64,000 nucleotides of DNA from Promethearchaeati archaeon SRVP18_Atabeyarchaeia-1 (GCA_037308085.1 CP147779.1:1088001-1152000), one strand, 5' to 3'. Positions 1 through 64,000 are shown, counted from the first letter of the stretch. Program-made: numbers and translations. The notes: generated by a model not told the origin, from the letters alone.

Positions 1-456
1 GTTGCACATATCGTATATCTTATCACCGTTCTCAGGGTACTTGTGCGGTACTTCATCCATGAATCCATAGCGGGAGTTGACGTCGGGTGATTCATGGTTT
101 CCCCTGAGGAGTATCACATTGTCCCTGAATTTTATCTTCAAAGCAAAAAGTGTCGTCAGAACCTCGATGGATGATGGCCCTCTGTCAACAAGATCGCCCA
201 GGAAGACAATGTAACATTTCTTCTGTGAACCTGTGTTGCTCCCGACAAAATGGGTGCGGGTGAGTATTTCATTCAAACTGTCAAGTTCCCCATGTATATC
301 CCCGACGAAAACCAGTCTTCCATGGCTTGGGAGTCTTATCAACTTGCCGTTAACAATGACCCCGTCGCTCAGTCTGCCCTGTTTTCTCTCCCCCGTGATG
401 ATCCGCGTAACTTTGAGTACCACCTCTTCAAACTCATGATCCGTGAGCATCGGCAT
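1..456 (-). CDS. PPP-family Ser/Thr protein phosphatase (calcineurin-like metallophosphoesterase), 3' end truncated by window edge; not in ORF track
   Basis: Manual translation gives MPMLTDHEFEEVV...VFVGDIHG...IVFLGDLVDRGPSS...LLRGNHESPDVNSRYGFMDE, i.e. all three PPP motifs. GGAGG lies upstream of the ATG at 456. Confidence 0.93.
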   Translation of the reverse strand, partial: MPMLTDHEFEEVVLKVTRIITGERKQGRLSDGVIVNGKLIRLPSHGRLVFVGDIHGELDSLNEILTRTHFVGSNTGSQKKCYIVFLGDLVDRGPSSIEVLTTLFALKIKFRDNVILLRGNHESPDVNSRYGFMDEVPHKYPENGDKIYDMCN

Positions 457-514
457 TTAGAGAGCCGCCTCCTGAGAATGTAAGTTGACTAAGCATCTGA
501 AGGGCTAGGGAGTC

Positions 515-1357
515 TCAAAGGCAGAATTCACAGATTCCCTGGCTGGTAACGCAATGGTTGCAGCCTTTCTTACCGCACTTCTTGCAGGTTACCGTCTTCG
601 CGCAGTTCCTGCAGTACACTTCCTCCTCAACCTCGCAGAAAACAGCGTCTTCCATACATACTTCTTTCCCGCAAACCTTGCAGCCAAAGACGTCTGAAAC
701 CCGATTACATATCTCGCATCTCGCTCTGCCAGGTGCTGGGTTCTCCTTAGCAAAGGATGACAACGACATAAGCTTCGCTGTTCCATTGACAAGTAGTCCG
801 ACAGCCTTGACTTTCCCATCTGCATTGAAGTTCGTCTTCATTTCATAGTCCTGGTTCTCATGCTTGACCGTCTGAAGGAGCTGTAATTCGCTGACGCCCA
901 AGTTGGGTTCAAGCTTGGGCGAAAGTAATGAAGTTGAGAAAAGGAACCACCTGCTTTTAGATCTCCAAGCTAGCAAGAGGTCATCTAGGTTAAGCGCTTC
1001 CACAAGCCATGCTTCCCTCTCAACCCTGCCCTGAGAGATTAGCAGTGGGTCATGTCTACTTTTGCACTCGACTCCCCACCGCTTGTTTCCTGAAAGAAGA
1101 AGATAATCAAACACGTCTCCGCGATCAATTACCTGTGTTTTGGCTAAATAGGGAGAGAGCTTCAGACACAGGAAACCCTGTTCATGCATCACTTTGGCGA
1201 ACTCTGACTCCCACTCGAAACCTACTAGGAAAGCCTTCGTGAACATAGTGAGGTCGTCCAAGTCCAGGACAATATTGGTGTCCTTGAAGTAGCGGACCAA
1301 CCGATAAAGCAAGTCAAGGAATAGGTACTCTTCGTCTCTGGGAATTCTGAAAACCAC
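515..1357 (-). CDS. Hjc-like PD-(D/E)xK nuclease fused to a C-terminal Cys-rich multi-zinc-finger
   Basis: GFEWESEFAKVMHEQGF...FDY...VECKS matches the Hjc pattern. The C-terminus has 14 Cys, mostly as CxxC pairs. Confidence 0.7.
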   Translation of the reverse strand: MVFRIPRDEEYLFLDLLYRLVRYFKDTNIVLDLDDLTMFTKAFLVGFEWESEFAKVMHEQGFLCLKLSPYLAKTQVIDRGDVFDYLLLSGNKRWGVECKSRHDPLLISQGRVEREAWLVEALNLDDLLLAWRSKSRWFLFSTSLLSPKLEPNLGVSELQLLQTVKHENQDYEMKTNFNADGKVKAVGLLVNGTAKLMSLSSFAKENPAPGRARCEICNRVSDVFGCKVCGKEVCMEDAVFCEVEEEVYCRNCAKTVTCKKCGKKGCNHCVTSQGICEFCL

Positions 1358-1432
1358 GCTATCAGTCCCCGCATCGCAACGAGATGGTTAATTCTCACCC
1401 TATTAGAAGAGGTAACAAGTTTTAAAATTAGC

Positions 1433-1451
1433 GTTCTTGCATCTCAAGAAC
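1433..1451. promoter_or_regulatory. Inverted repeat GTTCTTG-N5-CAAGAAC just downstream of a TTTAAAA box; candidate operator in the divergent promoter
   Basis: Perfect 7-bp arms; TATA-like sequence at 1421-1427. Confidence 0.4.
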
Positions 1452-1603
1452 CGCAAAGATATACCGTTCAATGGACAGAGTGAGATCCCCTAACGCTAGT
1501 TCCGTCCTAAGCGATGCTCACGTGGCGGGAAACAGACTTATTAGTTCCAAGGTGAGACTTAATCTCACTAATTCAGATCGCTTTCTAGAAAGGTAGATGG
1601 ATC

Positions 1604-4600
1604 TTGGCTGAAAAACCAGCGTTGATTCAACTGGTGAAGGCAAGCGCTGGTCTAGGTGACCAGGCAGCGCTCGCTTACAAGTATATTCTCATTGTCGGTT
1701 CGTTGACCATAGGTGAGGTCTGCGAGTACACTGGCTACAGCTATGAAGTTGCCTCAAAGGCCCTAGACGAACTCTCGGACAAGAAGCTGGTTAGAAAACT
1801 GACGCAGGTAGTCGACCGATATGTTGCAGTTGCGCCTTACAGAGCATTCGCTGAGCTTCTTGTAGAGTTTCAGAGGGCAATGAAGGAGCTTGAAGAGAAC
1901 GCCACGAAGTCGGTAGATCTAGCGCTTGACAATGTGTCGAAAACCAACGAGCAGTGGAAAGCAAGTGCAATTAAACTAAGAGAAGAGCAAGTCAGTCGAG
2001 CGAAGCAGTCCATACGGTCGCTAAAGGAGGAAGCGACCAGTGCTCGCCAGAGCTTGGTTGAGAAACTGAGACGCGACACTGAGGCGAAGAAGTCAAGCCT
2101 GGTCGACATGCTGAAGAAGCATGTTGATGAACATTCAGCAAGAATCTCAGATGTCGAGAAAGACATCACTCTCAAGGTCGACAACTCAGTGATAAAGTTC
2201 GCGGAAACATCTTCAAAGCTCAAGGAGCAGGTCTCCCAGACAACCACAAGCTATCTCGGTGAATTCGATCGGAAACTGGGCTCCTTTCTCGGGGGAGTAG
2301 ATGCTAGTCTCAGTTCATTCTGGTCAGAGTTCTCCTCCTATGTTGAAGGCTTCCAGGGGCAGACTTCTGCGTTCATCGACGACTCCACCAAAAGGATAAG
2401 AGAACTTGGCGACGCCGTCAAGACCAAGACCAAAGATCTTATCCATGAAGTTGAGCAGGGGTACGCTCAACTTTCAACCCGCCTTCAGGGAACCGTATCG
2501 GGCAATGTCAACTCCACAATAGAGGAAATCTCCGGTACCAATAGGAATCTTGAACTAAACCTCACTGAAGCAACAAGGATATTCGGCGAAAAGCTCAACA
2601 ACGCTATAACCGATTTTCAGGAGAAAACGCGGGAAACCATAGAAGGATGGGGATCTGCTGCCAAGGAAGAGATGCAGAGTAGAGCCGACTCCCTTAAGGA
2701 TGAAATCAAAAACCACACGGACAATCTGACTCAGAAATTCGAGTTAGCCAAGAATCTGCTCTCAGAACTCATGAAATCTCATTATTCAAGTGCAGAATCT
2801 GCTTCAAACGATCTCAGATCAAACCTAGACCTGCTTACCGAATCACTTAAGAGTGATCTGGTCTCCGAAACTGGTTCCTCAAGTGGCGAACTCAAAGAAT
2901 CTTGCGAGGCAACAGCCAAAGAATGCAGCTCGCTGGTTGCCACCTTGGAGAACTTGTCAAAGAAGAACATACCACTCGCCTCTACGACGATAAAAGGTTT
3001 CACTTCTGACGTGAACAACAAGTTATCAAAGATGACGACGAGTCTCTTAACCAGCGCCAAATCCTTCGCTTCCGAAATAAAGGAGAAGATGGTTGAGGCA
3101 ATGGAGGTATTCTTAACAGCTCTGCCTCGGGGAGCTCCCGCGGAATCCGGCAAGAAAGGGGATGAGGTGCCGATCAGAGGGAGCGCTGTGAAGAAAGATG
3201 TGGGCAAGAAAATAGACGAAGCTGTGAGCGACTACGTTGACGGGATAAAGAACAACATCGACAGCTTAGACAAATATGCTTCTGATAGAATATCCGCGGT
3301 CATGGGATTCGAGAGGGAGTTGGAGAAGAAGTGGGTTTCCATCAGAGACACATTGGGGAAGGTCACCGAGCTGGCGCAGGAAATAGGGTCCTTCCCACAG
3401 GGAACCAGCAAGATCATGAGCGATCTGATTGACCAATACGTCAGGAAGGCAGACAGCACTCTGATCTCAACAAAGAGACTGTTGAACACTCACTCGACCA
3501 CACTTGGGGATGCTATGAGCAACACGACAAAGAAGTGGAACAGCATAACAGAAAAGGCCAAGAAAGAGATGACTGACCTGTCCAGCAAGAGGGGAGAAGA
3601 GCTAATCCAGATTCTCTCAAAGCAGATCAGCACTATTGACAAGTTCACTTCTGAGCGAACCAAAGCGCTCGCAGGCTTGGTTGCACAGAAGACGGAGGCA
3701 ATGAGATCAGAGAGTATTGCATCGCAAGAAAGCACATCAAGACACATAGGGACAAACCTGGAAAGCGTCAGAGGAGCACTCGCTGATGCCGAAGGCCAGC
3801 TAGATAGCGCGCTACAGGCTAATCTTGAAGCATTCAAGACGGAAACGGACATGAGATCCAAGGAGACCGACAAGCTATTGGAGGATTGGGACAGAAGCAC
3901 TGGTGAAGCGACGGCAACCCTGAAAGTGCAGCTCGCCACGTTGGTTGATGGAGGAAAGCAACAAGCAAAGCACGTCTGCGAAAGCGCAAGTTCGCAGCTA
4001 AGGGAAACCTTTTCTGAGCAGGGCAAGGCACTCCATGAGATTGTGACATCAGCCTCAAGTTCATTCGGCGAGATCACTGACATAGCAAGCAAGAGCTTCA
4101 GGGAAGAAGGTGAATCGATCAAAGAAGGAACAACAGCAGTTCTATCAAGGCACCTAGCGGATTATACTGAATCGGTGAATAAGGCCATTGCCGAGATAGA
4201 CACGGCATTTGCAGAGCACTTCGAAGACTGCAGCAGGCTAACAGAGAACCTTGGCCAGAAGCTGGACGAACTGCTGACCACACACCAAGACGCGTACGAG
4301 AGATCCTCAACACTGATGGTTGAAGGACTAGTAAGCTGTCTAGACCAAGACGAGGCCGCAATCGATAACATATCAAGAAGGATGTTGAAGGAATTCACTG
4401 AAGACACCACGAAAACAACCAAGGTAGCCGGCTCAGTCGAGAACCTAATGAGAACAGCCTGGGCGGAAATAATTGACACACAACAGATAAATGCTGACAA
4501 GACCTGGCACTGCGTGACAAAGCAGGCAATACTTCACCACATAAAGGATATGGCGAAGAGAACCAAGTCAACCGTAACAATAGTCGTGCCCAAACTAGAA

Positions 4601-4927
4601 GAAGCCCCACTGAAAGAGGTCAAGGAAATAAGTAAGGCAATAAGAATTAACATAATTGCGGGTATAGACGAACTTCAACAAAAGACACTGATCAAAGAGC
4701 TCTTAGCGCAAGGCAACGTGAGACTCTGGAATCGAACTGAAAAAGATTACATGAGTTGCACCAGAGACGCTGAGGAAGTAATCATTGCACCCGTTGTAGG
4801 GAAAGATATGGACTGCGTTGCATTGGTAAGTGTGGAAGAAGGATTCATCAAGCTAATTATGAAGATCGTTGGTCCCATGTGGTTGGCTTCTTCAAAAATG
4901 GTGAGTCTTGCTTCGTTGAAGCCGTAG
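1604..4927 (+). CDS. Giant TrmB-type protein: N-terminal winged HTH, ~900 aa helical/coiled-coil region, C-terminal TrmB/PLD-like domain
   Basis: N-term LTIGEVCEYTGYSYEVASKALDELSDKKLV...RYVAVAP; long heptad-rich helical middle; C-term HIKDMAKRTKSTVTIVVP...RDAEEVIIAP. TTG start. Confidence 0.8.
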   Translation: MAEKPALIQLVKASAGLGDQAALAYKYILIVGSLTIGEVCEYTGYSYEVASKALDELSDKKLVRKLTQVVDRYVAVAPYRAFAELLVEFQRAMKELEENATKSVDLALDNVSKTNEQWKASAIKLREEQVSRAKQSIRSLKEEATSARQSLVEKLRRDTEAKKSSLVDMLKKHVDEHSARISDVEKDITLKVDNSVIKFAETSSKLKEQVSQTTTSYLGEFDRKLGSFLGGVDASLSSFWSEFSSYVEGFQGQTSAFIDDSTKRIRELGDAVKTKTKDLIHEVEQGYAQLSTRLQGTVSGNVNSTIEEISGTNRNLELNLTEATRIFGEKLNNAITDFQEKTRETIEGWGSAAKEEMQSRADSLKDEIKNHTDNLTQKFELAKNLLSELMKSHYSSAESASNDLRSNLDLLTESLKSDLVSETGSSSGELKESCEATAKECSSLVATLENLSKKNIPLASTTIKGFTSDVNNKLSKMTTSLLTSAKSFASEIKEKMVEAMEVFLTALPRGAPAESGKKGDEVPIRGSAVKKDVGKKIDEAVSDYVDGIKNNIDSLDKYASDRISAVMGFERELEKKWVSIRDTLGKVTELAQEIGSFPQGTSKIMSDLIDQYVRKADSTLISTKRLLNTHSTTLGDAMSNTTKKWNSITEKAKKEMTDLSSKRGEELIQILSKQISTIDKFTSERTKALAGLVAQKTEAMRSESIASQESTSRHIGTNLESVRGALADAEGQLDSALQANLEAFKTETDMRSKETDKLLEDWDRSTGEATATLKVQLATLVDGGKQQAKHVCESASSQLRETFSEQGKALHEIVTSASSSFGEITDIASKSFREEGESIKEGTTAVLSRHLADYTESVNKAIAEIDTAFAEHFEDCSRLTENLGQKLDELLTTHQDAYERSSTLMVEGLVSCLDQDEAAIDNISRRMLKEFTEDTTKTTKVAGSVENLMRTAWAEIIDTQQINADKTWHCVTKQAILHHIKDMAKRTKSTVTIVVPKLEEAPLKEVKEISKAIRINIIAGIDELQQKTLIKELLAQGNVRLWNRTEKDYMSCTRDAEEVIIAPVVGKDMDCVALVSVEEGFIKLIMKIVGPMWLASSKMVSLASLKP

Positions 4928-4977
4928 AGAAGAAATACCCATTGCTTCGGGTTCTCCACAAGGAAGGTCTCACTGTT

Positions 4978-5367
4978 GGCGACGCTATCACTTCTTTGGT
5001 GCTATTGCCTTTGTGGTTGTTGGTCGAACCTGCTACCTTCAGATTGGCGGGGAAGGCTGCGAAGAACGGTTGATAACAGATAGGTCGTCCTTTAGTCCTT
5101 CCCATATACAGCACCATTCAAGACAAGGTTGTCCATCTAGGGTCGTCGAAAATCGGTCGGTAATCAATCTATGTGATTCTATCCAATTGTCATTTCATCA
5201 GGTTCGTGTTGCTAAACACTCTCATCAGAAGATGAACATATGAAGAAGGGGTATGGGGGGACAGAATGATCGTCGATACTCTTAGCACATGATTCAATGG
5301 AATTTGATTACTGCTCGTAAGACATGAGCGCTTGGCAGTTCCAGTGCCTGTATAATTGAATAATGTG
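4978..5367 (+). ncRNA. Candidate structured RNA (three tandem helical domains) or long structured 3' UTR
   Basis: Helices 4978-4989/5079-5089, 5095-5107/5251-5262 and 5286-5298/5355-5367 with nested stems. G-U pairs favour the + strand. Confidence 0.5.
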
Positions 5368-5465
5368 GAGTTTTATTAGCAGACGATGGAGGAAATACCA
5401 TAGGATTTATCTCTTTGAAGGCAGTAAGAAAAGGAGAGAGGAAAGCCTTGGGGTGAGTCGACGGA

Positions 5466-6680
5466 ATGTCAGACACAGATTATGAATTGGAGTTATTGTC
5501 AAAACTTGTAGCTTTGGACACTGATTCGGATGAGAAAAGGAATTATGAGGAATGTTGTAGAGTCATATCCGGCGAAGCCAGTCGCATCGGACTGGACGCC
5601 CGAATACTCGATGGCAAAGTGGTTCTGAAGGGCGATGAGAGGCCAAGGCCAAATGTCGTCGTGGATCTGAATAAGAACTCGGACACGACGCTCGTGCTTG
5701 TGACCCACTACGACATAGTTCCTCCCGGAGGAGAATGGACTCATGAACCGTTCAAGGTTACCGTAGAAGGCGATAAGGCATACGGAAGGGGCACATCAGA
5801 TGACAAGGGTGCAATAGTCGCGTGCTTCGGGGCGCTTGCTAGGCTCAAAGAAGATGCTTCTGCTGACATCAACGTGAAGCTATTAGTGACTTGCGATGAA
5901 GAAGGCGGTGGAGAGGCCGGCATAGAGTACCTCATGGATAATGTCAAGATCAAGGGAGATGCAGCTCTAGTAATAGACAGTGGGCCTGAATTCGTGAGTT
6001 GTGGAGCCAGTGGGGTCATCTGGGGGAAAGTGAAGGTAAGAGGAAAACAAGGGCACGCTGGATATCCGCATAAAGCAGTAAATGCAATTGATGAAGCAAT
6101 CAAGATCATATCTTCGCTTCAAGAATACAGGAAGAAGCTGAGTTCAAGAAAGTCGAAACTTGCTCCACCACCGGGTAGCCCTGAGAAGAGAATTTGGAGA
6201 CGGTTGTCGGTAACCATGATGCATGCTGGTGAGAAGGAGAACATAATCCCCGGGGAATGCGAAATTCGATTTGATCTGCGTGCATTACCAGATGAGGACA
6301 TAGATGAGCTGAAGAGCGCTACGCGAGACTTCGTGACCAACGAAGCAAGGAGGAAAGGCGTGGACGCGAGCCTCGAGATCATACATGTTCTACCTGGTTA
6401 CTACACTGATCCCGGACACCCTCTGGTAAGGTCGCTGGGAGAGGCAGCCAAGAAAGTCTCGGGTGTGGAGCTGCCTGTATGCGCAGACTTGGGTGGGAAC
6501 GATGGAAGCTTCGTCGCAAAGGTTCAGATTCCAGTTGCATGCTTTGGGCCCCTTAGAGAAGGGACAAACTATCATGGCATTGACGAATTCGTCCATCTCA
6601 AAGATATAACATTTGTTCGCGATGTAATCATTAACATGTGTCAAGATGGCAGAAAGAAACTGAAGCAGCAAGTGGAATAG
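5466..6680 (+). CDS. M20 metallopeptidase (ArgE/DapE family)
   Basis: Motifs THYDIVP, GRGTSDDKG, DEE, GKQGHAG and C-terminal HGIDE. Confidence 0.92.
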   Translation: MSDTDYELELLSKLVALDTDSDEKRNYEECCRVISGEASRIGLDARILDGKVVLKGDERPRPNVVVDLNKNSDTTLVLVTHYDIVPPGGEWTHEPFKVTVEGDKAYGRGTSDDKGAIVACFGALARLKEDASADINVKLLVTCDEEGGGEAGIEYLMDNVKIKGDAALVIDSGPEFVSCGASGVIWGKVKVRGKQGHAGYPHKAVNAIDEAIKIISSLQEYRKKLSSRKSKLAPPPGSPEKRIWRRLSVTMMHAGEKENIIPGECEIRFDLRALPDEDIDELKSATRDFVTNEARRKGVDASLEIIHVLPGYYTDPGHPLVRSLGEAAKKVSGVELPVCADLGGNDGSFVAKVQIPVACFGPLREGTNYHGIDEFVHLKDITFVRDVIINMCQDGRKKLKQQVE

Positions 6681-6710
6681 TTGCACTTTTGACCAGCGAC
6701 TATTCCCTTT

Positions 6711-7562
6711 TCACCTTGAGACACCGCGCCATTCCCTCAGGGCTTTCTCGTATCCTTCGGGTGTGCCTGTGTCAAACCATTGCCCTGAAAACAGATAGCC
6801 GTATAGCTCGCCTTTCTCAGCTATCTTGGGGAAGACGTCCTTCTCTATGAAGGATGGACCGCTTGGGGGGACAAGATCTATGATCTTAGGTTGCAGAATA
6901 TAGAGACCCGTGTTTATTAGATTTGAGGGGGCATCTTCTCTGCGCGGTTTCTCAACGAACCTGACTATCTTGTTTCCTTCAAGGACAGCTACGCCGTAAC
7001 TTGAAGGATCGTCGACGGTTGTCAATGCGATAGTAGCAGTAGCTCTGTTCTCGACATGAAACTGGTACATTTTGTACAAGTCGATATTCAGCAAGTTGTC
7101 CCCGTTGACCATTATAAACGTGTCCTTCAGCAAGCTCTTGGCAAGTCTAAGCGGTCCACCCGTTCCCAGTTCGTCTTGCTCCTCGGCAAAGGTTATTTTA
7201 ACACCCAGTCTTTTCCCGTCGCGGAAATACTCCTTTATCTTCTCTCCCAAGTATCCGATGCTTATGATTATGTCGCGGACATCGTATGTTCGTAGCAGAT
7301 CGATGACGTGTTCCAAAATGGGCTTATTCTGAAGCGGAACTAATGGCTTAGGAATCTCATAAGTGATTGGGCGCAAACGTGTTCCCTTGCCTCCAGCCAA
7401 TATAAAGGCCTTGGGAGACATCTTCTCGAGCAGCGCCCCGAAAAGCAGTGATTCCACAGCTTGTGAGAGATTCCTCACCTTAACTCCATCAACCATTGAG
7501 CTGATCTTTCTCAGTATTTCGCTGTCGATGGTCATTGAAACCTTCTTCTTCCGTCTCTCCAT
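6711..7562 (-). CDS. Sugar-phosphate nucleotidyltransferase with N-terminal ribbon-helix-helix domain
   Basis: ILAGGKGTRLRPIT..PKPL, LGTGG, NGD, FVEKP, WFDTG. N-term KKVSMTIDSEILRKI...NLSQAVESLL is RHH-like. Start reset to ATG 7562. Confidence 0.88.
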   Translation of the reverse strand: MERRKKKVSMTIDSEILRKISSMVDGVKVRNLSQAVESLLFGALLEKMSPKAFILAGGKGTRLRPITYEIPKPLVPLQNKPILEHVIDLLRTYDVRDIIISIGYLGEKIKEYFRDGKRLGVKITFAEEQDELGTGGPLRLAKSLLKDTFIMVNGDNLLNIDLYKMYQFHVENRATATIALTTVDDPSSYGVAVLEGNKIVRFVEKPRREDAPSNLINTGLYILQPKIIDLVPPSGPSFIEKDVFPKIAEKGELYGYLFSGQWFDTGTPEGYEKALREWRGVSR

Positions 7563-7781
7563 GCTATTACCTTCCAGAATGATATTAGACGGGCAGTTAC
7601 GTGTGATGTTTCCTGCTTGCCTAGCACTGAGAGCTCTTTGAACAGGGCTCAATCACTTGGAACTAAGAGACAAGAGCTACATCAGTGTAGAACAAGAGAT
7701 GCAGTACTGAAGTAAAGGAATATAAGGTTTTTACCCTCGCTAACCTATACTAGGCAGATAGAACTTCAAAAGGCAATAAGC

Positions 7782-8081
7782 ATGGCAATGCGGTCCCTGG
7801 GTTCGCTGCTATCCGCCATAGGGTTTCTCATACTTCTCATCGGCATAATACTAACCATAATAGGATTGGCCTTATCAATAGTTAAGAGAAGCTCCAGGGG
7901 AAAGAAAACTGAGGGTCAGGACGAACGCGAGAGGGGCAGAACGCGAGGCGGAGGAGTCGTAATGATTGGCCCGATTCCAATAATATTCGGGACGGACAGG
8001 AAAATCGTTTTGATTGCAGTCGCCGTTGCCATAGTCTTTATGGTCATATACATAGTGTCTATGCTGCTCGTAACCTCCTAG
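7782..8081 (+). CDS. DUF131 / TIGR00304-type membrane protein
   Basis: Two TM segments flanking GGGVVMIGPIPIIFGTD. Confidence 0.85.
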   Translation: MAMRSLGSLLSAIGFLILLIGIILTIIGLALSIVKRSSRGKKTEGQDERERGRTRGGGVVMIGPIPIIFGTDRKIVLIAVAVAIVFMVIYIVSMLLVTS

Positions 8082-8094
8082 GGGAGGAAGGCAA

Positions 8095-8391
8095 GTGAGA
8101 AAACTCGGAGAATCTCTTGCGAATCTGGAAATAATGATCTCAGTGATAGGCGCGATAATCTTTTCTGCAGGTCTAACCATCAACTCTCTTCAGGGAGGAG
8201 CCGGTGCAACCATCTCGTTTGGAGGAGTCGTGCTGATAGGGCCGTTCCCCCTAGTATTTGGGACTGACAGGACAGCTCTCGATAGGAACAATCGGCGCCA
8301 TAATCCTGATGGGTTTTTCATTAATCATGCTCCATGCCCGAGTGAGGGGCGCTACTCGCCAAGCAGCGGGCGCAGCAAGCTACGGCGCTAG
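8095..8391 (+). pseudogene. Second DUF131 paralogue with an apparent frameshift near 8275-8281
   Basis: FGGVVLIGPFPLVFGTDRTAL runs into hydrophilic sequence, while the expected TM helix IGTIGAIILMGFSLIML lies in the next frame. Confidence 0.6.
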
Positions 8392-8459
8392 TGCGTATCA
8401 TAGAGGGCGCTGCGGACAAAAAGGTGGTCTACTGCGACCAGCTTGTCCCTGCATCGTCA

Positions 8460-11156
8460 TCAAGCATTCAAGACGGGGACTAAAACCTGATCGAAGATGG
8501 TATTGTCGTAAGCCGAGTAGAGTCTCAAGGGCATGCTCATACTCTTATTGTATGCCAAGCCGAGCATGGTAGCGTTTAATCCGGTCACCCTAAACTTGAC
8601 GGTTTGACCCGCGCTGAGATAGTACGTCTCAGTGTGCGGTATCCACGACGCGGTTCCTTGGTTCCAAACGTTCAGAGTGGGTATGGAAGCTTGCTTCGTG
8701 CCATTAATCCAGACGCTTCCTGTAAGGAGTCGGGTTAAGACCTTAGCCCCTAAGGCCACATTTTCAGACAAGGTATTGAGTGGAATAGCGGGCGCACCGC
8801 TACTTCCCATGTTAGTCGCGCTTATCACTGCGGTTCCATTCTTGTACAGAAATGTGTCACTTGCATTGATAACCAAATTGCCTAGCATGTCAAGTGGAGT
8901 ATAGTCGATCTTGTAGATCTTAACTAAGTCGCTAGAGGAGAAGAATGCCCTCTGGAAGAACCTCGGACCATAATCATCAATGCTTGTCACCCCGCTCCAG
9001 CCGACCTGTGTAGCGCCTTGATTTGTCAAGTAATCGTTTATCGAGGTCAGGTAGGTCGTAGTTGTGTCTGCCCAAATGGGTGCTACAGCCATGAAGTTTT
9101 TGGTCGACGTTCCCCGGCCGGCAGCCGTGCCCATAAAGTAGACCAGAGATATGTCTAATGAGTCGCTATAGGAGTGTGGCTCGTTGTTAAACATCAGCCG
9201 ATACAGCGTAGTGTTTTGGAAGAGTGGCCTTGTGACTTGTGATGTCTCATTGTAGTAGTCGCTTGTATTGATTAAGTTGGGGAAGTTATCTGCCGCTATT
9301 CTGGCCATCCAGATCCATTTTCCTTCGTCTCCTCCAATGTAGCTCTGCATGAATCCGAAGAATACCAGTGCGTAGTCGGCATGGAATCGCCTGAAGATTT
9401 GGAGTGACGCGGTCTCATTTGTCTCCATGAACCCCAGTCCGACGCAAGCAATCTGTGTGCTATTGCCAGTTCCATTATCGTCCACTGAGGTTCTGTTGCC
9501 CACTACCGTAATGTAGTACCCGTAGTCCCACCAAGCAACTACAACTGCACCAGGTGGTGCTTGGTTGTTAAGCCAACTCATTGCCTCCAGCCAATCGCCG
9601 TACGCGCCGGCTGGTAGTATCTCTGGTGGCGACATTCCCTGTATCAAGGGATAGCGTGATCCAAAGCCAGGCTGAATGATCATATTTCCATAGGAAAAGA
9701 GCAGTATCCCAATCACAAGAAAAGCTGCCGCCGCGTACTCACGACCAACTGTGGGTGTCATCCTAACCCTCTTTCTATGGATAATCTCCTCTTTCGGGGC
9801 TGCCATGATCTGGCCAAAAGGCCTAAGTACACTTGATAGCCCGTAGCCGGCAAGTATCGCGATTATCGGAGACAGGCTTATGACAATTCTCACCATGGAC
9901 CCTGAGAAGTAGACCAGGGTGACCGTGGCCAATATTATGAATATGTCTGCCTCAGACAGCCTCTTGAAGGAGAAGTAGATTCCAACTATGGAGAGCACTA
10001 CGAGTATTCCCAGATAGTAGAAGAAATCAGCCCAGGGGGTAGGTTGGTGCTCTCCAACCGAGGCGAGGATAGCTTCCTGAGTCTGCCTGAAGATAGGCAT
10101 GATCACAGTGTAGAACTTACCTCCAATGGGGCTGATCGTGAGTATTATGAACCCACCCACTGCGACGATGGCTGCGAGCAGGAACGGGTTCACTTTCGAA
10201 ATTCTACTGCCAATATTCCCCAAGGTCTTGAACTGAGCGAGGTACTTCGAAGTCTCGTAGAGAACCATAAGTCCAAGCACCATGAGTGCTGGAAGGATCT
10301 CCCCTGAAGCTAACTGCCCGACCCCGTTTCGTGGTGCTAGTACCATTATGAATAGGCCTATTAGCATCGTGATACTGTATGTTGTGAAGAGTCTCATGCT
10401 GTAGCGGCGTGTTATCAGCATAACTCCTGCAAATAGGGCAAATATGTCGATGCCGTACCTGAAGGTGCCCCAGCTAATACATAGGTATCCAAGGAATAGA
10501 CCGGCCAAGATGGCTGACGGAAATGAACCTCTCTTCAAAGATCTGATGAAGAAGTAGAATGAAATCAGCATGAGGAATATGCCAAAAGGCTCGTTGTCAA
10601 AAAAGCCGACCACTTGCCGCTGGATTATGGCTGGCGATACGGCAATGAAGAAAGCGGCGAGCAATCCGGAACGCTTGTCATAGATTTCTTTTCCGAGGAG
10701 GTAAACGACTAGGGGAGTCAGCGCGCCGAACAATAATGGCATATAGTAACAGACGGTGAAAGCCGAAGCGCTGATCCCAATGGCATTAACGAAGTAGTAG
10801 AATAGGACGGCAGTGAAGACCATTCCTGGGTATGTGTCTCCCGCAATGAATCTGCCGAAGGGGTACCAAGCGGAATAGTCGACCCAGTGGAACCAAGCGG
10901 GAAAACCATTACCAATGATAAACTGAACGTTCCTGTAAAAGTAGTACGGGTCGAACTCTTTTAGGAGGGGCTGCCAGCCAGCCATAAACACAGGCGATAT
11001 TCTGAGAAGAAACGCAATAGTGAATATGAGCACTAGAGAGACCGCAAGAATTGCCGTACTCCGTGGGATCTTGGCCGTTGCCGCCTTGAACGAGTTTTGC
11101 GTCAGCTGACCTAGTTTCCCAAAGATCCTCTTAATGCCTCTCCAAACCGACGAAAT
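8460..11156 (-). CDS. aglB: Oligosaccharyltransferase catalytic subunit AglB/STT3 (eukaryote-like)
   Basis: EFDP, WYPFGR..G.TYPG, DNE, SVGEHQP, WWDYG, and DEGKWIWMARIA (DK motif). Start placed tentatively at ATT 11156, 8 nt after GGAGGT; the ORF track extends to 11345. Confidence 0.95.
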   Translation of the reverse strand: MSSVWRGIKRIFGKLGQLTQNSFKAATAKIPRSTAILAVSLVLIFTIAFLLRISPVFMAGWQPLLKEFDPYYFYRNVQFIIGNGFPAWFHWVDYSAWYPFGRFIAGDTYPGMVFTAVLFYYFVNAIGISASAFTVCYYMPLLFGALTPLVVYLLGKEIYDKRSGLLAAFFIAVSPAIIQRQVVGFFDNEPFGIFLMLISFYFFIRSLKRGSFPSAILAGLFLGYLCISWGTFRYGIDIFALFAGVMLITRRYSMRLFTTYSITMLIGLFIMVLAPRNGVGQLASGEILPALMVLGLMVLYETSKYLAQFKTLGNIGSRISKVNPFLLAAIVAVGGFIILTISPIGGKFYTVIMPIFRQTQEAILASVGEHQPTPWADFFYYLGILVVLSIVGIYFSFKRLSEADIFIILATVTLVYFSGSMVRIVISLSPIIAILAGYGLSSVLRPFGQIMAAPKEEIIHRKRVRMTPTVGREYAAAAFLVIGILLFSYGNMIIQPGFGSRYPLIQGMSPPEILPAGAYGDWLEAMSWLNNQAPPGAVVVAWWDYGYYITVVGNRTSVDDNGTGNSTQIACVGLGFMETNETASLQIFRRFHADYALVFFGFMQSYIGGDEGKWIWMARIAADNFPNLINTSDYYNETSQVTRPLFQNTTLYRLMFNNEPHSYSDSLDISLVYFMGTAAGRGTSTKNFMAVAPIWADTTTTYLTSINDYLTNQGATQVGWSGVTSIDDYGPRFFQRAFFSSSDLVKIYKIDYTPLDMLGNLVINASDTFLYKNGTAVISATNMGSSGAPAIPLNTLSENVALGAKVLTRLLTGSVWINGTKQASIPTLNVWNQGTASWIPHTETYYLSAGQTVKFRVTGLNATMLGLAYNKSMSMPLRLYSAYDNTIFDQVLVPVLNA

Positions 11157-11274
11157 AGTCCTGAACCTCCGGCTACACTTGACAAGCGTCGCAATGCAAA
11201 GGATTGGAATCGGAATTATGTTAAGTTGCTCATATATCTTACGGTTAGGGGTTCCGTTGACTTGCCGATGGATG

Positions 11275-11651
11275 TGAAGGTGAGTGGAAGGCCTTGAGAT
11301 GATACTGGCTGGGGGTGACGGTGACATTGCTTTGGACGCGGGCAATGGCGCATCAACCCAGGCAACTAGTGCTTCCCTCTCGGACTCCAGCGCTGGTGTC
11401 TCTGTGACGCCAGCAAACCCAGCGGAAATCTTCGCATGCGTTTAAGACACGCAGGTGGCGCCACAAGATACTCACGCAGCCGTGACGACACAGTCCGGCG
11501 CAACCACTGGCGGTGGCGGCTTGGGTAGTCGCACGTTTCTGATCGAAAGAGTTGGCTAGCGGTGATGGCTATGAGAAGGCAGTCGATTCTCTTCGTTGCT
11601 TCTCAGTCATGGGCTCTTCTGTGACTCATCAGGAAACCTGCTCACCATTCA
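11275..11651 (+). ncRNA. Candidate ~375-nt multi-domain structured RNA between divergent aglB and serS
   Basis: Closing helix 11275-11287/11638-11651; hairpins 11325-11347, 11392-11414 and 11565-11610; G-U pairs on +. Confidence 0.55.
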
Positions 11652-11845
11652 GGCTGTAGCACTTCATTGTTGCAACGATCAAGGACAATCAGAAGAAAGT
11701 TGTCTGCAAGATATTTAAGCGAAAGACCGATTAGTTCTGCAGCATTGGACGAGATAGAAGCTGTTCATTCGCCCTTGGACACAATGGCCTAGGTACTCGT
11801 CACACGGCATATTGGGAGATCAATTATGAGTGTGAGGTCTGCAGT

Positions 11846-13138
11846 TTGCTAGATATGAAGCTAATCAGAGAACAACCTGAGACTGTGAAGAGCAATCTCG
11901 AAAGAAGAGGCGACCCTGAGAAGACGAAATGGGTCGACGAACTACTCAATCTCGACAAGAACTGGAGGGGTTCGAAGCAGGAGGTCGAGCAACTCAGACA
12001 TAGAAGGAACGTCTTGTCCGAGAAAATAGCAGAGCTGAAACGGGGAAAAGAAGATGTGACAGGGCAATTGGAGGAGACTCGGCGGATCCCTGCCCAGATA
12101 AAGAAGATCGAAGACGGCATGGCGGCTCAAGAGGAAAGAATCAGGTTCATACTAATGAGACTTCCAAACCTGCTTCACGACTCAGTTCCGAAGGGCAAGG
12201 ACGACAGCGAGAACGTCGAGGTGAAGCGTTGGGGGGAGGTAAAGGGGCTGAGCTTCAAGCCAAAGGGTCACATAGATCTGATGATTGACCTGGATCTGCT
12301 TGACATGGACAGGGCGGCAAAGGTCTCAGGTGCGCGTTTCTACTACATGAAAAACGAGGCGGTCCTGCTGGAACTCGCCCTAGAAAGATTCGCCATTGAT
12401 ATCCTCAGAGAGAAGGGATTTACAGTAATCGAGCCGCCTTTCATGATCAAGAGAGAACCTTACGAAGGGGTCACCTCGCTTGCAGACTTCGAGGACACTC
12501 TCTACAAGATCGAAAACGAAGATCTCTACCTGATCGCCACGTCGGAGCACCCGATGGGCGCAATGTTCATGAATGAAGTCCTGAATGCCGACGCTCTTCC
12601 ACTTAAGTGCGCAGGCCTGAGCCCATGCTTCAGAAAAGAAGCTGGGGCTCACGGAAAGGATACCAAGGGAATATTCAGGGTCCACCAATTCAACAAGATC
12701 GAGCAGTTCATCTTCTGCAGACCGGAGGATTCATGGGAACTCCATGAGGAACTGCTAGCTAACGCTGAAAACATCTACAAGATGCTCGAAATCCCGTACA
12801 GGGTTGTTAACATATGCACAGGCGATATAGGAACTGTCGCGGCAAAGAAGTATGACATCGAAGCTTGGATGCCAGCTCAGAAAATGTTCAGGGAAGTCGT
12901 ATCCTGCAGCAACTGCACCGATTATCAGGCAAGGAGATTGAACATAAGATATAGAGAGAAGACAGGAGAAAAATCAGAATTCGTACATACGTTGAACAGC
13001 ACGGCAATAGCAACGCAAAGGACCATAGTAGCGATAATCGAGAATTATCAGCAAGCAGACGGCTCAATCAGGATACCGAAGGCCCTTGTTCCATATATGG
13101 GCGGGCTCAATGAAGTCAGAAAGAAAGGAAGGGAATAG
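11846..13138 (+). CDS. serS: Serine--tRNA ligase
   Basis: N-terminal coiled arm, LIATSEH, FRKEAGAHGKDT, VHQFNKIEQF, EVVSCSNC, HTLNST. Confidence 0.97.
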   Translation: MLDMKLIREQPETVKSNLERRGDPEKTKWVDELLNLDKNWRGSKQEVEQLRHRRNVLSEKIAELKRGKEDVTGQLEETRRIPAQIKKIEDGMAAQEERIRFILMRLPNLLHDSVPKGKDDSENVEVKRWGEVKGLSFKPKGHIDLMIDLDLLDMDRAAKVSGARFYYMKNEAVLLELALERFAIDILREKGFTVIEPPFMIKREPYEGVTSLADFEDTLYKIENEDLYLIATSEHPMGAMFMNEVLNADALPLKCAGLSPCFRKEAGAHGKDTKGIFRVHQFNKIEQFIFCRPEDSWELHEELLANAENIYKMLEIPYRVVNICTGDIGTVAAKKYDIEAWMPAQKMFREVVSCSNCTDYQARRLNIRYREKTGEKSEFVHTLNSTAIATQRTIVAIIENYQQADGSIRIPKALVPYMGGLNEVRKKGRE

Positions 13139-13331
13139 CAGCCTTCCAAGAATAATCATTGCCTCTCGCTGGTTTTGACTCAAGAAACAACGATCAACAC
13201 TCTGGAAACTTGGTTTGATGACCAAAATGGTAATATCTCTCTGCAAATCAATTGCAACAGACCGCATCTGAAGGATGCTATTTCGCGGAGACATAGTCTC
13301 TCTTTCAGTTCTTGAGGTGCAATATCCGATC

Positions 13332-14828
13332 ATGCGCTCAATCAAGGAGCAGTTAGATCCCATCTTCTACCCGAAGTCGTTAGCCGTAATAGGGGCGAGT
13401 AACAACGCCTTAAAATGGGGATGGATAATTCTTCATAACATCCTTAGAAACCGTTACAGGGGCAGATTATACCCTGTTAATAGGAGCGAGGACAAGATAA
13501 TTGGGGTCAAAGCCTACCACTCAGTGGGTGCCTTGCCTGAACCAGTTGACTTGGCGCTGGTGGTGATTCCTGCCCATTCTGTGGCAGAAGCCGTAGAGGA
13601 GTGCGCCAAGAGTGGAGTCAAGGGCTGTGTGGTGATCACCTCAGGATTCAAGGAGAGCGGAGAAGATGGTGCCGCGCTAGAAAAGGAGCTCGTTGGCGTG
13701 GCGAGAAAGGCTGGCATTCGCATAGTCGGACCCAATTGCATGGGTGTCTTGAGCAGCACCGTAAGTCTTGTTGCGGTGATGTCTCTTATCGATTTGAGAC
13801 CGGGTCCTATAAGCTTCATCAGCCAGAGTGGCAACTTGGGCACGCTGGCAATGTGGAATGCTATGCAGATGGGAGTAGGATTCTCGAAATTCGTGAGCAC
13901 TGGAAATGAGGCAGATCTCCACTGTGAAGACTACATAGAATACTTCGGGCAGGATTCCGACACGAGCGTCATAGCATGCTACATGGAGGGATTCAGCGAT
14001 GCTAGGAGATTCATGAGAACCGCACACGAGGTAGCAGAAAGGAAGCCGGTCGTCGTGCTGAAAGGAGGAGTCACGCAGGCAGGATCCAGAGCGGCGCGTG
14101 CTCACTCAGGATCCTTGGCAGGGACAGAGAATATCTTTACAGCGGCATTCAAGCAGGCTGGGGTGCTGAAAGCGGAAAGCGAAGACGAACTCGTAGACTA
14201 TGCTGGGGCGCTGGCTTCGCAACCACTTCCAAAGAGTAACAGAGTGGGGATACTTTCCCTTGGAGGGGGATGGGGAGTACTTGCCAGTGACTCATGTGAA
14301 AAGCATGGATTGATCGTGCCACCTCTCCCTCCAATTGCCGTAAGCAGGATAGACAAGGTGTTGCCTCCTTACTGGAGCAAAGGAAACCCAGTTGATACTG
14401 TTGCAAAATTCGATGCTGCGACACTGCGCGTATGCATCGAAACTCTGCTTGAACTGGAAGCAATCGACTCGATAATAATCGCCGGGTTTGGCACATACTC
14501 ATACTTCGCTAGCGAGATTTCTGGATCGGCATTCGCCACGAAGGAACAAGCTGAGCTGTTCGATCAAATCAGCATGATCGAAGGGCAAATCGCGAAGGAT
14601 ATCGTAGACTCTAGAAAGAAGTACGGCAAACCGATAATGGTTGTCTCCCGCTTATCAGGCAGGGAATCCTCATCAATACAAATACTTGAATCTGAGGGAA
14701 TGCCTCCTTACCCGACGCCACAAAGAGCTGCAAAAGCTCTGAGCAAGCTCGTACAATATAGGAGGTTCATAGATTCCAGCCGCGAACCTAGAAATATGAA
14801 TCACAGAGAATGGGTTCCGGGAAACTGA
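13332..14828 (+). CDS. Acyl-CoA synthetase (NDP-forming) alpha subunit / acetate--CoA ligase
   Basis: PKSLAVIGAS, VGPNCMG, SQSG, phospho-His AHSGSLAG, NPVD. Confidence 0.92.
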   Translation: MRSIKEQLDPIFYPKSLAVIGASNNALKWGWIILHNILRNRYRGRLYPVNRSEDKIIGVKAYHSVGALPEPVDLALVVIPAHSVAEAVEECAKSGVKGCVVITSGFKESGEDGAALEKELVGVARKAGIRIVGPNCMGVLSSTVSLVAVMSLIDLRPGPISFISQSGNLGTLAMWNAMQMGVGFSKFVSTGNEADLHCEDYIEYFGQDSDTSVIACYMEGFSDARRFMRTAHEVAERKPVVVLKGGVTQAGSRAARAHSGSLAGTENIFTAAFKQAGVLKAESEDELVDYAGALASQPLPKSNRVGILSLGGGWGVLASDSCEKHGLIVPPLPPIAVSRIDKVLPPYWSKGNPVDTVAKFDAATLRVCIETLLELEAIDSIIIAGFGTYSYFASEISGSAFATKEQAELFDQISMIEGQIAKDIVDSRKKYGKPIMVVSRLSGRESSSIQILESEGMPPYPTPQRAAKALSKLVQYRRFIDSSREPRNMNHREWVPGN

Positions 14829-14963
14829 GCAGCCAGGAGGCCAACGGCCGCGGTCACTGGCAAATCGTTCCACGCTATCACTGCGCACTGCCTGAACAAG
14901 ATGGTACTCTAAGCGAGGAACGAAGTTCCATTGCTCGCTTGTGCAATTATCTGGTGAGGTCGA

Positions 14964-16256
14964 ATGTACGATGTAATCATTGTGGGCGGAGGAATGGGTG
15001 GGCTTGCGACTGGAGCTCTCCTATCAAGGAAGGGTTTCAAGGTTATGCTCCTTGAGCAGAATAGGATGCTAGGCGGAAGAGCGAACAGCGTCGAATACAA
15101 GAAGGGGTACACTGTTGACTGGGGGATACACCTCCTTAGATTTGGAAGTAAGGGAATCGCGGCCCAGGTTTTTGAGACCCTGGGCGAAAAGCTCGAAATA
15201 CTAGAAATGGGTGAAGGAAAACTCTTCCACAATGATCAGTGGTTAGAACTTCCAACCAAGGCAGATGTGTTGACTAGAACACCTCTCCTCGATGGCGAAG
15301 ATAAGAAATCGGTTGGCGGGCTTTTGACGGGGATCCTAGGGACCCCTCCCCAAAAGGTTCTCGATCTCTCGATTGCAGATTGGCTTAGTGACGTTGGTGG
15401 GAGTGAGAGAATCAAGATGGTCATGCAACTAATAAGCAAACTCTGCATAACGACCCATTCAGCTGGTGAATTGTCGAGCGGTGAGGTATTCTCGGTTATT
15501 TCGGGAGCGCTGAAGACTGGAAAGTCCGCAGGCTACCCGAGGGGAGGATGGAAAACAGCAATCGAGAGGCTCTCTTCCATCATACAAAACGAAGGAGGCA
15601 TAGTGAGAGAAAAAGCCAAGGTCGAGAAAATAGTCGTAGATGAGAGAAAAATCGTCGTAGGCGTTCTCGTCGGAGGGGAGAGGCTACAATCCAGCGTTGT
15701 CGTATACAGCGCACCATGCCAACAGCTACATAGTCTGGTGAGCAAAAGTGATTTTGGAGAAGCCTTTCTAGAAAGGTCCACGAATATGATCCCTACGGCA
15801 GGCATCAGCATCGATCTTGGTTTGCGGGGATGCGTCTCTAACGAGAACGGGATGGTTGTAGTCAACGATCCCTTTATTCTCGCGCAATTTACCTCAAACA
15901 TAGACTCGACCGTAGCCCCCTCAGGCGAACAATTAGCGACATTTCTGCACGTCATGTCACCCACCGAGATGCGGGACAGGAAGAGAGTAGAAGGAGCTTT
16001 CGAGGTCCTCGAGAGATATGCCTTCAAGATGTTTCCAAGGCTGAGAGGATCCATCGTGTGGAAGAGGAAGACCGAGATGGATATAGTAAACGGCGTGCTT
16101 CCGACTCCTCTACAGTCTCGGGAGAAACGAATAGGGTTCATCGGTCCGGTAAAAGGGCTCTACTTTGCCGGCGACTGTTACGACGGCGAAGGGGGAGGGA
16201 GCGACATCGCCTTCCGCTCGGCAAGACGGTGCGCTGAGGTAATCGAGAAAAGGTAG
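14964..16256 (+). CDS. FAD-dependent oxidoreductase, phytoene-desaturase-like (COG1233)
   Basis: VGGGMGGL, LGGRA, YPRGG, GLYFAGD. Confidence 0.85.
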   Translation: MYDVIIVGGGMGGLATGALLSRKGFKVMLLEQNRMLGGRANSVEYKKGYTVDWGIHLLRFGSKGIAAQVFETLGEKLEILEMGEGKLFHNDQWLELPTKADVLTRTPLLDGEDKKSVGGLLTGILGTPPQKVLDLSIADWLSDVGGSERIKMVMQLISKLCITTHSAGELSSGEVFSVISGALKTGKSAGYPRGGWKTAIERLSSIIQNEGGIVREKAKVEKIVVDERKIVVGVLVGGERLQSSVVVYSAPCQQLHSLVSKSDFGEAFLERSTNMIPTAGISIDLGLRGCVSNENGMVVVNDPFILAQFTSNIDSTVAPSGEQLATFLHVMSPTEMRDRKRVEGAFEVLERYAFKMFPRLRGSIVWKRKTEMDIVNGVLPTPLQSREKRIGFIGPVKGLYFAGDCYDGEGGGSDIAFRSARRCAEVIEKR

Positions 16257-16336
16257 GAAATATGGCGACCTAACATTGGCGAAGCTCGCAAAAAACAACT
16301 ACTGAGAGTAGTAGTAGGACAAGTTACACCAAGGGG

Positions 16337-16343
16337 TTAAAAT
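16337..16343 (+). promoter_or_regulatory. TATA box (GG-TTAAAAT) upstream of candidate sRNA
   Basis: Box ends about 27 nt before the closing helix at 16370; same GGTTAAAA context as at 49335. Confidence 0.5.
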
Positions 16344-16369
16344 CGTTTCTAGCTCAATGGTGGACTGTT

Positions 16370-16490
16370 GTCGGGGGCGCGGCTTTCGTATTTCTTCTTT
16401 TAGAAGAAGTCCCCTCCAAGCGACACATAGTCCTTGGGGACAATCCCCTCCTCCACCGCGCCTCCGACTTCTTGTTACAATAGACAAGAA
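16370..16490 (+). ncRNA. Candidate ~100-120 nt sRNA with CCUCC-rich segments, between convergent genes
   Basis: 13-bp closing helix GTCGGGGGCGCGG/CCGCGCCTCCGAC (one G-U), two internal hairpins and a 3' hairpin at 16469-16490. Confidence 0.6.
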
Positions 16491-16574
16491 AGTTGGCAAT
16501 ATCGAGAGCCTGCTTGGTTACTGGCTGACTTTTCCGAAGAGCCGTGCGAGGGAAATGGCGGGTTTCAGGTTTCC

Positions 16575-17693
16575 CTACTTAAGCAGAGAAGACAGTGTGT
16601 CGACAATCTTCGAGATCTCATCTTGTGTGACGGCCGGGTGACATGGAAGTGACAGAACTTCATCAGCCGCCTTTTCTGATTCTGGAAAGTCTCCCTTTCT
16701 GTACTTGAATGTCCTTGCGTAGTACGGTGATAAGTGGATGGGGCTCTCGTAGTACGCCGCGGCGGTGATTCCGTTTTCAGCAAGTTTCCTCATTAGATCA
16801 TTGCGGGAGACGGGTGATCTATCATTAGTCACTCTGGTTGTGTACAAATACCATGAGTGTTTCGCCCACTCCTCTACAATGGGCGGGTCGAGGGCCTCCG
16901 TTTTCTCTGTGAGACCTTTGGTTAAGGCGGCAGCATTAGTCGCCCTGGCTTCCAGAAACGATGGCAGTTTTCTGAGCTGGACTCTGCCTATGGCTGCTTC
17001 GATCTCAGGCATCCTGTAGTTGTGTCCTAGCATCTCGCATTGATACTCTTCTTTCTCGCCGTGCCTTCTGATCTTCCAAATCCTTTCAGCGAGTTCGTCG
17101 TCGTTAGTTGCTACTGCTCCTCCCTCGCCGGTAGTCATGTTCTTGCTGGCGTAGAACGAGAAGCAGCCTATTTGACCGATTGATCCGGTCGCCTTTCCTC
17201 TATATTGTGAGCCTATGGACTGGGCGCAGTCTTCCACAACGGCTATTCCTTTTTCCTCAGCTATCTCCATTATTGGATCCATGTCGACTGGGTGCCCATA
17301 CAGGTGGACGGGGATTACTGCTTTGGTCCTTTTCGTGATGGCCCTCTTGAGTTTCTGGGGGTCGATCGTATACGTTCTTGAATTAATGTCTGCGAAGACG
17401 GGTCTCGCGCCAGCCAAGAGGGCGACATTCGCCGTAGCCACAAAGGTGAAAGGTGGTACGATAACCTCATCACCGTAGCCGACTCCAGCAGCAAGAAGGG
17501 ATGAGTGAAGCGCCGCTGTTCCTGAGCTTACAGTCAAGACGTGCCTTACTCCCAAATAGTCAGCAAGCTCCTTCTGGAACGCCTTGTTCATCGGACCTTC
17601 GCCCAGGCGGTTGGTGACGATTCCTGATTCCAGTACCTTTGCGACTTCTTCCTTTTCTTCAGGACCGAAGATGGGTCTGTTTATCGGTATCAC
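16575..17693 (-). CDS. DegT/DnrJ/EryC1/StrS PLP-dependent aminotransferase
   Basis: SSGTAALH, PVHLYG, EDCAQ, FSFYASKNMTTGEGG. Confidence 0.95.
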   Translation of the reverse strand: MIPINRPIFGPEEKEEVAKVLESGIVTNRLGEGPMNKAFQKELADYLGVRHVLTVSSGTAALHSSLLAAGVGYGDEVIVPPFTFVATANVALLAGARPVFADINSRTYTIDPQKLKRAITKRTKAVIPVHLYGHPVDMDPIMEIAEEKGIAVVEDCAQSIGSQYRGKATGSIGQIGCFSFYASKNMTTGEGGAVATNDDELAERIWKIRRHGEKEEYQCEMLGHNYRMPEIEAAIGRVQLRKLPSFLEARATNAAALTKGLTEKTEALDPPIVEEWAKHSWYLYTTRVTNDRSPVSRNDLMRKLAENGITAAAYYESPIHLSPYYARTFKYRKGDFPESEKAADEVLSLPCHPAVTQDEISKIVDTLSSLLK

Positions 17694-17921
17694 GTTGATG
17701 CGTCAGGCTCCTTCACGAATTCTCAATGTGCGGAGGTACATCAATTGCATGATGCGATATAAACTCTCCGAGCACTATGATATGTGTTCCTTTATGTCGT
17801 GCTGACCTCCAAGGCGAATTGTGTGCCCTCCGAAATCATGAGGTTCGACATTGCATTCATGAGGACCGGCGTGAGGTATATATAGCGATCAGCCCACATA
17901 CTTTGACTTGAGGGGTTAACC

Positions 17922-18083
17922 ATGGAAGAAAAGAAAGAGGAGTACTACAAGAAAAAAGAAGTGGCATTGGGCGGACCAGAGGAAAAGAAGAAACAGTACT
18001 ACAAGAAGAAAGAAAAAGTCGCGAAGCCAGCAAAGAAAGCGAAACAGGCTAAGAAGGCTAAGAAGGCTAAGAAGGCGAAGTAG
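17922..18083 (+). CDS. Small Lys-rich protein (53 aa) with AKK-repeat tail, histone-H1-tail-like; below ORF-track cutoff
   Basis: MEEKKEEYYKKKEVALGGPEEKKKQYYKKKEKVAKPAKKAKQAKKAKKAKKAK*. GAGGGG RBS and TATATATA at 17877-17884. Confidence 0.75.
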   Translation: MEEKKEEYYKKKEVALGGPEEKKKQYYKKKEKVAKPAKKAKQAKKAKKAKKAK

Positions 18084-18128
18084 TCCGCACAGCGTGCCAA
18101 ACAAGAAAGTCTAGCCATGAACCCCCAC

Positions 18129-19010
18129 TTATTTTTCCTCACTCCCGACGGAGAAGCGGGGAGTGAATCTTACATCCCTTGAAGGGTTCATTCGCGTCAC
18201 TTGAGTCACCTCGATGGGGGTGACGATTTTTCCGACAAGTCCGTTAAGAGAGAAAGGTAACCTCGCATATTTCGTGCCCCCTCTCGTGACCCAGAGATCT
18301 ATTGGAATGTGCTCCTCATCCCTTACCCATTTTCCAAGTGCATCTCTCTCTGGTAAGGTCCAGCTATAGGACTCCGAATCCTCCACGTAGATGTGGAAGC
18401 CACGTCCAGAATAGATGACCTCGAGTTTCTCGTACCCTTTTTCGACGAGGATGTTATACAGCCTCAGTGTGTAGATTGCTGCCTTCTTGAAACATATAAA
18501 GCAGAAACCGTACATGGATTTTCTTTTTATTCGCTCCTCGAGTGTTCCGCAATTTGGACATTCAATATTCTCAGGATCCACATCAAACATTACGTGCTGC
18601 CCGAATATGTTGGTGCAATTCGAACAGTCCTTTCCGCGTTTCTTGCACTCAATACATTTCTCCTTATTCTCGTAGAGATTTCGATCATAGTAAACATCTT
18701 CAGGAAGCAGATCCACGAGTCTTGTCTTCAGCTCTTTCAACTTTCCGAGTGAGAACATAAGCAGGGTACCGGCTGACTTTCTATATCTCCTGCGGACTAC
18801 TCCGGTCTCCGTGCCAACATCAACCGCGAAGATCGGATTCCTAAGGGCTTCGGGCAGACGGTCAAGCCATCTTCTGGCTTCTTCGACATTGAATTCTCGA
18901 GAGTAGTATTCCCTCCTCTGCGTAATCGTGGGAGAGAAGCAGTTGACCGGGAAACAGAGCCTTTGCTGCAGGGCAAATTCCTCTCCGAAATTAGTTCTGA
19001 GCGGAATCAA
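18129..19010 (-). CDS. Archaeo-eukaryotic primase small-subunit (PriS)-like protein with Cys clusters
   Basis: MFDVD (motif I), YSGRGFH (motif II), PID..VT...ARLPFSLN (motif III) and several CxxC. Confidence 0.82.
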   Translation of the reverse strand: MIPLRTNFGEEFALQQRLCFPVNCFSPTITQRREYYSREFNVEEARRWLDRLPEALRNPIFAVDVGTETGVVRRRYRKSAGTLLMFSLGKLKELKTRLVDLLPEDVYYDRNLYENKEKCIECKKRGKDCSNCTNIFGQHVMFDVDPENIECPNCGTLEERIKRKSMYGFCFICFKKAAIYTLRLYNILVEKGYEKLEVIYSGRGFHIYVEDSESYSWTLPERDALGKWVRDEEHIPIDLWVTRGGTKYARLPFSLNGLVGKIVTPIEVTQVTRMNPSRDVRFTPRFSVGSEEK

Positions 19011-19027
19011 TGGGTGGGCTGTTTAGT

Positions 19028-19987
19028 CTACCTAGCAGTCCAGATCTTTCTTCCGCCCTTCTCTTCCTCAGACTGCTGTAACACTCCTCTGGCAGACAGT
19101 GATCTTAGATATGCTGCGGTGGTTAATGCCGTTGCTACTGGTTTCAATTCGCCTGACCAGCCTAGACCTAGTGCCCTTTCCACGCTATCCGCGATTTCTT
19201 TCGTGTCGGCTTCGCCGAGACGGCTGACCGTATCAGAAACTTCGCTCATCCACATCTCATGTGCATCGATTGCCCTACTAATCTGCTCCTTTATCATGTC
19301 TCCGGAAGCCAGGGAGTCGTGAGCTGGGGCAAGGAAGTCAATTCTCAATTCGAGCAGTCGTTTGAGAATTATTGCCTTTCTTTCGACACTGCCAGTCATA
19401 TCGATGATGTACTTGCAGGGATTGGAGGGAGATTCGATAGTCTCGTCTCCAGTGAACATGACTCTCCTATAGTCGTCGTAGAACATTACGTGACCACCAC
19501 AGTGTCCACCGGAGTGTATGACTGTTAGAGTAGAGCGCCCGAGTTCTATTCTCTCCCCGCCGAGCAAGATCGAGTCTGGGTTAACTGGGTCGATCCTACC
19601 GAAGATCCCCTGTAGCTTATGCGCAATTCCATTAGATTCCTCTGATGGATTGAAGTGTTCGACAAGAAGTTTCGCCGGATCCCTAAGGGTATCTGCAGCA
19701 GCGCTGTGAACATAGATCTTCGCGTTGCTCGCGTTCTTCAACTCAGCCGCTGCACCGAAGTGATCAGGATGCTCATGTGTAAGGAGCACGTACCTCAGAT
19801 CCTTCTTTGGATCTCTGCCGTGATTCTTCACGACATCTATTACTTCCTTCCATAGCTCGCCTTTTGCTCCCGTGTCAACTGCTGCCACTTTTTCATCGAT
19901 GATTACGTAGCTTGAATTCGCTATGCCGTCTTCATCATACTTCCCATAGACTCTTATTAAGCTCGGAGTTATCTCTTCATGGGGCAA
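19028..19987 (-). CDS. MBL-fold metallo-hydrolase with C-terminal winged helix
   Basis: THEHPDH, GHCGGH, FTGD, PAH. Confidence 0.9.
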   Translation of the reverse strand: MPHEEITPSLIRVYGKYDEDGIANSSYVIIDEKVAAVDTGAKGELWKEVIDVVKNHGRDPKKDLRYVLLTHEHPDHFGAAAELKNASNAKIYVHSAAADTLRDPAKLLVEHFNPSEESNGIAHKLQGIFGRIDPVNPDSILLGGERIELGRSTLTVIHSGGHCGGHVMFYDDYRRVMFTGDETIESPSNPCKYIIDMTGSVERKAIILKRLLELRIDFLAPAHDSLASGDMIKEQISRAIDAHEMWMSEVSDTVSRLGEADTKEIADSVERALGLGWSGELKPVATALTTAAYLRSLSARGVLQQSEEEKGGRKIWTAR

Positions 19988-20134
19988 GATAACTTCCTCC
20001 TCAACATTCGATTTTGATGCTGATTATTCTTAGTAGACGATCAGCAACTTAATTCTGTTGGTTGCGGGTCTTTCTTCTTGGGGGTCTCTTACTTCTGTGC
20101 AGAGAAGCTTCTCCTTATCGGATCTATGGCACGT

Positions 20135-21022
20135 TCACAAGATAACCGAGGACAAGAACATCGCTAAACAACCTATCAAGAGGACCGCGAATGCAGCCCT
20201 GCTCCAGTGCAGGACTTTCTCTCCATCAAAAGGCGAGACTGGGATCATGTTGAAAAAGCCAAGCCAACCCGATAACATTGCTCCAAACAAGAAGAAGGTT
20301 GCATAATATGGGAAGATAAAGGCAAACAAGAACAGAATCCCGCTGATTACAAGGTTAGTTGCAGGTCCAGCCGCAGCTGCTTTTCCATACTCACGAGGTG
20401 ACGCATATCCTCCTATCATGACAGCCCCTGGAGCGTATATCTTGAAGGGAGACACGAGGAGGATCATGAGCGTCAATAAGGCATAGGAAGGCACTATCCT
20501 AAACTCGGCGAAGAGACCATGCCTCTGTGCAATGACCTTATGCATTAGCTCGTGGGGTAGGAAGGAAAGGAACAGGATCAATGTCAAAAAGACAAAGAGA
20601 GTCGGATCGAACTGGCTTGGAGACAGTAACGGGAAAAGCGGGAAGAATACAGAGAAACTTAGCAAAACAAGGAGAGCCAAAGCGATCAGGAGGTGCCCTA
20701 CTTCGGTTCTTGAAAAGTGCGCTCTGCCTCCTCTTTTCGCGTATGGCGCATTGAAGCCAGGTCCCCCAGAATACGAGTACTCGACACGGTACTCCACTCC
20801 TTCCCTGTCTTCTCGCCGATCAGGCTTGACGATGTCTTGAGATTGCAGGGCAAGTCCAGAGCCTCCGCGGCCTGCACCAATCGCTTCAACACCTTTAGTT
20901 TCAAGCATTCCGACGCAGTCGTGGAACTCGGGGAGTCTGTGCTTTGCGCAGTACTGTTTCTGGCAGCGCCTACAGATGTACGGCATGGACACCGATTCTC
21001 CGCATTTTGCACACTTCGTCAA
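20135..21022 (-). CDS. AN1-type zinc finger fused to M50 (site-2) intramembrane metalloprotease
   Basis: CAKC..CRRC..YCAKHRLPEFHDC; HELMH; AGPATN; NMIPVSPFDG. TTG start at 21022. Confidence 0.9.
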   Translation of the reverse strand: MTKCAKCGESVSMPYICRRCQKQYCAKHRLPEFHDCVGMLETKGVEAIGAGRGGSGLALQSQDIVKPDRREDREGVEYRVEYSYSGGPGFNAPYAKRGGRAHFSRTEVGHLLIALALLVLLSFSVFFPLFPLLSPSQFDPTLFVFLTLILFLSFLPHELMHKVIAQRHGLFAEFRIVPSYALLTLMILLVSPFKIYAPGAVMIGGYASPREYGKAAAAGPATNLVISGILFLFAFIFPYYATFFLFGAMLSGWLGFFNMIPVSPFDGEKVLHWSRAAFAVLLIGCLAMFLSSVIL

Positions 21023-21293
21023 ACTCGCTCTCACCCCGTTCCGAATTCTAGTTGGTACTGGTAGCGGACAAGGCTAATAAGAAATTCGATTTAGGAGGAA
21101 CACAGGATCCGTGGCACGGCTGATCATTAAGAGCTGGAAGGAGGGAGAAATCCCCTCCACTGTGAAACTGGAGAGAAGAGCGGTAAGAGACTATATTTAG
21201 GCATTTACTCAACGTTACATAGCTACAGAACCCAAGATCTGAGGCGTGTACGATTGCTCTCATTGGCTTGAGCTATGCGGGGGAGTACATTAG

Positions 21294-22088
21294 TTGCCGA
21301 TTGCGACTGGACGTGAAAAGGATTGGATGGAGGAGGCAACGGTCAAGAGGGAGATCAGAGGCTTAGCCCTCTCGGTTGTTTTGGCGCTCCTGAGGGCGGG
21401 AGGCGGATCAGTCAGCATCGAGAGCCTATCAAACGAACTTGAGGTGTCCTTTGGCAACCTCGTCGCGATAGTCAGGCGACTGGAGGAAGAAGGCCTAATC
21501 AAGATGAATAGAGAAGGAACGGGGATCGTAATTCCAAGCGGGGAAGAGCGTCTCAGGCTGGCAGTCACGGCAGTGGCATTTGGCGCAGGGATAGAGGAAT
21601 CCGCTAAAGCTCTATCTTGGAAGGAGTTCGAGTCTTTCTGCACTAAGATACTTGAAGAGAACGGGTACTCATGTGTGCATGGATTCCGATTCAAGTCTAC
21701 AAAGGGTCGAAGATATGAATGTGATGTGGTAGCACTTAACAAGCCCGTGCTATTGTTGGCTGACTGCAAACACTACAAAGGAAGAGTCAGGGGGCTACGC
21801 GCTGTCGTCGAGAAGCAGTTAGAAAGGGCTGGCGCCATGAGCAAAACCACTTCGGCGGTGATGCGTAGGATCCCGCAGATCATCTTATGGGGAAGAATGG
21901 TAATAGTTCCAGTCGTAATCACAATGTTGCCCGAGAATATAGCGATTGTTGATGGAGTCCCCGTAGTTCCAGCATTCAAGCTAAATCAGTTCATTCAAGA
22001 ACTTCCATCGAATATCGAGGCGGTAAAACACAATACGGTCGAGCCATCGAGGCAGCGAAGGCTCACCCAGACGGAAACGACACGCTAG
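21294..22088 (+). CDS. wHTH + restriction-endonuclease-like (Mrr/NERD-type) PD-(D/E)xK protein
   Basis: SWKEFESFC..IL..NGY...YECDVVA...ADCKHY. Confidence 0.8.
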   Translation: MPIATGREKDWMEEATVKREIRGLALSVVLALLRAGGGSVSIESLSNELEVSFGNLVAIVRRLEEEGLIKMNREGTGIVIPSGEERLRLAVTAVAFGAGIEESAKALSWKEFESFCTKILEENGYSCVHGFRFKSTKGRRYECDVVALNKPVLLLADCKHYKGRVRGLRAVVEKQLERAGAMSKTTSAVMRRIPQIILWGRMVIVPVVITMLPENIAIVDGVPVVPAFKLNQFIQELPSNIEAVKHNTVEPSRQRRLTQTETTR

Positions 22089-22214
22089 AATGGAGACCAC
22101 AATACTATCCAAAGAGCTTAAATTGAGTCACTGCTCATCTTAGCCGTATGTCTGGCAAAGGCGCTACATTGCCAGCCTTTCTACTAGTTGTGTTTCTGCA
22201 GAAGGTTAGTGCAA

Positions 22215-22766
22215 ATGCTACTTAAGAAGGCGAACATCATTGTCACAGGTCCGCCCGGTTCGGGGAAGACCCGCCTGATTCAGAGGATAGTTGAGGACCT
22301 CAAGAACCAGGGCGTCGCGGTTGGCGGTCTTCTGACCCCCGAGATAAGGGTTGGGACTGAGCGAACTGGTTTTCACATAGTGGATATTATGACTGGTGAA
22401 AAGGGATTAATGGCCGACGCCAGTCTCAGTTCTGATGTTAATGTTGGAAGGTATGGCGTCAACATCGATGTTATCAAGGAAATTGGAGTCAACGCTCTGA
22501 CGAGGGCTATGAGTAGATGTGAGGTAGTAGTAATCGACGAGATCGGTAAGATGGAACTCTACTCAAAAGAGTTCCAAGACGTTGTCGAGCAAGTACTACT
22601 CTCTGAGAAACCTATGATCGGAACAATTGGCGAGAAATTGAGACACCCATTTACTATGAAAATAAAAGCTATGCCCAGCGTCAAGGTAATGACTCTAACG
22701 CGCTCAAATTGGGATGAGACATACCGGCAGATCAAAGAAATGCTGTCCCCAACGGCAGATCAGTAA
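22215..22766 (+). CDS. Nucleoside-triphosphatase (THEP1/NTPase_1)
   Basis: GPPGSGKT, VGRYGV, IDEIGKME. Confidence 0.93.
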   Translation: MLLKKANIIVTGPPGSGKTRLIQRIVEDLKNQGVAVGGLLTPEIRVGTERTGFHIVDIMTGEKGLMADASLSSDVNVGRYGVNIDVIKEIGVNALTRAMSRCEVVVIDEIGKMELYSKEFQDVVEQVLLSEKPMIGTIGEKLRHPFTMKIKAMPSVKVMTLTRSNWDETYRQIKEMLSPTADQ

Positions 22767-22903
22767 CGTAAATTCCGTTGCACACTAGCCCAATTCTCAT
22801 GGATTCTTCTAGTCTGACAAGTGCTCGTATTGCCAATTCTATTCACTTACAGATGGTCTTGCAGTGGTTTTTCCAATTGATATGAAGTTGGAGGCAAGCC
22901 TAA

Positions 22904-23821
22904 TTGAAGATCGGTGTTGTATACGGAAGGTTGACCGGAATCTGGCCTACTAAGATGCTTACTAAGAGCATTGAGAAACTGGGACACACATCAGTACTGT
23001 TCTCATTGCACCACGTCACAGCCATGGTTGGAGGGGGCAGATATCGAGTCAAAGATCAGTCAGCGGAAGAGTCTCCAAGGTTCTTGTCTAGGGTGATGAT
23101 CCTAGACGACTTGAGTGCAGCCATGGTGAGAACGCTTTCTTATGGCACCCTAGATCAGATCACTTACAGGATATCTTTGCTTGAACATATGGAGATGTCT
23201 GGAATTCTGGTTGTCAATCCGGCATATTCCTTCAGGCGAGCGCGAGACAAGTATGCAGCCCTGTTCTATCTGGAGAAGTATCGTATTCCAGTTCCGAAGA
23301 CATATGTAACGGAGAGCCTCAGGCATTCCTTGAACGTGGTAAGGAGCTTGGGCGACGTTGTGATAAAACCCCTTGTCGGCGCGCGAGGTGAGGGATCGAT
23401 TCGAACAAATGACGTTGACGTCGCTTACAGAGCTTTGAAGGCCGCCTACTCTGTGGGACAAGTTCTCTACATTCAAGAGTACATACCTAAACCTGATAGG
23501 GATATCAGGGCATTCGTCGTCGGCAACGAAGTTGTTTCAGCGATGTATAGAGTTGCACTCCCTGGGGCTTGGAAGACAAATGTCGCCCAACAGGGAAAGC
23601 CTATCAAATGCGAATTATCAAGAGAAATGGAGGACATTGCTGTCAAAGCATCGAATGCGCTTGGACTCGAGTATAGCGGAGTAGACATCATGGAGAGCCA
23701 AGATGGACCGGTCATTACTGAGGTCAACGCAGCACCAACATGGCACGGGTTACAGAGCGTAACGTCCTTTGACATTGCCGACAGGATTATTCAGCACGTC
23801 ATCGGCAAAGTGAAAAAGTAG
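22904..23821 (+). CDS. RimK-family ATP-grasp ligase (MptN/CofF-like alpha-L-glutamate ligase)
   Basis: DKY, KPLVG, QEYI, DIR, WKTNVAQ, GVD, EVNAAP. Confidence 0.9.
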   Translation: MKIGVVYGRLTGIWPTKMLTKSIEKLGHTSVLFSLHHVTAMVGGGRYRVKDQSAEESPRFLSRVMILDDLSAAMVRTLSYGTLDQITYRISLLEHMEMSGILVVNPAYSFRRARDKYAALFYLEKYRIPVPKTYVTESLRHSLNVVRSLGDVVIKPLVGARGEGSIRTNDVDVAYRALKAAYSVGQVLYIQEYIPKPDRDIRAFVVGNEVVSAMYRVALPGAWKTNVAQQGKPIKCELSREMEDIAVKASNALGLEYSGVDIMESQDGPVITEVNAAPTWHGLQSVTSFDIADRIIQHVIGKVKK

Positions 23822-23886
23822 ACCCTCTGTTGCAGCTTCTGTTCAGAAGGAAGACAACCGGACATCGAAGTCGGTCCATCAACTGA

Positions 23887-24624
23887 TCAGAGAAGCGAGT
23901 CGAGCGTAGATTGATAGAGCTGGCCACCCCTTCCCTTTCCGAGGAGGACTTGTTGAACACCGCTCTCGCCCAGCCTATTCACAAGATCAGGTTTGAAGGA
24001 AAGCGATTCCTTAGTGTTAAAGAGCGTGCACTCGATATGGTTCTTGATGACTGGAACCAGCTTGCCCAACAGAACTCCATATGCTGCCACTTGCGGCGAG
24101 GCAATTATCAAGTCTGCGTCTCTGAGACCTGGCTTGAAGTCCAAGACTTGGATGGCGCCTTCCGATGTCATGCGAAGCAAGTCAATGTGCCCTGTCATCT
24201 TCAATTCCTCGCTGTACACTGGAATCTCTGATGCAACTGCAAAGGGATCATAGTTGAGCAAGAAGGAGAGCACACTACTATGGCTAGTTGAGGACGATAC
24301 CACCTTCCTTACGAGATTCAGCAGGTTACTATAGGATTCCATACTTACCAATCCTTCCCTTGCCAACTTGTGCACTAAGCCTGCCTCCCCACTCTTGGAA
24401 ACGCTTGCCAACCTCATCGTCGAAGCCCTTCTGAACTCATTGCTCCAGAAGAATTGGTGAGGTATATCGTCATTGTACACGCGTTCCAAGAAACTCCAAA
24501 GAGAAGACGCGAAGTCATGAAGGGAAGGTTGAGACGCGAGGGCCTTGTGATTTGACTGGTTCCACTGGAAAAGGTACGTAATCCTCTTGTGGATCAGCTT
24601 CTTCCTTAGGATATCCTTCCGCAC
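23887..24624 (-). CDS. RecB-type PD-(D/E)xK nuclease family protein
   Basis: SEIPV..GHIDLL..VLDFKP..QVAAY. Confidence 0.8.
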   Translation of the reverse strand: MRKDILRKKLIHKRITYLFQWNQSNHKALASQPSLHDFASSLWSFLERVYNDDIPHQFFWSNEFRRASTMRLASVSKSGEAGLVHKLAREGLVSMESYSNLLNLVRKVVSSSTSHSSVLSFLLNYDPFAVASEIPVYSEELKMTGHIDLLRMTSEGAIQVLDFKPGLRDADLIIASPQVAAYGVLLGKLVPVIKNHIECTLFNTKESLSFKPDLVNRLGESGVQQVLLGKGRGGQLYQSTLDSLL

Positions 24625-24887
24625 TAGCCAGACTCGCCTCGATCACGAAACCACATATCTCTCTGGAAGGACCAAATCTGTTGCCAGTATCTATTCTGCG
24701 TACACACGCATATATCTTTAGGTTACCAAGCCTCAACTCTCCTGCGCTTATGCTGGCCTCATGTGCGAATTGGAATCTGGCTTGATTAGGAATAGATTAA
24801 TATGACAGCCTCCGCACTAATTAATCGCGGATGAGACTTGCCTGCACAATACTGCTTTGCTGAAGACAGGCTTAGGGGAGATGTGTT

Positions 24888-25505
24888 TTGATTCACTCGG
24901 TGTACTTCATCGACACTGGCGGTCGCCTGATGTTTACTCGGAAATATGGAACCATTGAGCTTAATCCGGACCTTATGGCTGGCTTTCTCACGGCAATAAA
25001 AGAATTCTCTGGAGAGATATCGGCAGGTGCAAACAAGGGCGATTCAGTGAAGGAAATCGAGATGGAGACTTTCAACGTGATCTATGATTTCAGAAGCTCT
25101 AACGGCTTAATGTGCGTACTGTTGCACGACAAAAAAGACGACCCGAGGATTGTGAGAGGAGTTGCAAAGATCATTCTGGATGGGTTCCTGAAGAAGTACG
25201 ACGTTGAGCCGGAAAAATGGGATGGAAATACAAACAAGTTCTCAGAGTTCGGCACCCTAGTGGACGAGATACTTAAGAAAGGAAAGGTAGCAGAAGTCTA
25301 TCCTGTGTTGAAGAAAAAGCTTACCTCGCTGACAGTTAAACTTGGAATGATAAATGACCTCGAGTATCAGATAGCATCGAAGTGCGACGGTACCAAAACC
25401 TACAGAGAGATCGCGGACAAGGTAGGGGTAGATCTCGAGACCATCTACGGCACGATGTCCAAGCTTAAAGATCTGGGTCTAATCAAAGAAGAGAATCCAG
25501 AATAA
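24888..25505 (+). CDS. Longin-like domain + C-terminal wHTH (Asgard-type eukaryotic signature protein)
   Basis: MIHSVYFIDTGGRLMFTRKY...DLMAGFLTAIKEFSGEI longin pattern; CDGTKTYREIADKVG wHTH. Confidence 0.75.
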   Translation: MIHSVYFIDTGGRLMFTRKYGTIELNPDLMAGFLTAIKEFSGEISAGANKGDSVKEIEMETFNVIYDFRSSNGLMCVLLHDKKDDPRIVRGVAKIILDGFLKKYDVEPEKWDGNTNKFSEFGTLVDEILKKGKVAEVYPVLKKKLTSLTVKLGMINDLEYQIASKCDGTKTYREIADKVGVDLETIYGTMSKLKDLGLIKEENPE

Positions 25506-25599
25506 GCAACAGGTAGCGCAAACATCTCCAGGCTCCCCATCTGTGCCTCCAGTCAGTTTGCCTTTTTTCCTAATGGCCGCGTCGCTTAAGGAACCGTTG

Positions 25600-26301
25600 T
25601 CACTTGGTCAGGATGGCCCCAGCTGTCATTATTAGAATACCTATTATCACAATGCCGGGAGCTAGAATTAGCACAGCCGGGTTAGATGCCGCAACAAACA
25701 ACGTGTGGAGGACTCGCCCCAAATAGTAGACCAAGAACCCCCCACCAACTAGGAGAGAACTGTTTCTTATTACTCCGACACTCTGAACAGCCACATAGAG
25801 GTATATGAGGGGTATTACGATGGCAAAAGCTGGAGCTATGACGACATTCAACGCGAAATACACCGGATCATTTAGACCTGCAGCAATGACCCCCTCCGGT
25901 AGAATGAGAAAAATGATGGCGCAGACTGCAGGGACAAGGGGTATACCGAACTTCAAAATGCGGTTCTCGAAGATCCGTATCGTTATGGCAAGGAACATGA
26001 AGGTCAAGGCAATCCACTGCAGTACCTCACCTATTCTCCAAATCCACTGGTACGCGAGGTCAGCTTGGACATAAAAATCCCAGACCACGAAGAAGCCTCT
26101 TCCCAGGGCAAGTAGCAGAAAGAACAATCCAAAGAAAATGTAGAAAATCGTATTGCCCTTCTGGCGTTGTCCACCAGCCCATAGCCTAAGTCCTTTCAGA
26201 AGCGCGAAATATCCGAAGAGGAGCAGTTCATACGCAACCACTACGAACCACAAGCCTATCGCCAGTGAGGCCCAAACCTCAACATAGGGGACTGGTGCCA
26301 T
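25600..26301 (-). CDS. Stand-alone 7-transmembrane protein (HisKA_7TM-like sensor without output domain)
   Basis: Seven hydrophobic segments and no soluble domain. Confidence 0.65.
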   Translation of the reverse strand: MAPVPYVEVWASLAIGLWFVVVAYELLLFGYFALLKGLRLWAGGQRQKGNTIFYIFFGLFFLLLALGRGFFVVWDFYVQADLAYQWIWRIGEVLQWIALTFMFLAITIRIFENRILKFGIPLVPAVCAIIFLILPEGVIAAGLNDPVYFALNVVIAPAFAIVIPLIYLYVAVQSVGVIRNSSLLVGGGFLVYYLGRVLHTLFVAASNPAVLILAPGIVIIGILIMTAGAILTK

Positions 26302-26560
26302 TAATCTATCTCACCGCCTATTCCTTCACGCCTGGAAGGTTCTCGATACAGACATTCAAGTACTCGTGAAGTACACCGGACACATCTACCTTCCCACGAG
26401 TCAACAACTAGTTTGACAACATCATACATAAATAACTATCCGTTACTCTTTCACCTAAGCTCTCCACTTACAGCCTGATTCCAACTACCTCATTGAATCT
26501 TCTGCTAGCGAATTTATCTTTCCTAGAAGGCAGACCAGTCCCGAGTGTGGTGCGCAACAA

Positions 26561-27961
26561 ATGGAAATTGAAGATGTGATTCTGAGACTGATTGGGCAGG
26601 AGCTCGGCAGAATCGGAGTGCAATTCATGGAAGTCAGATACGAGAGAACCACAGGTACGGGCATAACTATCGTGGATGGAGTAACCAGAGAGGTAGGTAG
26701 GTCGATCAACGCAGGCATAGGAGTCAGAGCATTCAGCGATGGCGCCTGGGGTTTCAGCGCGACAACAGTACTCAAGGAGCCTGCAATCAAAGATACCATA
26801 GAGTCAGCTGCCAAGATAGCTAAGAGAGCGAGTAAGGCGACAAAGGAGAAGTTTGAGCTGAAGGAAGTTTCTGCGACTGAAGGCGAAAGCCGGGTGCCTG
26901 TTAAAGTCGATCCTCGCGATGTATCGGTTCAAGACAAGGTCCGATTTGTCATGGACCTCGACAGGCAGGCGACTGCTTTCAGCCCGAAGGTCGTGAATGT
27001 GAACTGCTTCATGGGAGAAACACTGGGCCAAATCACAATAATCAACTCTTTTGGTACGCACGTGAAAAAGGAAGTCTCCAGGGTGAGGGCTGGGGCAAGC
27101 GTGTACGTCGCGGAGGACGGGGTAAGAGAAAGGAGCTTCGAGGGCGTGGGCGGAACTGGAGGGTACGAAATACTGCAGAGTGAAGAGGCTAGTATGCTGG
27201 GGGAGGCTGCAGCCAAGAGGGCGGTGAAGTTGCTCGACGCTAAACCCGCGCCTTCAGGCAAATTCACAGTCGTCATGGATCCTAGACTAGTAGGGGTCTT
27301 CATTCATGAAGCGTTTGGACACGCGTGTGAAGCTGACAAGGTTATTGCTGGCGCATCTATTATTGAAGGTAGGATCGGGGACAAGATGGGTAGCGAGTCA
27401 ATTACAGTGGTAGATGATCCCTCAATTCGAGGACTATACGGGTCATTTTCGAATGATGATGAGGGCATTCCAGCGCATCCACGGGTACTTGTCGAAAGGG
27501 GTGTTATGAAAGGGTATCTCCACTCGGTGGAGACTGCCAGTAGACTGAATGCAGAGCCAAACGGCGCAGCCCGCGCTCAGGACTTCATGTCGACCCCGAT
27601 TGTGAGAATGTCAAACACATACATCGCGAAGGGTGACTGCAAGGTCGATGAGGTCTTCGAAGGGGTGAAATATGGAATCTATGCTTTAGGCAGCGAGTAC
27701 GGCTACGTCATCCCAGCGAGCGGGCAATTCACATTCAAATGCGATTATGCGCACATCATTAAGGACGGCGAACCCCGCGGGTTGATCCGGGATGCCGCCT
27801 TGAGCGGCTTGATTCTCGAGGCTCTTAACAATGTTGAAGTCGTTGGAAATGATCTCTCCTTTGAGCCTGGGGTATGCGGAAAGGCTGGTCAATCAGTCCC
27901 TGTCACCACTGGCGGTCCGCACGTTCGTGTAGCGAACGTCGTCGTTGGAGGCGTCAAGTGA
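26561..27961 (+). CDS. tldD: TldD metalloprotease
   Basis: HEAFGHACEAD, DDEG, RMSNT, CGKAGQ. Confidence 0.93.
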   Translation: MEIEDVILRLIGQELGRIGVQFMEVRYERTTGTGITIVDGVTREVGRSINAGIGVRAFSDGAWGFSATTVLKEPAIKDTIESAAKIAKRASKATKEKFELKEVSATEGESRVPVKVDPRDVSVQDKVRFVMDLDRQATAFSPKVVNVNCFMGETLGQITIINSFGTHVKKEVSRVRAGASVYVAEDGVRERSFEGVGGTGGYEILQSEEASMLGEAAAKRAVKLLDAKPAPSGKFTVVMDPRLVGVFIHEAFGHACEADKVIAGASIIEGRIGDKMGSESITVVDDPSIRGLYGSFSNDDEGIPAHPRVLVERGVMKGYLHSVETASRLNAEPNGAARAQDFMSTPIVRMSNTYIAKGDCKVDEVFEGVKYGIYALGSEYGYVIPASGQFTFKCDYAHIIKDGEPRGLIRDAALSGLILEALNNVEVVGNDLSFEPGVCGKAGQSVPVTTGGPHVRVANVVVGGVK

Positions 27962-27971
27962 GGTTGGAACA

Positions 27972-29339
27972 ATGAGTATTGACAACGCGGAAATTGACCT
28001 CTTAGAATTCGGTGAGCGACTTTTGAGTAAGACTGGAGAAGGGAGATGCGACCAGCTTGAGATATTCTTATCCCGGGAAACCGTGACCTCGGCTGAAATC
28101 GAGAAAGGTTCTCTAAAGAAGTGTGAACGGCTCTTCGACATTGGGTTCTCTGCGCGAGCCGTTAAGGAAAAATCAGTGGGGTTTGCACATTCTAGTTCTC
28201 TCGAGAATGACGACGTACGGGAGGTAATCGATGAAGCGATTACGCTGACAAAGGTCATGACTCCCGACCCAGATTTCCATTCTTTGCAGGAACCAGTAGT
28301 ATACCCCAAAGTCGTGAAGAACATCGACAAAAGAATCCTTTCGATCGGAGTGGAGGATGCAATAGATATGGCGGTTCAGGTAATGGAATCGGCGGCCATT
28401 GATGAGAGGATTCACTCTATCAACACCTCGGTTGACCTTGCATCAAGGGAAGTAGCCATAGTTAACAGCTTGGGTGTTACGGCGAACGAGAGGGACACGT
28501 TTGTCGATGCGTCTGCCAATGTAGTCTCAAAAACCGAGAGCGATATGGCTTCAGGATTCGAGTTTCAAGGAGCCAGAGCAATTAGGGAGCTAGATTTACA
28601 GTGGATCGGTTTGGAGTCCGCGAGGCAGTCAATTAGACAGCTTGGTTCAAGGAAAATCAGTTCGGGTGAACTCCCTGTCGTCTTCGGCCCTAAAGTCACA
28701 GCGGGAATAATCGCAAGCGGGGTAGCCTCTGCCTGCAGCGCAGAGAACATCTGGAAAAAGAGAAGCTACCTGACCGGCAAGTTTGGCGAGACGATAGGCA
28801 GTGACGAGATCACCGTCGTCGATAACGGAACTCTGCCTAATGGCATTGCCACTGACCCCTTCGATGGAGAAGGCGCCCCCAGAACTGTAACAAAGATAAT
28901 GGATAAGGGTGTCCTCAAATCGTCGCTCCACAATTCGTATACGGCAAGAAGAGCGGGCGTCAAGAACACAGGAAATGCGGCGAGGGGCGGGGGCTGGGAC
29001 TACAGAGCAACCCCGAGCATCGGATATACGAACCTGATCCTGAAACCGGGAAAGGGAAACCTAGATGAACTAGCGTCCGAAGTGAGCGAAGGTATCCTAC
29101 TGCTGTACACTGGGGACAGGCCGAACTTGGCAACAGGTGAGCTCAGTGCACAAGTTACGGTAGGATTTAAGATAGAGAAGGGGGATGTTACGTACCCCAT
29201 TAAACAAGCGACCGTTGGAATCAAACTAATCGATCTACTCCAGAACATGGAGGCCGTAGGCGAAGACGCGAGACAGATATCCGGAGTGATTGCGCCGAGC
29301 ACAAGAGTGAGCAAGGCGATGATCTCTGGTGGAACATGA
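27972..29339 (+). CDS. pmbA: PmbA/TldE protein
   Basis: FDGEG, TGNA.R; no HExxH; immediately downstream of tldD. Confidence 0.9.
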   Translation: MSIDNAEIDLLEFGERLLSKTGEGRCDQLEIFLSRETVTSAEIEKGSLKKCERLFDIGFSARAVKEKSVGFAHSSSLENDDVREVIDEAITLTKVMTPDPDFHSLQEPVVYPKVVKNIDKRILSIGVEDAIDMAVQVMESAAIDERIHSINTSVDLASREVAIVNSLGVTANERDTFVDASANVVSKTESDMASGFEFQGARAIRELDLQWIGLESARQSIRQLGSRKISSGELPVVFGPKVTAGIIASGVASACSAENIWKKRSYLTGKFGETIGSDEITVVDNGTLPNGIATDPFDGEGAPRTVTKIMDKGVLKSSLHNSYTARRAGVKNTGNAARGGGWDYRATPSIGYTNLILKPGKGNLDELASEVSEGILLLYTGDRPNLATGELSAQVTVGFKIEKGDVTYPIKQATVGIKLIDLLQNMEAVGEDARQISGVIAPSTRVSKAMISGGT

Positions 29340-29388
29340 GGTATATTAGATGGGACTCCGTCTCAAGACGACGAGGATGTGAAATATA

Positions 29389-29772
29389 GTGGTCGACGAA
29401 CTGGAGAGAATTAAGCTGAGAAAGATGGGAGAGATGCGTAAACAGATGGAACAAAATAAGAAGCTGCAGGAAGACCAGAAGAATCTCGAGGAGAACAAGC
29501 GGAAGATAATCGCTGCCGTCCTAGAAGCTGACGCCTATCAGTACTTTGAGGACCTTAAGAAGAGGGATACGGCTACGGCCACGGAGATCGAGAACCTAGT
29601 TATAAGCCTCGCTTTGAACAAGCGGCTCAAGTACAAGCTGGAGGCTGTTGAAATAGAAGCTCTGGAGAGAAAGATCAAAGGCGTGGAGCCCAGGATCGTG
29701 ATCAAGCGGAGAGGAGGGGACGAGATCGATCTCACGGAGAAGCTGAAACGCGGCAGAGAAGAGGAGGAGTGA
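29389..29772 (+). CDS. PDCD5/TFAR19-like protein (divergent)
   Basis: DELERIKLRKMGEM...IIAAVLEADA...EIENLVISLA...RIVIKRR. Confidence 0.7.
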   Translation: MVDELERIKLRKMGEMRKQMEQNKKLQEDQKNLEENKRKIIAAVLEADAYQYFEDLKKRDTATATEIENLVISLALNKRLKYKLEAVEIEALERKIKGVEPRIVIKRRGGDEIDLTEKLKRGREEEE

Positions 29773-29956
29773 ATCGAAACAGTCTTCACTAGGCTGCGAG
29801 TCCGGGGATTTCTCAATTCTGAACTCGCTGTTCCGCCCTGCGAGAATCGCAACCTAACAACAATTCTTATTTAGCCATTTTACTTCTTAAAACTTAACTT
29901 CCTAGATGGAGTACTCACACAGTGTTTCACCGATTCGTTCACGAGGAGATAGTTCG

Positions 29957-30679
29957 ATGTCATTAGAAAGAGTAAAAACTGGGATAGAGTCACTCGATGC
30001 CCTGATCGAGGGGGGTATCCCGAAAGGCAGAATCATACTGGTGGCTGGAGGATGCGGAACTGGCAAGAGCATCCTATCAACCCAGTTCCTTTACATGGGA
30101 GCCAAGTACTATAATGAGCCAGGCATCATGATTACAACTGAGGAGAGACCTAAGAGCATTCGTCAGAACATGTTGCGCTTCGGATGGGATCTCAAACAAC
30201 TTGAAGATGATAAGAAAATTGCCATAATTGATGCAGCTTCGCCAAAAGCCAGAATACCCTCATCTGAGATGTACAAGATAAGTTACTACGATACAAATAG
30301 CCTGCTCCTCAAAATCTACGAAGCTGTAAATGAAATTGGAGCCAAGAGAGCTGTGATCGATTCAATACCAGGCCTTGCGCTTCGGCTCGAGTCTGAGTCA
30401 GAGATAAGGAGAGCAATATCACAGTTGGGGTCGCTTCTGGCAGAGCTGGATTGCACTAGTTTGGTTGTCTCAGAAGTCAATGTTCCTGGAAGGCTGGGAA
30501 GATATGGCATAGAGGAATTCATAGCCGACGGGGTCTATCTACTGGAGAACGTCCAGGTGGATGGAAAGTTCGAGAGAACCTTCTCAATAGTGAAAATGAG
30601 AGGCACCAACAACAGCAAGGATATGCATGGACTGAGGATCACAAACAAGGGAATAGAGATAATGGCGCGGAAAGACTGA
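29957..30679 (+). CDS. KaiC/RAD55-family RecA-like ATPase
   Basis: TGIESLD, GGCGTGKS, EE, IDS, KMRGT. Confidence 0.92.
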   Translation: MSLERVKTGIESLDALIEGGIPKGRIILVAGGCGTGKSILSTQFLYMGAKYYNEPGIMITTEERPKSIRQNMLRFGWDLKQLEDDKKIAIIDAASPKARIPSSEMYKISYYDTNSLLLKIYEAVNEIGAKRAVIDSIPGLALRLESESEIRRAISQLGSLLAELDCTSLVVSEVNVPGRLGRYGIEEFIADGVYLLENVQVDGKFERTFSIVKMRGTNNSKDMHGLRITNKGIEIMARKD

Positions 30680-30804
30680 GAAGTTGGCAGCCGCTCTGGC
30701 CAAGCCTTTTCCTGCCCTCCACCTTTCTACATTTGCATCCCCGGAACCAGTTTATTTTGAGTAATCAGTTTCTTCTTGTTTTGTCCAGCAATTGTACGAA
30801 CCGT

Positions 30805-31857
30805 CTACCTTGCTAGTTTCCCGAACGCAAGACACAGTCTCACCCAACTGAAATCGTTTATCTCCTTCAGCATTGCGTTCAGCCTTCCTTCATCTCCCTT
30901 CTCAAATATCTCCAGCAGAGTTGAGGACTGCTTGAAGGCTGTCGTTTTCCTCACTTCGTCATTCTTCACGCTGTCAATAATGCCTCTCGCGCCTTCGAGG
31001 TCACCTGCAAGTAATCGATCAATCGCGGCTTTCCTGAAATCCTCCGCTGCTCCGCTCATATCCCCCTTCTTGACTTCCTCCTCAGCGGCTCTTGCGTGAC
31101 ATCTTGACGCTTCAGCAGGTTGCTTTGCCTTTTCATATATCGCCGCGGCTTCCGACAAGAGATGGTCAGCTTGGTTGTGGTCGCCAGTCCTGGTGCTCTC
31201 GTCTGCTGCGCTCTGCAGATCTTCTGCAGCTTGGAGAAGGATCCTATCCCCCTCCCTGTTGTTGCCCGCTTGAACAAGCACTTCTGCCGCTTTCATTAGG
31301 CACCTTGCAGCTTCATCGAAGTGCCCCGCTCCGACGTAAAGATCCCTGGCGTCGCGAAGTGCTGATGAGGCACCCCTGGCATCATTTATCTGGAGTCTTG
31401 CGCTTGCCTCTTTCTCAACGTGCTCTGCAGCCAAGAGCGGCTCACTCAGAGTCCTATACTCTTCTGCGACCGCCCTCAGACTCTCAGCAACTTCTTGGAA
31501 CACATTCGCACGCCTATACGCGTCTGCGGCTTTCAAATAGACTGGTATCGCTCCTCTATGATCTTTTCTGTGAAGATGCTGCTTTGCAGCTTCGAGGTAG
31601 GTCTCTGCGGCAAGCTTGGGTTGACTCAGACTGTCCAGAACTGGCGCAGCTTTCTCAAGGAATCCCTCGACACTCTCGCTCCCTTCATCTTCATAGAGCT
31701 TGATTGCCTGGGTTAGGAGCCGAATAGCTTCAGCATCCTCTCCCTTGTCTCTCAATCTCGTCGATGCCTCAAATAGCTTCTCTGCCGCGGCGCTCTTTAC
31801 CTTCATGGAACGGTATCTTTCGGCCTCAGCTTTTAGTCTCTCGATCTCATCGGCCAA
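30805..31857 (-). CDS. TPR-like alpha-solenoid resembling soluble NSF attachment proteins (SNAP)
   Basis: Repeated AA..Y..AA helices; C-terminal AAIDRLLAGD...LLEIFEKGD..L bundle. Confidence 0.65.
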   Translation of the reverse strand: MADEIERLKAEAERYRSMKVKSAAAEKLFEASTRLRDKGEDAEAIRLLTQAIKLYEDEGSESVEGFLEKAAPVLDSLSQPKLAAETYLEAAKQHLHRKDHRGAIPVYLKAADAYRRANVFQEVAESLRAVAEEYRTLSEPLLAAEHVEKEASARLQINDARGASSALRDARDLYVGAGHFDEAARCLMKAAEVLVQAGNNREGDRILLQAAEDLQSAADESTRTGDHNQADHLLSEAAAIYEKAKQPAEASRCHARAAEEEVKKGDMSGAAEDFRKAAIDRLLAGDLEGARGIIDSVKNDEVRKTTAFKQSSTLLEIFEKGDEGRLNAMLKEINDFSWVRLCLAFGKLAR

Positions 31858-31998
31858 GTCAGATTCTCCTCCTAGCGAGTGTCGCTAACTGACCAATACT
31901 GATTTGACACATAACTATTTCCCATAGTTTATGCCCAGAAACTCAAAGGTAAAATACTGGGTCATAGATATACTCCTCCTAAGGAGGCGAGGAATAAT

Positions 31999-33675
31999 TT
32001 GAGCAAGAAGTCTCCATACGAATCCAAGATTTGGCTTAAGAACTATGACGAAGGTGTTCCGCCTAAACTACCTGAACCGAAATCTCCACTGAACAAGGTG
32101 CTGGACGATGTTGCGAAGGAGTACCCAGAGAAGACTGCTGTTGTCTTCTACAAGAGGAAGATAACCTTTCGCGAGCTGAAGGATTACACTGACAGGCTAG
32201 CCACAGCCTTCGTGGCAATGGGAATAAAGAAGGGTGACATCATTGGACTCCACATGCCTAACCTCCCGCATTATCCGATCACAATGTGGGGTGCATGGAA
32301 AGCAGGCGCAGTTGTCATGGGTGTAAGCCCGCTTATGAAAGAACGGGATTTGAGACATCAACTCAAAGATTCAGGTGCCAAGGCCGTCGTGTCTGCTGAA
32401 ATGTATGTGAAGATGGTTAGCACGATCAAGCCTGAAACGAAAATCGAACATGTAATCTCCGCAGGGCTGGGCGACTTCCCGGAGGGATCCCTTCCCAAGC
32501 CCAAGGAAATACCAGGAGCAACTCACTTCATCAAACTCCTAACCGAATACAAACCGAACCCACCTCCTGTTCAGGTTGACTTAAAGGAAACACCCGCTTT
32601 TCTCCAATATACGGGTGGGACAACAGGATTACCTAAGGGCGCTGTCATAACTCACTACAATCATCTGTCCAACATGTACCAATTCACGGCATGGCTTAAG
32701 TTCAAACGAGGGGTAGAATCAGTCGTGTCGGGTTTTCCTTATTTCCACATAGCTGGGACACTAACATGCACAATGTCTATATTGAATGCGGCTCAGCAAG
32801 CGTTGGTCGTGAACCCAAGAGATCTACCTCTGATTTTTCAGCTCGTCAATGAGCATAAGCCAACATTGTTAGCTAATGTTAGCACGCTCTACATGCTGAT
32901 GCTCAGACACCCCGATTTCAAGAAATGCGACTTCAGCTCGGTTAAGTATTTCATAAGCGCAGCAGCTCCGTTTCCAGCAGAGGTCATAAAGGAATTCGAG
33001 AAAGCGACCGGGAAGAGAGTCATTGAAGCATACGGTTTGACGGAATGTTCTCCCCTCGTCACGGCGAACCCTGTTGAACACACAAGGAAAATCGGCTCAG
33101 TCGGAATGCCATTTCCGGATACAGAGATAAGAATCGTGGAACTGGGGGCAAAGAACAAGGAGGTTCCGCTAGGAGAACCTGGTGACCTTCTAGTCCGAGG
33201 TCCACAAGTCTTCAAAGGATACTTGAATAGACCTGAAGAAACTAGAACATCGCTAGTAGGCGACGGGTGGTGCCGAACAGGTGATGTAGCGAAAATGGAC
33301 GAAAATGGGTACATCTACATAGTAGACAGAACTAAAGACATGATTAATGTGGGTGGGTTGAAGGTGTATCCTAGAGAAGTTGACGACACATTGTGTGAAC
33401 ATCCCGCTGTGATGATGGCTGCAACAGTTGGGCTTACCGATCCCGATCGTCCAGGAAGCGAGAGAATAAAAGCGTTCGTCGTTCTCAAACAAGGCTACGA
33501 AGGAACTGGGAAAATGGAGCAGGAGCTAATACAGTTTGTGAAAGATAGGATATCCCCATACAAGGTTCCGAAGTACATAGAGTTCAGAAAGGAGTTGCCT
33601 CTTACACTCATAGGCAAAGTTGTGAAGGTATCGCTGAGAGAAGAAGAAAAGACCAAAGCGGCAGACCAGAAATGA
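31999..33675 (+). CDS. Long-chain fatty-acid--CoA ligase
   Basis: YTGGTTGLPKG, YGLTE, TGD, DRTKD, GKV. Confidence 0.95.
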   Translation: MSKKSPYESKIWLKNYDEGVPPKLPEPKSPLNKVLDDVAKEYPEKTAVVFYKRKITFRELKDYTDRLATAFVAMGIKKGDIIGLHMPNLPHYPITMWGAWKAGAVVMGVSPLMKERDLRHQLKDSGAKAVVSAEMYVKMVSTIKPETKIEHVISAGLGDFPEGSLPKPKEIPGATHFIKLLTEYKPNPPPVQVDLKETPAFLQYTGGTTGLPKGAVITHYNHLSNMYQFTAWLKFKRGVESVVSGFPYFHIAGTLTCTMSILNAAQQALVVNPRDLPLIFQLVNEHKPTLLANVSTLYMLMLRHPDFKKCDFSSVKYFISAAAPFPAEVIKEFEKATGKRVIEAYGLTECSPLVTANPVEHTRKIGSVGMPFPDTEIRIVELGAKNKEVPLGEPGDLLVRGPQVFKGYLNRPEETRTSLVGDGWCRTGDVAKMDENGYIYIVDRTKDMINVGGLKVYPREVDDTLCEHPAVMMAATVGLTDPDRPGSERIKAFVVLKQGYEGTGKMEQELIQFVKDRISPYKVPKYIEFRKELPLTLIGKVVKVSLREEEKTKAADQK

Positions 33676-33685
33676 CGCAAAGGAA

Positions 33686-33814
33686 ATGGAGGCATTCATC
33701 TACCTCATCAGCGGACAGCTTCGCGTGGTGTCTCTCACGTCTGAGGTAGATCTCCTTCCACTTTTCTATTCTCATAGAGATAGGAAAAAGAGAAGATTAT
33801 GGGAATGGAGCCAT
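33686..33814. terminator. Structured region between convergent genes (3' UTR / terminator hairpins)
   Basis: Perfect 10-bp stem 33698-33707/33742-33751 plus a second hairpin at about 33762-33788. Confidence 0.45.
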
Positions 33815-33823
33815 GGACTAATT

Positions 33824-34996
33824 CTATAGTTGTTTGTTGGACAGTATCGTAACGCCTGCTACCGAACCCGTGCCTCCCAGATTGTGAGTTAATCCAATCT
33901 CGGCGTTGCTTACTTGGCGTTTATCTGCTTCATTTCTAAGGTGCCATGATATCTCGCATATTTGCGCGATTCCTGTTGCCCCTATTGGGTGACCTTTGCT
34001 CTTTAAGCCGCCACTTGGGTTAATCGGGATCTTTCCGCCTATTTCGGTGTTTCCTTGTTCAATGAATTTCCCGCCTTCGCCTTTCTTGCAGAATCCTAGA
34101 TCCTCTGTGTCAAGGATTTCGGTTATCGTGAAGCAGTCGTGCACCTCAGCTAGGTTAACGTCTTCGGGCCCAATGCCAGCCATTCTGTAAGCTTCTTTGC
34201 CAGCCTCGACTGTCGCGTAGAACGTGGTGAAATCTGGTTTTGAAGCCATGTTGAATGTGTCTGTCGCCAGACCCAATCCTGCAACGTAAACTGGTGCGTC
34301 GGTGTACTTCTTGGCTAGGTCAGCGCGGGTGATTATTACTGCCGCGGCTCCATCAGTTACAGGGCAGCAATCGAAGAGCCCGAGTGGAGAGCATACCATT
34401 GGTGCTTTTAGGGCATCCTCAAGTTTGATGGGTCTCTGGAAGTGGGCATACGGGTCTAGTGCTCCATTCTTGTGGTTCTTGACAGCCACGTAGGCCATTT
34501 GTTGCTTTGTGGTTCCAAAGTCATGCATATGCCTGTTTGCGTAGAATGCGAAGATGGCTGGCGCGGTCATTCCCCTAGCGTAGATTGGATGCATGCCTCT
34601 TGCGACGACCCCTTGGAGAGACTCGATTGGAGGGACGTCTCGCATCTTCTCTACTCCAAGGGCCAAGGCAACGTCGTACGTCCCTGATGCCACGGCGAAG
34701 CAGGCATTTCGAAAGGCGTCCATCCCGGTGGCACAGGCATTCTCCAGTCTGGAGACCGGTCTTGGAAAGAACCCGAGCGGCTCAGCAAGGGAGGCTCCAG
34801 TTAGGATCTCTCGTTTTATTATGCTGCCAATGCATGTCCCAAGCCATGCAGCTTGGATCTCCTTTTGGTCAATACCATTGTCAACGCTCTTGAGGGCGTT
34901 GAGATAGGCTTCGCTCATCATGTCCTCGTAACTTTTCTCGAATAGTTCCCCGAATTTAATCATCCCAAAACCTACAACTGCGACTTTGTTCTTCAT
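33824..34996 (-). CDS. SCP-x-type thiolase (acetyl-CoA acetyltransferase), PhlC/AcaB-like
   Basis: ENACATG (catalytic Cys), EVHDCF, GHPIGATG. Confidence 0.93.
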   Translation of the reverse strand: MKNKVAVVGFGMIKFGELFEKSYEDMMSEAYLNALKSVDNGIDQKEIQAAWLGTCIGSIIKREILTGASLAEPLGFFPRPVSRLENACATGMDAFRNACFAVASGTYDVALALGVEKMRDVPPIESLQGVVARGMHPIYARGMTAPAIFAFYANRHMHDFGTTKQQMAYVAVKNHKNGALDPYAHFQRPIKLEDALKAPMVCSPLGLFDCCPVTDGAAAVIITRADLAKKYTDAPVYVAGLGLATDTFNMASKPDFTTFYATVEAGKEAYRMAGIGPEDVNLAEVHDCFTITEILDTEDLGFCKKGEGGKFIEQGNTEIGGKIPINPSGGLKSKGHPIGATGIAQICEISWHLRNEADKRQVSNAEIGLTHNLGGTGSVAGVTILSNKQL

Positions 34997-35042
34997 CTAG
35001 TTCTCACACTCCTATCAAGGAAATCGTTCTTGGCAGCTTGTT

Positions 35043-35456
35043 CTACTTCTTAGCCTCCGTCGCCTCCTTAACTGGTTTCGCCCGGAAACTGTACCTGAGA
35101 AGTCCTTCGGACTCACCAAATCTCCTGAAGACAAGCTCCACAGGCATGTCTATTTTCACTTCGTCTGGCTTCGCCTGAGTCATTGAAACCATTAGTCTTG
35201 CCCCGTCTTCCGTGTCCACTATGGCCATAATTGTCGGAGTCTCAAAACCGGGGGGCATAACATGCTCAACCGTGAAAGTCACGATTTTTCCCCTTCTAGT
35301 GATGTGGTGTTCCTCAAATCCTTCTGCGCTACCGCATTTGAGGCAAATGCTTCCCATCCTTGGGAAGTTTATGTAACCACATTTCTTGCACTTCAGACCT
35401 ACCAGTCTATAAAGTTGTGGAATCTCCCTCCACAACATTGGAGAAGCAATCGACAT
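35043..35456 (-). CDS. DUF35 Zn-ribbon/OB-fold protein (PhlB/AcaC-like)
   Basis: CKKC..CLKC plus OB fold. Confidence 0.9.
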   Translation of the reverse strand: MSIASPMLWREIPQLYRLVGLKCKKCGYINFPRMGSICLKCGSAEGFEEHHITRRGKIVTFTVEHVMPPGFETPTIMAIVDTEDGARLMVSMTQAKPDEVKIDMPVELVFRRFGESEGLLRYSFRAKPVKEATEAKK

Positions 35457-35476
35457 TTTCTATTTCAACCTCCTCT

Positions 35477-36520
35477 TCAAGGGCTCGCCACAAACATTTC
35501 TTTCAGCTTCGCGTATTGAATGTAGTTTAGTATTTCCTTGGACTTCTGGAAGTTCTTGATTGAGTAGAATGCATTCTTTCTACTTTCTGCGGTTGGTGTC
35601 ACCTTTAGACTTATGGCATCGCTGCATCCTCCGCCGTAGGACAACAGCATGATTCTGTCATTTGGTTTTGACTGTTCCAGAACCTGCGCAAGACCTAGGA
35701 ACACGTATGCAGCACCCGTTTCTCCAAAAGAGTTGAACGTCACTCCCGGCATTAGATTCGGCATGTCGAACCCGATTTTCTTGGAAGCGTCTATCCCCTT
35801 CGACGGATCAATGCCAAAGGGTAGCATCTGCTGCACGACATACTTGAAATCCTTCGAAGTCTTACCAAGTTTCTTGACTAAGCCGATGGCCGCCTCAACG
35901 ACAGCTTTGGTATAGCCATACTCCCTGGAAAACCTGTCGTCTCCGCTGTCCCTTTCATACGGGTCTCCAGTTCTTTTCCACTTGTCGGCAAACTCTGAAG
36001 AGGAAGAGCTTGCGCCTTCGAACTCAGTTATTGTGTTCTCTTTGCCAATCACGACGGCTCCAGCGCCGGCGCCTGAATAGAATTCAAGAATGGAACTAGG
36101 TGCCCCAAGAAGGCCATCAGCGCCAACAGCTATGCCATACTTCGCTCTACCAGCGCTGATTAGATCCGTGCATGCCAATAATGCGGATGTTCCTGCTCTT
36201 GCAGAACCGCCGAATTCCATAATCGTCGCCGTACTAGGCAATCCAAGGTGAGCTGCGATCGTGGTTGCAATCATTCTTTCTGTATAGGGACTTGAGGTAG
36301 TTCCCAGGTAGACAGCCTCGATCTTCTCTGGGGGTATTCCCGAATGGCGAACGGCGTTAGTGGCTGCTTCTGCCGCCATCGTCACGGCGTCTTCATCGAC
36401 GTTCGGCACTGCCTTCTCAACATCCATTAAGGGTGGCGGGAAGTTGCTTGCCTTAAGAATCTCGCTTAACTTTATCCTGTAACTAGGAACATAAGCTCCT
36501 ACACCAACTATGCCGACCAT
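35477..36520 (-). CDS. HMG-CoA-synthase-fold protein lacking the catalytic Glu/Cys/His (PhlA-like)
   Basis: GTTSSPY in place of GSESHPY, GGSARAG in place of FACKAG, VQQM in place of FHQP. Confidence 0.82.
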   Translation of the reverse strand: MVGIVGVGAYVPSYRIKLSEILKASNFPPPLMDVEKAVPNVDEDAVTMAAEAATNAVRHSGIPPEKIEAVYLGTTSSPYTERMIATTIAAHLGLPSTATIMEFGGSARAGTSALLACTDLISAGRAKYGIAVGADGLLGAPSSILEFYSGAGAGAVVIGKENTITEFEGASSSSSEFADKWKRTGDPYERDSGDDRFSREYGYTKAVVEAAIGLVKKLGKTSKDFKYVVQQMLPFGIDPSKGIDASKKIGFDMPNLMPGVTFNSFGETGAAYVFLGLAQVLEQSKPNDRIMLLSYGGGCSDAISLKVTPTAESRKNAFYSIKNFQKSKEILNYIQYAKLKEMFVASP

Positions 36521-36723
36521 GAAGTCTCCATCTCCCTTAGTAGCTTTTTCAACACTGTTACATTATCACCTCTAATTCTCTGTCCTTTTAATCTTTACCA
36601 AGGGAGAAGACTCTCTTCTAAAAAGAGGTTCTGGCGATCTGGAAATGATGGAAAGAGAGATGCGCAGAGTTCAGGACGGGGTCCAACTCGCACCAAATAT
36701 GATGCAATCTGGGTTGATTTTGC

Positions 36724-38169
36724 TCACCGATTATTCTCGGTGTGCTTCAAGTAGTCCCTGTAATCAAGCATAGCCCTTATGGCCTGCGCCGCGGTCTGAG
36801 GATCCTCGTACACTGGGACACCTCCGTCTCCCCTTAGGTATTGCAGAACCTTACTGTCCTCATTGGCGTGTATTGTCAGTCCTATTATTGGTTTTCCATA
36901 TCGATGTTTGAGTTCCGCTAGCAGCTTCGCTTCATCTAGTTCTCTCTTAGTTCCCATCTGAGTAATGATTGCGTCATGTAAGACTTCAGTAAAAGCTTCA
37001 AGCAACCCGATACCTATGACTATCACGCCATCGATGTAGTCTTGTTTCAGAAGTGTTTCAGCACATGTTGAAAGTATGCCTTCCCCGAAGGCACCGTCAC
37101 TAGTGTCTACGGGATTCGTATGGCTCCAGTATTTTGGGAGTATCTTGCTTAGTGATTCAACTTCCCCATTTTCAAGCGGCGGTACTTTGAGGTTGAGTCG
37201 GTCAGCGTGATCCATGAATTGTACACCGACGCCTCCGCCAAAGGTCACTATGCCTAGATTAGGTCCTCTCGGGATGGGTTGAGTTGAGAAAGCCGTCGCC
37301 AGGTCAAACATCTTAGCGACACTATCAGCACGTATTGCGCCGCTTGCCTTCAAGGCTGCGGAAACGACTTTGTCAGAACCAGCTAACGCTCCAACGTGAG
37401 AGGCTACGACCCTTTGGCTCGTCTCTCCTGTTCCGGCTTTCATTACAAGTACAGGTTTCCTCTTGGAAGCTTCCTTGACCGCAGCCATGAGTTTCCGGCC
37501 GTTCTTCAGCCCTTCGAAGTAGGCCATTATGACCTTGGTTGCAGAGTCTTTTCCGTAGTAATCAATCATGTCAGATATGTCTAGGTCTGCTGAGTCTCCC
37601 ACATTGACGAACTTGCTCAAGCCTTGCCTTCGTCGATGCGTCAATCCGTGGACGATGACCCCGGGGCTACCACCTTGCGATACAAATGCTATCTGGCCTG
37701 CAAGAGGCCTTATGGGACCGAGCAACGCTGAGAAGCTGGAGGCGGCGCTATACACACCATTGCAGTTAGGTCCAGTGAAACGCAACCCACCTTTCCTGGC
37801 AATTCGGATGACCTCATGCTCCAAGTTGGAGCCTGACTCATCAACCTCACTGAACCCTGCAGAAATAACAATTGCTGTCTTGACGTTCTGGGAAACGCAG
37901 TCCTCCATAGTTTCTGGCACATATTTCGCCGGAAGCGTGAAGACAGCGCAGTCAATAGGTTCCTTGATTTTGTTCACCTTGGCAACCGCCTGAAGACCAA
38001 CAATTCTGGCGGCTGCGTTGGGATTCACGGGGTAGACTCTTCCTCTAAATCCGCCATCGACGATATTTCTTAGTACGAATCCACTCACGCTAACAGGATC
38101 CCTTGACGCGCCGATGCAGGCTACGACTTTTGGGTTGAATAATGGTTCGAGTTCGTTTGAAATAGTCAA
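36724..38169 (-). CDS. Acyl-CoA synthetase (NDP-forming) alpha subunit
   Basis: IGAS, GPNCNG, SQGG, SHVGALAG, NPVD. Confidence 0.92.
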   Translation of the reverse strand: MTISNELEPLFNPKVVACIGASRDPVSVSGFVLRNIVDGGFRGRVYPVNPNAAARIVGLQAVAKVNKIKEPIDCAVFTLPAKYVPETMEDCVSQNVKTAIVISAGFSEVDESGSNLEHEVIRIARKGGLRFTGPNCNGVYSAASSFSALLGPIRPLAGQIAFVSQGGSPGVIVHGLTHRRRQGLSKFVNVGDSADLDISDMIDYYGKDSATKVIMAYFEGLKNGRKLMAAVKEASKRKPVLVMKAGTGETSQRVVASHVGALAGSDKVVSAALKASGAIRADSVAKMFDLATAFSTQPIPRGPNLGIVTFGGGVGVQFMDHADRLNLKVPPLENGEVESLSKILPKYWSHTNPVDTSDGAFGEGILSTCAETLLKQDYIDGVIVIGIGLLEAFTEVLHDAIITQMGTKRELDEAKLLAELKHRYGKPIIGLTIHANEDSKVLQYLRGDGGVPVYEDPQTAAQAIRAMLDYRDYLKHTENNR

Positions 38170-38244
38170 CGGGATGGTTCACTTCCATTTACTTTTTCGC
38201 CAGAGCCTAATTAGGTGAATAAGCTAGGTATAAAAACATTCTGT

Positions 38245-38479
38245 ACAGGCCACTGCTCAGAATAGGCTTCATGTTGTCTCCTAGTGAAAGCCATTTAGCG
38301 AATAGTCTTGCATGGTACGCTCTTGGGCTTCCGGCTTTCCGTAGTCCGTCTTCCGCATCCTCTGTCCAAGAGCTAAAAGGAGAATGTTGCGTTTTCCTTG
38401 CATTGATTCCAATGCGGTTGCCAAAAAGGAAGAATTGGAAGGATCGCTTCGTACTGCCGTGGAAGAGCCCTAGTCCTGT
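38245..38479 (+). ncRNA. Candidate ~230-nt structured RNA antisense to both flanking genes
   Basis: 10-bp stems 38319-38328/38364-38373 and 38377-38386/38390-38399, hairpin 38400-38415; G-U pairs on +; TATAAAAA at 38229. Confidence 0.5.
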
Positions 38480-38503
38480 CTCTGGTTCGTTTTACTGGTT
38501 TCC

Positions 38504-39520
38504 TTAGAACTTGACTTTGTCTATTCCCTTTAGCTTAAGTATCTCTCTTGTGTCCTTCGGCGTCGCGATCTCGTAGTCGAGGTCATGGGCGATCTTCACG
38601 ATCTTCTCCACGAGTTCCCCATTTCCTTTGGCGAGCTCGTGGTGTCTAACATAGATGTTGTCCTCAAGTCCGACTCTTACATGTCCACCCATGGCCATGG
38701 CAGCAGCCCCTAGATGGAACTCTGCAGGGTATCCTATTCCTATGACTGACCACGTGTATTCCACATTACGACCCAGCATTAGCGAAGCTTGCCGTGCTAT
38801 TCTGTCAGTTTCCGTCTGGAGGTGAACCAATTCGTACACCGTTGCGGCAGTTCCTCCAAGTACTCCCAAGACGTACTGGATGTGTAGCGGGAATTCAACC
38901 CAACCGAAACGCAGCATGGCAGCGGTATTCCATAGGCCATTAGTGCCATAGAGCTCCAGCTCGGGCTTGACTTTGTGCTCTCTCATTGCTTTGGCGAACA
39001 CGTCAAGATCTTTGAACGTGTTTCTGAAAACCATGTCTTTGCTGGATTCCACCATCGATTTCTCCCAGGTTGTCTTCCACTCCTTTATCCTCTCGGCAAG
39101 TGGGAATACAGAGAAATTCATCGACTCAATATCAAAGCTGCACATCTCAGGCTCAAACTCGGGCACCACCGCGATTCTCTGCTCCGGTGTCATTCCCATG
39201 CCACCACCGGTGGTTGTGCAAACCACTAGGTCATCGCATTTCTGCTTGATTTTGGTCAACGTTTCTTTCCAAACTTTAAGGTCAGCTGACGGTAAACCTG
39301 TCTTTGGATCTCTAACATGTACGTGAACCACTGAAGCGCCAGCCTTGTAGGCTGCCTTTGCTTCGTCGGAGATCTGGTCGGGTGTAATTGGCAGATAAGG
39401 AGTCTGGCTAGGAACAGTGGCGCTTCCAGTCAGGGCACAAGTTATTATTACTTTGCGCGGAGGTCTCTTGGCAGGTGCTTCCGCTGTCTTGCCAGGTGCC
39501 GTTACCTTTTTAGTAGACAT
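38504..39520 (-). CDS. Beta-keto acid cleavage enzyme (BKACE/DUF849, Kce-like)
   Basis: IITCALTG, HVHVR, TTGGG, RVGLEDN. Confidence 0.93.
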   Translation of the reverse strand: MSTKKVTAPGKTAEAPAKRPPRKVIITCALTGSATVPSQTPYLPITPDQISDEAKAAYKAGASVVHVHVRDPKTGLPSADLKVWKETLTKIKQKCDDLVVCTTTGGGMGMTPEQRIAVVPEFEPEMCSFDIESMNFSVFPLAERIKEWKTTWEKSMVESSKDMVFRNTFKDLDVFAKAMREHKVKPELELYGTNGLWNTAAMLRFGWVEFPLHIQYVLGVLGGTAATVYELVHLQTETDRIARQASLMLGRNVEYTWSVIGIGYPAEFHLGAAAMAMGGHVRVGLEDNIYVRHHELAKGNGELVEKIVKIAHDLDYEIATPKDTREILKLKGIDKVKF

Positions 39521-39648
39521 CTTCCTCTCACTCCTCTTTTGAAAATCTTCTAGTTCCTAATGTTGTACTGTACTCTGCAGCGTCAAATAAATAAAGTATT
39601 AGGTTTTTGGATTTCGCCAAATTGTGGGTGCTTGCCTCGGCAATAAGT

Positions 39649-40821
39649 TCAGGGCTTCTTCTGTTTCTCTTTTGACTCCTTATAGATTTCGCGTTGGATC
39701 AAGTAGCGCAGTATTTCGGATGTGCCTCCTCCGATGGGCATTAGTCTTGCGTCTCTCGCGAATTGCTCGACATCGTATTCCTTTGTGTACCCAATTCCTC
39801 CGAGCATCTGCAGGGCGCTGTAAGTCACGTTTACAGCTGTCTCCACTGCGAAGAGCTTCGCCATCGAAGCCTCTTTGGTGGCGCCTAGTCCTTTGTCAAT
39901 CATCCGGGCTGCCCTCAGCATGAGCAGTCTCGCAGCGTCTATCGCCATACCCATGTCTGCAACCTTGAAGCTCACTCCCTCAAACCTGCTTATGGTCTGG
40001 TCGAACTGAACTCTCTCGGTCGAGTACTTGACCGCTGCCTCAAAGGGCGTCCGAGCGCAACCTATCGCCTGGCCGGCAATCATGGTTCTCTCTATGTCAA
40101 GTTCGTCCATAACTACGAGGAATCCGCTATTCTCCTTGCCGATGATGTTTTCTTTGGGAACCTTGACGTTTTGAAATGTCAAGTGGGCAGCCTTCGCTCC
40201 TCGGTTACCCATAAGCTCGTAGTCTTTGACATGTTTGAACCCAGGCATAGTTTTCTCAACCAGGAATGCGGTCATGCCTTGGTGAGCGTGGACCTTTGGG
40301 TCAGTTACTGCGAAGACTAGCAGGTAGTCTGCTTCTCCACCATTGGTTATGAACCTTTTTTCGCCGTTCAGCAGATAATAGTCTCCTTCTTTCTTCGCTG
40401 TGGTTTTCATCCCGGCGACGTCCGATCCGACGTTTGGCTCGGTGATGCATATGCAACCTATTTTCTCTCCCCGTGCTAATTGTGGAAGAACCTCTGTCTT
40501 CTGTTGCTTTGTGCCAAACCGCACAATTGGCCAAGTAAAGAGAACTGAAGAGGCACCAACGCACATTCCTATGGCGGGGCTTAACGCACCCATTTCTTCA
40601 GCGAAAAGTGAAGCTATCACTGCACCTTGGTCAGATCCGCCGTATTCCTTAGGAATCAAGCCACCCAAGTTTCCCGTAGGTCTAAGAATCCTGAAGACCT
40701 CCCGTGGGTACCGATCCGTCTTCTCAATTTCCTCAGCGACACCAGTGAGCTCCCTCTTAAGAAAGTCCCTTGTCTCAACTTGGTACATTGCTTCTTCATC
40801 ATTCAGAAAGATGTTACTCAC
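39649..40821 (-). CDS. Acyl-CoA dehydrogenase
   Basis: ITEPNVGSD, GEKRFITN, GGIGY, IGGGTSEI. Start reset to GTG 40821 by comparison with the paralogue at 44637. Confidence 0.95.
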   Translation of the reverse strand: MSNIFLNDEEAMYQVETRDFLKRELTGVAEEIEKTDRYPREVFRILRPTGNLGGLIPKEYGGSDQGAVIASLFAEEMGALSPAIGMCVGASSVLFTWPIVRFGTKQQKTEVLPQLARGEKIGCICITEPNVGSDVAGMKTTAKKEGDYYLLNGEKRFITNGGEADYLLVFAVTDPKVHAHQGMTAFLVEKTMPGFKHVKDYELMGNRGAKAAHLTFQNVKVPKENIIGKENSGFLVVMDELDIERTMIAGQAIGCARTPFEAAVKYSTERVQFDQTISRFEGVSFKVADMGMAIDAARLLMLRAARMIDKGLGATKEASMAKLFAVETAVNVTYSALQMLGGIGYTKEYDVEQFARDARLMPIGGGTSEILRYLIQREIYKESKEKQKKP

Positions 40822-41028
40822 GTATACCACCCAAGAAAAATCTTGATCTTCTATCGCAAGTCTGCTCCTTATAACATCATCGTCTTCTGGCATCGAAAAC
40901 AAGGTGCACTTCAGGAGATGCGAAAGGAAGAAAAAGGCATTGAGAGCCTCAGTCTCGGGTCCCTTTCAGAAAGACCGAAGGGGGGAATGTCTGATCAGGA
41001 CGCCAAACTTGTGCGGTCATGTTTGGGC

Positions 41029-41496
41029 TCAAGCTGTACCCGCAGTCCTCAGTCTTGAAGCATATTCGCGAATTGCCTCCTCCTGTTCAGGTGATTCGAC
41101 GGATCGGGGTCGCGATCTCCTGACTTCTTTAATGGCGCTGTCAGCATCAAAGCCTTTCCTCACAAGGTACGCTGCTAGCAGTGACCCTGTCCTCCCCAAG
41201 CCCATCCTGCAGCAAACAAGTACGGGCTTACCCTGCTTTTCCATGTTCTCAACAAAATCGATGAATCTGTCGATTTGCTCCTGCGTTGGGGGCATGAATG
41301 AGGGGACTTTCAAGTGGAAATACTCGAACCCCATGCCTCTCATAAGTCCTTCGTCGACCGGCCATTCCACTAAGCAGATTATCGCACGGATGCCAAGCCC
41401 CCAGAGTTCAGATAGAGTTTCGCCTGAATCAGCTAACGCTGCACCAGCGATCCTACCTTCAACGAGCCAACTGAAGTTTCGAAGATTCATGAGCAC
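41029..41496 (-). CDS. Dual-specificity protein phosphatase (CX5R)
   Basis: NFSW, VCCRMGLGRTG, RSRPRSVESPEQ. Confidence 0.9.
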   Translation of the reverse strand: MLMNLRNFSWLVEGRIAGAALADSGETLSELWGLGIRAIICLVEWPVDEGLMRGMGFEYFHLKVPSFMPPTQEQIDRFIDFVENMEKQGKPVLVCCRMGLGRTGSLLAAYLVRKGFDADSAIKEVRRSRPRSVESPEQEEAIREYASRLRTAGTA

Positions 41497-41651
41497 TAGC
41501 CACGCGAAACATTGTTAGATATCATTATATATAGGAGCATCGGGAGACTTAGAACGACGACTATAGACTTTCTTGGACTGTCTAGGTCTTCAAGCCAGTT
41601 ATATGCGTTACCCGAAAGGGAAGAAAGTCTGGATGGAGGGCGATTCGTTAT

Positions 41652-42806
41652 TTGGTTAAGCCTAAGGTTGCAATAGTAGGAGTGGCGCAAACCAAATGCG
41701 AGAGCAAGAAGAACGAAGTTTTCTACGACACCGTATACGAAGCAGCGTCAAAAGCTCTTCAAGATGCAGGAATGGAGCGAAACGAACTTGAAACCGTCAT
41801 ACAAGCCGGGGATGACGTCGCGGATGGGCGCACAATATCAAACATGCATGCTGTCACTGCCGCTGGTGGATACCTAAAGGACGAGAGCAGATGTGGCGAA
41901 GACGGAACATTCTCTCTTGCCTACGCCTACATGAGATTGGCTTCTGGTCTATTTGACACGGCCATGGTTACAGGTAATGGAACCACTGAGTCACCTTTTG
42001 AACTTGTAACGAACCTGGCGTTTGACCATCTTTTTACGAGGGGATTCGGGCTCAGCTGGGTAACTTCCTTCGCAATGAATGCAAACAGCTACATGAAAGT
42101 GACCGGAGTGACTGAGAAACAGGCTGCAAAGGTTGTCGTAAAGAATAGAAGGAATGGTGTGAAGAATCCTTATGCTCACCTTAGAAAAGCGGTCACTATG
42201 GACGAAGTCTTGCGGTCGCCAATGGTTTCATATCCATTGAAGAAACTTGACCTTCCGCCGTCATCATCAGGTGCATGCGCAGTCGTTCTGGCATCGTCTG
42301 AGTATGTTAAGAGAATTACCGATAACCCAGTCTGGATAGACGGGTTAGCATGGAATGTTGGCTCATATTACTTCCAAGATGCGGAGCCGGGAGAACTGCT
42401 TCCATTACGTTGGGCTTCTGAGAGAGCCTACAAGATGGCTGGAATAGAGAATCCTCCAGAAGACCTGCAGGTCGCTGAACTCCACGACATAACATCCTAC
42501 CACGAACTCATGGAGTATGAAGCGCTCAAGTTCTGCGATAAGGGTCGTGGGGGTGCGACAATTGACGAAATGGACGAAGACGGGCGAATAGGCGAGGTTA
42601 CAGTTAATCCGTCAGGCGGCGCTCTCTCATCGCATCCACACCACGCAGCGGGTCTCTTCAGGGTCGTTGAGGCGGCTCTTCAGCTTAGAGGAGACGCGGG
42701 CAAACACCAGGTCAAAGGCGCTAAGAAAGCGCTGGCTCACGGTATAACTCACATCGCAGGGGCTGCATCGATGGGACACGGTGTAGTCATCTTGCGCGGG
42801 GAGTAA
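41652..42806 (+). CDS. Thiolase-fold protein lacking the canonical nucleophile motif (Ltp4-like)
   Basis: SCP-x fold with DESRCGEDG, ELHD and NPSGGAL. Confidence 0.8.
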   Translation: MVKPKVAIVGVAQTKCESKKNEVFYDTVYEAASKALQDAGMERNELETVIQAGDDVADGRTISNMHAVTAAGGYLKDESRCGEDGTFSLAYAYMRLASGLFDTAMVTGNGTTESPFELVTNLAFDHLFTRGFGLSWVTSFAMNANSYMKVTGVTEKQAAKVVVKNRRNGVKNPYAHLRKAVTMDEVLRSPMVSYPLKKLDLPPSSSGACAVVLASSEYVKRITDNPVWIDGLAWNVGSYYFQDAEPGELLPLRWASERAYKMAGIENPPEDLQVAELHDITSYHELMEYEALKFCDKGRGGATIDEMDEDGRIGEVTVNPSGGALSSHPHHAAGLFRVVEAALQLRGDAGKHQVKGAKKALAHGITHIAGAASMGHGVVILRGE

Positions 42807-42824
42807 AGGAGGGAGAGCGAAAGA

Positions 42825-43991
42825 ATGGTAGTAAACAAGGCAGCTATAATTGGTACCGGCTTGACAAAAACCGCCACAAAAAGAAGGGAAGTCACGCACC
42901 CAGACATAACATATGAGGCTGTGACAGCAGCTTTGAATGATGCGGGCATAACGCTGAAAGATGTTGATGCCGTTGTCTATGGCTGCATGGATCCATTTGA
43001 TGGAGTTGAAGCTCCTGACAGGTGGGATGCCGACTCAACTGGTGCTCCTCTTGGTAAACCCTATATGAAAATATCTACAGGTGGAACTACTGGAGGCTCA
43101 GCGGCTCAGGCAGGTTATTATCACGCAGCCTCAGGTCTCTTCGATGTGGTGCTGGTTGTCTGCTGTCAGAGAGTCGGTGAGTGCGAGGACGCACAACTTG
43201 TACTCAACACGGCGGTGGACCCGATTTACGAGAGGGAGACTGGGGCTGGAGCAATAACTGTTGCGGCGCTGCAGGGCGCAGCCCACATGGCGAAATATGG
43301 GACGAAGATGGAGCATTTTGCAATGGTTGCAGCCAAGAACCATGAGAATGCTTTCAACAACCCTAATGCTCACCTGCACTTGCACATGGCTGTCAAGGAT
43401 GTCATGAACTCTGGCGTCATCTCTTGGCCATTGACTCTCTACATGTGTTGCCCAAGGTCAGATGGGGCAGCGGCTGTCATATTTGCCTCAGAAAAGAAAG
43501 CGAAGCAACTATGCAAGGAGCCTGCTTGGGTTAAGGGTGCTGGTTCAATTTCAGACGCCTATTCAATGGGAGAGCATCCAGACTTTGCCGACTGGGATAC
43601 GCTGGAAATACTTGGCAGACGAGTGTACCGCAAGGCGAAAATATCAAACCCTCTTAAGGACTTCCAAGTGGCTGAGCTCTACGAAGCATTTGCGTGTCAA
43701 GAGGTACTGGAGTATGAGGCACTACGCTTCTGCGGCAAAGGTGAAGGGGGAAGTCTCGTGGAGAGTGGCTTGACAAGCATGAAGGGGGATCTTCCAGTAG
43801 ACCCGTCAGGTGGGGTCCAGGCTACTAACCCAATAGGTGCCACGGGGCTGATCAGAGTGGCTGAAGCGGCTCGTCAAGTCATGGGGAAAGCGGGTCAAAT
43901 GCAGGTATCCAACGTTCAGACAGCCTTAGCGCACGCGTGGGGAGGCGCGGTATCACTTCACACGATGATGATCCTGTCTAGAACGCCTTAG
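42825..43991 (+). CDS. Thiolase-fold protein lacking the catalytic Cys (Ltp3-like)
   Basis: ISTGGTTGGS, CCPRSDGA, ELYEAF, TNPIGATG, AHAWGG. Confidence 0.82.
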   Translation: MVVNKAAIIGTGLTKTATKRREVTHPDITYEAVTAALNDAGITLKDVDAVVYGCMDPFDGVEAPDRWDADSTGAPLGKPYMKISTGGTTGGSAAQAGYYHAASGLFDVVLVVCCQRVGECEDAQLVLNTAVDPIYERETGAGAITVAALQGAAHMAKYGTKMEHFAMVAAKNHENAFNNPNAHLHLHMAVKDVMNSGVISWPLTLYMCCPRSDGAAAVIFASEKKAKQLCKEPAWVKGAGSISDAYSMGEHPDFADWDTLEILGRRVYRKAKISNPLKDFQVAELYEAFACQEVLEYEALRFCGKGEGGSLVESGLTSMKGDLPVDPSGGVQATNPIGATGLIRVAEAARQVMGKAGQMQVSNVQTALAHAWGGAVSLHTMMILSRTP

Positions 43992-44082
43992 AGACATTTG
44001 GAGGAGCCACAAGACAAGTTGGGTAATCAGATCAGAATCAAGATGATCAAGAAGTGTGGGTAGAAGAGGTGAAGGTAGAGTC

Positions 44083-44580
44083 ATGAGTAGTGGGAGCAAA
44101 GATGTTGAAAAAGAGAAGAAAGAAGTATTCCTAGAGTTTCCCGGCAGATGGAACATCCCTTACGTACACTCTGCCGGTAGAGCAGCAACAAAGTTCTTCA
44201 CCGAGCTAAAGAACAAGAAGATCGTGGGGAACAAGTGCCCCAAATGCAACAGGGTTCTGATCCCTCCGAGGAGTTTCTGCGAGAGATGCTTTGTTCCGAC
44301 AACAGACTGGGTTGAAGTAAAAGACACTGGAGTCATTACGACTTTCACTATATGCTACGTTCAGTTTACAGGTTTGCCCAAACCTCCTTATGCCCTTGGT
44401 GGCGTCAAACTTGAAGGCGCTGACACGAGTCTGTTCTGGTTCATCGGAGGAGTACCGCTTGGAAACCAAAAGGAAGACTTCAAGAAAATGCCGATAGGTT
44501 CAAAGGCCAAAGCCGTCTGGAATGAAGATAGAAAAGGCGCAATGAGCGACATCAAATACTTCAAGCCATTGGGAATTTAG
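44083..44580 (+). CDS. DUF35 Zn-ribbon/OB-fold protein
   Basis: CPKC..PPRSFCERC; EGADT. Confidence 0.9.
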   Translation: MSSGSKDVEKEKKEVFLEFPGRWNIPYVHSAGRAATKFFTELKNKKIVGNKCPKCNRVLIPPRSFCERCFVPTTDWVEVKDTGVITTFTICYVQFTGLPKPPYALGGVKLEGADTSLFWFIGGVPLGNQKEDFKKMPIGSKAKAVWNEDRKGAMSDIKYFKPLGI

Positions 44581-44636
44581 CAGAAAAACAGATTATGAGT
44601 AGAGAACGTCGGCTAGTAGCGTTGGTGGTGTTAACT

Positions 44637-45812
44637 ATGAGTTCGGTGTTCTTCACTGAGGAAGAAAACAAGTTTCGAGAAGAAGTTAGAGAATTTGCGA
44701 GGAAAGAGATTGAGCCAATAGCTCAAGATATAGAGAAAAAAGATGGATATGACCTCATCAGGAGGTCTTTCAAGAAGCTTGGAGCACGTGGTTTCCTCGG
44801 GGTTTTACACCCAAAGGATGTTGGAGGATCCGCTAGGGGAGTAGCTTACGAGGTAATTGTTGGAGACGAGATCGCCTATGCGAGCGGCTCGCTTGATCTT
44901 TGCCGAGCGGCCTCGGTATGCCTATATGGCATGCCTCTGAACAGATTTGGAACGAAAGAGCAGAGGCAAAAGTACTTGGCTCCGGTAATAAAGGGCGAGA
45001 AGATTGGAGCCATAGGTATAACTGAGCCTGATGTTGGCTCAGACACGGCCGGCATGAAGACCAACGCCAAGAAGGAAGGGGACCACTACGTCTTGAATGG
45101 CGAGAAACGTTTCATAACCAATGGCAGTCAGGCTGATTTTCTCTGCATATTCGCAATTACGAACGCAAAGGCACACCCGCATCAAGGGATGTCGGCTTTC
45201 ATAATTGAAAAAGGGATGCCTGGGTTCAGCGCATTGAAAGACTACGAGCTAATGGGGTTAGACGGAGCGAGGGTCTCGCACCTAAAGTTCGAGAACGTAG
45301 AGGTTCCAAAGGAGAACCTGCTCGGAGCGGAAAGCTTCGGCTTTCCAATATTGATGGATGAACTTGACAGCGAACGAACGGCAATTGCAGGTCAACTCAT
45401 AGGTGGAGCCAGAGCAGCCCTAGATATCGCTGTGAAGTACTCGACTGAGCGAGTCCAGTTTGACCAGACCATAAGCAGGTTTGAGGGAGTGAGCTTCAAG
45501 GTTGCAGACATGGCGACGAGAATAGAGGCGTCGCGATTGCTGACGCTCGAAGCGGCTAGAAGGCTCGACAAGGGTCTTCCAGCGACGAAGCATGCGACGA
45601 TGGCTAAACTCTTCGCGTCGGAGACTGCAATCGACGTGACCTACCAATCGCTTCAAGTCCTCGGGGGAATAGGCTACACGAAGGAGTATCCAATGGAAAT
45701 GCTAGCCAGAAATGCTAGGCTCGCCACGATCGGCGGCGGAACTGCTGAGATATGCAGATTCCTAATCCAAAGAGAAGTCTATAAGGAATTTAAGGGCAGC
45801 AAGAAGAAGTAG
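44637..45812 (+). CDS. Acyl-CoA dehydrogenase (paralogue of 39649-40821)
   Basis: ITEPDVGSD, GEKRFITN, GGIGY, IGGGTAEI. Confidence 0.95.
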   Translation: MSSVFFTEEENKFREEVREFARKEIEPIAQDIEKKDGYDLIRRSFKKLGARGFLGVLHPKDVGGSARGVAYEVIVGDEIAYASGSLDLCRAASVCLYGMPLNRFGTKEQRQKYLAPVIKGEKIGAIGITEPDVGSDTAGMKTNAKKEGDHYVLNGEKRFITNGSQADFLCIFAITNAKAHPHQGMSAFIIEKGMPGFSALKDYELMGLDGARVSHLKFENVEVPKENLLGAESFGFPILMDELDSERTAIAGQLIGGARAALDIAVKYSTERVQFDQTISRFEGVSFKVADMATRIEASRLLTLEAARRLDKGLPATKHATMAKLFASETAIDVTYQSLQVLGGIGYTKEYPMEMLARNARLATIGGGTAEICRFLIQREVYKEFKGSKKK

Positions 45813-45870
45813 GACAAGCCAAGAGGAACTAGTTCGTCCCCTCAAAAGAGGAGAATCCCAGTTGGTCTGC

Positions 45871-46282
45871 TGATTTTCTCTCAATCTTCATTCACCTCCT
45901 TCGAGTCAATGATCGAAAGCAAGACGGAGCAAGAGGCGAGCACAAGGCATGACGGCAACTATGTTGCCAACTGGTACTGCCAAAGCCAATTACGGCGTTG
46001 CCACCACCGACAGCGAGAAGACACGGCTGATATGAATAGAGAAATATGGTGGCGTTTAAGTTCCACAGGCATCCGCAAAATCCGAATACTTGTAGGCAAG
46101 GGGCTTCTGGGATCAACGGTGTGAGTCGAAAAGGTCTCACGACTTCGAGACAAACTTATCGATCCAAACGCAATCGCCTTGCCTCACTTGGCAATGCCTC
46201 CGAACTCTTCGCCTCAGCTGGAGCAACTCTATGTATGTCCAACCTTTACAAGTTTTCCGAAGCTTCGGCACTCCAGAAATCA
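45871..46282 (-). ncRNA. Candidate ~410-nt structured RNA antisense to both flanking genes
   Basis: Helices 46269-46276/46218-46225, 46122-46135/45894-45908, 46000-46006/46047-46053 and 45954-45968; TATA-like boxes at 46300-46319 on -. Confidence 0.4.
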
Positions 46283-46378
46283 TTCTTTGCGGAGATATTC
46301 TTTAATTAGCCAGATAAAACCTAGTATGAACGGCATCTTCGCAGGTATTGCTTTCATCGTCACGAAGGTCAAGATAAG

Positions 46379-47548
46379 ATGACCAGTGCTAGGGACATTC
46401 TCAACAAGCTCACGTGGGACAAGAGGTTCAGTACACAGAATTATGCCGTGGTTTTCGTGCATAGGGGAGCGCCTCACGACCTCAAAGTTGTTAAGGCCAG
46501 CGCAATCAGGGAAAAGGGCAAGAGCTTCTTCATGATCGAGGAGGACACGATGATACCTTACCACAGGATTCGCGCCATCAGAGACCTAAAGAGTGGAGAA
46601 GACATATACTCCAAGAACGAAGGGGTACCGTTTCCACTTCGCGAGATCGAAGGACAGGAGGGACTCGGAGAATTCCAAGACGAAGCCCACAGTGGTACTC
46701 GAATCGAATTGGATGGTGAATATGGATCCACTATTCGCTGCGCAGCGAGGCTGTCTTTTCCCGAGGGTGATCCCGAGTCTTTCAGGGCGCGAGTTAGAGA
46801 CGGAGTAACAAAGTTTGGCTTGGTTGAACTGTCCTTTTTCCGTTACACTGGCGAACCAGAGGAATCTGAGAGATACGAATCCATGGTGGATTTTGCCTCA
46901 AAGGTCATTGCTGAGGCACACTTGGACGTTATCTCTCTTCACCTGCCAAGTATCAACATTCTCAACCGGTCGAGGACGAGGAGGATGCTAGATACATTTC
47001 TACCGTTCTGTACGCAGGTCGACTGCAAGAGCATTGTTGTACATCCAGGGATACTCGATGTGCAACACCTCTCTAAACTAGATAGGATTCGGGCAAGATC
47101 AGACCTCGCAGAATTCCTGAAATCAATCTCGCGTGAACTCTCAGAAAGCAAAATCATCCTCTCCATCGAAACCTACCCTGAACAAAACAGAGTGCCTTCC
47201 GGAACACCAGACATGCATGATTTTGTGTCCGCTCTGAGTCCGTCTTGCCAAATAGCGTACGACACTTCCCATACTATGGGGAGTACTGATTCTGTAGTCG
47301 AAGACATTATCAGGTGCATCGAAAAGATCAACGTCTTCCATTTCTCCAATCGATGCAGAGATGAACGGCACATGCCGATCTTCAGTTCCAGAGGCGATCT
47401 GAACTTCACTTCGATTATTGACGCGATAAAATCTGCGGGGTTCGAAGGGATGATAGTCCTCGAATACCAGCCAAAGAAATACAGAATGCTTCTCGAACGC
47501 GACTTAAGGTCACTTAGAGACGCGATCCGCCAGCGTGCGACGTGCTGA
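46379..47548 (+). CDS. MJ1316/DUF504 domain fused to an AP-endonuclease-2 / xylose-isomerase-like TIM barrel
   Basis: N-term RDILNKLTW..HRGAP..IPYHRI; C-term SLHLP, VVHPG, SIET, DTSH, HFS, ERH, VLE. Confidence 0.82.
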   Translation: MTSARDILNKLTWDKRFSTQNYAVVFVHRGAPHDLKVVKASAIREKGKSFFMIEEDTMIPYHRIRAIRDLKSGEDIYSKNEGVPFPLREIEGQEGLGEFQDEAHSGTRIELDGEYGSTIRCAARLSFPEGDPESFRARVRDGVTKFGLVELSFFRYTGEPEESERYESMVDFASKVIAEAHLDVISLHLPSINILNRSRTRRMLDTFLPFCTQVDCKSIVVHPGILDVQHLSKLDRIRARSDLAEFLKSISRELSESKIILSIETYPEQNRVPSGTPDMHDFVSALSPSCQIAYDTSHTMGSTDSVVEDIIRCIEKINVFHFSNRCRDERHMPIFSSRGDLNFTSIIDAIKSAGFEGMIVLEYQPKKYRMLLERDLRSLRDAIRQRATC

Positions 47549-47607
47549 CACGAGAAGACAAAAAAAGAGAGATTGTAGGAAAGTTTCCCCATTTCTGAAT
47601 CGGAGTT

Positions 47608-47994
47608 CTATCCTAGTGGAATCACGCCCACAGTCATGGCAAGCTTCGTAAACATGCCTATCTCGTTGCCGGCGCCGTAGATCATTAGTTTTCCTTGTTC
47701 TAACAGGGAACCGCTACCAATCGGCTTGGCCTTACCCGAAATCATGTCATTCCAAGCGTCTGGCTCAACCTTAAGTGTAAGATCTGGCGCTGGGTATAAC
47801 CCACTTCCGAACTGTGCGCCATCTGGTCGGAAGACGATGTGAAATTCCTTTTCTCCGATCTGGAAGTTGTGGATCTTACCGTAGTATCCCTTGAGCCATG
47901 ATTTCAGGATGTCCTTTGCTTTTGGGTTCTTGTTGATAGAGTCAACAAGCTTCTTGAACCCAGCTTCAACTTTTTGTAAGTCTACCATAACCAA
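47608..47994 (-). CDS. SCP2 (sterol carrier)-like lipid-binding protein
   Basis: PDLTLKV...WNDMISGK...LLEQGKLMIYG pattern. Confidence 0.7.
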   Translation of the reverse strand: MVMVDLQKVEAGFKKLVDSINKNPKAKDILKSWLKGYYGKIHNFQIGEKEFHIVFRPDGAQFGSGLYPAPDLTLKVEPDAWNDMISGKAKPIGSGSLLEQGKLMIYGAGNEIGMFTKLAMTVGVIPLG

Positions 47995-48009
47995 CTCTCC
48001 TTTGGTTCT

Positions 48010-48258
48010 CTACTTTCCAGCAAATTCCTTGAGGGCATCTAGGCATATTCGCCGCAGATTGCCGGCAGAGATGCTACCGTACTTCTCGGTCATCTTCTCT
48101 TCTAGCTTCTCAACAACTTCGTCGGGCAGAACTAGATCCACGTGGACCTTGTTGACGTCGAGGAACCATCTGGCCATGCTACCGAAGTAGGCGTGTTCTA
48201 CCATCCATTTGGACAAATCTTCTTTCCCTATACGAGGTTTTCCAAGCCACTCGCTCAT
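48010..48258 (-). CDS. Small protein with C-terminal RHH-like segment
   Basis: VDLVLPDEVVEKL...NLRRICLDALKEF; RBS and tight operon spacing. Confidence 0.6.
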   Translation of the reverse strand: MSEWLGKPRIGKEDLSKWMVEHAYFGSMARWFLDVNKVHVDLVLPDEVVEKLEEKMTEKYGSISAGNLRRICLDALKEFAGK

Positions 48259-48272
48259 TGTTTGACTTCCCC

Positions 48273-48566
48273 CTACTTCACAAGAACGTACTCCGCATCC
48301 ATAGCTGACTCGGAGTAGACTCCCTTTACTTTGTCAATTCTCTTGATACCTTTCGAATCCTTCATGAGGATCATGAACCCCATAGGCCAGTCAAGTGCTA
48401 TTCTCTGGATGTCGCCCTTCTTTCTGCCGACCTCGATCAATCCTCCGCCTGTCACCCAGTTCTCAATGACGATCTTGCAGAATTCTTCTGATTTTATTCC
48501 AGCGGCCTTGGCAAACTCGTCGATTTTTGCTTTTACCTGAGGGGTTATCTCAAATGCAATTGGCAT
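48273..48566 (-). CDS. Small protein with N-terminal RHH-like segment
   Basis: IAFEITPQVKAKIDEFAKAAGIKSEEFCKIVIENW; AGGAGG RBS. Confidence 0.6.
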   Translation of the reverse strand: MPIAFEITPQVKAKIDEFAKAAGIKSEEFCKIVIENWVTGGGLIEVGRKKGDIQRIALDWPMGFMILMKDSKGIKRIDKVKGVYSESAMDAEYVLVK

Positions 48567-48590
48567 TATTCTTCTCACTTCCTCCTTTCT

Positions 48591-49304
48591 TCATTTCTTC
48601 CGCAGTGCAGCCCTCACATATGGCTTGCCCCAGTACTCGCTGAATGCAACGCCTTCAAATGGATATCTTGTGGGTCCGAGTGCCCTTGACCTCTCTGGAA
48701 CGCCTAGACAGAAAGCCGTTATTGGGCGCCAACCGTATGGGATACCAAAGTGCTTCATGACCATGTCGCGTCTGCGATCATCGCCTATGCATGGAAAACT
48801 GTCCCAACCCGCGCCGATTCCCAGCCCTGTTGCAGCCAGCCACATGTTCTGCATAGCCATCGCAAAAGCGGAGTCAGTTATCTCGCGTATCGACGAAGGA
48901 ACGTAAGGTATATCGTAGTACTGGTCTGAAGTGCAAGATAGAAGCACCACGTCAGAGTTCTCAGGGTACCTGAATAGAGAGCCGTCGAACATACCCTCAA
49001 CCGTATCCACTCTCGCTTCTGGTGCAACATACCAAAGTCGGTCCGCAGGCATATCATACTTAGCCATTCCAAAAGCCAGCGCAGATGTCTCTTGAGCTAA
49101 GTCAGCCAGCAGTTTCTTGGACTCTGGATCTCGGATTACGATCCACTTCCAAGGCTGAATGTTCTCTGGTGAAGGAGCTTGCCTTCCAGCATCAATTATC
49201 CTTTCCACGACATCGTCGGGTACTTTTTCATCTTTCTTGAAGTGCCTTATGGTTCTCCTAGAATAGATCGCTTCGAAAACATCCAAAGGCTTTGACACCT
49301 CCAT
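48591..49304 (-). CDS. Nitroreductase family protein
   Basis: RRTIRHF, QAPSPENIQPW, QNMWLAATGLGIG. Confidence 0.93.
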   Translation of the reverse strand: MEVSKPLDVFEAIYSRRTIRHFKKDEKVPDDVVERIIDAGRQAPSPENIQPWKWIVIRDPESKKLLADLAQETSALAFGMAKYDMPADRLWYVAPEARVDTVEGMFDGSLFRYPENSDVVLLSCTSDQYYDIPYVPSSIREITDSAFAMAMQNMWLAATGLGIGAGWDSFPCIGDDRRRDMVMKHFGIPYGWRPITAFCLGVPERSRALGPTRYPFEGVAFSEYWGKPYVRAALRKK

Positions 49305-49336
49305 GTTGACTAATTCGCTTCTATTTTATAACAAGG

Positions 49337-49342
49337 TTAAAA
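49337..49342 (+). promoter_or_regulatory. TATA box (AAGG-TTAAAA) upstream of candidate large ncRNA
   Basis: First T lies 25-28 nt before the 5' arm of the closing helix. Confidence 0.5.
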
Positions 49343-49361
49343 GCATATTGGGTAGAAAATC

Positions 49362-49772
49362 GCGGCTTACCTCGGATGAAATCCAATCCACTGCCACTCA
49401 GAACAACCTACTATTAGCTGTTTGCCAGGAAACCCCGTTAGCCTGATGCTCAACCGACGTGAAATGGACTTGATGCAATACATTTCATACAGTTGGGGAG
49501 AGATTGGTCAGCTACCCGCCGCTGAAGCTTGCGGGCTGGCAACTCGAGGATTTCGCAATATCTCATCCAAGGTGTCTGCTCTCTAATGTGGCCAGCAATT
49601 ATGGCCTTATTCGTGGTTGGCATCTTGGAACGATTCCAGTCCCTGAACTCAAAAATGTGGACATCTGTCGGAATCTCGGGGGGAGTTGAAGAAATCTGGC
49701 GAGATTTAGCATCAAAGTCACCAGGGTTTTTGAAAAAGACTCGCTGGCATGAGTTTTTCCCGAGGTAGGCGC
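49362..49772 (+). ncRNA. Candidate ~410-nt highly structured ncRNA
   Basis: Closing helix 49365-49375/49760-49770 (11 bp); nested stems 49459-49466/49481-49488, 49543-49555/49669-49680 and 49566-49576/49619-49629; G-U pairs on +. Confidence 0.65.
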
Positions 49773-49902
49773 TTTAGCAGTTCTGCGCCTTCCCAGATCT
49801 TTTCACCTCTTTTCGTCGTAGACTCTTTCTCCATTAAAGTGCAGAGATCTGAGAAGAGTGTGCCCGCAGGCATTCAGTATTTCGCCACAATCTCTTTGTA
49901 CG

Positions 49903-51822
49903 CTAGATTTTTCTGGCGATTTCAGCTGCACCATGTACGGCATCCATTATCTTTCCACGCTTCGCCGCGTCTCCCACGACATAGGTCTCAGGGATCTTCC
50001 TTCTCAGATTCTCGAGGAGACTCGTGCTTGATACTGTACCCAGAGCAACGACAACGGTATCAGCTCTTTCCAGGTATCTGCCGCCTTCCTTCTCGTAGAC
50101 TGCTCCATCTTCGTTGATTTCAACAACCTTTGCCGATGTTATCAGCTCTCCTCCGAAGTCAGCGAATCTGTGTCTAACGTAGGAGTTGAAGGCTGGGATC
50201 ATTTCAGTTCCCACTTTTTTCATCTGCTCAATTATGGTAACCTTCTTGCCGTGTTCAGCAAGGTGATAGCCCGTCTCGAGGCCTATCTCTCCTCCACCTA
50301 GAATAGCGACCTTTTCACCCACATTCACTTTCCCTGCCAAGACATCTGTCGCGGGAACAACGTTCTCACCTTCAATACCAGGGATATCAGGAAGCGCTAA
50401 GATTGAACCCGTAGCCATACAAGCTACGTCCGGCGCCATGTCGTCAATCATAGATTCACTGACCTCTTCTGCCAAATGAATGTCTACCCCCAGTCTGTCA
50501 AGCTCATGTCTAAAGTAGGGAACTATGTTTTTCAGTTCGTACTTGTACGAGGGAGTTGAAGCCAGCAAAACCTGTCCACCGAGCTCATTATTCTGCTCAT
50601 AGAGCGACACGCGATGACCTCTCAACGCCGCTATTCTCGCAAATTCCATTCCACCAACCCCACCACCAATCACCAAAACCTTCTTGGGTTTCTGCGCAGC
50701 CTTGAACCGGAACTCATCTTCCCTCCCAACTGCAGCATTGAGGACGCAAGTCACAGGCTTGAAAAGAAAGAGCATGTTTATGCATCCCTCATTGCAGGCA
50801 ATGCAAGGCCTTATCTCCTCCAGCCTGTGCTCCATTGCTTTCCTTGGAAACTCCGGGTCGGCTATCAACGCTCTGCCAACAGAAACCAAGTCTGCATGAC
50901 CCTTCTCCACAATTTCCTCGGCAAGCCTGACATCATTTATCCTGCCCACGGCGATGACGGGTATATTAGCAACCTCTTTTATTCCCTGAGCCAAGGGCAC
51001 CATGAACCCTCTCGGTAGCCACATTGGTGCCGTTGACTCGCCATTCTTGGAGTCGTAGATTCCGCCCGAAACGTGAATCGCATCAACTCCCGCCTTCTCA
51101 ATAACTTGCGCAATTCTCTTGGCATCAGCCAAGACTAAGCCGCCCTCAAAGTAATCATCCCCGTTAATTCTGCAAATGATCGGAAAGCTTTCCCCAACTT
51201 TCTTCTTAATCGTGTGAATTATCTCCAACAGGAACCTTGTTCTGCCTAAGAAATCCCCGCCATACCTATCCTTCCTTAGGTTGGTAAGGGGAGATAAGAA
51301 CTGGTTAACGAGGTATCCGTGGGCAGCATGTATTTCCACAGTATCGAATCCCGCGTCCTTAATTCTTCTTGTCGCCTCACCGAAGGCATCGATGGTCTCC
51401 TCTATCTCTTTAAGGGTCAGCGGACGAGGCGTCTCTCTAATCAACAAGCAGGGAACATCAGAAGCCGAAACCGACTGCGCTCCTATAATTGCAGAAGGTC
51501 CTTGCCTGCCTCCATGAAAAAGCTGGATCGCCGCCTTAGCCCCCTCAGCGTGAATCGCTCCTGCAAGCTTGCTCAAACCTGGGATCTTATCATCGTTGGT
51601 GAGACTAATCTGGTTATTCAAGCCTCTGGCCAGAGGGTGAACGAAAGCACCCTCAACAATCACCAAGCCCACTCCGCCACGAGCGCGCTCCCGATAATAC
51701 TCGATCCCGCGTTGAGTTATCGAGCCATCTCCAGTCGCATAGTTTGTGTTCATCGGAGGCATTACGAGGCGGTTCCTAAGTTCCACACGTCCGATTCTTA
51801 CTGGTTCAAACAACTTGGTCGT
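49903..51822 (-). CDS. NADH:flavin oxidoreductase (OYE-like TIM barrel + Fe-S + FAD domain; BaiCD/2,4-dienoyl-CoA reductase family)
   Basis: HAAHGYL, CIACNEGC...CVLN, GGGVGG. Start is either ACG 51822 (giving MTKLFEP) or TTG 51813. Confidence 0.93.
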   Translation of the reverse strand, partial: TTKLFEPVRIGRVELRNRLVMPPMNTNYATGDGSITQRGIEYYRERARGGVGLVIVEGAFVHPLARGLNNQISLTNDDKIPGLSKLAGAIHAEGAKAAIQLFHGGRQGPSAIIGAQSVSASDVPCLLIRETPRPLTLKEIEETIDAFGEATRRIKDAGFDTVEIHAAHGYLVNQFLSPLTNLRKDRYGGDFLGRTRFLLEIIHTIKKKVGESFPIICRINGDDYFEGGLVLADAKRIAQVIEKAGVDAIHVSGGIYDSKNGESTAPMWLPRGFMVPLAQGIKEVANIPVIAVGRINDVRLAEEIVEKGHADLVSVGRALIADPEFPRKAMEHRLEEIRPCIACNEGCINMLFLFKPVTCVLNAAVGREDEFRFKAAQKPKKVLVIGGGVGGMEFARIAALRGHRVSLYEQNNELGGQVLLASTPSYKYELKNIVPYFRHELDRLGVDIHLAEEVSESMIDDMAPDVACMATGSILALPDIPGIEGENVVPATDVLAGKVNVGEKVAILGGGEIGLETGYHLAEHGKKVTIIEQMKKVGTEMIPAFNSYVRHRFADFGGELITSAKVVEINEDGAVYEKEGGRYLERADTVVVALGTVSSTSLLENLRRKIPETYVVGDAAKRGKIMDAVHGAAEIARKI

Positions 51823-51960
51823 TTGGCATTCCTCCGAGCATGCAGAAAACCAACTCTAGATTGGGCATCAGTTATATAAGTATGAAACAACGAAAAACAA
51901 CTCATAATAACCAATAAGATAAATCGATAAGGGAGAGCGGAAAAAACGAGCTTCCAATCT

Positions 51961-52254
51961 ATGATTAGAGGCCAGATCCTGAAAGCAGCCGTCATTGGAG
52001 GAATAGTCGTCTTCATCCTCACTGTTATTCTAGCGCTTGTCCTTGGAACCGTACTTATACCCACAGTCTTGGCAGACTACCTCATCATGTTTATTGTGAT
52101 TCTGCTGATATCAGGCTTTGTCGCGGGATTCATAGCAGTGTACCTGATAATGGGCATGGCCATTAAGCAGATGATAGCAATGTTCATGCCAGCTGCCAAG
52201 CCAGAGAAACCTGAGAAACCTGAGAAACCTGAGAAACCTGAGAAGAAGAAGTAG
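51961..52254 (+). CDS. Small two-TM membrane protein with (PEK)n tail
   Basis: Two hydrophobic helices followed by KPEKPEKPEKPEKPEKKK. Confidence 0.7.
   Translation: MIRGQILKAAVIGGIVVFILTVILALVLGTVLIPTVLADYLIMFIVILLISGFVAGFIAVYLIMGMAIKQMIAMFMPAAKPEKPEKPEKPEKPEKKK
52204..52239 (+). repeat. 9-bp tandem repeat GAGAAACCT x4 (in-frame, EKP)
   Basis: Read directly from the sequence. Confidence 0.9.
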
Positions 52255-52423
52255 TGGCGGCCGGTACAAGAACTCTCTTCTGAGCTGCATGTATCAGGCA
52301 GGATAGCCATCGAATTCGACTAGACGTAGTCGGGGGAGAGATACGGATACTCTCCTTTGACCTATTTTTTATGCTTAATGTTTAAGTATGCGCTGAATCT
52401 CAGCACAGACAAGGCGATAAATC

Positions 52424-53479
52424 ATGCCAAAGAGTAGTTCATCGAGCTTGTCAGCGTTTGAAAGAGTGCGTTTAGCGATAGAGCTGAAGAAAACTGACAG
52501 GGTTCCAGTTGTTCCGGAAGCAACGTATGTCCTTGGAAAGCTTCTCAACGTGAAGTTCTCAGAGATCTCAAGAAGCGCAGAAAAGATGGCAAAGGTACTC
52601 ATACTGGGGCAAGAAGAGATAGGCTACGATGGCATCTATGTGGGATGGGAATCATCATTCAACTTGGTGGCTGAAGCCATGGGGTCCAAAATGAGGACAC
52701 TGGCAGACGGCGTACCGAGCATAGAAGATAATCTAGTGAAACAGGAATCTGACTTGGGCAAGGTGAAAATACCGAATCCGCAAAAGGATGGTCGGTTGCC
52801 TATACACCTTCAAGCGACGGAAATCATAAGAAAGAACGTCGGAGCAGACACCCCTATCTTCACCTACGTTCCAGGTCCACTTACGCTCTCAGGCATACTC
52901 CGCAAGACTGATCTTCTAATGATGGACTTACTGAAGAACCCCAGCTTGGTTCACGACCTGAACAAGATGACGACGGAAGCCTCCAAAGCTTTTGCATTGG
53001 CTAAGATTGAGAAGGGCGCAGACATAGTGGTTGCAGCAGATCCAACTGCCTCGACAACAATGATATCGCCCAAAATGTTCGAAGAGTTCTCGCTACCATA
53101 CCTTAAGGAGCTTCTGGGTGCCATATCCAAAGCCGGGGCAACGCCTTCGCTGCACATCTGCGGGCAGACAACCCCGATCCTAGAAAATATGCTGGAGACT
53201 GGGCCAAGGATACTTGAACTTGACTCTCAAGTAGATCTCCGCGAAGCAAAAAGCAGAGTGGGATCAAAGGTCTGCATTCAAGGCAACTTGAATCCCACAG
53301 GCGCTCTGCTTCGTGGAAGCACAGACGACGTTTTGAAAGAAGCCAAGGAATGCATCAATCGTGCGTCAATGGGAGGCGGCTATATACTGAGTAGCGGATG
53401 CGAGATTCCATACGAAGCCAGAATAGAGAACCTCAAAGCCTTGGTCAGAGCAGCCAAGACATTTGGAAAATACAGTTAA
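52424..53479 (+). CDS. MtaA/CmuA-type methyltransferase (URO-D family)
   Basis: Zn ligands LHICG and SSGCE; GP.TL; QGNL.P. Confidence 0.88.
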   Translation: MPKSSSSSLSAFERVRLAIELKKTDRVPVVPEATYVLGKLLNVKFSEISRSAEKMAKVLILGQEEIGYDGIYVGWESSFNLVAEAMGSKMRTLADGVPSIEDNLVKQESDLGKVKIPNPQKDGRLPIHLQATEIIRKNVGADTPIFTYVPGPLTLSGILRKTDLLMMDLLKNPSLVHDLNKMTTEASKAFALAKIEKGADIVVAADPTASTTMISPKMFEEFSLPYLKELLGAISKAGATPSLHICGQTTPILENMLETGPRILELDSQVDLREAKSRVGSKVCIQGNLNPTGALLRGSTDDVLKEAKECINRASMGGGYILSSGCEIPYEARIENLKALVRAAKTFGKYS

Positions 53480-53552
53480 GAAAAGTGTAAAGACTTAAAT
53501 TGCCGAACAATAATCGGGAATCTGAGCCGAACGATAATAGAACAAAGGAGAA

Positions 53553-53894
53553 TTGACAGTAATGCTAATCAAGGTCAGAATAACACGCATAAACAGCTTT
53601 AAGTCACAAGGGGGAAAAGTGGGGAGACAAGTAGATTTCACCGAGGAGCAGAAGATCCAACAACCGATTTTTGCCTTATCCGACCAGGACCAGGCGCAGA
53701 CGGCAGGCGATTTTGCCGCTCTCATGGGACCGCTTATGAAGAGTTTCCAAGGAATGTTCCCAATGGCCATGCCAAGAATGAGCATTTGGCTTCTAGAGGA
53801 GGAAGTGGAGGAACTGGGCATACCACTGGAAGTCAACAGAGTCTACAACATGGAAATCGTTGGAGGAAGGATAAACCTTCAACCTGCGGACTGA
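53553..53894 (+). CDS. Arcadin-1 homologue
   Basis: SDQDQAQ...MPRMSIWLLEEEVEELG.LEV...EIVGGRINLQP resembles my recollection of Pyrobaculum arcadin-1 (PRITLWLTEEEEEVFG...IENGAITIKP). Confidence 0.75.
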   Translation: MTVMLIKVRITRINSFKSQGGKVGRQVDFTEEQKIQQPIFALSDQDQAQTAGDFAALMGPLMKSFQGMFPMAMPRMSIWLLEEEVEELGIPLEVNRVYNMEIVGGRINLQPAD

Positions 53895-54057
53895 GAAAGT
53901 CCCGCTTCACAAGTGCGGCTTTCCGTCTCAGAATGTGAGTTGAGACTCCAACACTCTTATAGCTCACACATGGCACTAGTTGTGCATCTTAGGCCGGTCT
54001 TGGCAAGTTGCGGAGATCGCCGGCGCCCGTTTGCTCAAGTAGAAGAGGTTATCCGAA

Positions 54058-54522
54058 ATGAAGGTAATAGGCATCGTTTTTGAGAAGCTTGAAGGCGAAA
54101 GGAACGTGGGATTTGAAGAGCAGTTTCCAATGATCAAGAGCGTAGGAAACAACGTTAGGATAAAGTCGATCCAGAAAACTTCTCTCCCGATTCCTTCAGG
54201 CACATTCGAGGCTGTGAGGGTCGGGTTTACTTTTCAGTGCATCTATGATCCTAACGTTGCATCGATCCGCATCGAAGGATACATTCTTTGTGAAGCTTCG
54301 AAGGATGAGCAAGAAAAGATTATGTCTTCCTGGAAGACCCGAAGGGACTTGCCCCCAGAATTGGCTCCGATGCTTATTGGTCCCATCATTATGAAATGCT
54401 TGGTGAAGGCAGCAGGGCTGTCAGACGACCTCCAAGTTCCGCCACCTATCCCTCCTCCCCCGATGCCCAGACCTGAAAACAAGGGTAGGAATGAGAAGGA
54501 AGGGGAGAGCTATATCGCCTAG
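54058..54522 (+). CDS. Conserved archaeal protein, probable SecB-like fold
   Basis: Beta-strand N-terminus (VRVGFTFQCIYDP..IRIEG), then helices and LQVPPPIP. Confidence 0.6.
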   Translation: MKVIGIVFEKLEGERNVGFEEQFPMIKSVGNNVRIKSIQKTSLPIPSGTFEAVRVGFTFQCIYDPNVASIRIEGYILCEASKDEQEKIMSSWKTRRDLPPELAPMLIGPIIMKCLVKAAGLSDDLQVPPPIPPPPMPRPENKGRNEKEGESYIA

Positions 54523-55454
54523 TTCTCGTCAGAACCAGTTGCCCGACCTGCCGGAAATCTCGTGATTACTTTAGAGAAGTAGCTGATCTTCCCCAGGAAC
54601 TTGAATCCAATGCCGGCAAGTCTCTCTCTAGAAAAACTCCTGTCGGCGTCAATCACCACATAATCACACTTCTTCTTCGAAACGATCCTGACGGCTTCCG
54701 ATACTAGAGCTCCTGCTATAGCAGACCTATCCCTGAGATCTGGCAGAACGCTCAGCCTATCCAGGTAGCCCACATTCCTACAAATTGAGTATCCAATTGT
54801 TCCTACCGCTGACCCCGCATAATGGACGAGTAATCTTGCCAGATCATCCTCCTGTATCGTTCCGTAAGGCGTCTCGGAATGAACTTGTCTCCTGCACTCT
54901 TCGAAGGGTCTGGATGTGGTCGCTGCAAGATAAAGCGCGCGCCAGTTGAGGAGGGAGTCGGTAGCAGTGACCCTGAACGTTTCATCTGGTGCCTTAGACA
55001 CGCCTTTATGCTTTGGCACCTCCAGAAGCATTCTGTCCCTAACCGTTTCGGCAAAGCCCCGTCCTCTCAGAACTGTCTTGAGTGAGCCCGAATGCATTCC
55101 CTCAACATATTTGGCCTCTAGGTCTGGTGCTCTTCTGGAGTTTAGAAGAGCAAGGACATAATCGACCAGCAACTGAATTGCTGCATCATCATTCCTGGTT
55201 GTGTGAATGAGAAGTATCTCGGTCCTCAGAGGCTCCGTAGACAACGCTAGTACGCAGCAACCGATTGCACCCCGTTCCTCAACCGCGAGCAGAAACCTCG
55301 CTTCCCGCCCTATAATGCTAGGCAGTTTCTCATCAGGAAAGACAATGTCGGCAAATGGGGCCGTTAGGCTGCTCGGAACTTTCTTGCGGAAATCTTGGAT
55401 GATGCCGTGGCAAGAATGCAGGTTGGATGGAATCACTCTCACGGTTGACGTCAA
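54519..55454 (-). CDS. Tandem GNAT-fold acetyltransferase
   Basis: Two GNAT-like repeats, each ending in GF; LSVLPDLR..IAGAL. Confidence 0.75.
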   Translation of the reverse strand: MTSTVRVIPSNLHSCHGIIQDFRKKVPSSLTAPFADIVFPDEKLPSIIGREARFLLAVEERGAIGCCVLALSTEPLRTEILLIHTTRNDDAAIQLLVDYVLALLNSRRAPDLEAKYVEGMHSGSLKTVLRGRGFAETVRDRMLLEVPKHKGVSKAPDETFRVTATDSLLNWRALYLAATTSRPFEECRRQVHSETPYGTIQEDDLARLLVHYAGSAVGTIGYSICRNVGYLDRLSVLPDLRDRSAIAGALVSEAVRIVSKKKCDYVVIDADRSFSRERLAGIGFKFLGKISYFSKVITRFPAGRATGSDEN

Positions 55455-55671
55455 CCACCTGTCGATTTGATCTCAGAGCAGACCCGTATTAAGACGCCAG
55501 ACTGTAACTCGCAGAAAGTTCGCAACCTTCAGAGAGGAAGCTTCATATTCGCCATCCACTATACAAATATGACAATATTAGGTTTAGGTAGATGGACAAG
55601 AGAAGTCACTGTCCTGCAGGATTTCTTTGGATGGGACTTCGGAACACGTTCAGATGGACGCTGGGATCACG

Positions 55672-56157
55672 ATGTCGCGCGGATCGAAAGCCGAGCATTG
55701 GGAGATAGTCAGGCAGACACCCCCTGTCGACAAGAAGATCGCCGTGCTAGTTGATGGTCCCAACATGCTTCGGAAGGAGTTTAACGTCAAGCTCGAGTAT
55801 ATTAGGGAACCTGTTGAGACTCTTGGGAATATCGTAACCGCCAAGGTCTTCCTCAACACTTTCGCCACTGATCGGCTACTGGAGGCGATAGCAAACAGCG
55901 GGTTCACGCCCGTAGTGACCGCAACTGACATCTACACCACGATGGCGGTAGAGGCAATGGAAGTCATAGCGACCCGCAGGGTAAACACTCTTGCTATAGC
56001 GAGCCGACATGCGAGATGCGCTCCGATCATCCGTAAGGCAAAAGAGAAAGGCGTGGAAAGCATAGTAATTGGTTTCGAGCCAGGATTCAGCACAGCCCTG
56101 CAAAACGCCTCGGATTACGTGATAAAAATAGTGACCGGCGCTGAGCAGCCAAAGTAG
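55672..56157 (+). CDS. NYN-domain protein (TIGR00288-like)
   Basis: VDGPNMLRKEF; GFEPGFSTALQNASD. Confidence 0.88.
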   Translation: MSRGSKAEHWEIVRQTPPVDKKIAVLVDGPNMLRKEFNVKLEYIREPVETLGNIVTAKVFLNTFATDRLLEAIANSGFTPVVTATDIYTTMAVEAMEVIATRRVNTLAIASRHARCAPIIRKAKEKGVESIVIGFEPGFSTALQNASDYVIKIVTGAEQPK

Positions 56158-56195
56158 CTACCACTGCCTCACTTGGCGCGGAAGGGCAGGCGATT

Positions 56196-56921
56196 CTATT
56201 GTTTGGTCTTTGTCTTCTCTGCGTACTTCCTTATTTCTTCCTTCTCGAGCTTCACATATTTCCTATCTTCTGCTGAGACATACGCTATTTCCAGCTTCTC
56301 AGGAGGCAACGTCTCTTTGATTCCACTTGTCAGTGCTTTCAAGCCAAGTCCTATAGCCTCATCTCTCGACAAGTCGGCGTTGTAGTTCTTCTCAAAGTAC
56401 TCTCTTGCGGCGTCAGCCCCTCTTCCAATAGTTGACGCTTTCCAATTCCAGTAACTTCCACTGGGAAAAGTGGTAAACAACTGCGGACCAGTCTCGTCAA
56501 CGCCAGCTAACATTAGGGCTACTCCAAATGGCCTAACTCCGGCCTGTTGGGTGTATTGTTGCATAAGGTCACAGAGTCGCCTGGTAAGAGTTTCAACTGA
56601 TATGGCCTCATCATAAGTCAACCTGTTGACTTGCGCCTGAACCCTCGCATAATCTACCAGACGCCTTGCGTCGGCTTGAAGCCCTGCAATTGAAGCGATA
56701 ACGTGATTGTCGATTGGATATATCTTCGTGTTGTCACCTGGCTCCATCAACTGCTCGAGCTTGTTCTCCGCGATTATTATGACGTCACTCTTGATCTTGA
56801 CGCCCACAGCTATCGTGCCACGGCGTATCGCCTCAACGGCGTACTCGACCTGGAAAAGCCTTCCGTCCGGACTGAAAACTGTTATGGCACTATCATAACC
56901 CACGCCTGGAGGTCCAAACAT
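56196..56921 (-). CDS. psmA: 20S proteasome alpha subunit
   Basis: YDSAITVFSPDGRLFQVEYA; GLQADAR; YTQ..GVRPFG. Confidence 0.97.
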   Translation of the reverse strand: MFGPPGVGYDSAITVFSPDGRLFQVEYAVEAIRRGTIAVGVKIKSDVIIIAENKLEQLMEPGDNTKIYPIDNHVIASIAGLQADARRLVDYARVQAQVNRLTYDEAISVETLTRRLCDLMQQYTQQAGVRPFGVALMLAGVDETGPQLFTTFPSGSYWNWKASTIGRGADAAREYFEKNYNADLSRDEAIGLGLKALTSGIKETLPPEKLEIAYVSAEDRKYVKLEKEEIRKYAEKTKTKQ

Positions 56922-57137
56922 ATCTCAACACCTAGACTCGTGAAACATGAATTCTACAGAGAAGCAGAGCACCTTACTAGAATAGCTTCCCAAAGGATGA
57001 CATTTTGTTCTTAAGAGTGAGCGAATATTTAAATGTCGTGGTGTCGCGCTCAACCAAGGTGATGAGGTTGCCAAAGGGGGCTAAACAGTGAAAATCTTTA
57101 ATTGGTTGAATGTCAACTAGTTGATAGGCTGATTATT

Positions 57138-57794
57138 ATGAGATACCATCTTCTCACCTGGGACGAGTGCTACAGACAGGCCAAAGAAGTCGCACGATTG
57201 ATAAGAAGAAGCGGGTTCTATCCTGAAGTGATAATTGCCCTTGCAAGGAGTGGGTTTGTTCCTGGTCGGATTCTGTCAGATCTACTCTCAGTCGATGATT
57301 TGGAGGGGCTACAAGTCCACCATGTGCTCAGTAGCGAACTGCCGGGAGAAGTTGAAGTAGAGAGCGAGTACGAGGCGGTAATCCCTTACAAAGCCCCGCT
57401 AGACATAAAAGGTGAAAGCACGCTCGTTGTCGATGACATTGCTGGAACAGGCAAGAGCATGACTGCTGCAGTTCAGTATCTTGAGTCACTAAAGCCAAAA
57501 GCTCTGAAGTCCGCTTCACTTGGATACTCAACAGAATCGATCATAAGGCCAGATTTCTTTGCCATGACAATAGGCGAAGATGATTGGCTGCTTTATCCCT
57601 GGAACTACTTTGAGGACTTTGAGGACATTATCATAAGAACGCAAAAGAAAACAAAGCGGCGAGATATGAGCCCTGAAGCCCTATCGAAGGCGATCGAGGA
57701 ACACTTTGGCATAACCCTTCCAATCGAGGAACTGAGATACGTAATGGGCGAAGCCAAAATACCTCATCCCGCCAAGCGCACCAAGCAGGAGTAA
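57138..57794 (+). CDS. Purine phosphoribosyltransferase-family protein
   Basis: LTWD, ARSG, VVDDIAGTGKS, YPW. Confidence 0.9.
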   Translation: MRYHLLTWDECYRQAKEVARLIRRSGFYPEVIIALARSGFVPGRILSDLLSVDDLEGLQVHHVLSSELPGEVEVESEYEAVIPYKAPLDIKGESTLVVDDIAGTGKSMTAAVQYLESLKPKALKSASLGYSTESIIRPDFFAMTIGEDDWLLYPWNYFEDFEDIIIRTQKKTKRRDMSPEALSKAIEEHFGITLPIEELRYVMGEAKIPHPAKRTKQE

Positions 57795-57820
57795 GAGGGG
57801 CACTCTTCGGACCAACAACT

Positions 57821-58109
57821 CTTTGTGCTACTCCCATCGTCTTAGTGTACCCTGCAAGTTGTGAAGCGAGACGTCAGGGAGCTTATCAAAGGCTCCCCAG
57901 AGACCGCCCTCATCTAATAGAGAGACGCCTATGCGATAGACTTAGAATCGGAGATCCTCCACATCGCACCTTACGGAAGGAAAAAGGCATGGCTTATCTT
58001 GCACGGCATTTCACGCCGCGTCTTCTTTTTCTTGAGCTGTGGCAACTATGATGTCAAACTCCACTTTGGCTTCAACAAGAGGGAAACGATGTAGTACTCG
58101 GCGACAAAG
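57821..58109. ncRNA. Candidate ~290-nt structured RNA / 3' UTR
   Basis: Interrupted ~18-bp closing helix 57821-57840/58086-58109; inner stems 57853-57858/57998-58003, 57877-57897 and 57932-57968. Confidence 0.45.
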
Positions 58110-58207
58110 TAAGGACAGGCTAATATACTAATCATTGTTTCAAAGCTTATTTATCGAATTGATGCAGGGAACATTAACAAGTGCGCCGAATAGTGTTCTC
58201 CGTGGAG

Positions 58208-58990
58208 ATGACTACATTGGATCTTCTGAAGGTTGTTGAGGGCTTACCCAAGACGGAACTTGTTTACTGGAGGGATTCCTATGTTAAGAGCTTCGAAGCC
58301 GAGGTTCTCAGGGTCGTACCCGACGGTAAGAAGAAGGCGTACCTCATTCTGGGAAAAACAATCTTTCATTACAAAGGTGGTGGGCAGCCGTCAGATTCGG
58401 GGAATTTGATGACCACCTCTGGCACGAGCTTCAGCGTCAAGAAGGTCATGGCTGCGAACGAAGTTGTGGTGCATTATGGCTTTATTGATGAGGGAGGGCT
58501 TGACCAGCTGAATACAGGGACGAGGGTGAAAGGTGAGATAAACTGGAGCGACAGGTACTCCGCAATGAGGAAGCATACGGCAGGACACCTACTCGACCAC
58601 TGCTTGGATACGGCGACTGGGCGGTCTCCGAGAACAATCGACTCTTGGCTCGGCGATCCGAGCTATGTCACATATGCTGGTCAAATGCCAAGCCCGGTGG
58701 AGATCGATAAGGCAATCGGGCTTGAGATTGAAAGCATCAAACGAGGGCTCCCCGTTAGAATTGATTTCGTATCTTATGAGGAGATGCTACGGGTCGCCGC
58801 AGATGCGCCTAACATAGCTAGGCTCCCTCAGTCGGACTTGATGAGAATTGTGACGATCGAGGGCTGCAAACCAATACCTTGTGGTGGAACCCACGTTAGC
58901 AACACCAGAGAAATCGGAAGGTTCGAACTGAGAAAATTCGAAGTAGTCGATGACGGTAGGAGTTTCAGAGTGTACTACAACTTGATATAA
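58208..58990 (+). CDS. alaX: Alanyl-tRNA editing protein AlaX-M
   Basis: GGGQPSD, HTAGH, CGGTH. Confidence 0.92.
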   Translation: MTTLDLLKVVEGLPKTELVYWRDSYVKSFEAEVLRVVPDGKKKAYLILGKTIFHYKGGGQPSDSGNLMTTSGTSFSVKKVMAANEVVVHYGFIDEGGLDQLNTGTRVKGEINWSDRYSAMRKHTAGHLLDHCLDTATGRSPRTIDSWLGDPSYVTYAGQMPSPVEIDKAIGLEIESIKRGLPVRIDFVSYEEMLRVAADAPNIARLPQSDLMRIVTIEGCKPIPCGGTHVSNTREIGRFELRKFEVVDDGRSFRVYYNLI

Positions 58991-59075
58991 ATGACCTTCA
59001 GGCATCTTCACAGAACTGTGCGTCAAAATGTCTCCTAAGGGATCACTACCATCTGGTTTGAGGAGGTCAGTGAGA

Positions 59076-59819
59076 TTGGCTGATCCAAAGTTGCAGAGAA
59101 CAACGGACGTTTCTCTCGCTGCGGTTTTCGGAGCCATCATCGCCCTCTCATCGATCATACCATTGAGCATAATCGTCGGCGGAATCGGCGTGTTCAACCT
59201 GACGTGGGTTATGCAGACTCTGACTGGTATACTGCTCGGTCCATACGTAGGTGGAGGAGCAGCAATGGCGGGGGGAATTGTCGGTGAGACGATCAGCCCC
59301 TCCGCATTCGGTCTCCTAGGCTTTCTACGACCGACTCTGGGTGCCTTGCAGGCTGGGCTGATCGTCTGGAGACTCTGGCGCGTGGCAGCTCTTATGTTGG
59401 GCTCCCTGGTTGTGGTGTGGTTTCTCCTACCCATTGGCTTGTCTGTATGGCCCATGGCGCTGTTCCCACTCTTGGGTCTCGCCATTATCGTCTCTCTTGG
59501 CAGAAGGTTGCCAGCAACGATTCGAGAATCAAAGAACAATAGGAGCATATTCTTGGGTTGGCTTCTGACTGCATACTGTGCCAACATAACAAGACACATG
59601 TTTGGGAATATCTGGCTTGCACTTCTGTCGTTGCCGGAGCAGTATTTCTGGGCCGCCTTGCCCCTAACTGTGGTCGAGCAGACGATGTTCGCTCTAGCAT
59701 CGGCGGTAGTTGGCGTCTCAACGCTTCTGGCTGCGAGGAGAGCTAGACTTAATATACCACTCATCCGCCTAGAGGGACATCCGATTGCCCTAAGGCTGAC
59801 CTGCTTAAGGATCGCTTAA
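59076..59819 (+). CDS. ECF-transporter S-component-like membrane protein
   Basis: LAAVFGAI, GILLGPYVG and 6-7 TM helices; TTG start after GGAGG. Confidence 0.7.
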   Translation: MADPKLQRTTDVSLAAVFGAIIALSSIIPLSIIVGGIGVFNLTWVMQTLTGILLGPYVGGGAAMAGGIVGETISPSAFGLLGFLRPTLGALQAGLIVWRLWRVAALMLGSLVVVWFLLPIGLSVWPMALFPLLGLAIIVSLGRRLPATIRESKNNRSIFLGWLLTAYCANITRHMFGNIWLALLSLPEQYFWAALPLTVVEQTMFALASAVVGVSTLLAARRARLNIPLIRLEGHPIALRLTCLRIA

Positions 59820-59838
59820 ATCCAAGTTCTGCTTTTCG

Positions 59839-60147
59839 GTGTTAATGTTCCAAATGAATGTGGACGGGTGTTCTCCTCTGCCAGCAAAACTCCACGATTC
59901 ATCGAAAAGCCATGACCGCAAGAAGGACTCGCCTAGGAAGATAAGAGTCTGCCCTTTCTGCAAGAAACCGACACTGCGAGTGGCGGACAGCATATCTGGC
60001 TGGATGACGGCTGACATATACAGATGTGACACTTGTGGGTACCGAGGTCCCGTATTTATCGAGGTTGACCTAGACGAATTCGAGAAAATGATGCAAGCAT
60101 CACCTGCAGAGGACGAGCAAGAACAGGAAGAAGAAGACGAAAAATAG
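59839..60147 (+). CDS. Small Zn-ribbon protein with acidic tail
   Basis: CPFC...SISGW...YRCDTCGYRGPV; start uncertain. Confidence 0.75.
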   Translation: MLMFQMNVDGCSPLPAKLHDSSKSHDRKKDSPRKIRVCPFCKKPTLRVADSISGWMTADIYRCDTCGYRGPVFIEVDLDEFEKMMQASPAEDEQEQEEEDEK

Positions 60148-60157
60148 AAAAGCTGTC

Positions 60158-60718
60158 TTAGACGATTTCGAATGTGGATCCATCAGTGGCCTGAGGTCTC
60201 AGCTTGTTCACGCTGGGGGACATCAAATACTTTACTGAAAGCTTCACCTTCTCCTTTTCATCCGAAATAAGCCATTTCAGAGGTTTTCCAAGCAGATGCA
60301 GGGCAAAGAAATCCAATGTAATCTCTCTCTTTCCAAGTTCCTTGAGCCTCTGGACGGTTATCTCTGCTTCAGCCCTTTCGTTTGGAGGTAGCTCTCGTTT
60401 CAGCCTTTCTTCAAGAAGTTTGATCGGGGCGGAATTCCTTTCACCCTTAACCCACATCGAATTCCTGATCTTGTCAAAAGTACCCTCGACGCTTCTTATT
60501 GCACCCATTAGGTTGTCAACCGTTTGCCTAAGCGTTATTCCATCATACCTTTGATCAGCTATGAATGCAAGCCTGTCCATGATAGTATCTATGTCCATCC
60601 TCCACCTGTCAGACATCTCTCTTATGACATCGAGGACACAGCTCATGCAAGTTGGGCAGTCATCCTCCACGACCCATTTCGCACGCTTCAAGCAGTATTT
60701 CTTCTTGTCGATGCTCAA
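60158..60718 (-). CDS. Hypothetical protein with N-terminal Cys cluster
   Basis: C-x11-CPTCMSC followed by a helical body; TTG start after GGGGG. Confidence 0.6.
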   Translation of the reverse strand: MSIDKKKYCLKRAKWVVEDDCPTCMSCVLDVIREMSDRWRMDIDTIMDRLAFIADQRYDGITLRQTVDNLMGAIRSVEGTFDKIRNSMWVKGERNSAPIKLLEERLKRELPPNERAEAEITVQRLKELGKREITLDFFALHLLGKPLKWLISDEKEKVKLSVKYLMSPSVNKLRPQATDGSTFEIV

Positions 60719-61014
60719 ATGCACGCCCCCGCTACAATAGAGTAATCCACAAGATAGTATAAAACTTCCACGCATTCTTTAATCTTTCTTCATTCAGAAG
60801 GATTGTGCACTCGTAAAGTTGCGACTGCCGCAAAAATCTAGCACAGACATCACGCGCCGAGTTGACCATTCGCATCTGGGAAAACACTTAAGGAGCGGAT
60901 TCCTTCCTAGAACAATCGAACATGATCGAGGAGCAGTCCTCAAGAACTTTGCCGGCAAATGTGCTTGAATTAATCCTTTTCTCCAAACATTGTCATGTCA
61001 TGGGGCGTCAGGGC

Positions 61015-61659
61015 TTGTTGACTAAGCTCATAGGTGGGATAGATGAGGCAGGTAGAGGTCCTGTCATAGGTCCAATGGTTCTAGCCGGCGTCGTAATGAG
61101 AGAAGATCGACTTCAGAAGCTTGTTGACATGGGGGCTCGGGACTCCAAGAAACTTACCCCGAAGAAACGGGCTGAACTCGCGCCGTTGATAGAGTGTGCG
61201 GCTAACAGGCTACTCTATGTGGAAGTCACGCCTGAGGAGATCGATGCCAGAGTCGACAAGGGGATCACCCTGAATCAACTCGAAGCAGAGAAGATTGTAT
61301 TCATGATAAACCAGCTTAAGCCTGATAAGGTCTATATTGACTGCCCCGACGTAAATCCAGAAAGATTCACCCAGTGGCTGAAGAACGGGGTAAAATCAAA
61401 GCAAGTCGAAATAGTAGCACAGCACTACGCGGACGAGAGCATACCTGTCGTCTCAGCGGCATCTATTGTTGCCAAGGTCAGGAGAGACAACCGACTCAAA
61501 GAACTTTCGGAGCGGCTCGGAGACATAGGAAGTGGATACCCGAGCGATCCGCGGACAATGCTGTATTTGGAGAAAGCCTTGGCTCACGGGGACAGGATGG
61601 CGGAAAGTCACACATCTCTGAGGCACAGCTGGGCAACGGTGAAACGACTTCGCAAGTAG
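61015..61659 (+). CDS. rnhB: Ribonuclease HII
   Basis: GIDEAGRGPVIGP, DSKKL, SAASIVAK, GSGYPSD, RHSW. Confidence 0.97.
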   Translation: MLTKLIGGIDEAGRGPVIGPMVLAGVVMREDRLQKLVDMGARDSKKLTPKKRAELAPLIECAANRLLYVEVTPEEIDARVDKGITLNQLEAEKIVFMINQLKPDKVYIDCPDVNPERFTQWLKNGVKSKQVEIVAQHYADESIPVVSAASIVAKVRRDNRLKELSERLGDIGSGYPSDPRTMLYLEKALAHGDRMAESHTSLRHSWATVKRLRK

Positions 61660-61670
61660 TGGAGGTTGCG

Positions 61671-61679
61671 TTTTTTTTT
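61671..61679 (+). terminator. Oligo-T archaeal terminator after rnhB
   Basis: T9 run starting 12 nt after the stop codon. Confidence 0.6.
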
Positions 61680-61720
61680 GGACTGTTTTCTCAGGCTGGG
61701 ATTTTGTGGATCAGCATTCT

Positions 61721-61930
61721 TCACAAAGGAGGAAATGTGTCGTTAGCTTGTTTCCGCGTTTGCGTAATTGGTTTCACGATAATTATGAGTTTTCCTTTAC
61801 TGGTGGTTCTTGTATCCCATAGGATCTTGTCGCCCTGTTTCAGGTTGTAGAGTTTCACTATGAAGTTTGGTAGTGTGGTGCGAAGGCTTTCAGTCTCTGG
61901 TCTGGCTCTGGTTAATGTGGTTACTTGCAT
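61721..61930 (-). CDS. AbrB/MazE/SpoVT-type DNA-binding protein
   Basis: SLRTTLPNFIVKLYNLKQGDKILW; AGGAG RBS before ATG 61930. Confidence 0.85.
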   Translation of the reverse strand: MQVTTLTRARPETESLRTTLPNFIVKLYNLKQGDKILWDTRTTSKGKLIIIVKPITQTRKQANDTFPPL

Positions 61931-61957
61931 GGTTTTCCCACTCCTTGGATGATTCAC

Positions 61958-62037
61958 ATAGGTAGACTCATCTATAGCCTTTTCTACCAAAAGATACATA
62001 TAGATAGGTAGCCTACCTATATAGGTAGAATAGGTAG
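61958..62037. repeat. ATAGGTAG x4 direct plus one inverted copy (includes the 16-bp palindrome CTACCTATATAGGTAG); operator/iteron array
   Basis: Copies at 61958, 62004, 62021 and 62030; inverted copy at 62013. Confidence 0.8.
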
Positions 62038-62054
62038 AAAAGGGAGCGGGGAAA

Positions 62055-63023
62055 ATGCGTGCAAATCCATTGATGAATCGCGAAGCGCTGAGTCAGGAGG
62101 AGCGAAGTTATCTTCTTGGACTCTACCTTGCAGATGGATGGGTATCTAGGCAGTCCAAAGGGAGCCTTATTGTTACTTTTTCTCTTCAGGGAAATGAGGA
62201 GGCAATAGTGGACAGGGTTGCTGCTCTAATGAGGCGGGCTAACTTGAAGCCTCATGTGGGTAGGTGGTTCGACAATTGCATCCTGGTCTACGCGTGTTGC
62301 AAGAACCTCTGCGATTTCTTCCCGGATAAGGAGGGGCTCTCTCGCGACAAGGCTGCGAGACAGAGGTTCTTTGACAATAACAATCTGCTGAGAGACTTTG
62401 CGAATCGTGTTGCGTTCTGCGCTGGTCTCCTAGATGGCGACGGTTGGTGTAAGGCTTATCTCCTTAAGGGAAGGAAGCCTGGAAGGCGGAGCTTCGAATA
62501 TATCCTAATCAAGTGGGGTTTCAGTCAGCTCAGTTACCCTTTTCTGATCCCCCTATTTCAGGGGTTTTTGGAGTCCCTTGCGCCGAACTCTACAAACATC
62601 GGCTACATCAGACATGTAGGCTACGAGACGGTGAGGTACGTACGTATCAATAAAAGAGCTAGGGAAGCTTTGCTGCAAGCAGGAGTTGCAGTCTGGTCGT
62701 GGAAGGCTACCGAGTTCCAGAACGTCGTCTCCGAGTTTCATGCGAAGAGGGACAGGGAGCGAACAGATGCGATGGAGAAGGCTGTTGGGGGAGATATCAA
62801 GCTTGTGGACGTGGCCAGGATGCTAGGCGTTAGCTGCCACACGCCGTATCAGAGGTATCGGTATGGAAGCCTCAATGCTAGGCTGGTGCATGTTCGGAAA
62901 GGTAGACCACAAAAGTACTTGGTGATACCGAGAGAGGAGGTCGAGAGACTTATGAAGAGAAAGAGTCAATACCAAAAAGAGAGAATATCAATGCAAGCTA
63001 GATCATATCAGCAAGAAGGGTAA
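62055..63023 (+). CDS. Free-standing two-motif LAGLIDADG endonuclease with C-terminal excisionase/MerR-like HTH
   Basis: YLLGLYLADG and FCAGLLDGDG; KLVDVARMLGVS...IPREEVERL. Confidence 0.85.
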   Translation: MRANPLMNREALSQEERSYLLGLYLADGWVSRQSKGSLIVTFSLQGNEEAIVDRVAALMRRANLKPHVGRWFDNCILVYACCKNLCDFFPDKEGLSRDKAARQRFFDNNNLLRDFANRVAFCAGLLDGDGWCKAYLLKGRKPGRRSFEYILIKWGFSQLSYPFLIPLFQGFLESLAPNSTNIGYIRHVGYETVRYVRINKRAREALLQAGVAVWSWKATEFQNVVSEFHAKRDRERTDAMEKAVGGDIKLVDVARMLGVSCHTPYQRYRYGSLNARLVHVRKGRPQKYLVIPREEVERLMKRKSQYQKERISMQARSYQQEG

Positions 63024-63208
63024 TAGGCTGTACGAGGTATTGTTGATCTCATGGTGAGTTACGATTTAACGATAATGCTTACAGCGGTGCGCGGTTAAGA
63101 GGATTAGGAATCCCAGCGATATGAAGCGGCGACGGATGTGAGCATAGATATGTCTCTATATTTTTCTCGGTCGGATGGTCCTCTGGTAGCGTGTCGAGGT
63201 AGTCGGAA

Positions 63209-64000
63209 TTGAGTCTAACCGATCTCAACAAGCTGCTGGAAGTGGGGGAAAACAGACGCTTCGAGTTTAAGCGGCAACTTTCGTTAGACGACCTAAGGAA
63301 TGATCGCCGAAGACAGAAGTTGGTCGCTCAGCTGAAATACATTACCGCGGAAGATGAGGGGATATTTCTTGTTGGGATTGAGGACATTCACGGAGATCGG
63401 TGGGAAGTACGTGGTCTTGGAGATAGCGAGATAGCTGTAGCTGAAGAAGTTCTTGGAGAGCTCTGTAAAGAAGCAGGCTTGGAGATTGCGGAGAAGGAAC
63501 TCTTTAGGACCAAAAACGGGCTTGTCGAGAAGTTTGTTATAGAAAGAAAGGCAATTCCAGCCGAAGCACAGGAGACAATTGGCATCAACATCGCAGGTAG
63601 AGTGAACGCGGGAAAGAGCACGTTAGTCGGGGTACTGACAAGCGGAGAGCTGGACGATGGGAAGGGTAGGGCGCGGGCGCCGTTGCTGAAGCATCCGCAG
63701 GAGCTTGAAGGGGGTCAGACAACAGATCTTCACGTAACCTTCCTTGGCTTCGATGCGGAAAACCAAGCTATGCTACTGAGGAAACCAGCTGACATCGAGG
63801 AGATCTCAAGGATCCTAGAGCAGTCCAAGAGAATCGTAATATTCTACGACGCTCCAGGTCATTCAATCTATGTCAAGACATTGATTCGAAGCATCTTGGG
63901 CGCCGACGCACAGTTCGCGATGGTTCTGATACCAGCAGCGGACGAGCATGAGTTGATCTTGAACGAGGAAATAAGATCCAACCTAACTAAGCTAGATGAC
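63209..64000 (+). CDS. GTPBP1-like translational GTPase with N-terminal AlbA_2/Schlafen-like domain, truncated by window edge; not in ORF track
   Basis: GENRRFEFK..LVAQLKY..LVGIED; AGRVNAGKSTLVGVLTSGELDDGKGRAR..KHPQE; DAPGH. TTG start after GAGGT. Confidence 0.9.
   Translation, partial: MSLTDLNKLLEVGENRRFEFKRQLSLDDLRNDRRRQKLVAQLKYITAEDEGIFLVGIEDIHGDRWEVRGLGDSEIAVAEEVLGELCKEAGLEIAEKELFRTKNGLVEKFVIERKAIPAEAQETIGINIAGRVNAGKSTLVGVLTSGELDDGKGRARAPLLKHPQELEGGQTTDLHVTFLGFDAENQAMLLRKPADIEEISRILEQSKRIVIFYDAPGHSIYVKTLIRSILGADAQFAMVLIPAADEHELILNEEIRSNLTKLDD

Follow-up and report, generated by a model that had tools for sequence, protein, structure and literature searches.

Seven long intergenic gaps in an Atabeyarchaeia-1 genome: probably one conserved structured small RNA, with ordinary non-coding DNA in the other six

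The complete genome of the Asgard archaeon Atabeyarchaeia-1 has a low coding density (0.844, or 84%), and the 64,000-nucleotide stretch of it analysed here (bases 1,088,001-1,152,000; hereafter the window, with positions counted from its first base) includes seven long gaps between genes that raise the question of whether such DNA is a reservoir of structured RNAs. A sequence-only reading of the window, which rightly placed the DNA in an Asgard archaeon and judged folding by eye, had proposed that a folded RNA sits in almost all of the large gaps, at roughly one structured RNA gene per 9 kb, belonging either to several new classes or to one family of 375-410 nt. We found one such element, at 16370-16490 (gap 3), and we consider it likely that this gap carries a genuine plus-strand RNA gene and that gaps 1, 2 and 4-7 are ordinary non-coding DNA, not a repertoire of large structured RNAs. 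The gaps are listed below with the folding z-scores of each whole gap (plus strand, then minus strand), calculated against dinucleotide shuffles of the same gap.

Gap 1, 4978-5367: z = +0.30 and +0.14
Gap 2, 11275-11651: z = -2.23 and -0.90
Gap 3, 16370-16490: z = -7.90 and -5.63
Gap 4, 38245-38479: z = -0.92 and -0.02
Gap 5, 45871-46282: z = -0.25 and -2.01
Gap 6, 49362-49772: z = -1.95 and -1.18
Gap 7, 57821-58109: z = -0.25 and -0.60

Nested helices had been taken as the signal of RNA genes in these gaps, and such helices are indeed plentiful, with about 30-75 of at least 7 bp per gap of roughly 400 nt when G-U pairs are allowed, but the shuffled sequences hold just as many. The longest helix, at about 10-12 bp, is likewise equalled by the shuffles, except in gap 3 and marginally in gaps 1 and 6, where 2-5% of shuffles match the longest helix of 14-15 bp. 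The helices seen by eye in the six gaps are what is expected of any sequence of 250-400 nt of such composition in which G-U pairs are allowed. The 13-bp closing helix of 16370-16468 was confirmed. One-sided G-U pairing had been read as a sign of RNA-level structure; the six gaps show no consistent strand asymmetry, and the argument that the gaps at 38245, 45871 and 49362 are antisense to both neighbours, and thus cannot be UTRs, depends on strands that were set by eye and that folding does not support.

The more general form of the proposal, that most or all of the seven gaps encode structured non-coding RNAs of 250-410 nt, either in new classes or in a single family that has diverged in sequence, can draw on the z of about -2 that three gaps reach on one strand and on single windows with lower values. 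In a sliding scan of 120-nt windows over bases 1-60,000, with gap 3 left out of the gap set, the mean better-strand z was -0.90 in gaps versus -0.52 in coding DNA, a slight shift (one-sided Mann-Whitney p = 0.03, uncorrected), and single windows go down to -3.3 (49561, plus strand) and -2.4 (38281, plus strand). The gap values nevertheless fall within the spread of coding DNA, in which 11% of windows have z below -2 as compared to 16% in the gaps, and the z-scores of the six gaps lie close to zero or do not surpass those of coding sequence. Two further points bear on a single family or a shared signal. No sequence is common to the gaps, or repeated elsewhere in the genome, other than a transposon-end repeat that is described below. 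The GGTTAAAA box said to precede two of the elements does occur at both places (16335 and 49335), but two occurrences in the 128 kb of both strands are, by simple arithmetic, about the number that chance provides.

The absence of credible open reading frames was borne out, in that no ORF with a Pfam match lies in any of the seven gaps, a result that is also compatible with RNA genes. Matches to known RNAs were absent as well: no Rfam 15 family (RNase P, SRP, snoRNA-like RNAs and riboswitches among them) and no tRNA was found in the seven gaps, with no Rfam match at gathering thresholds across the whole window and, at E-values up to 10, just two chance-level matches in the window, both off the gaps. 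A different source of hidden RNA genes is suggested by the tRNAs of this organism, since 92-95% of Atabeyarchaeia-1 tRNA genes contain introns, often several and at unusual positions (PMC11291895), and heavily interrupted tRNA genes might escape standard tools. ARAGORN recovers just 22 of the 40 published tRNAs, and by our own reading the published list is without some expected isoacceptors, e.g., Asp and Ile-GAT. We nonetheless regard this explanation as extremely improbable. None of the 40 published tRNAs maps to genome positions 1,088,001-1,152,000, ARAGORN finds no tRNA in the window, and the permissive Rfam search yielded no tRNA fragment there. A scan for a T-arm with a TTCRANN loop together with a 7-bp acceptor stem was also negative for the window; it recovers 11 of 25 known tRNAs, and 11 of its 13 plus-strand matches in the genome are known tRNAs.

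We compared the six gaps with a few metagenome contigs and with the two available genomes from this family, and found that their sequence is absent from relatives, unalignable, or kept only beside gene starts, and much of what they contain can be assigned to the following features.

4896-5440, no strand assigned: insertion of about 545 nt spanning gap 1, found only in the Atabeyarchaeia-1 genome
11293-11484, plus strand: pseudogene remnant in gap 2, derived from the C-terminal part of a surface protein with repeats and broken by an in-frame stop
38228-38237, minus strand: TATA-like box TTTTTATA (minus-strand reading) at gap 4, about 60 nt upstream of the start of the gene at 36724-38169
46292-46378, plus strand: sole conserved part of gap 5, a promoter-proximal stretch of 61-87 nt in front of the MJ1316/AP-endonuclease fusion gene
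49335-49342, minus strand: second GGTTAAAA box, TTTTAACC on the minus strand, at gap 6, about 31 nt upstream of the nitroreductase start codon (49304)
49504-49549, minus strand: remnant of a solo IS200/IS605-family (TnpB) transposon end in gap 6, a 45-nt repeat
49718-49873, minus strand: truncated 5' gene remnant of 51 codons at the edge of gap 6 (counterpart in G001 of more than 462 codons)
57858-57998, plus strand: decayed partial duplicate in gap 7, copied from the N-terminal end of the AlaX-like gene that follows and carrying two in-frame stops

Gaps 1 and 7 are missing from both relatives (G001 and G002). Homology to the two ends at 4895 and picks up again at 5441, and the genes that flank gap 1 are 13 nt apart in both; searches for a second genomic copy of the insertion and for translated similarity found neither. 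The gene pair around gap 7 is separated by 36 nt in G001 versus 386 nt in Atabeyarchaeia-1, and the additional sequence includes a 47-aa tblastn match to the G001 AlaX protein (49% identical, E = 4e-8) that is interrupted by stops, next to the intact AlaX-like gene at 58187-58984, which matches the same protein at 62%. In gap 2, a tblastn search with the intact G001 homologue P0001 found a 64-aa match at 52% identity (E = 3e-12) that is interrupted by a stop. Several of the gap boundaries were misplaced, in that gap 2 overlaps a possible start region of aglB and gaps 6 and 7 include decayed coding sequence.

What is conserved at gaps 4, 5 and 6 lies beside genes. The TATA-like box of gap 4 falls in the best-conserved block of the G000/G001 alignment, and the remainder, at about 78% identity and with indels of 1, 2 and 3 nt, is less conserved than its flanks; in other relatives homology stops at the BKACE stop codon. 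Blastn homology to gap 5 begins at 46292 in G001 and at 46318 in a metagenome locus (L151), and neither G001 nor the metagenome loci showed any conservation within 45813-46291. At gap 6, homology to G001 and G002 extends from the nitroreductase gene (48591-49304, minus strand) across the box and ends at 49351/49352, and GGTTAAAA at 49335 fits a promoter of this minus-strand gene. Outside these gene-proximal parts, gaps 5 and 6 cannot be aligned to relatives. The transposon-end repeat of gap 6 has about nine further copies in the genome and adjoins the 3' side of a TnpB gene in at least two of them (at 1949539 and 1958697, about 130-170 nt past the last domain of the TnpB genes at 1949211-1949411 and 1958870-1959070). 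The copy at gap 6 is a scar and not a working element, because it consists of only the terminal 45 nt or so, with neither a TnpB gene nor the upstream scaffold. The truncated gene at the edge of the same gap was recognized from the DNA alignment to G001 contig C11 and the ORF list of that contig, and from translated matches too.

Gaps 4, 5 and 6 therefore hold archaeal promoters and 5' leaders, and copies of genes that have decayed or been truncated are found in gaps 2, 6 and 7. With z-scores near zero or like those of coding DNA, no consistent strand asymmetry, no conservation in relatives (let alone covariation) and identifiable debris, the general claim fails, by the refuting conditions set out with it, for six of the seven gaps, and along with it the estimate of one RNA gene per 9 kb; that large structured RNAs fill most of the gaps seems to us very unlikely. 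Comparison alone may leave room for fast-evolving RNAs that are private to Atabeyarchaeia-1. It follows from the shuffles that helices found by eye, including those that appear strand-specific through G-U pairs, are to be expected by chance in a few hundred bases of this composition and are unfit for inferring RNA genes. The unusually long gaps of this genome appear to be largely genomic debris in the form of partial duplications, fragments of pseudogenes, scars left by transposons and insertions private to the lineage, which matters for the interpretation of low coding density in Asgard genomes.

Gap 3 is of another kind, with a z of -7.9 on the plus strand; like the other gaps, it has no Rfam match. 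Its parts are as follows.

16277-16334, plus strand: conserved upstream block with two short hairpins, GCGA..TCGC and ACTACT-GAG-AGTAGT
16337-16344, plus strand: TATA-like box TTAAAATC, within the GGTTAAAA box, upstream of the RNA
16370-16468, plus strand: structured small RNA core, closed by P1, a 13-bp stem (16370-16382 paired with 16456-16468)
16392-16408, plus strand: P2, a pyrimidine/purine hairpin
16409-16441, plus strand: P3, an optional hairpin
16442-16455, plus strand: unpaired C-rich stretch AAUCCCCUCCUCCA

Ten distinct homologues of this element were found, all confined to Atabeyarchaeia-like lineages (G001, G002 and seven metagenome contigs); a search of 148 other Asgard genomes gave no credible match, and its lone extra hit was marginal (E = 0.088). 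All ten have a hairpin in common besides P1 and fold strongly, at z = -5.6 to -10.2, and the reverse strand folds well too (-3.9 to -7.8), as expected of any long hairpin; the strands are told apart by the model score, which is 66-104 bits on the plus strand versus 17-20 bits on the reverse. P1 is 97.7% paired across the homologues as compared to 47-61% after its partner strand is slid by 1-3 columns, with a U-U mismatch in three homologues. Two of its pairs are altered on both sides and three on one side only, and several G-U changes are tolerated by the plus strand alone. The covariation is thin, the observed score being reached by 22 of 500 shuffles, because the element is very conserved, far better than its neighbour genes, whose proteins fall to 66-77% identity. 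Within the family, the unpaired C/U-rich stretch CCCCUCCUCC is 14-19 nt long, and its CUCCUCC has an unpaired probability of 0.96-1.00 in all ten homologues. Indels of 28-29 nt occur within the element, so that a conserved reading frame is excluded. Judged by these comparisons, gap 3 holds a strand-specific non-coding element that is conserved, folds strongly and has a promoter-like box of its own, and in it we have one well-supported RNA that is restricted to Atabeyarchaeia and lies outside Rfam.

In every syntenic copy the element is flanked by an FAD oxidoreductase gene on one side and a convergent DegT aminotransferase gene on the other, an arrangement that also admits another reading, in which the element belongs as a structured segment to the 3' UTR of the oxidoreductase mRNA, acting in stability, processing or termination and possibly released as a 3'-UTR-derived small RNA. 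In all nine syntenic loci the element is on the same strand as the oxidoreductase gene, 113 nt past its stop codon, and the stretch from stop codon to box is conserved: block 16277-16334 is kept across the nine aligned loci, and in our reading of the alignment the pairing of its second hairpin survives plus-strand G-U changes and one both-sided change. These G-U-compatible changes hint that transcription may begin further upstream, e.g., as the 3' UTR of the oxidoreductase. The evidence of the box points the other way. A TATA-like box is kept in nine of nine syntenic homologues (as TTAAATTC in one) about 27 nt upstream of the predicted RNA start, with no protein gene start nearby, and the spacer between box and P1 is constant in length (26-27 nt) and variable in sequence, which is the pattern that an archaeal TATA box and its transcription start would produce. 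Moreover, a paralogue in G002 retains the box (as TTGAAATC), the spacer and the RNA without the upstream block or the oxidoreductase gene. A selenocysteine-insertion (SECIS) role, which would tie the element to the upstream gene, was rejected, and we regard the 3' UTR explanation as rather unlikely. An RNA with its own promoter, as we prefer to read gap 3, would be about 100 nt long in Atabeyarchaeia-1 and about 75-90 nt where a relative is without P3, its start, end and expression being predicted from the box and the fold.

Several known families were considered for this RNA. Rfam 15 searched with 16270-16520 gave at best 13.9 bits (cut-off 70) and 13.3 bits (cut-off 40). The former is the lone match to a C/D box RNA, a class that calls for a C box (RUGAUGA) and a D box (CUGA) close to both ends, and TGATGA is absent from both strands of 16270-16520, which takes in the upstream block. 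Archaeal H/ACA guide RNAs are marked by tandem G-A pairs in a K-turn or K-loop of the upper stem, by a pseudouridylation pocket, and by an ACA that immediately follows, on the 3' side, a lower stem of about 9-10 bp. An ACA or ATA does lie 8-11 nt past the 13-bp stem in seven of the ten homologues (not L097, L146 and L147), but the geometry does not fit and there is no GA/AG kink-turn motif. For a SECIS element we looked for an upstream selenoprotein gene with an in-frame TGA and for the GAA/A internal loop of archaea or an AUGA..GA kink-turn core; the ORF upstream (14964-16256) runs without interruption, with a Pfam match over residues 11-427 of 430, and the element has no UGA, no AUGA/GA core and no Rfam SECIS match. 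As for Y RNAs, there is no Rfam Y_RNA match, and the TROVE/Ro60 domain (PF05731), detected in 2 of 14 control genomes, was not found in this 97%-complete genome.

The exposed C-rich motif is complementary to the Shine-Dalgarno sequence of the organism, in which 1,169 ORFs of at least 60 aa have a GGAGG 2-13 nt upstream of their start, and the element is a candidate new small RNA that possibly binds Shine-Dalgarno sequences. In the mechanism that we envisage, TTAAAATC would drive plus-strand transcription of the RNA, whose ends would pair in the 13-bp stem, closing a junction that bears P2, the optional P3 and the unpaired CCCCUCCUCC, and shielding both ends; the exposed CCUCC motifs would then pair with GGAGG-type Shine-Dalgarno or other G-rich sites in mRNAs and lower the translation of their targets. 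The full 10-nt complement lies at an mRNA start in none of its six genomic sites, so such pairing would be short and unspecific. Pairing with Shine-Dalgarno sites is the most likely mechanism that we infer. A bolder version, which we put forward tentatively and as possible rather than probable, is that the element founds an undescribed Atabeyarchaeia-specific family of small RNAs in which the exposed CCCCUCCUCC acts as a general Shine-Dalgarno decoy or sponge, or provides a platform on which a poly(C)-binding protein could dock; if true, it would add a global layer of translational control in an Asgard archaeon. To our knowledge, almost nothing is known of regulatory RNAs in Asgard archaea, and a small RNA with an exposed anti-Shine-Dalgarno motif therefore offers a concrete and testable entry point.

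Each of these elements has a likeness among known systems. The repeat at 49504-49549 corresponds to the terminal part of the repeat that follows TnpB genes, i.e., the right-end/guide-RNA (omega or reRNA) region of IS200/IS605 elements, of which gap 6 keeps only the last 45 nt or so. The gap-3 RNA resembles the Ro60-bound Y RNAs of eukaryotes and some bacteria in its length of about 100 nt, its long end stem and its pyrimidine-rich internal loop, but Atabeyarchaeia-1 has no detected Ro60 gene. Methanosarcina mazei has archaeal trans-acting small RNAs that mask ribosome-binding sites, and with these the gap-3 RNA would share an archaeal host, an intergenic location, a TATA-type promoter of its own and predicted pairing at translation starts, whereas it is restricted to Atabeyarchaeia-like Asgard lineages and by far exceeds its neighbour genes in sequence conservation. 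Among bacterial small RNAs, RsaE/RoxS of Firmicutes use exposed C-rich motifs to pair with Shine-Dalgarno sequences. The gap-3 RNA differs from them in its archaeal host, in having no sequence or Rfam similarity, and in carrying its C-rich stretch in a junction under a 13-bp end stem, not in hairpin loops; the likeness lies in a length of about 100 nt, in a stand-alone gene with its own promoter (predicted for gap 3), and in stable stems that flank unpaired C-rich (CCCC/CCUCC) stretches complementary to GGAGG ribosome-binding sites.

The Atabeyarchaeia-1 genome (G000) is a single contig, C1, of 2,808,651 bp with 49.6% G+C, of which the window is G000:C1:1088001-1152000, and its tRNA-Arg(CCG) gene, at genome positions 231487-231577, has the coordinates published for it. 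The curated genome, SRVP_Atabeyarchaeota_1_curated.FINAL, is that of an Asgard archaeon from wetland soil, in agreement with the sequence-only reading, and is described as 96.92% complete, with 5.08% contamination and a coding density of 0.844 (PMC11291895); low coding density and many long gaps are a known property of this genome. The sequence-only reading proposed that nearly every large gap in the window holds a large structured RNA. That umbrella claim is mostly refuted: one gap in seven contains a real RNA candidate, which is absent from Rfam, but the other six are ordinary and their apparent folds are the product of chance. We compared the minimum free energy of each whole gap, on each strand, with 100 dinucleotide shuffles and expressed it as a z score, negative when the gap folds better than its shuffles.

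Whole-gap folding z scores, plus strand then minus strand
Gap 1, 4978-5367: +0.30 (+), +0.14 (-)
Gap 2, 11275-11651: -2.23 (+), -0.90 (-)
Gap 3, 16370-16490: -7.90 (+), -5.63 (-)
Gap 4, 38245-38479: -0.92 (+), -0.02 (-)
Gap 5, 45871-46282: -0.25 (+), -2.01 (-)
Gap 6, 49362-49772: -1.95 (+), -1.18 (-)
Gap 7, 57821-58109: -0.25 (+), -0.60 (-)

A sliding scan of 120-nt windows over bases 1-60,000 on both strands gave a mean better-strand z of -0.52 for coding windows (11% below -2) and of -0.90 for gap windows without gap 3 (16% below -2), the two sets differing at p = 0.03 (one-sided Mann-Whitney, uncorrected). When helices of at least 7 bp were counted with G-U pairs allowed, a gap of ~400 nt contained 26-92 of them, the longest of 10-15 bp, as compared to means of 32-75 and a longest helix of ~10-12 bp in dinucleotide shuffles of the gaps. 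The sole clear outlier was gap 3, with a 13-bp helix that 2% of its shuffles reached (shuffle mean 8.3); gaps 1 and 6 were marginal outliers. Helices are thus present in the gaps, but at chance level outside gap 3, and the resolution of mismatches as G-U on one strand, once read as a mark of RNA, is also expected by chance as soon as G-U is allowed. The similar size of four gaps (~375-410 nt) is a coincidence, and none of the six ordinary gaps shares sequence with another. The absence of credible ORFs and of known RNA classes from the seven gaps was correctly perceived: no ORF there has a Pfam match, and the gaps contain 0 Rfam families and 0 tRNAs. Ten small ORF candidates in the gaps belong to no Pfam family, and a possible ORF at 46179-46382 (62-67 aa) is not counted as a gene because its weak translated match (E = 0.005) sits inside a conserved promoter region. 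Five further windows of the scan fall below -3.8, at 1561-1680 (-), 9541-9660 (-), 14701-14820 (+), 31201-31320 (-) and 37021-37140 (+), all mostly or wholly within coding sequence. At 52329-52375, after the gene 51961-52254, a G+C-rich hairpin with six Ts in a row after it (z = -3.6 in the scan) looks like a terminator.

As 92-95% of the tRNA genes in Atabeyarchaeia-1 carry introns (PMC11291895) and ARAGORN recovers 22 of the 40 published ones, the window was searched for tRNA genes broken up by introns. It includes none of the 40 published genes, Rfam detects no tRNA fragment there even at E up to 10, and a specific scan for a T-arm plus acceptor, which recovers 11 of 25 known tRNAs, returned nothing in the window; these three sources lend no support to interrupted tRNAs hidden in the gaps.

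The contents of the gaps were compared with syntenic regions of the nearest relatives, G001 (MAG LC30, labelled as the same genus) and G002 (Candidatus Atabeyarchaeum deiterrae, CP147780), as well as with those metagenome contigs on which the flanking genes have orthologues. Homology to the two relatives ends at 4895 and restarts at 5441 around gap 1, the flanking genes of which are 13 nt apart in both; the 545 nt in between are an insertion found in G000 only, with no second copy in the genome, no translated similarity and a z of ~0. In gap 2, 11293-11484 (+) is a pseudogene. It resembles the C-terminal part of a surface protein with repeats, at 52% identity over 64 aa (E = 3e-12), and a stop codon interrupts the matched stretch; in G001 this protein is intact. 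The remainder of gap 2 separates aglB and serS, which are divergently oriented. Gap 4 can be aligned with G001 only; its identity of ~78% is below that of its flanks, and the alignment has indels of 1, 2 and 3 nt. Its best-conserved block includes a minus-strand TATA-like box that precedes the gene 36724-38169, and in further relatives the homology stops exactly at the BKACE stop codon. Conservation of gap 5 is limited to its last 61-87 nt, upstream of an MJ1316/AP-endonuclease fusion gene. Between the genes that bound gap 7 there are 386 nt here as compared to 36 nt in G001, and within the extra DNA 57858-57998 is a decayed copy of the AlaX N-terminus, 49% identical over 47 aa and interrupted in frame by two stops.

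Two wider differences between these genomes were also seen. At the nucleotide level the acyl-CoA metabolism cluster (36000-52000; mostly 75-87% identical) is clearly closer to G001 and G002 than 1-20000 is (mostly 64-75%), a difference that may stem from recent transfer or from a stronger constraint, and parts of this cluster are scattered at different places in G002. The 517-aa gene 13275-14828 is missing at the same position in G002 and in the metagenome loci L144 and L145, where the oxidoreductase gene comes immediately after that for seryl-tRNA synthetase, and looks like another lineage-specific insertion.

Gap 6 had been linked to gap 3 through a shared box, GGTTAAAA. Two copies do exist, but by our own arithmetic this is about the number expected in 128 kb (both strands). 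The gap-6 copy, TTTTAACC on the minus strand, lies ~31 nt upstream of the nitroreductase start codon and is conserved together with that gene; it fits a nitroreductase promoter and not the promoter of a plus-strand RNA. Further along, 49504-49549 is one copy of a ~45-nt repeat with ~9 other copies in the genome, and since at least two of these come after TnpB genes, the gap-6 copy would be a solo IS200/IS605-type end. The TnpB zinc-ribbon domain, PF07282, has 46 matches in the genome, of which some contain in-frame stops, some sit in short open frames of ~40-150 aa, and several are followed by a ~100-nt repeat. What remains at 49718-49873 (-) is the initial 51 codons of a gene whose G001 counterpart is more than 462 codons long. 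Neither this truncated gene nor the oxidoreductase gene 49903-51813 (old-yellow-enzyme type) is found at the same position in G001 or G002, and the absence of the latter there implies that the locus has been rearranged; the adjacency of the genes in 49718-51813 to the solo transposon end suggests that a mobile element had a part in this.

The exception, gap 3, contains an element at 16370-16468 (+) with a z of -7.9, built as follows.

Architecture of the gap-3 element
16370-16382 with 16456-16468, plus strand: closing stem P1, 13 bp
16392-16408, plus strand: hairpin P2
16409-16441, plus strand: hairpin P3, 28-29 nt; also at L097 (about 8880-8915) and L002
Within the element, plus strand: unpaired stretch of 14 nt, AAUCCCCUCCUCCA

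When four copies were turned into a covariance model, the model matched G000 once, G001 once and G002 twice. In the other 148 of 151 Asgard genomes searched it finds no credible copy, the one marginal match (E = 0.088) being taken as chance. In the metagenomes a hairpin-pattern scan gave no match, and a scan for the C-rich pattern gave mostly chance matches, with a true homologue in L097 only among the 80 loci listed; six further homologues came from contigs that encode proteins closely related to the upstream FAD oxidoreductase. This makes 10 distinct sequences. Nine of them are flanked by the oxidoreductase gene on one side and by a convergent DegT aminotransferase gene on the other, and the element is much better conserved than these neighbours, whose proteins are only 66-77% identical.

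All ten share the fold (z from -5.6 to -10.2), and in each CUCCUCC is unpaired with a probability of 0.96-1.00. P1 is 97.7% paired, a figure that falls to 47-61% if the partner strand is shifted by 1-3 columns. Two of its pairs have changed on both sides, and in three a change on one side has produced G-U or U-G, wobbles that become mismatches on the opposite strand. The covariance model likewise scores 66-104 bits on the plus strand vs 17-20 on the reverse. P3, present in G000, G001 and L097 and absent from the close relatives L142, L144/L145 and L147, is an optional module, either gained or lost repeatedly, and the 28-29-nt indel at its site means that the element has no conserved reading frame. 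In two metagenome contigs (L142 2835-3086, L143 2000-2251) public annotation has a gene of 83 aa that crosses the small RNA in antisense, a call that the frame-breaking indels among homologues suggest is spurious.

A TATA-like box, TTAAAATC, precedes the element in all nine syntenic copies (as TTAAATTC in one), and the paralogue, the second copy in G002, has the variant TTGAAATC. No protein gene starts near this box, and the spacer to the stem is conserved in length (26-27 nt) and not in sequence, as is expected of the distance from an archaeal TATA box to the start of transcription. In a crude genome-wide hexamer survey, too noisy for a TATA consensus, TTAAAA and TTAAAT were 8-13 times as frequent upstream of ORFs as within ORFs. 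A block of ~60 nt (16277-16334), which lies between the oxidoreductase stop codon and the box, is conserved in all nine syntenic loci and forms two short hairpins, the second of which stays paired through plus-strand G-U changes and one change on both sides; it could be a site where a regulator binds, the 3' end of the mRNA or a segment of a longer RNA. Because these G-U-compatible changes lie upstream of the box, the element could be part of the oxidoreductase mRNA, either as a segment of its 3' UTR or as a fragment cleaved from it. When contigs from four metatranscriptome runs were compared with 1-20000, they yielded three short pieces (90-95% alike), all inside the seryl-tRNA synthetase gene, which have no bearing on gap-3 expression either way.

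The best functional reading of the gap-3 RNA is probably a trans-acting small RNA, the exposed CCUCC motifs of which would pair with Shine-Dalgarno sites of the GGAGG type. GGAGG precedes 1,169 long ORFs in the G000 genome; a complement to the C-rich stretch over all 10 nt is present at six genome sites, none before a start codon, which weakens the target reading. With regard to known systems, the region has no similarity to any Rfam family even when searched alone; a Y RNA was rejected for want of a Ro60/TROVE gene in the genome, SECIS, H/ACA and C/D box RNAs were ruled out on sequence, and a tRNA was considered and rejected. The gap-3 RNA is put forward as a candidate for a new family of archaeal small regulatory RNA, additional to those in Rfam.
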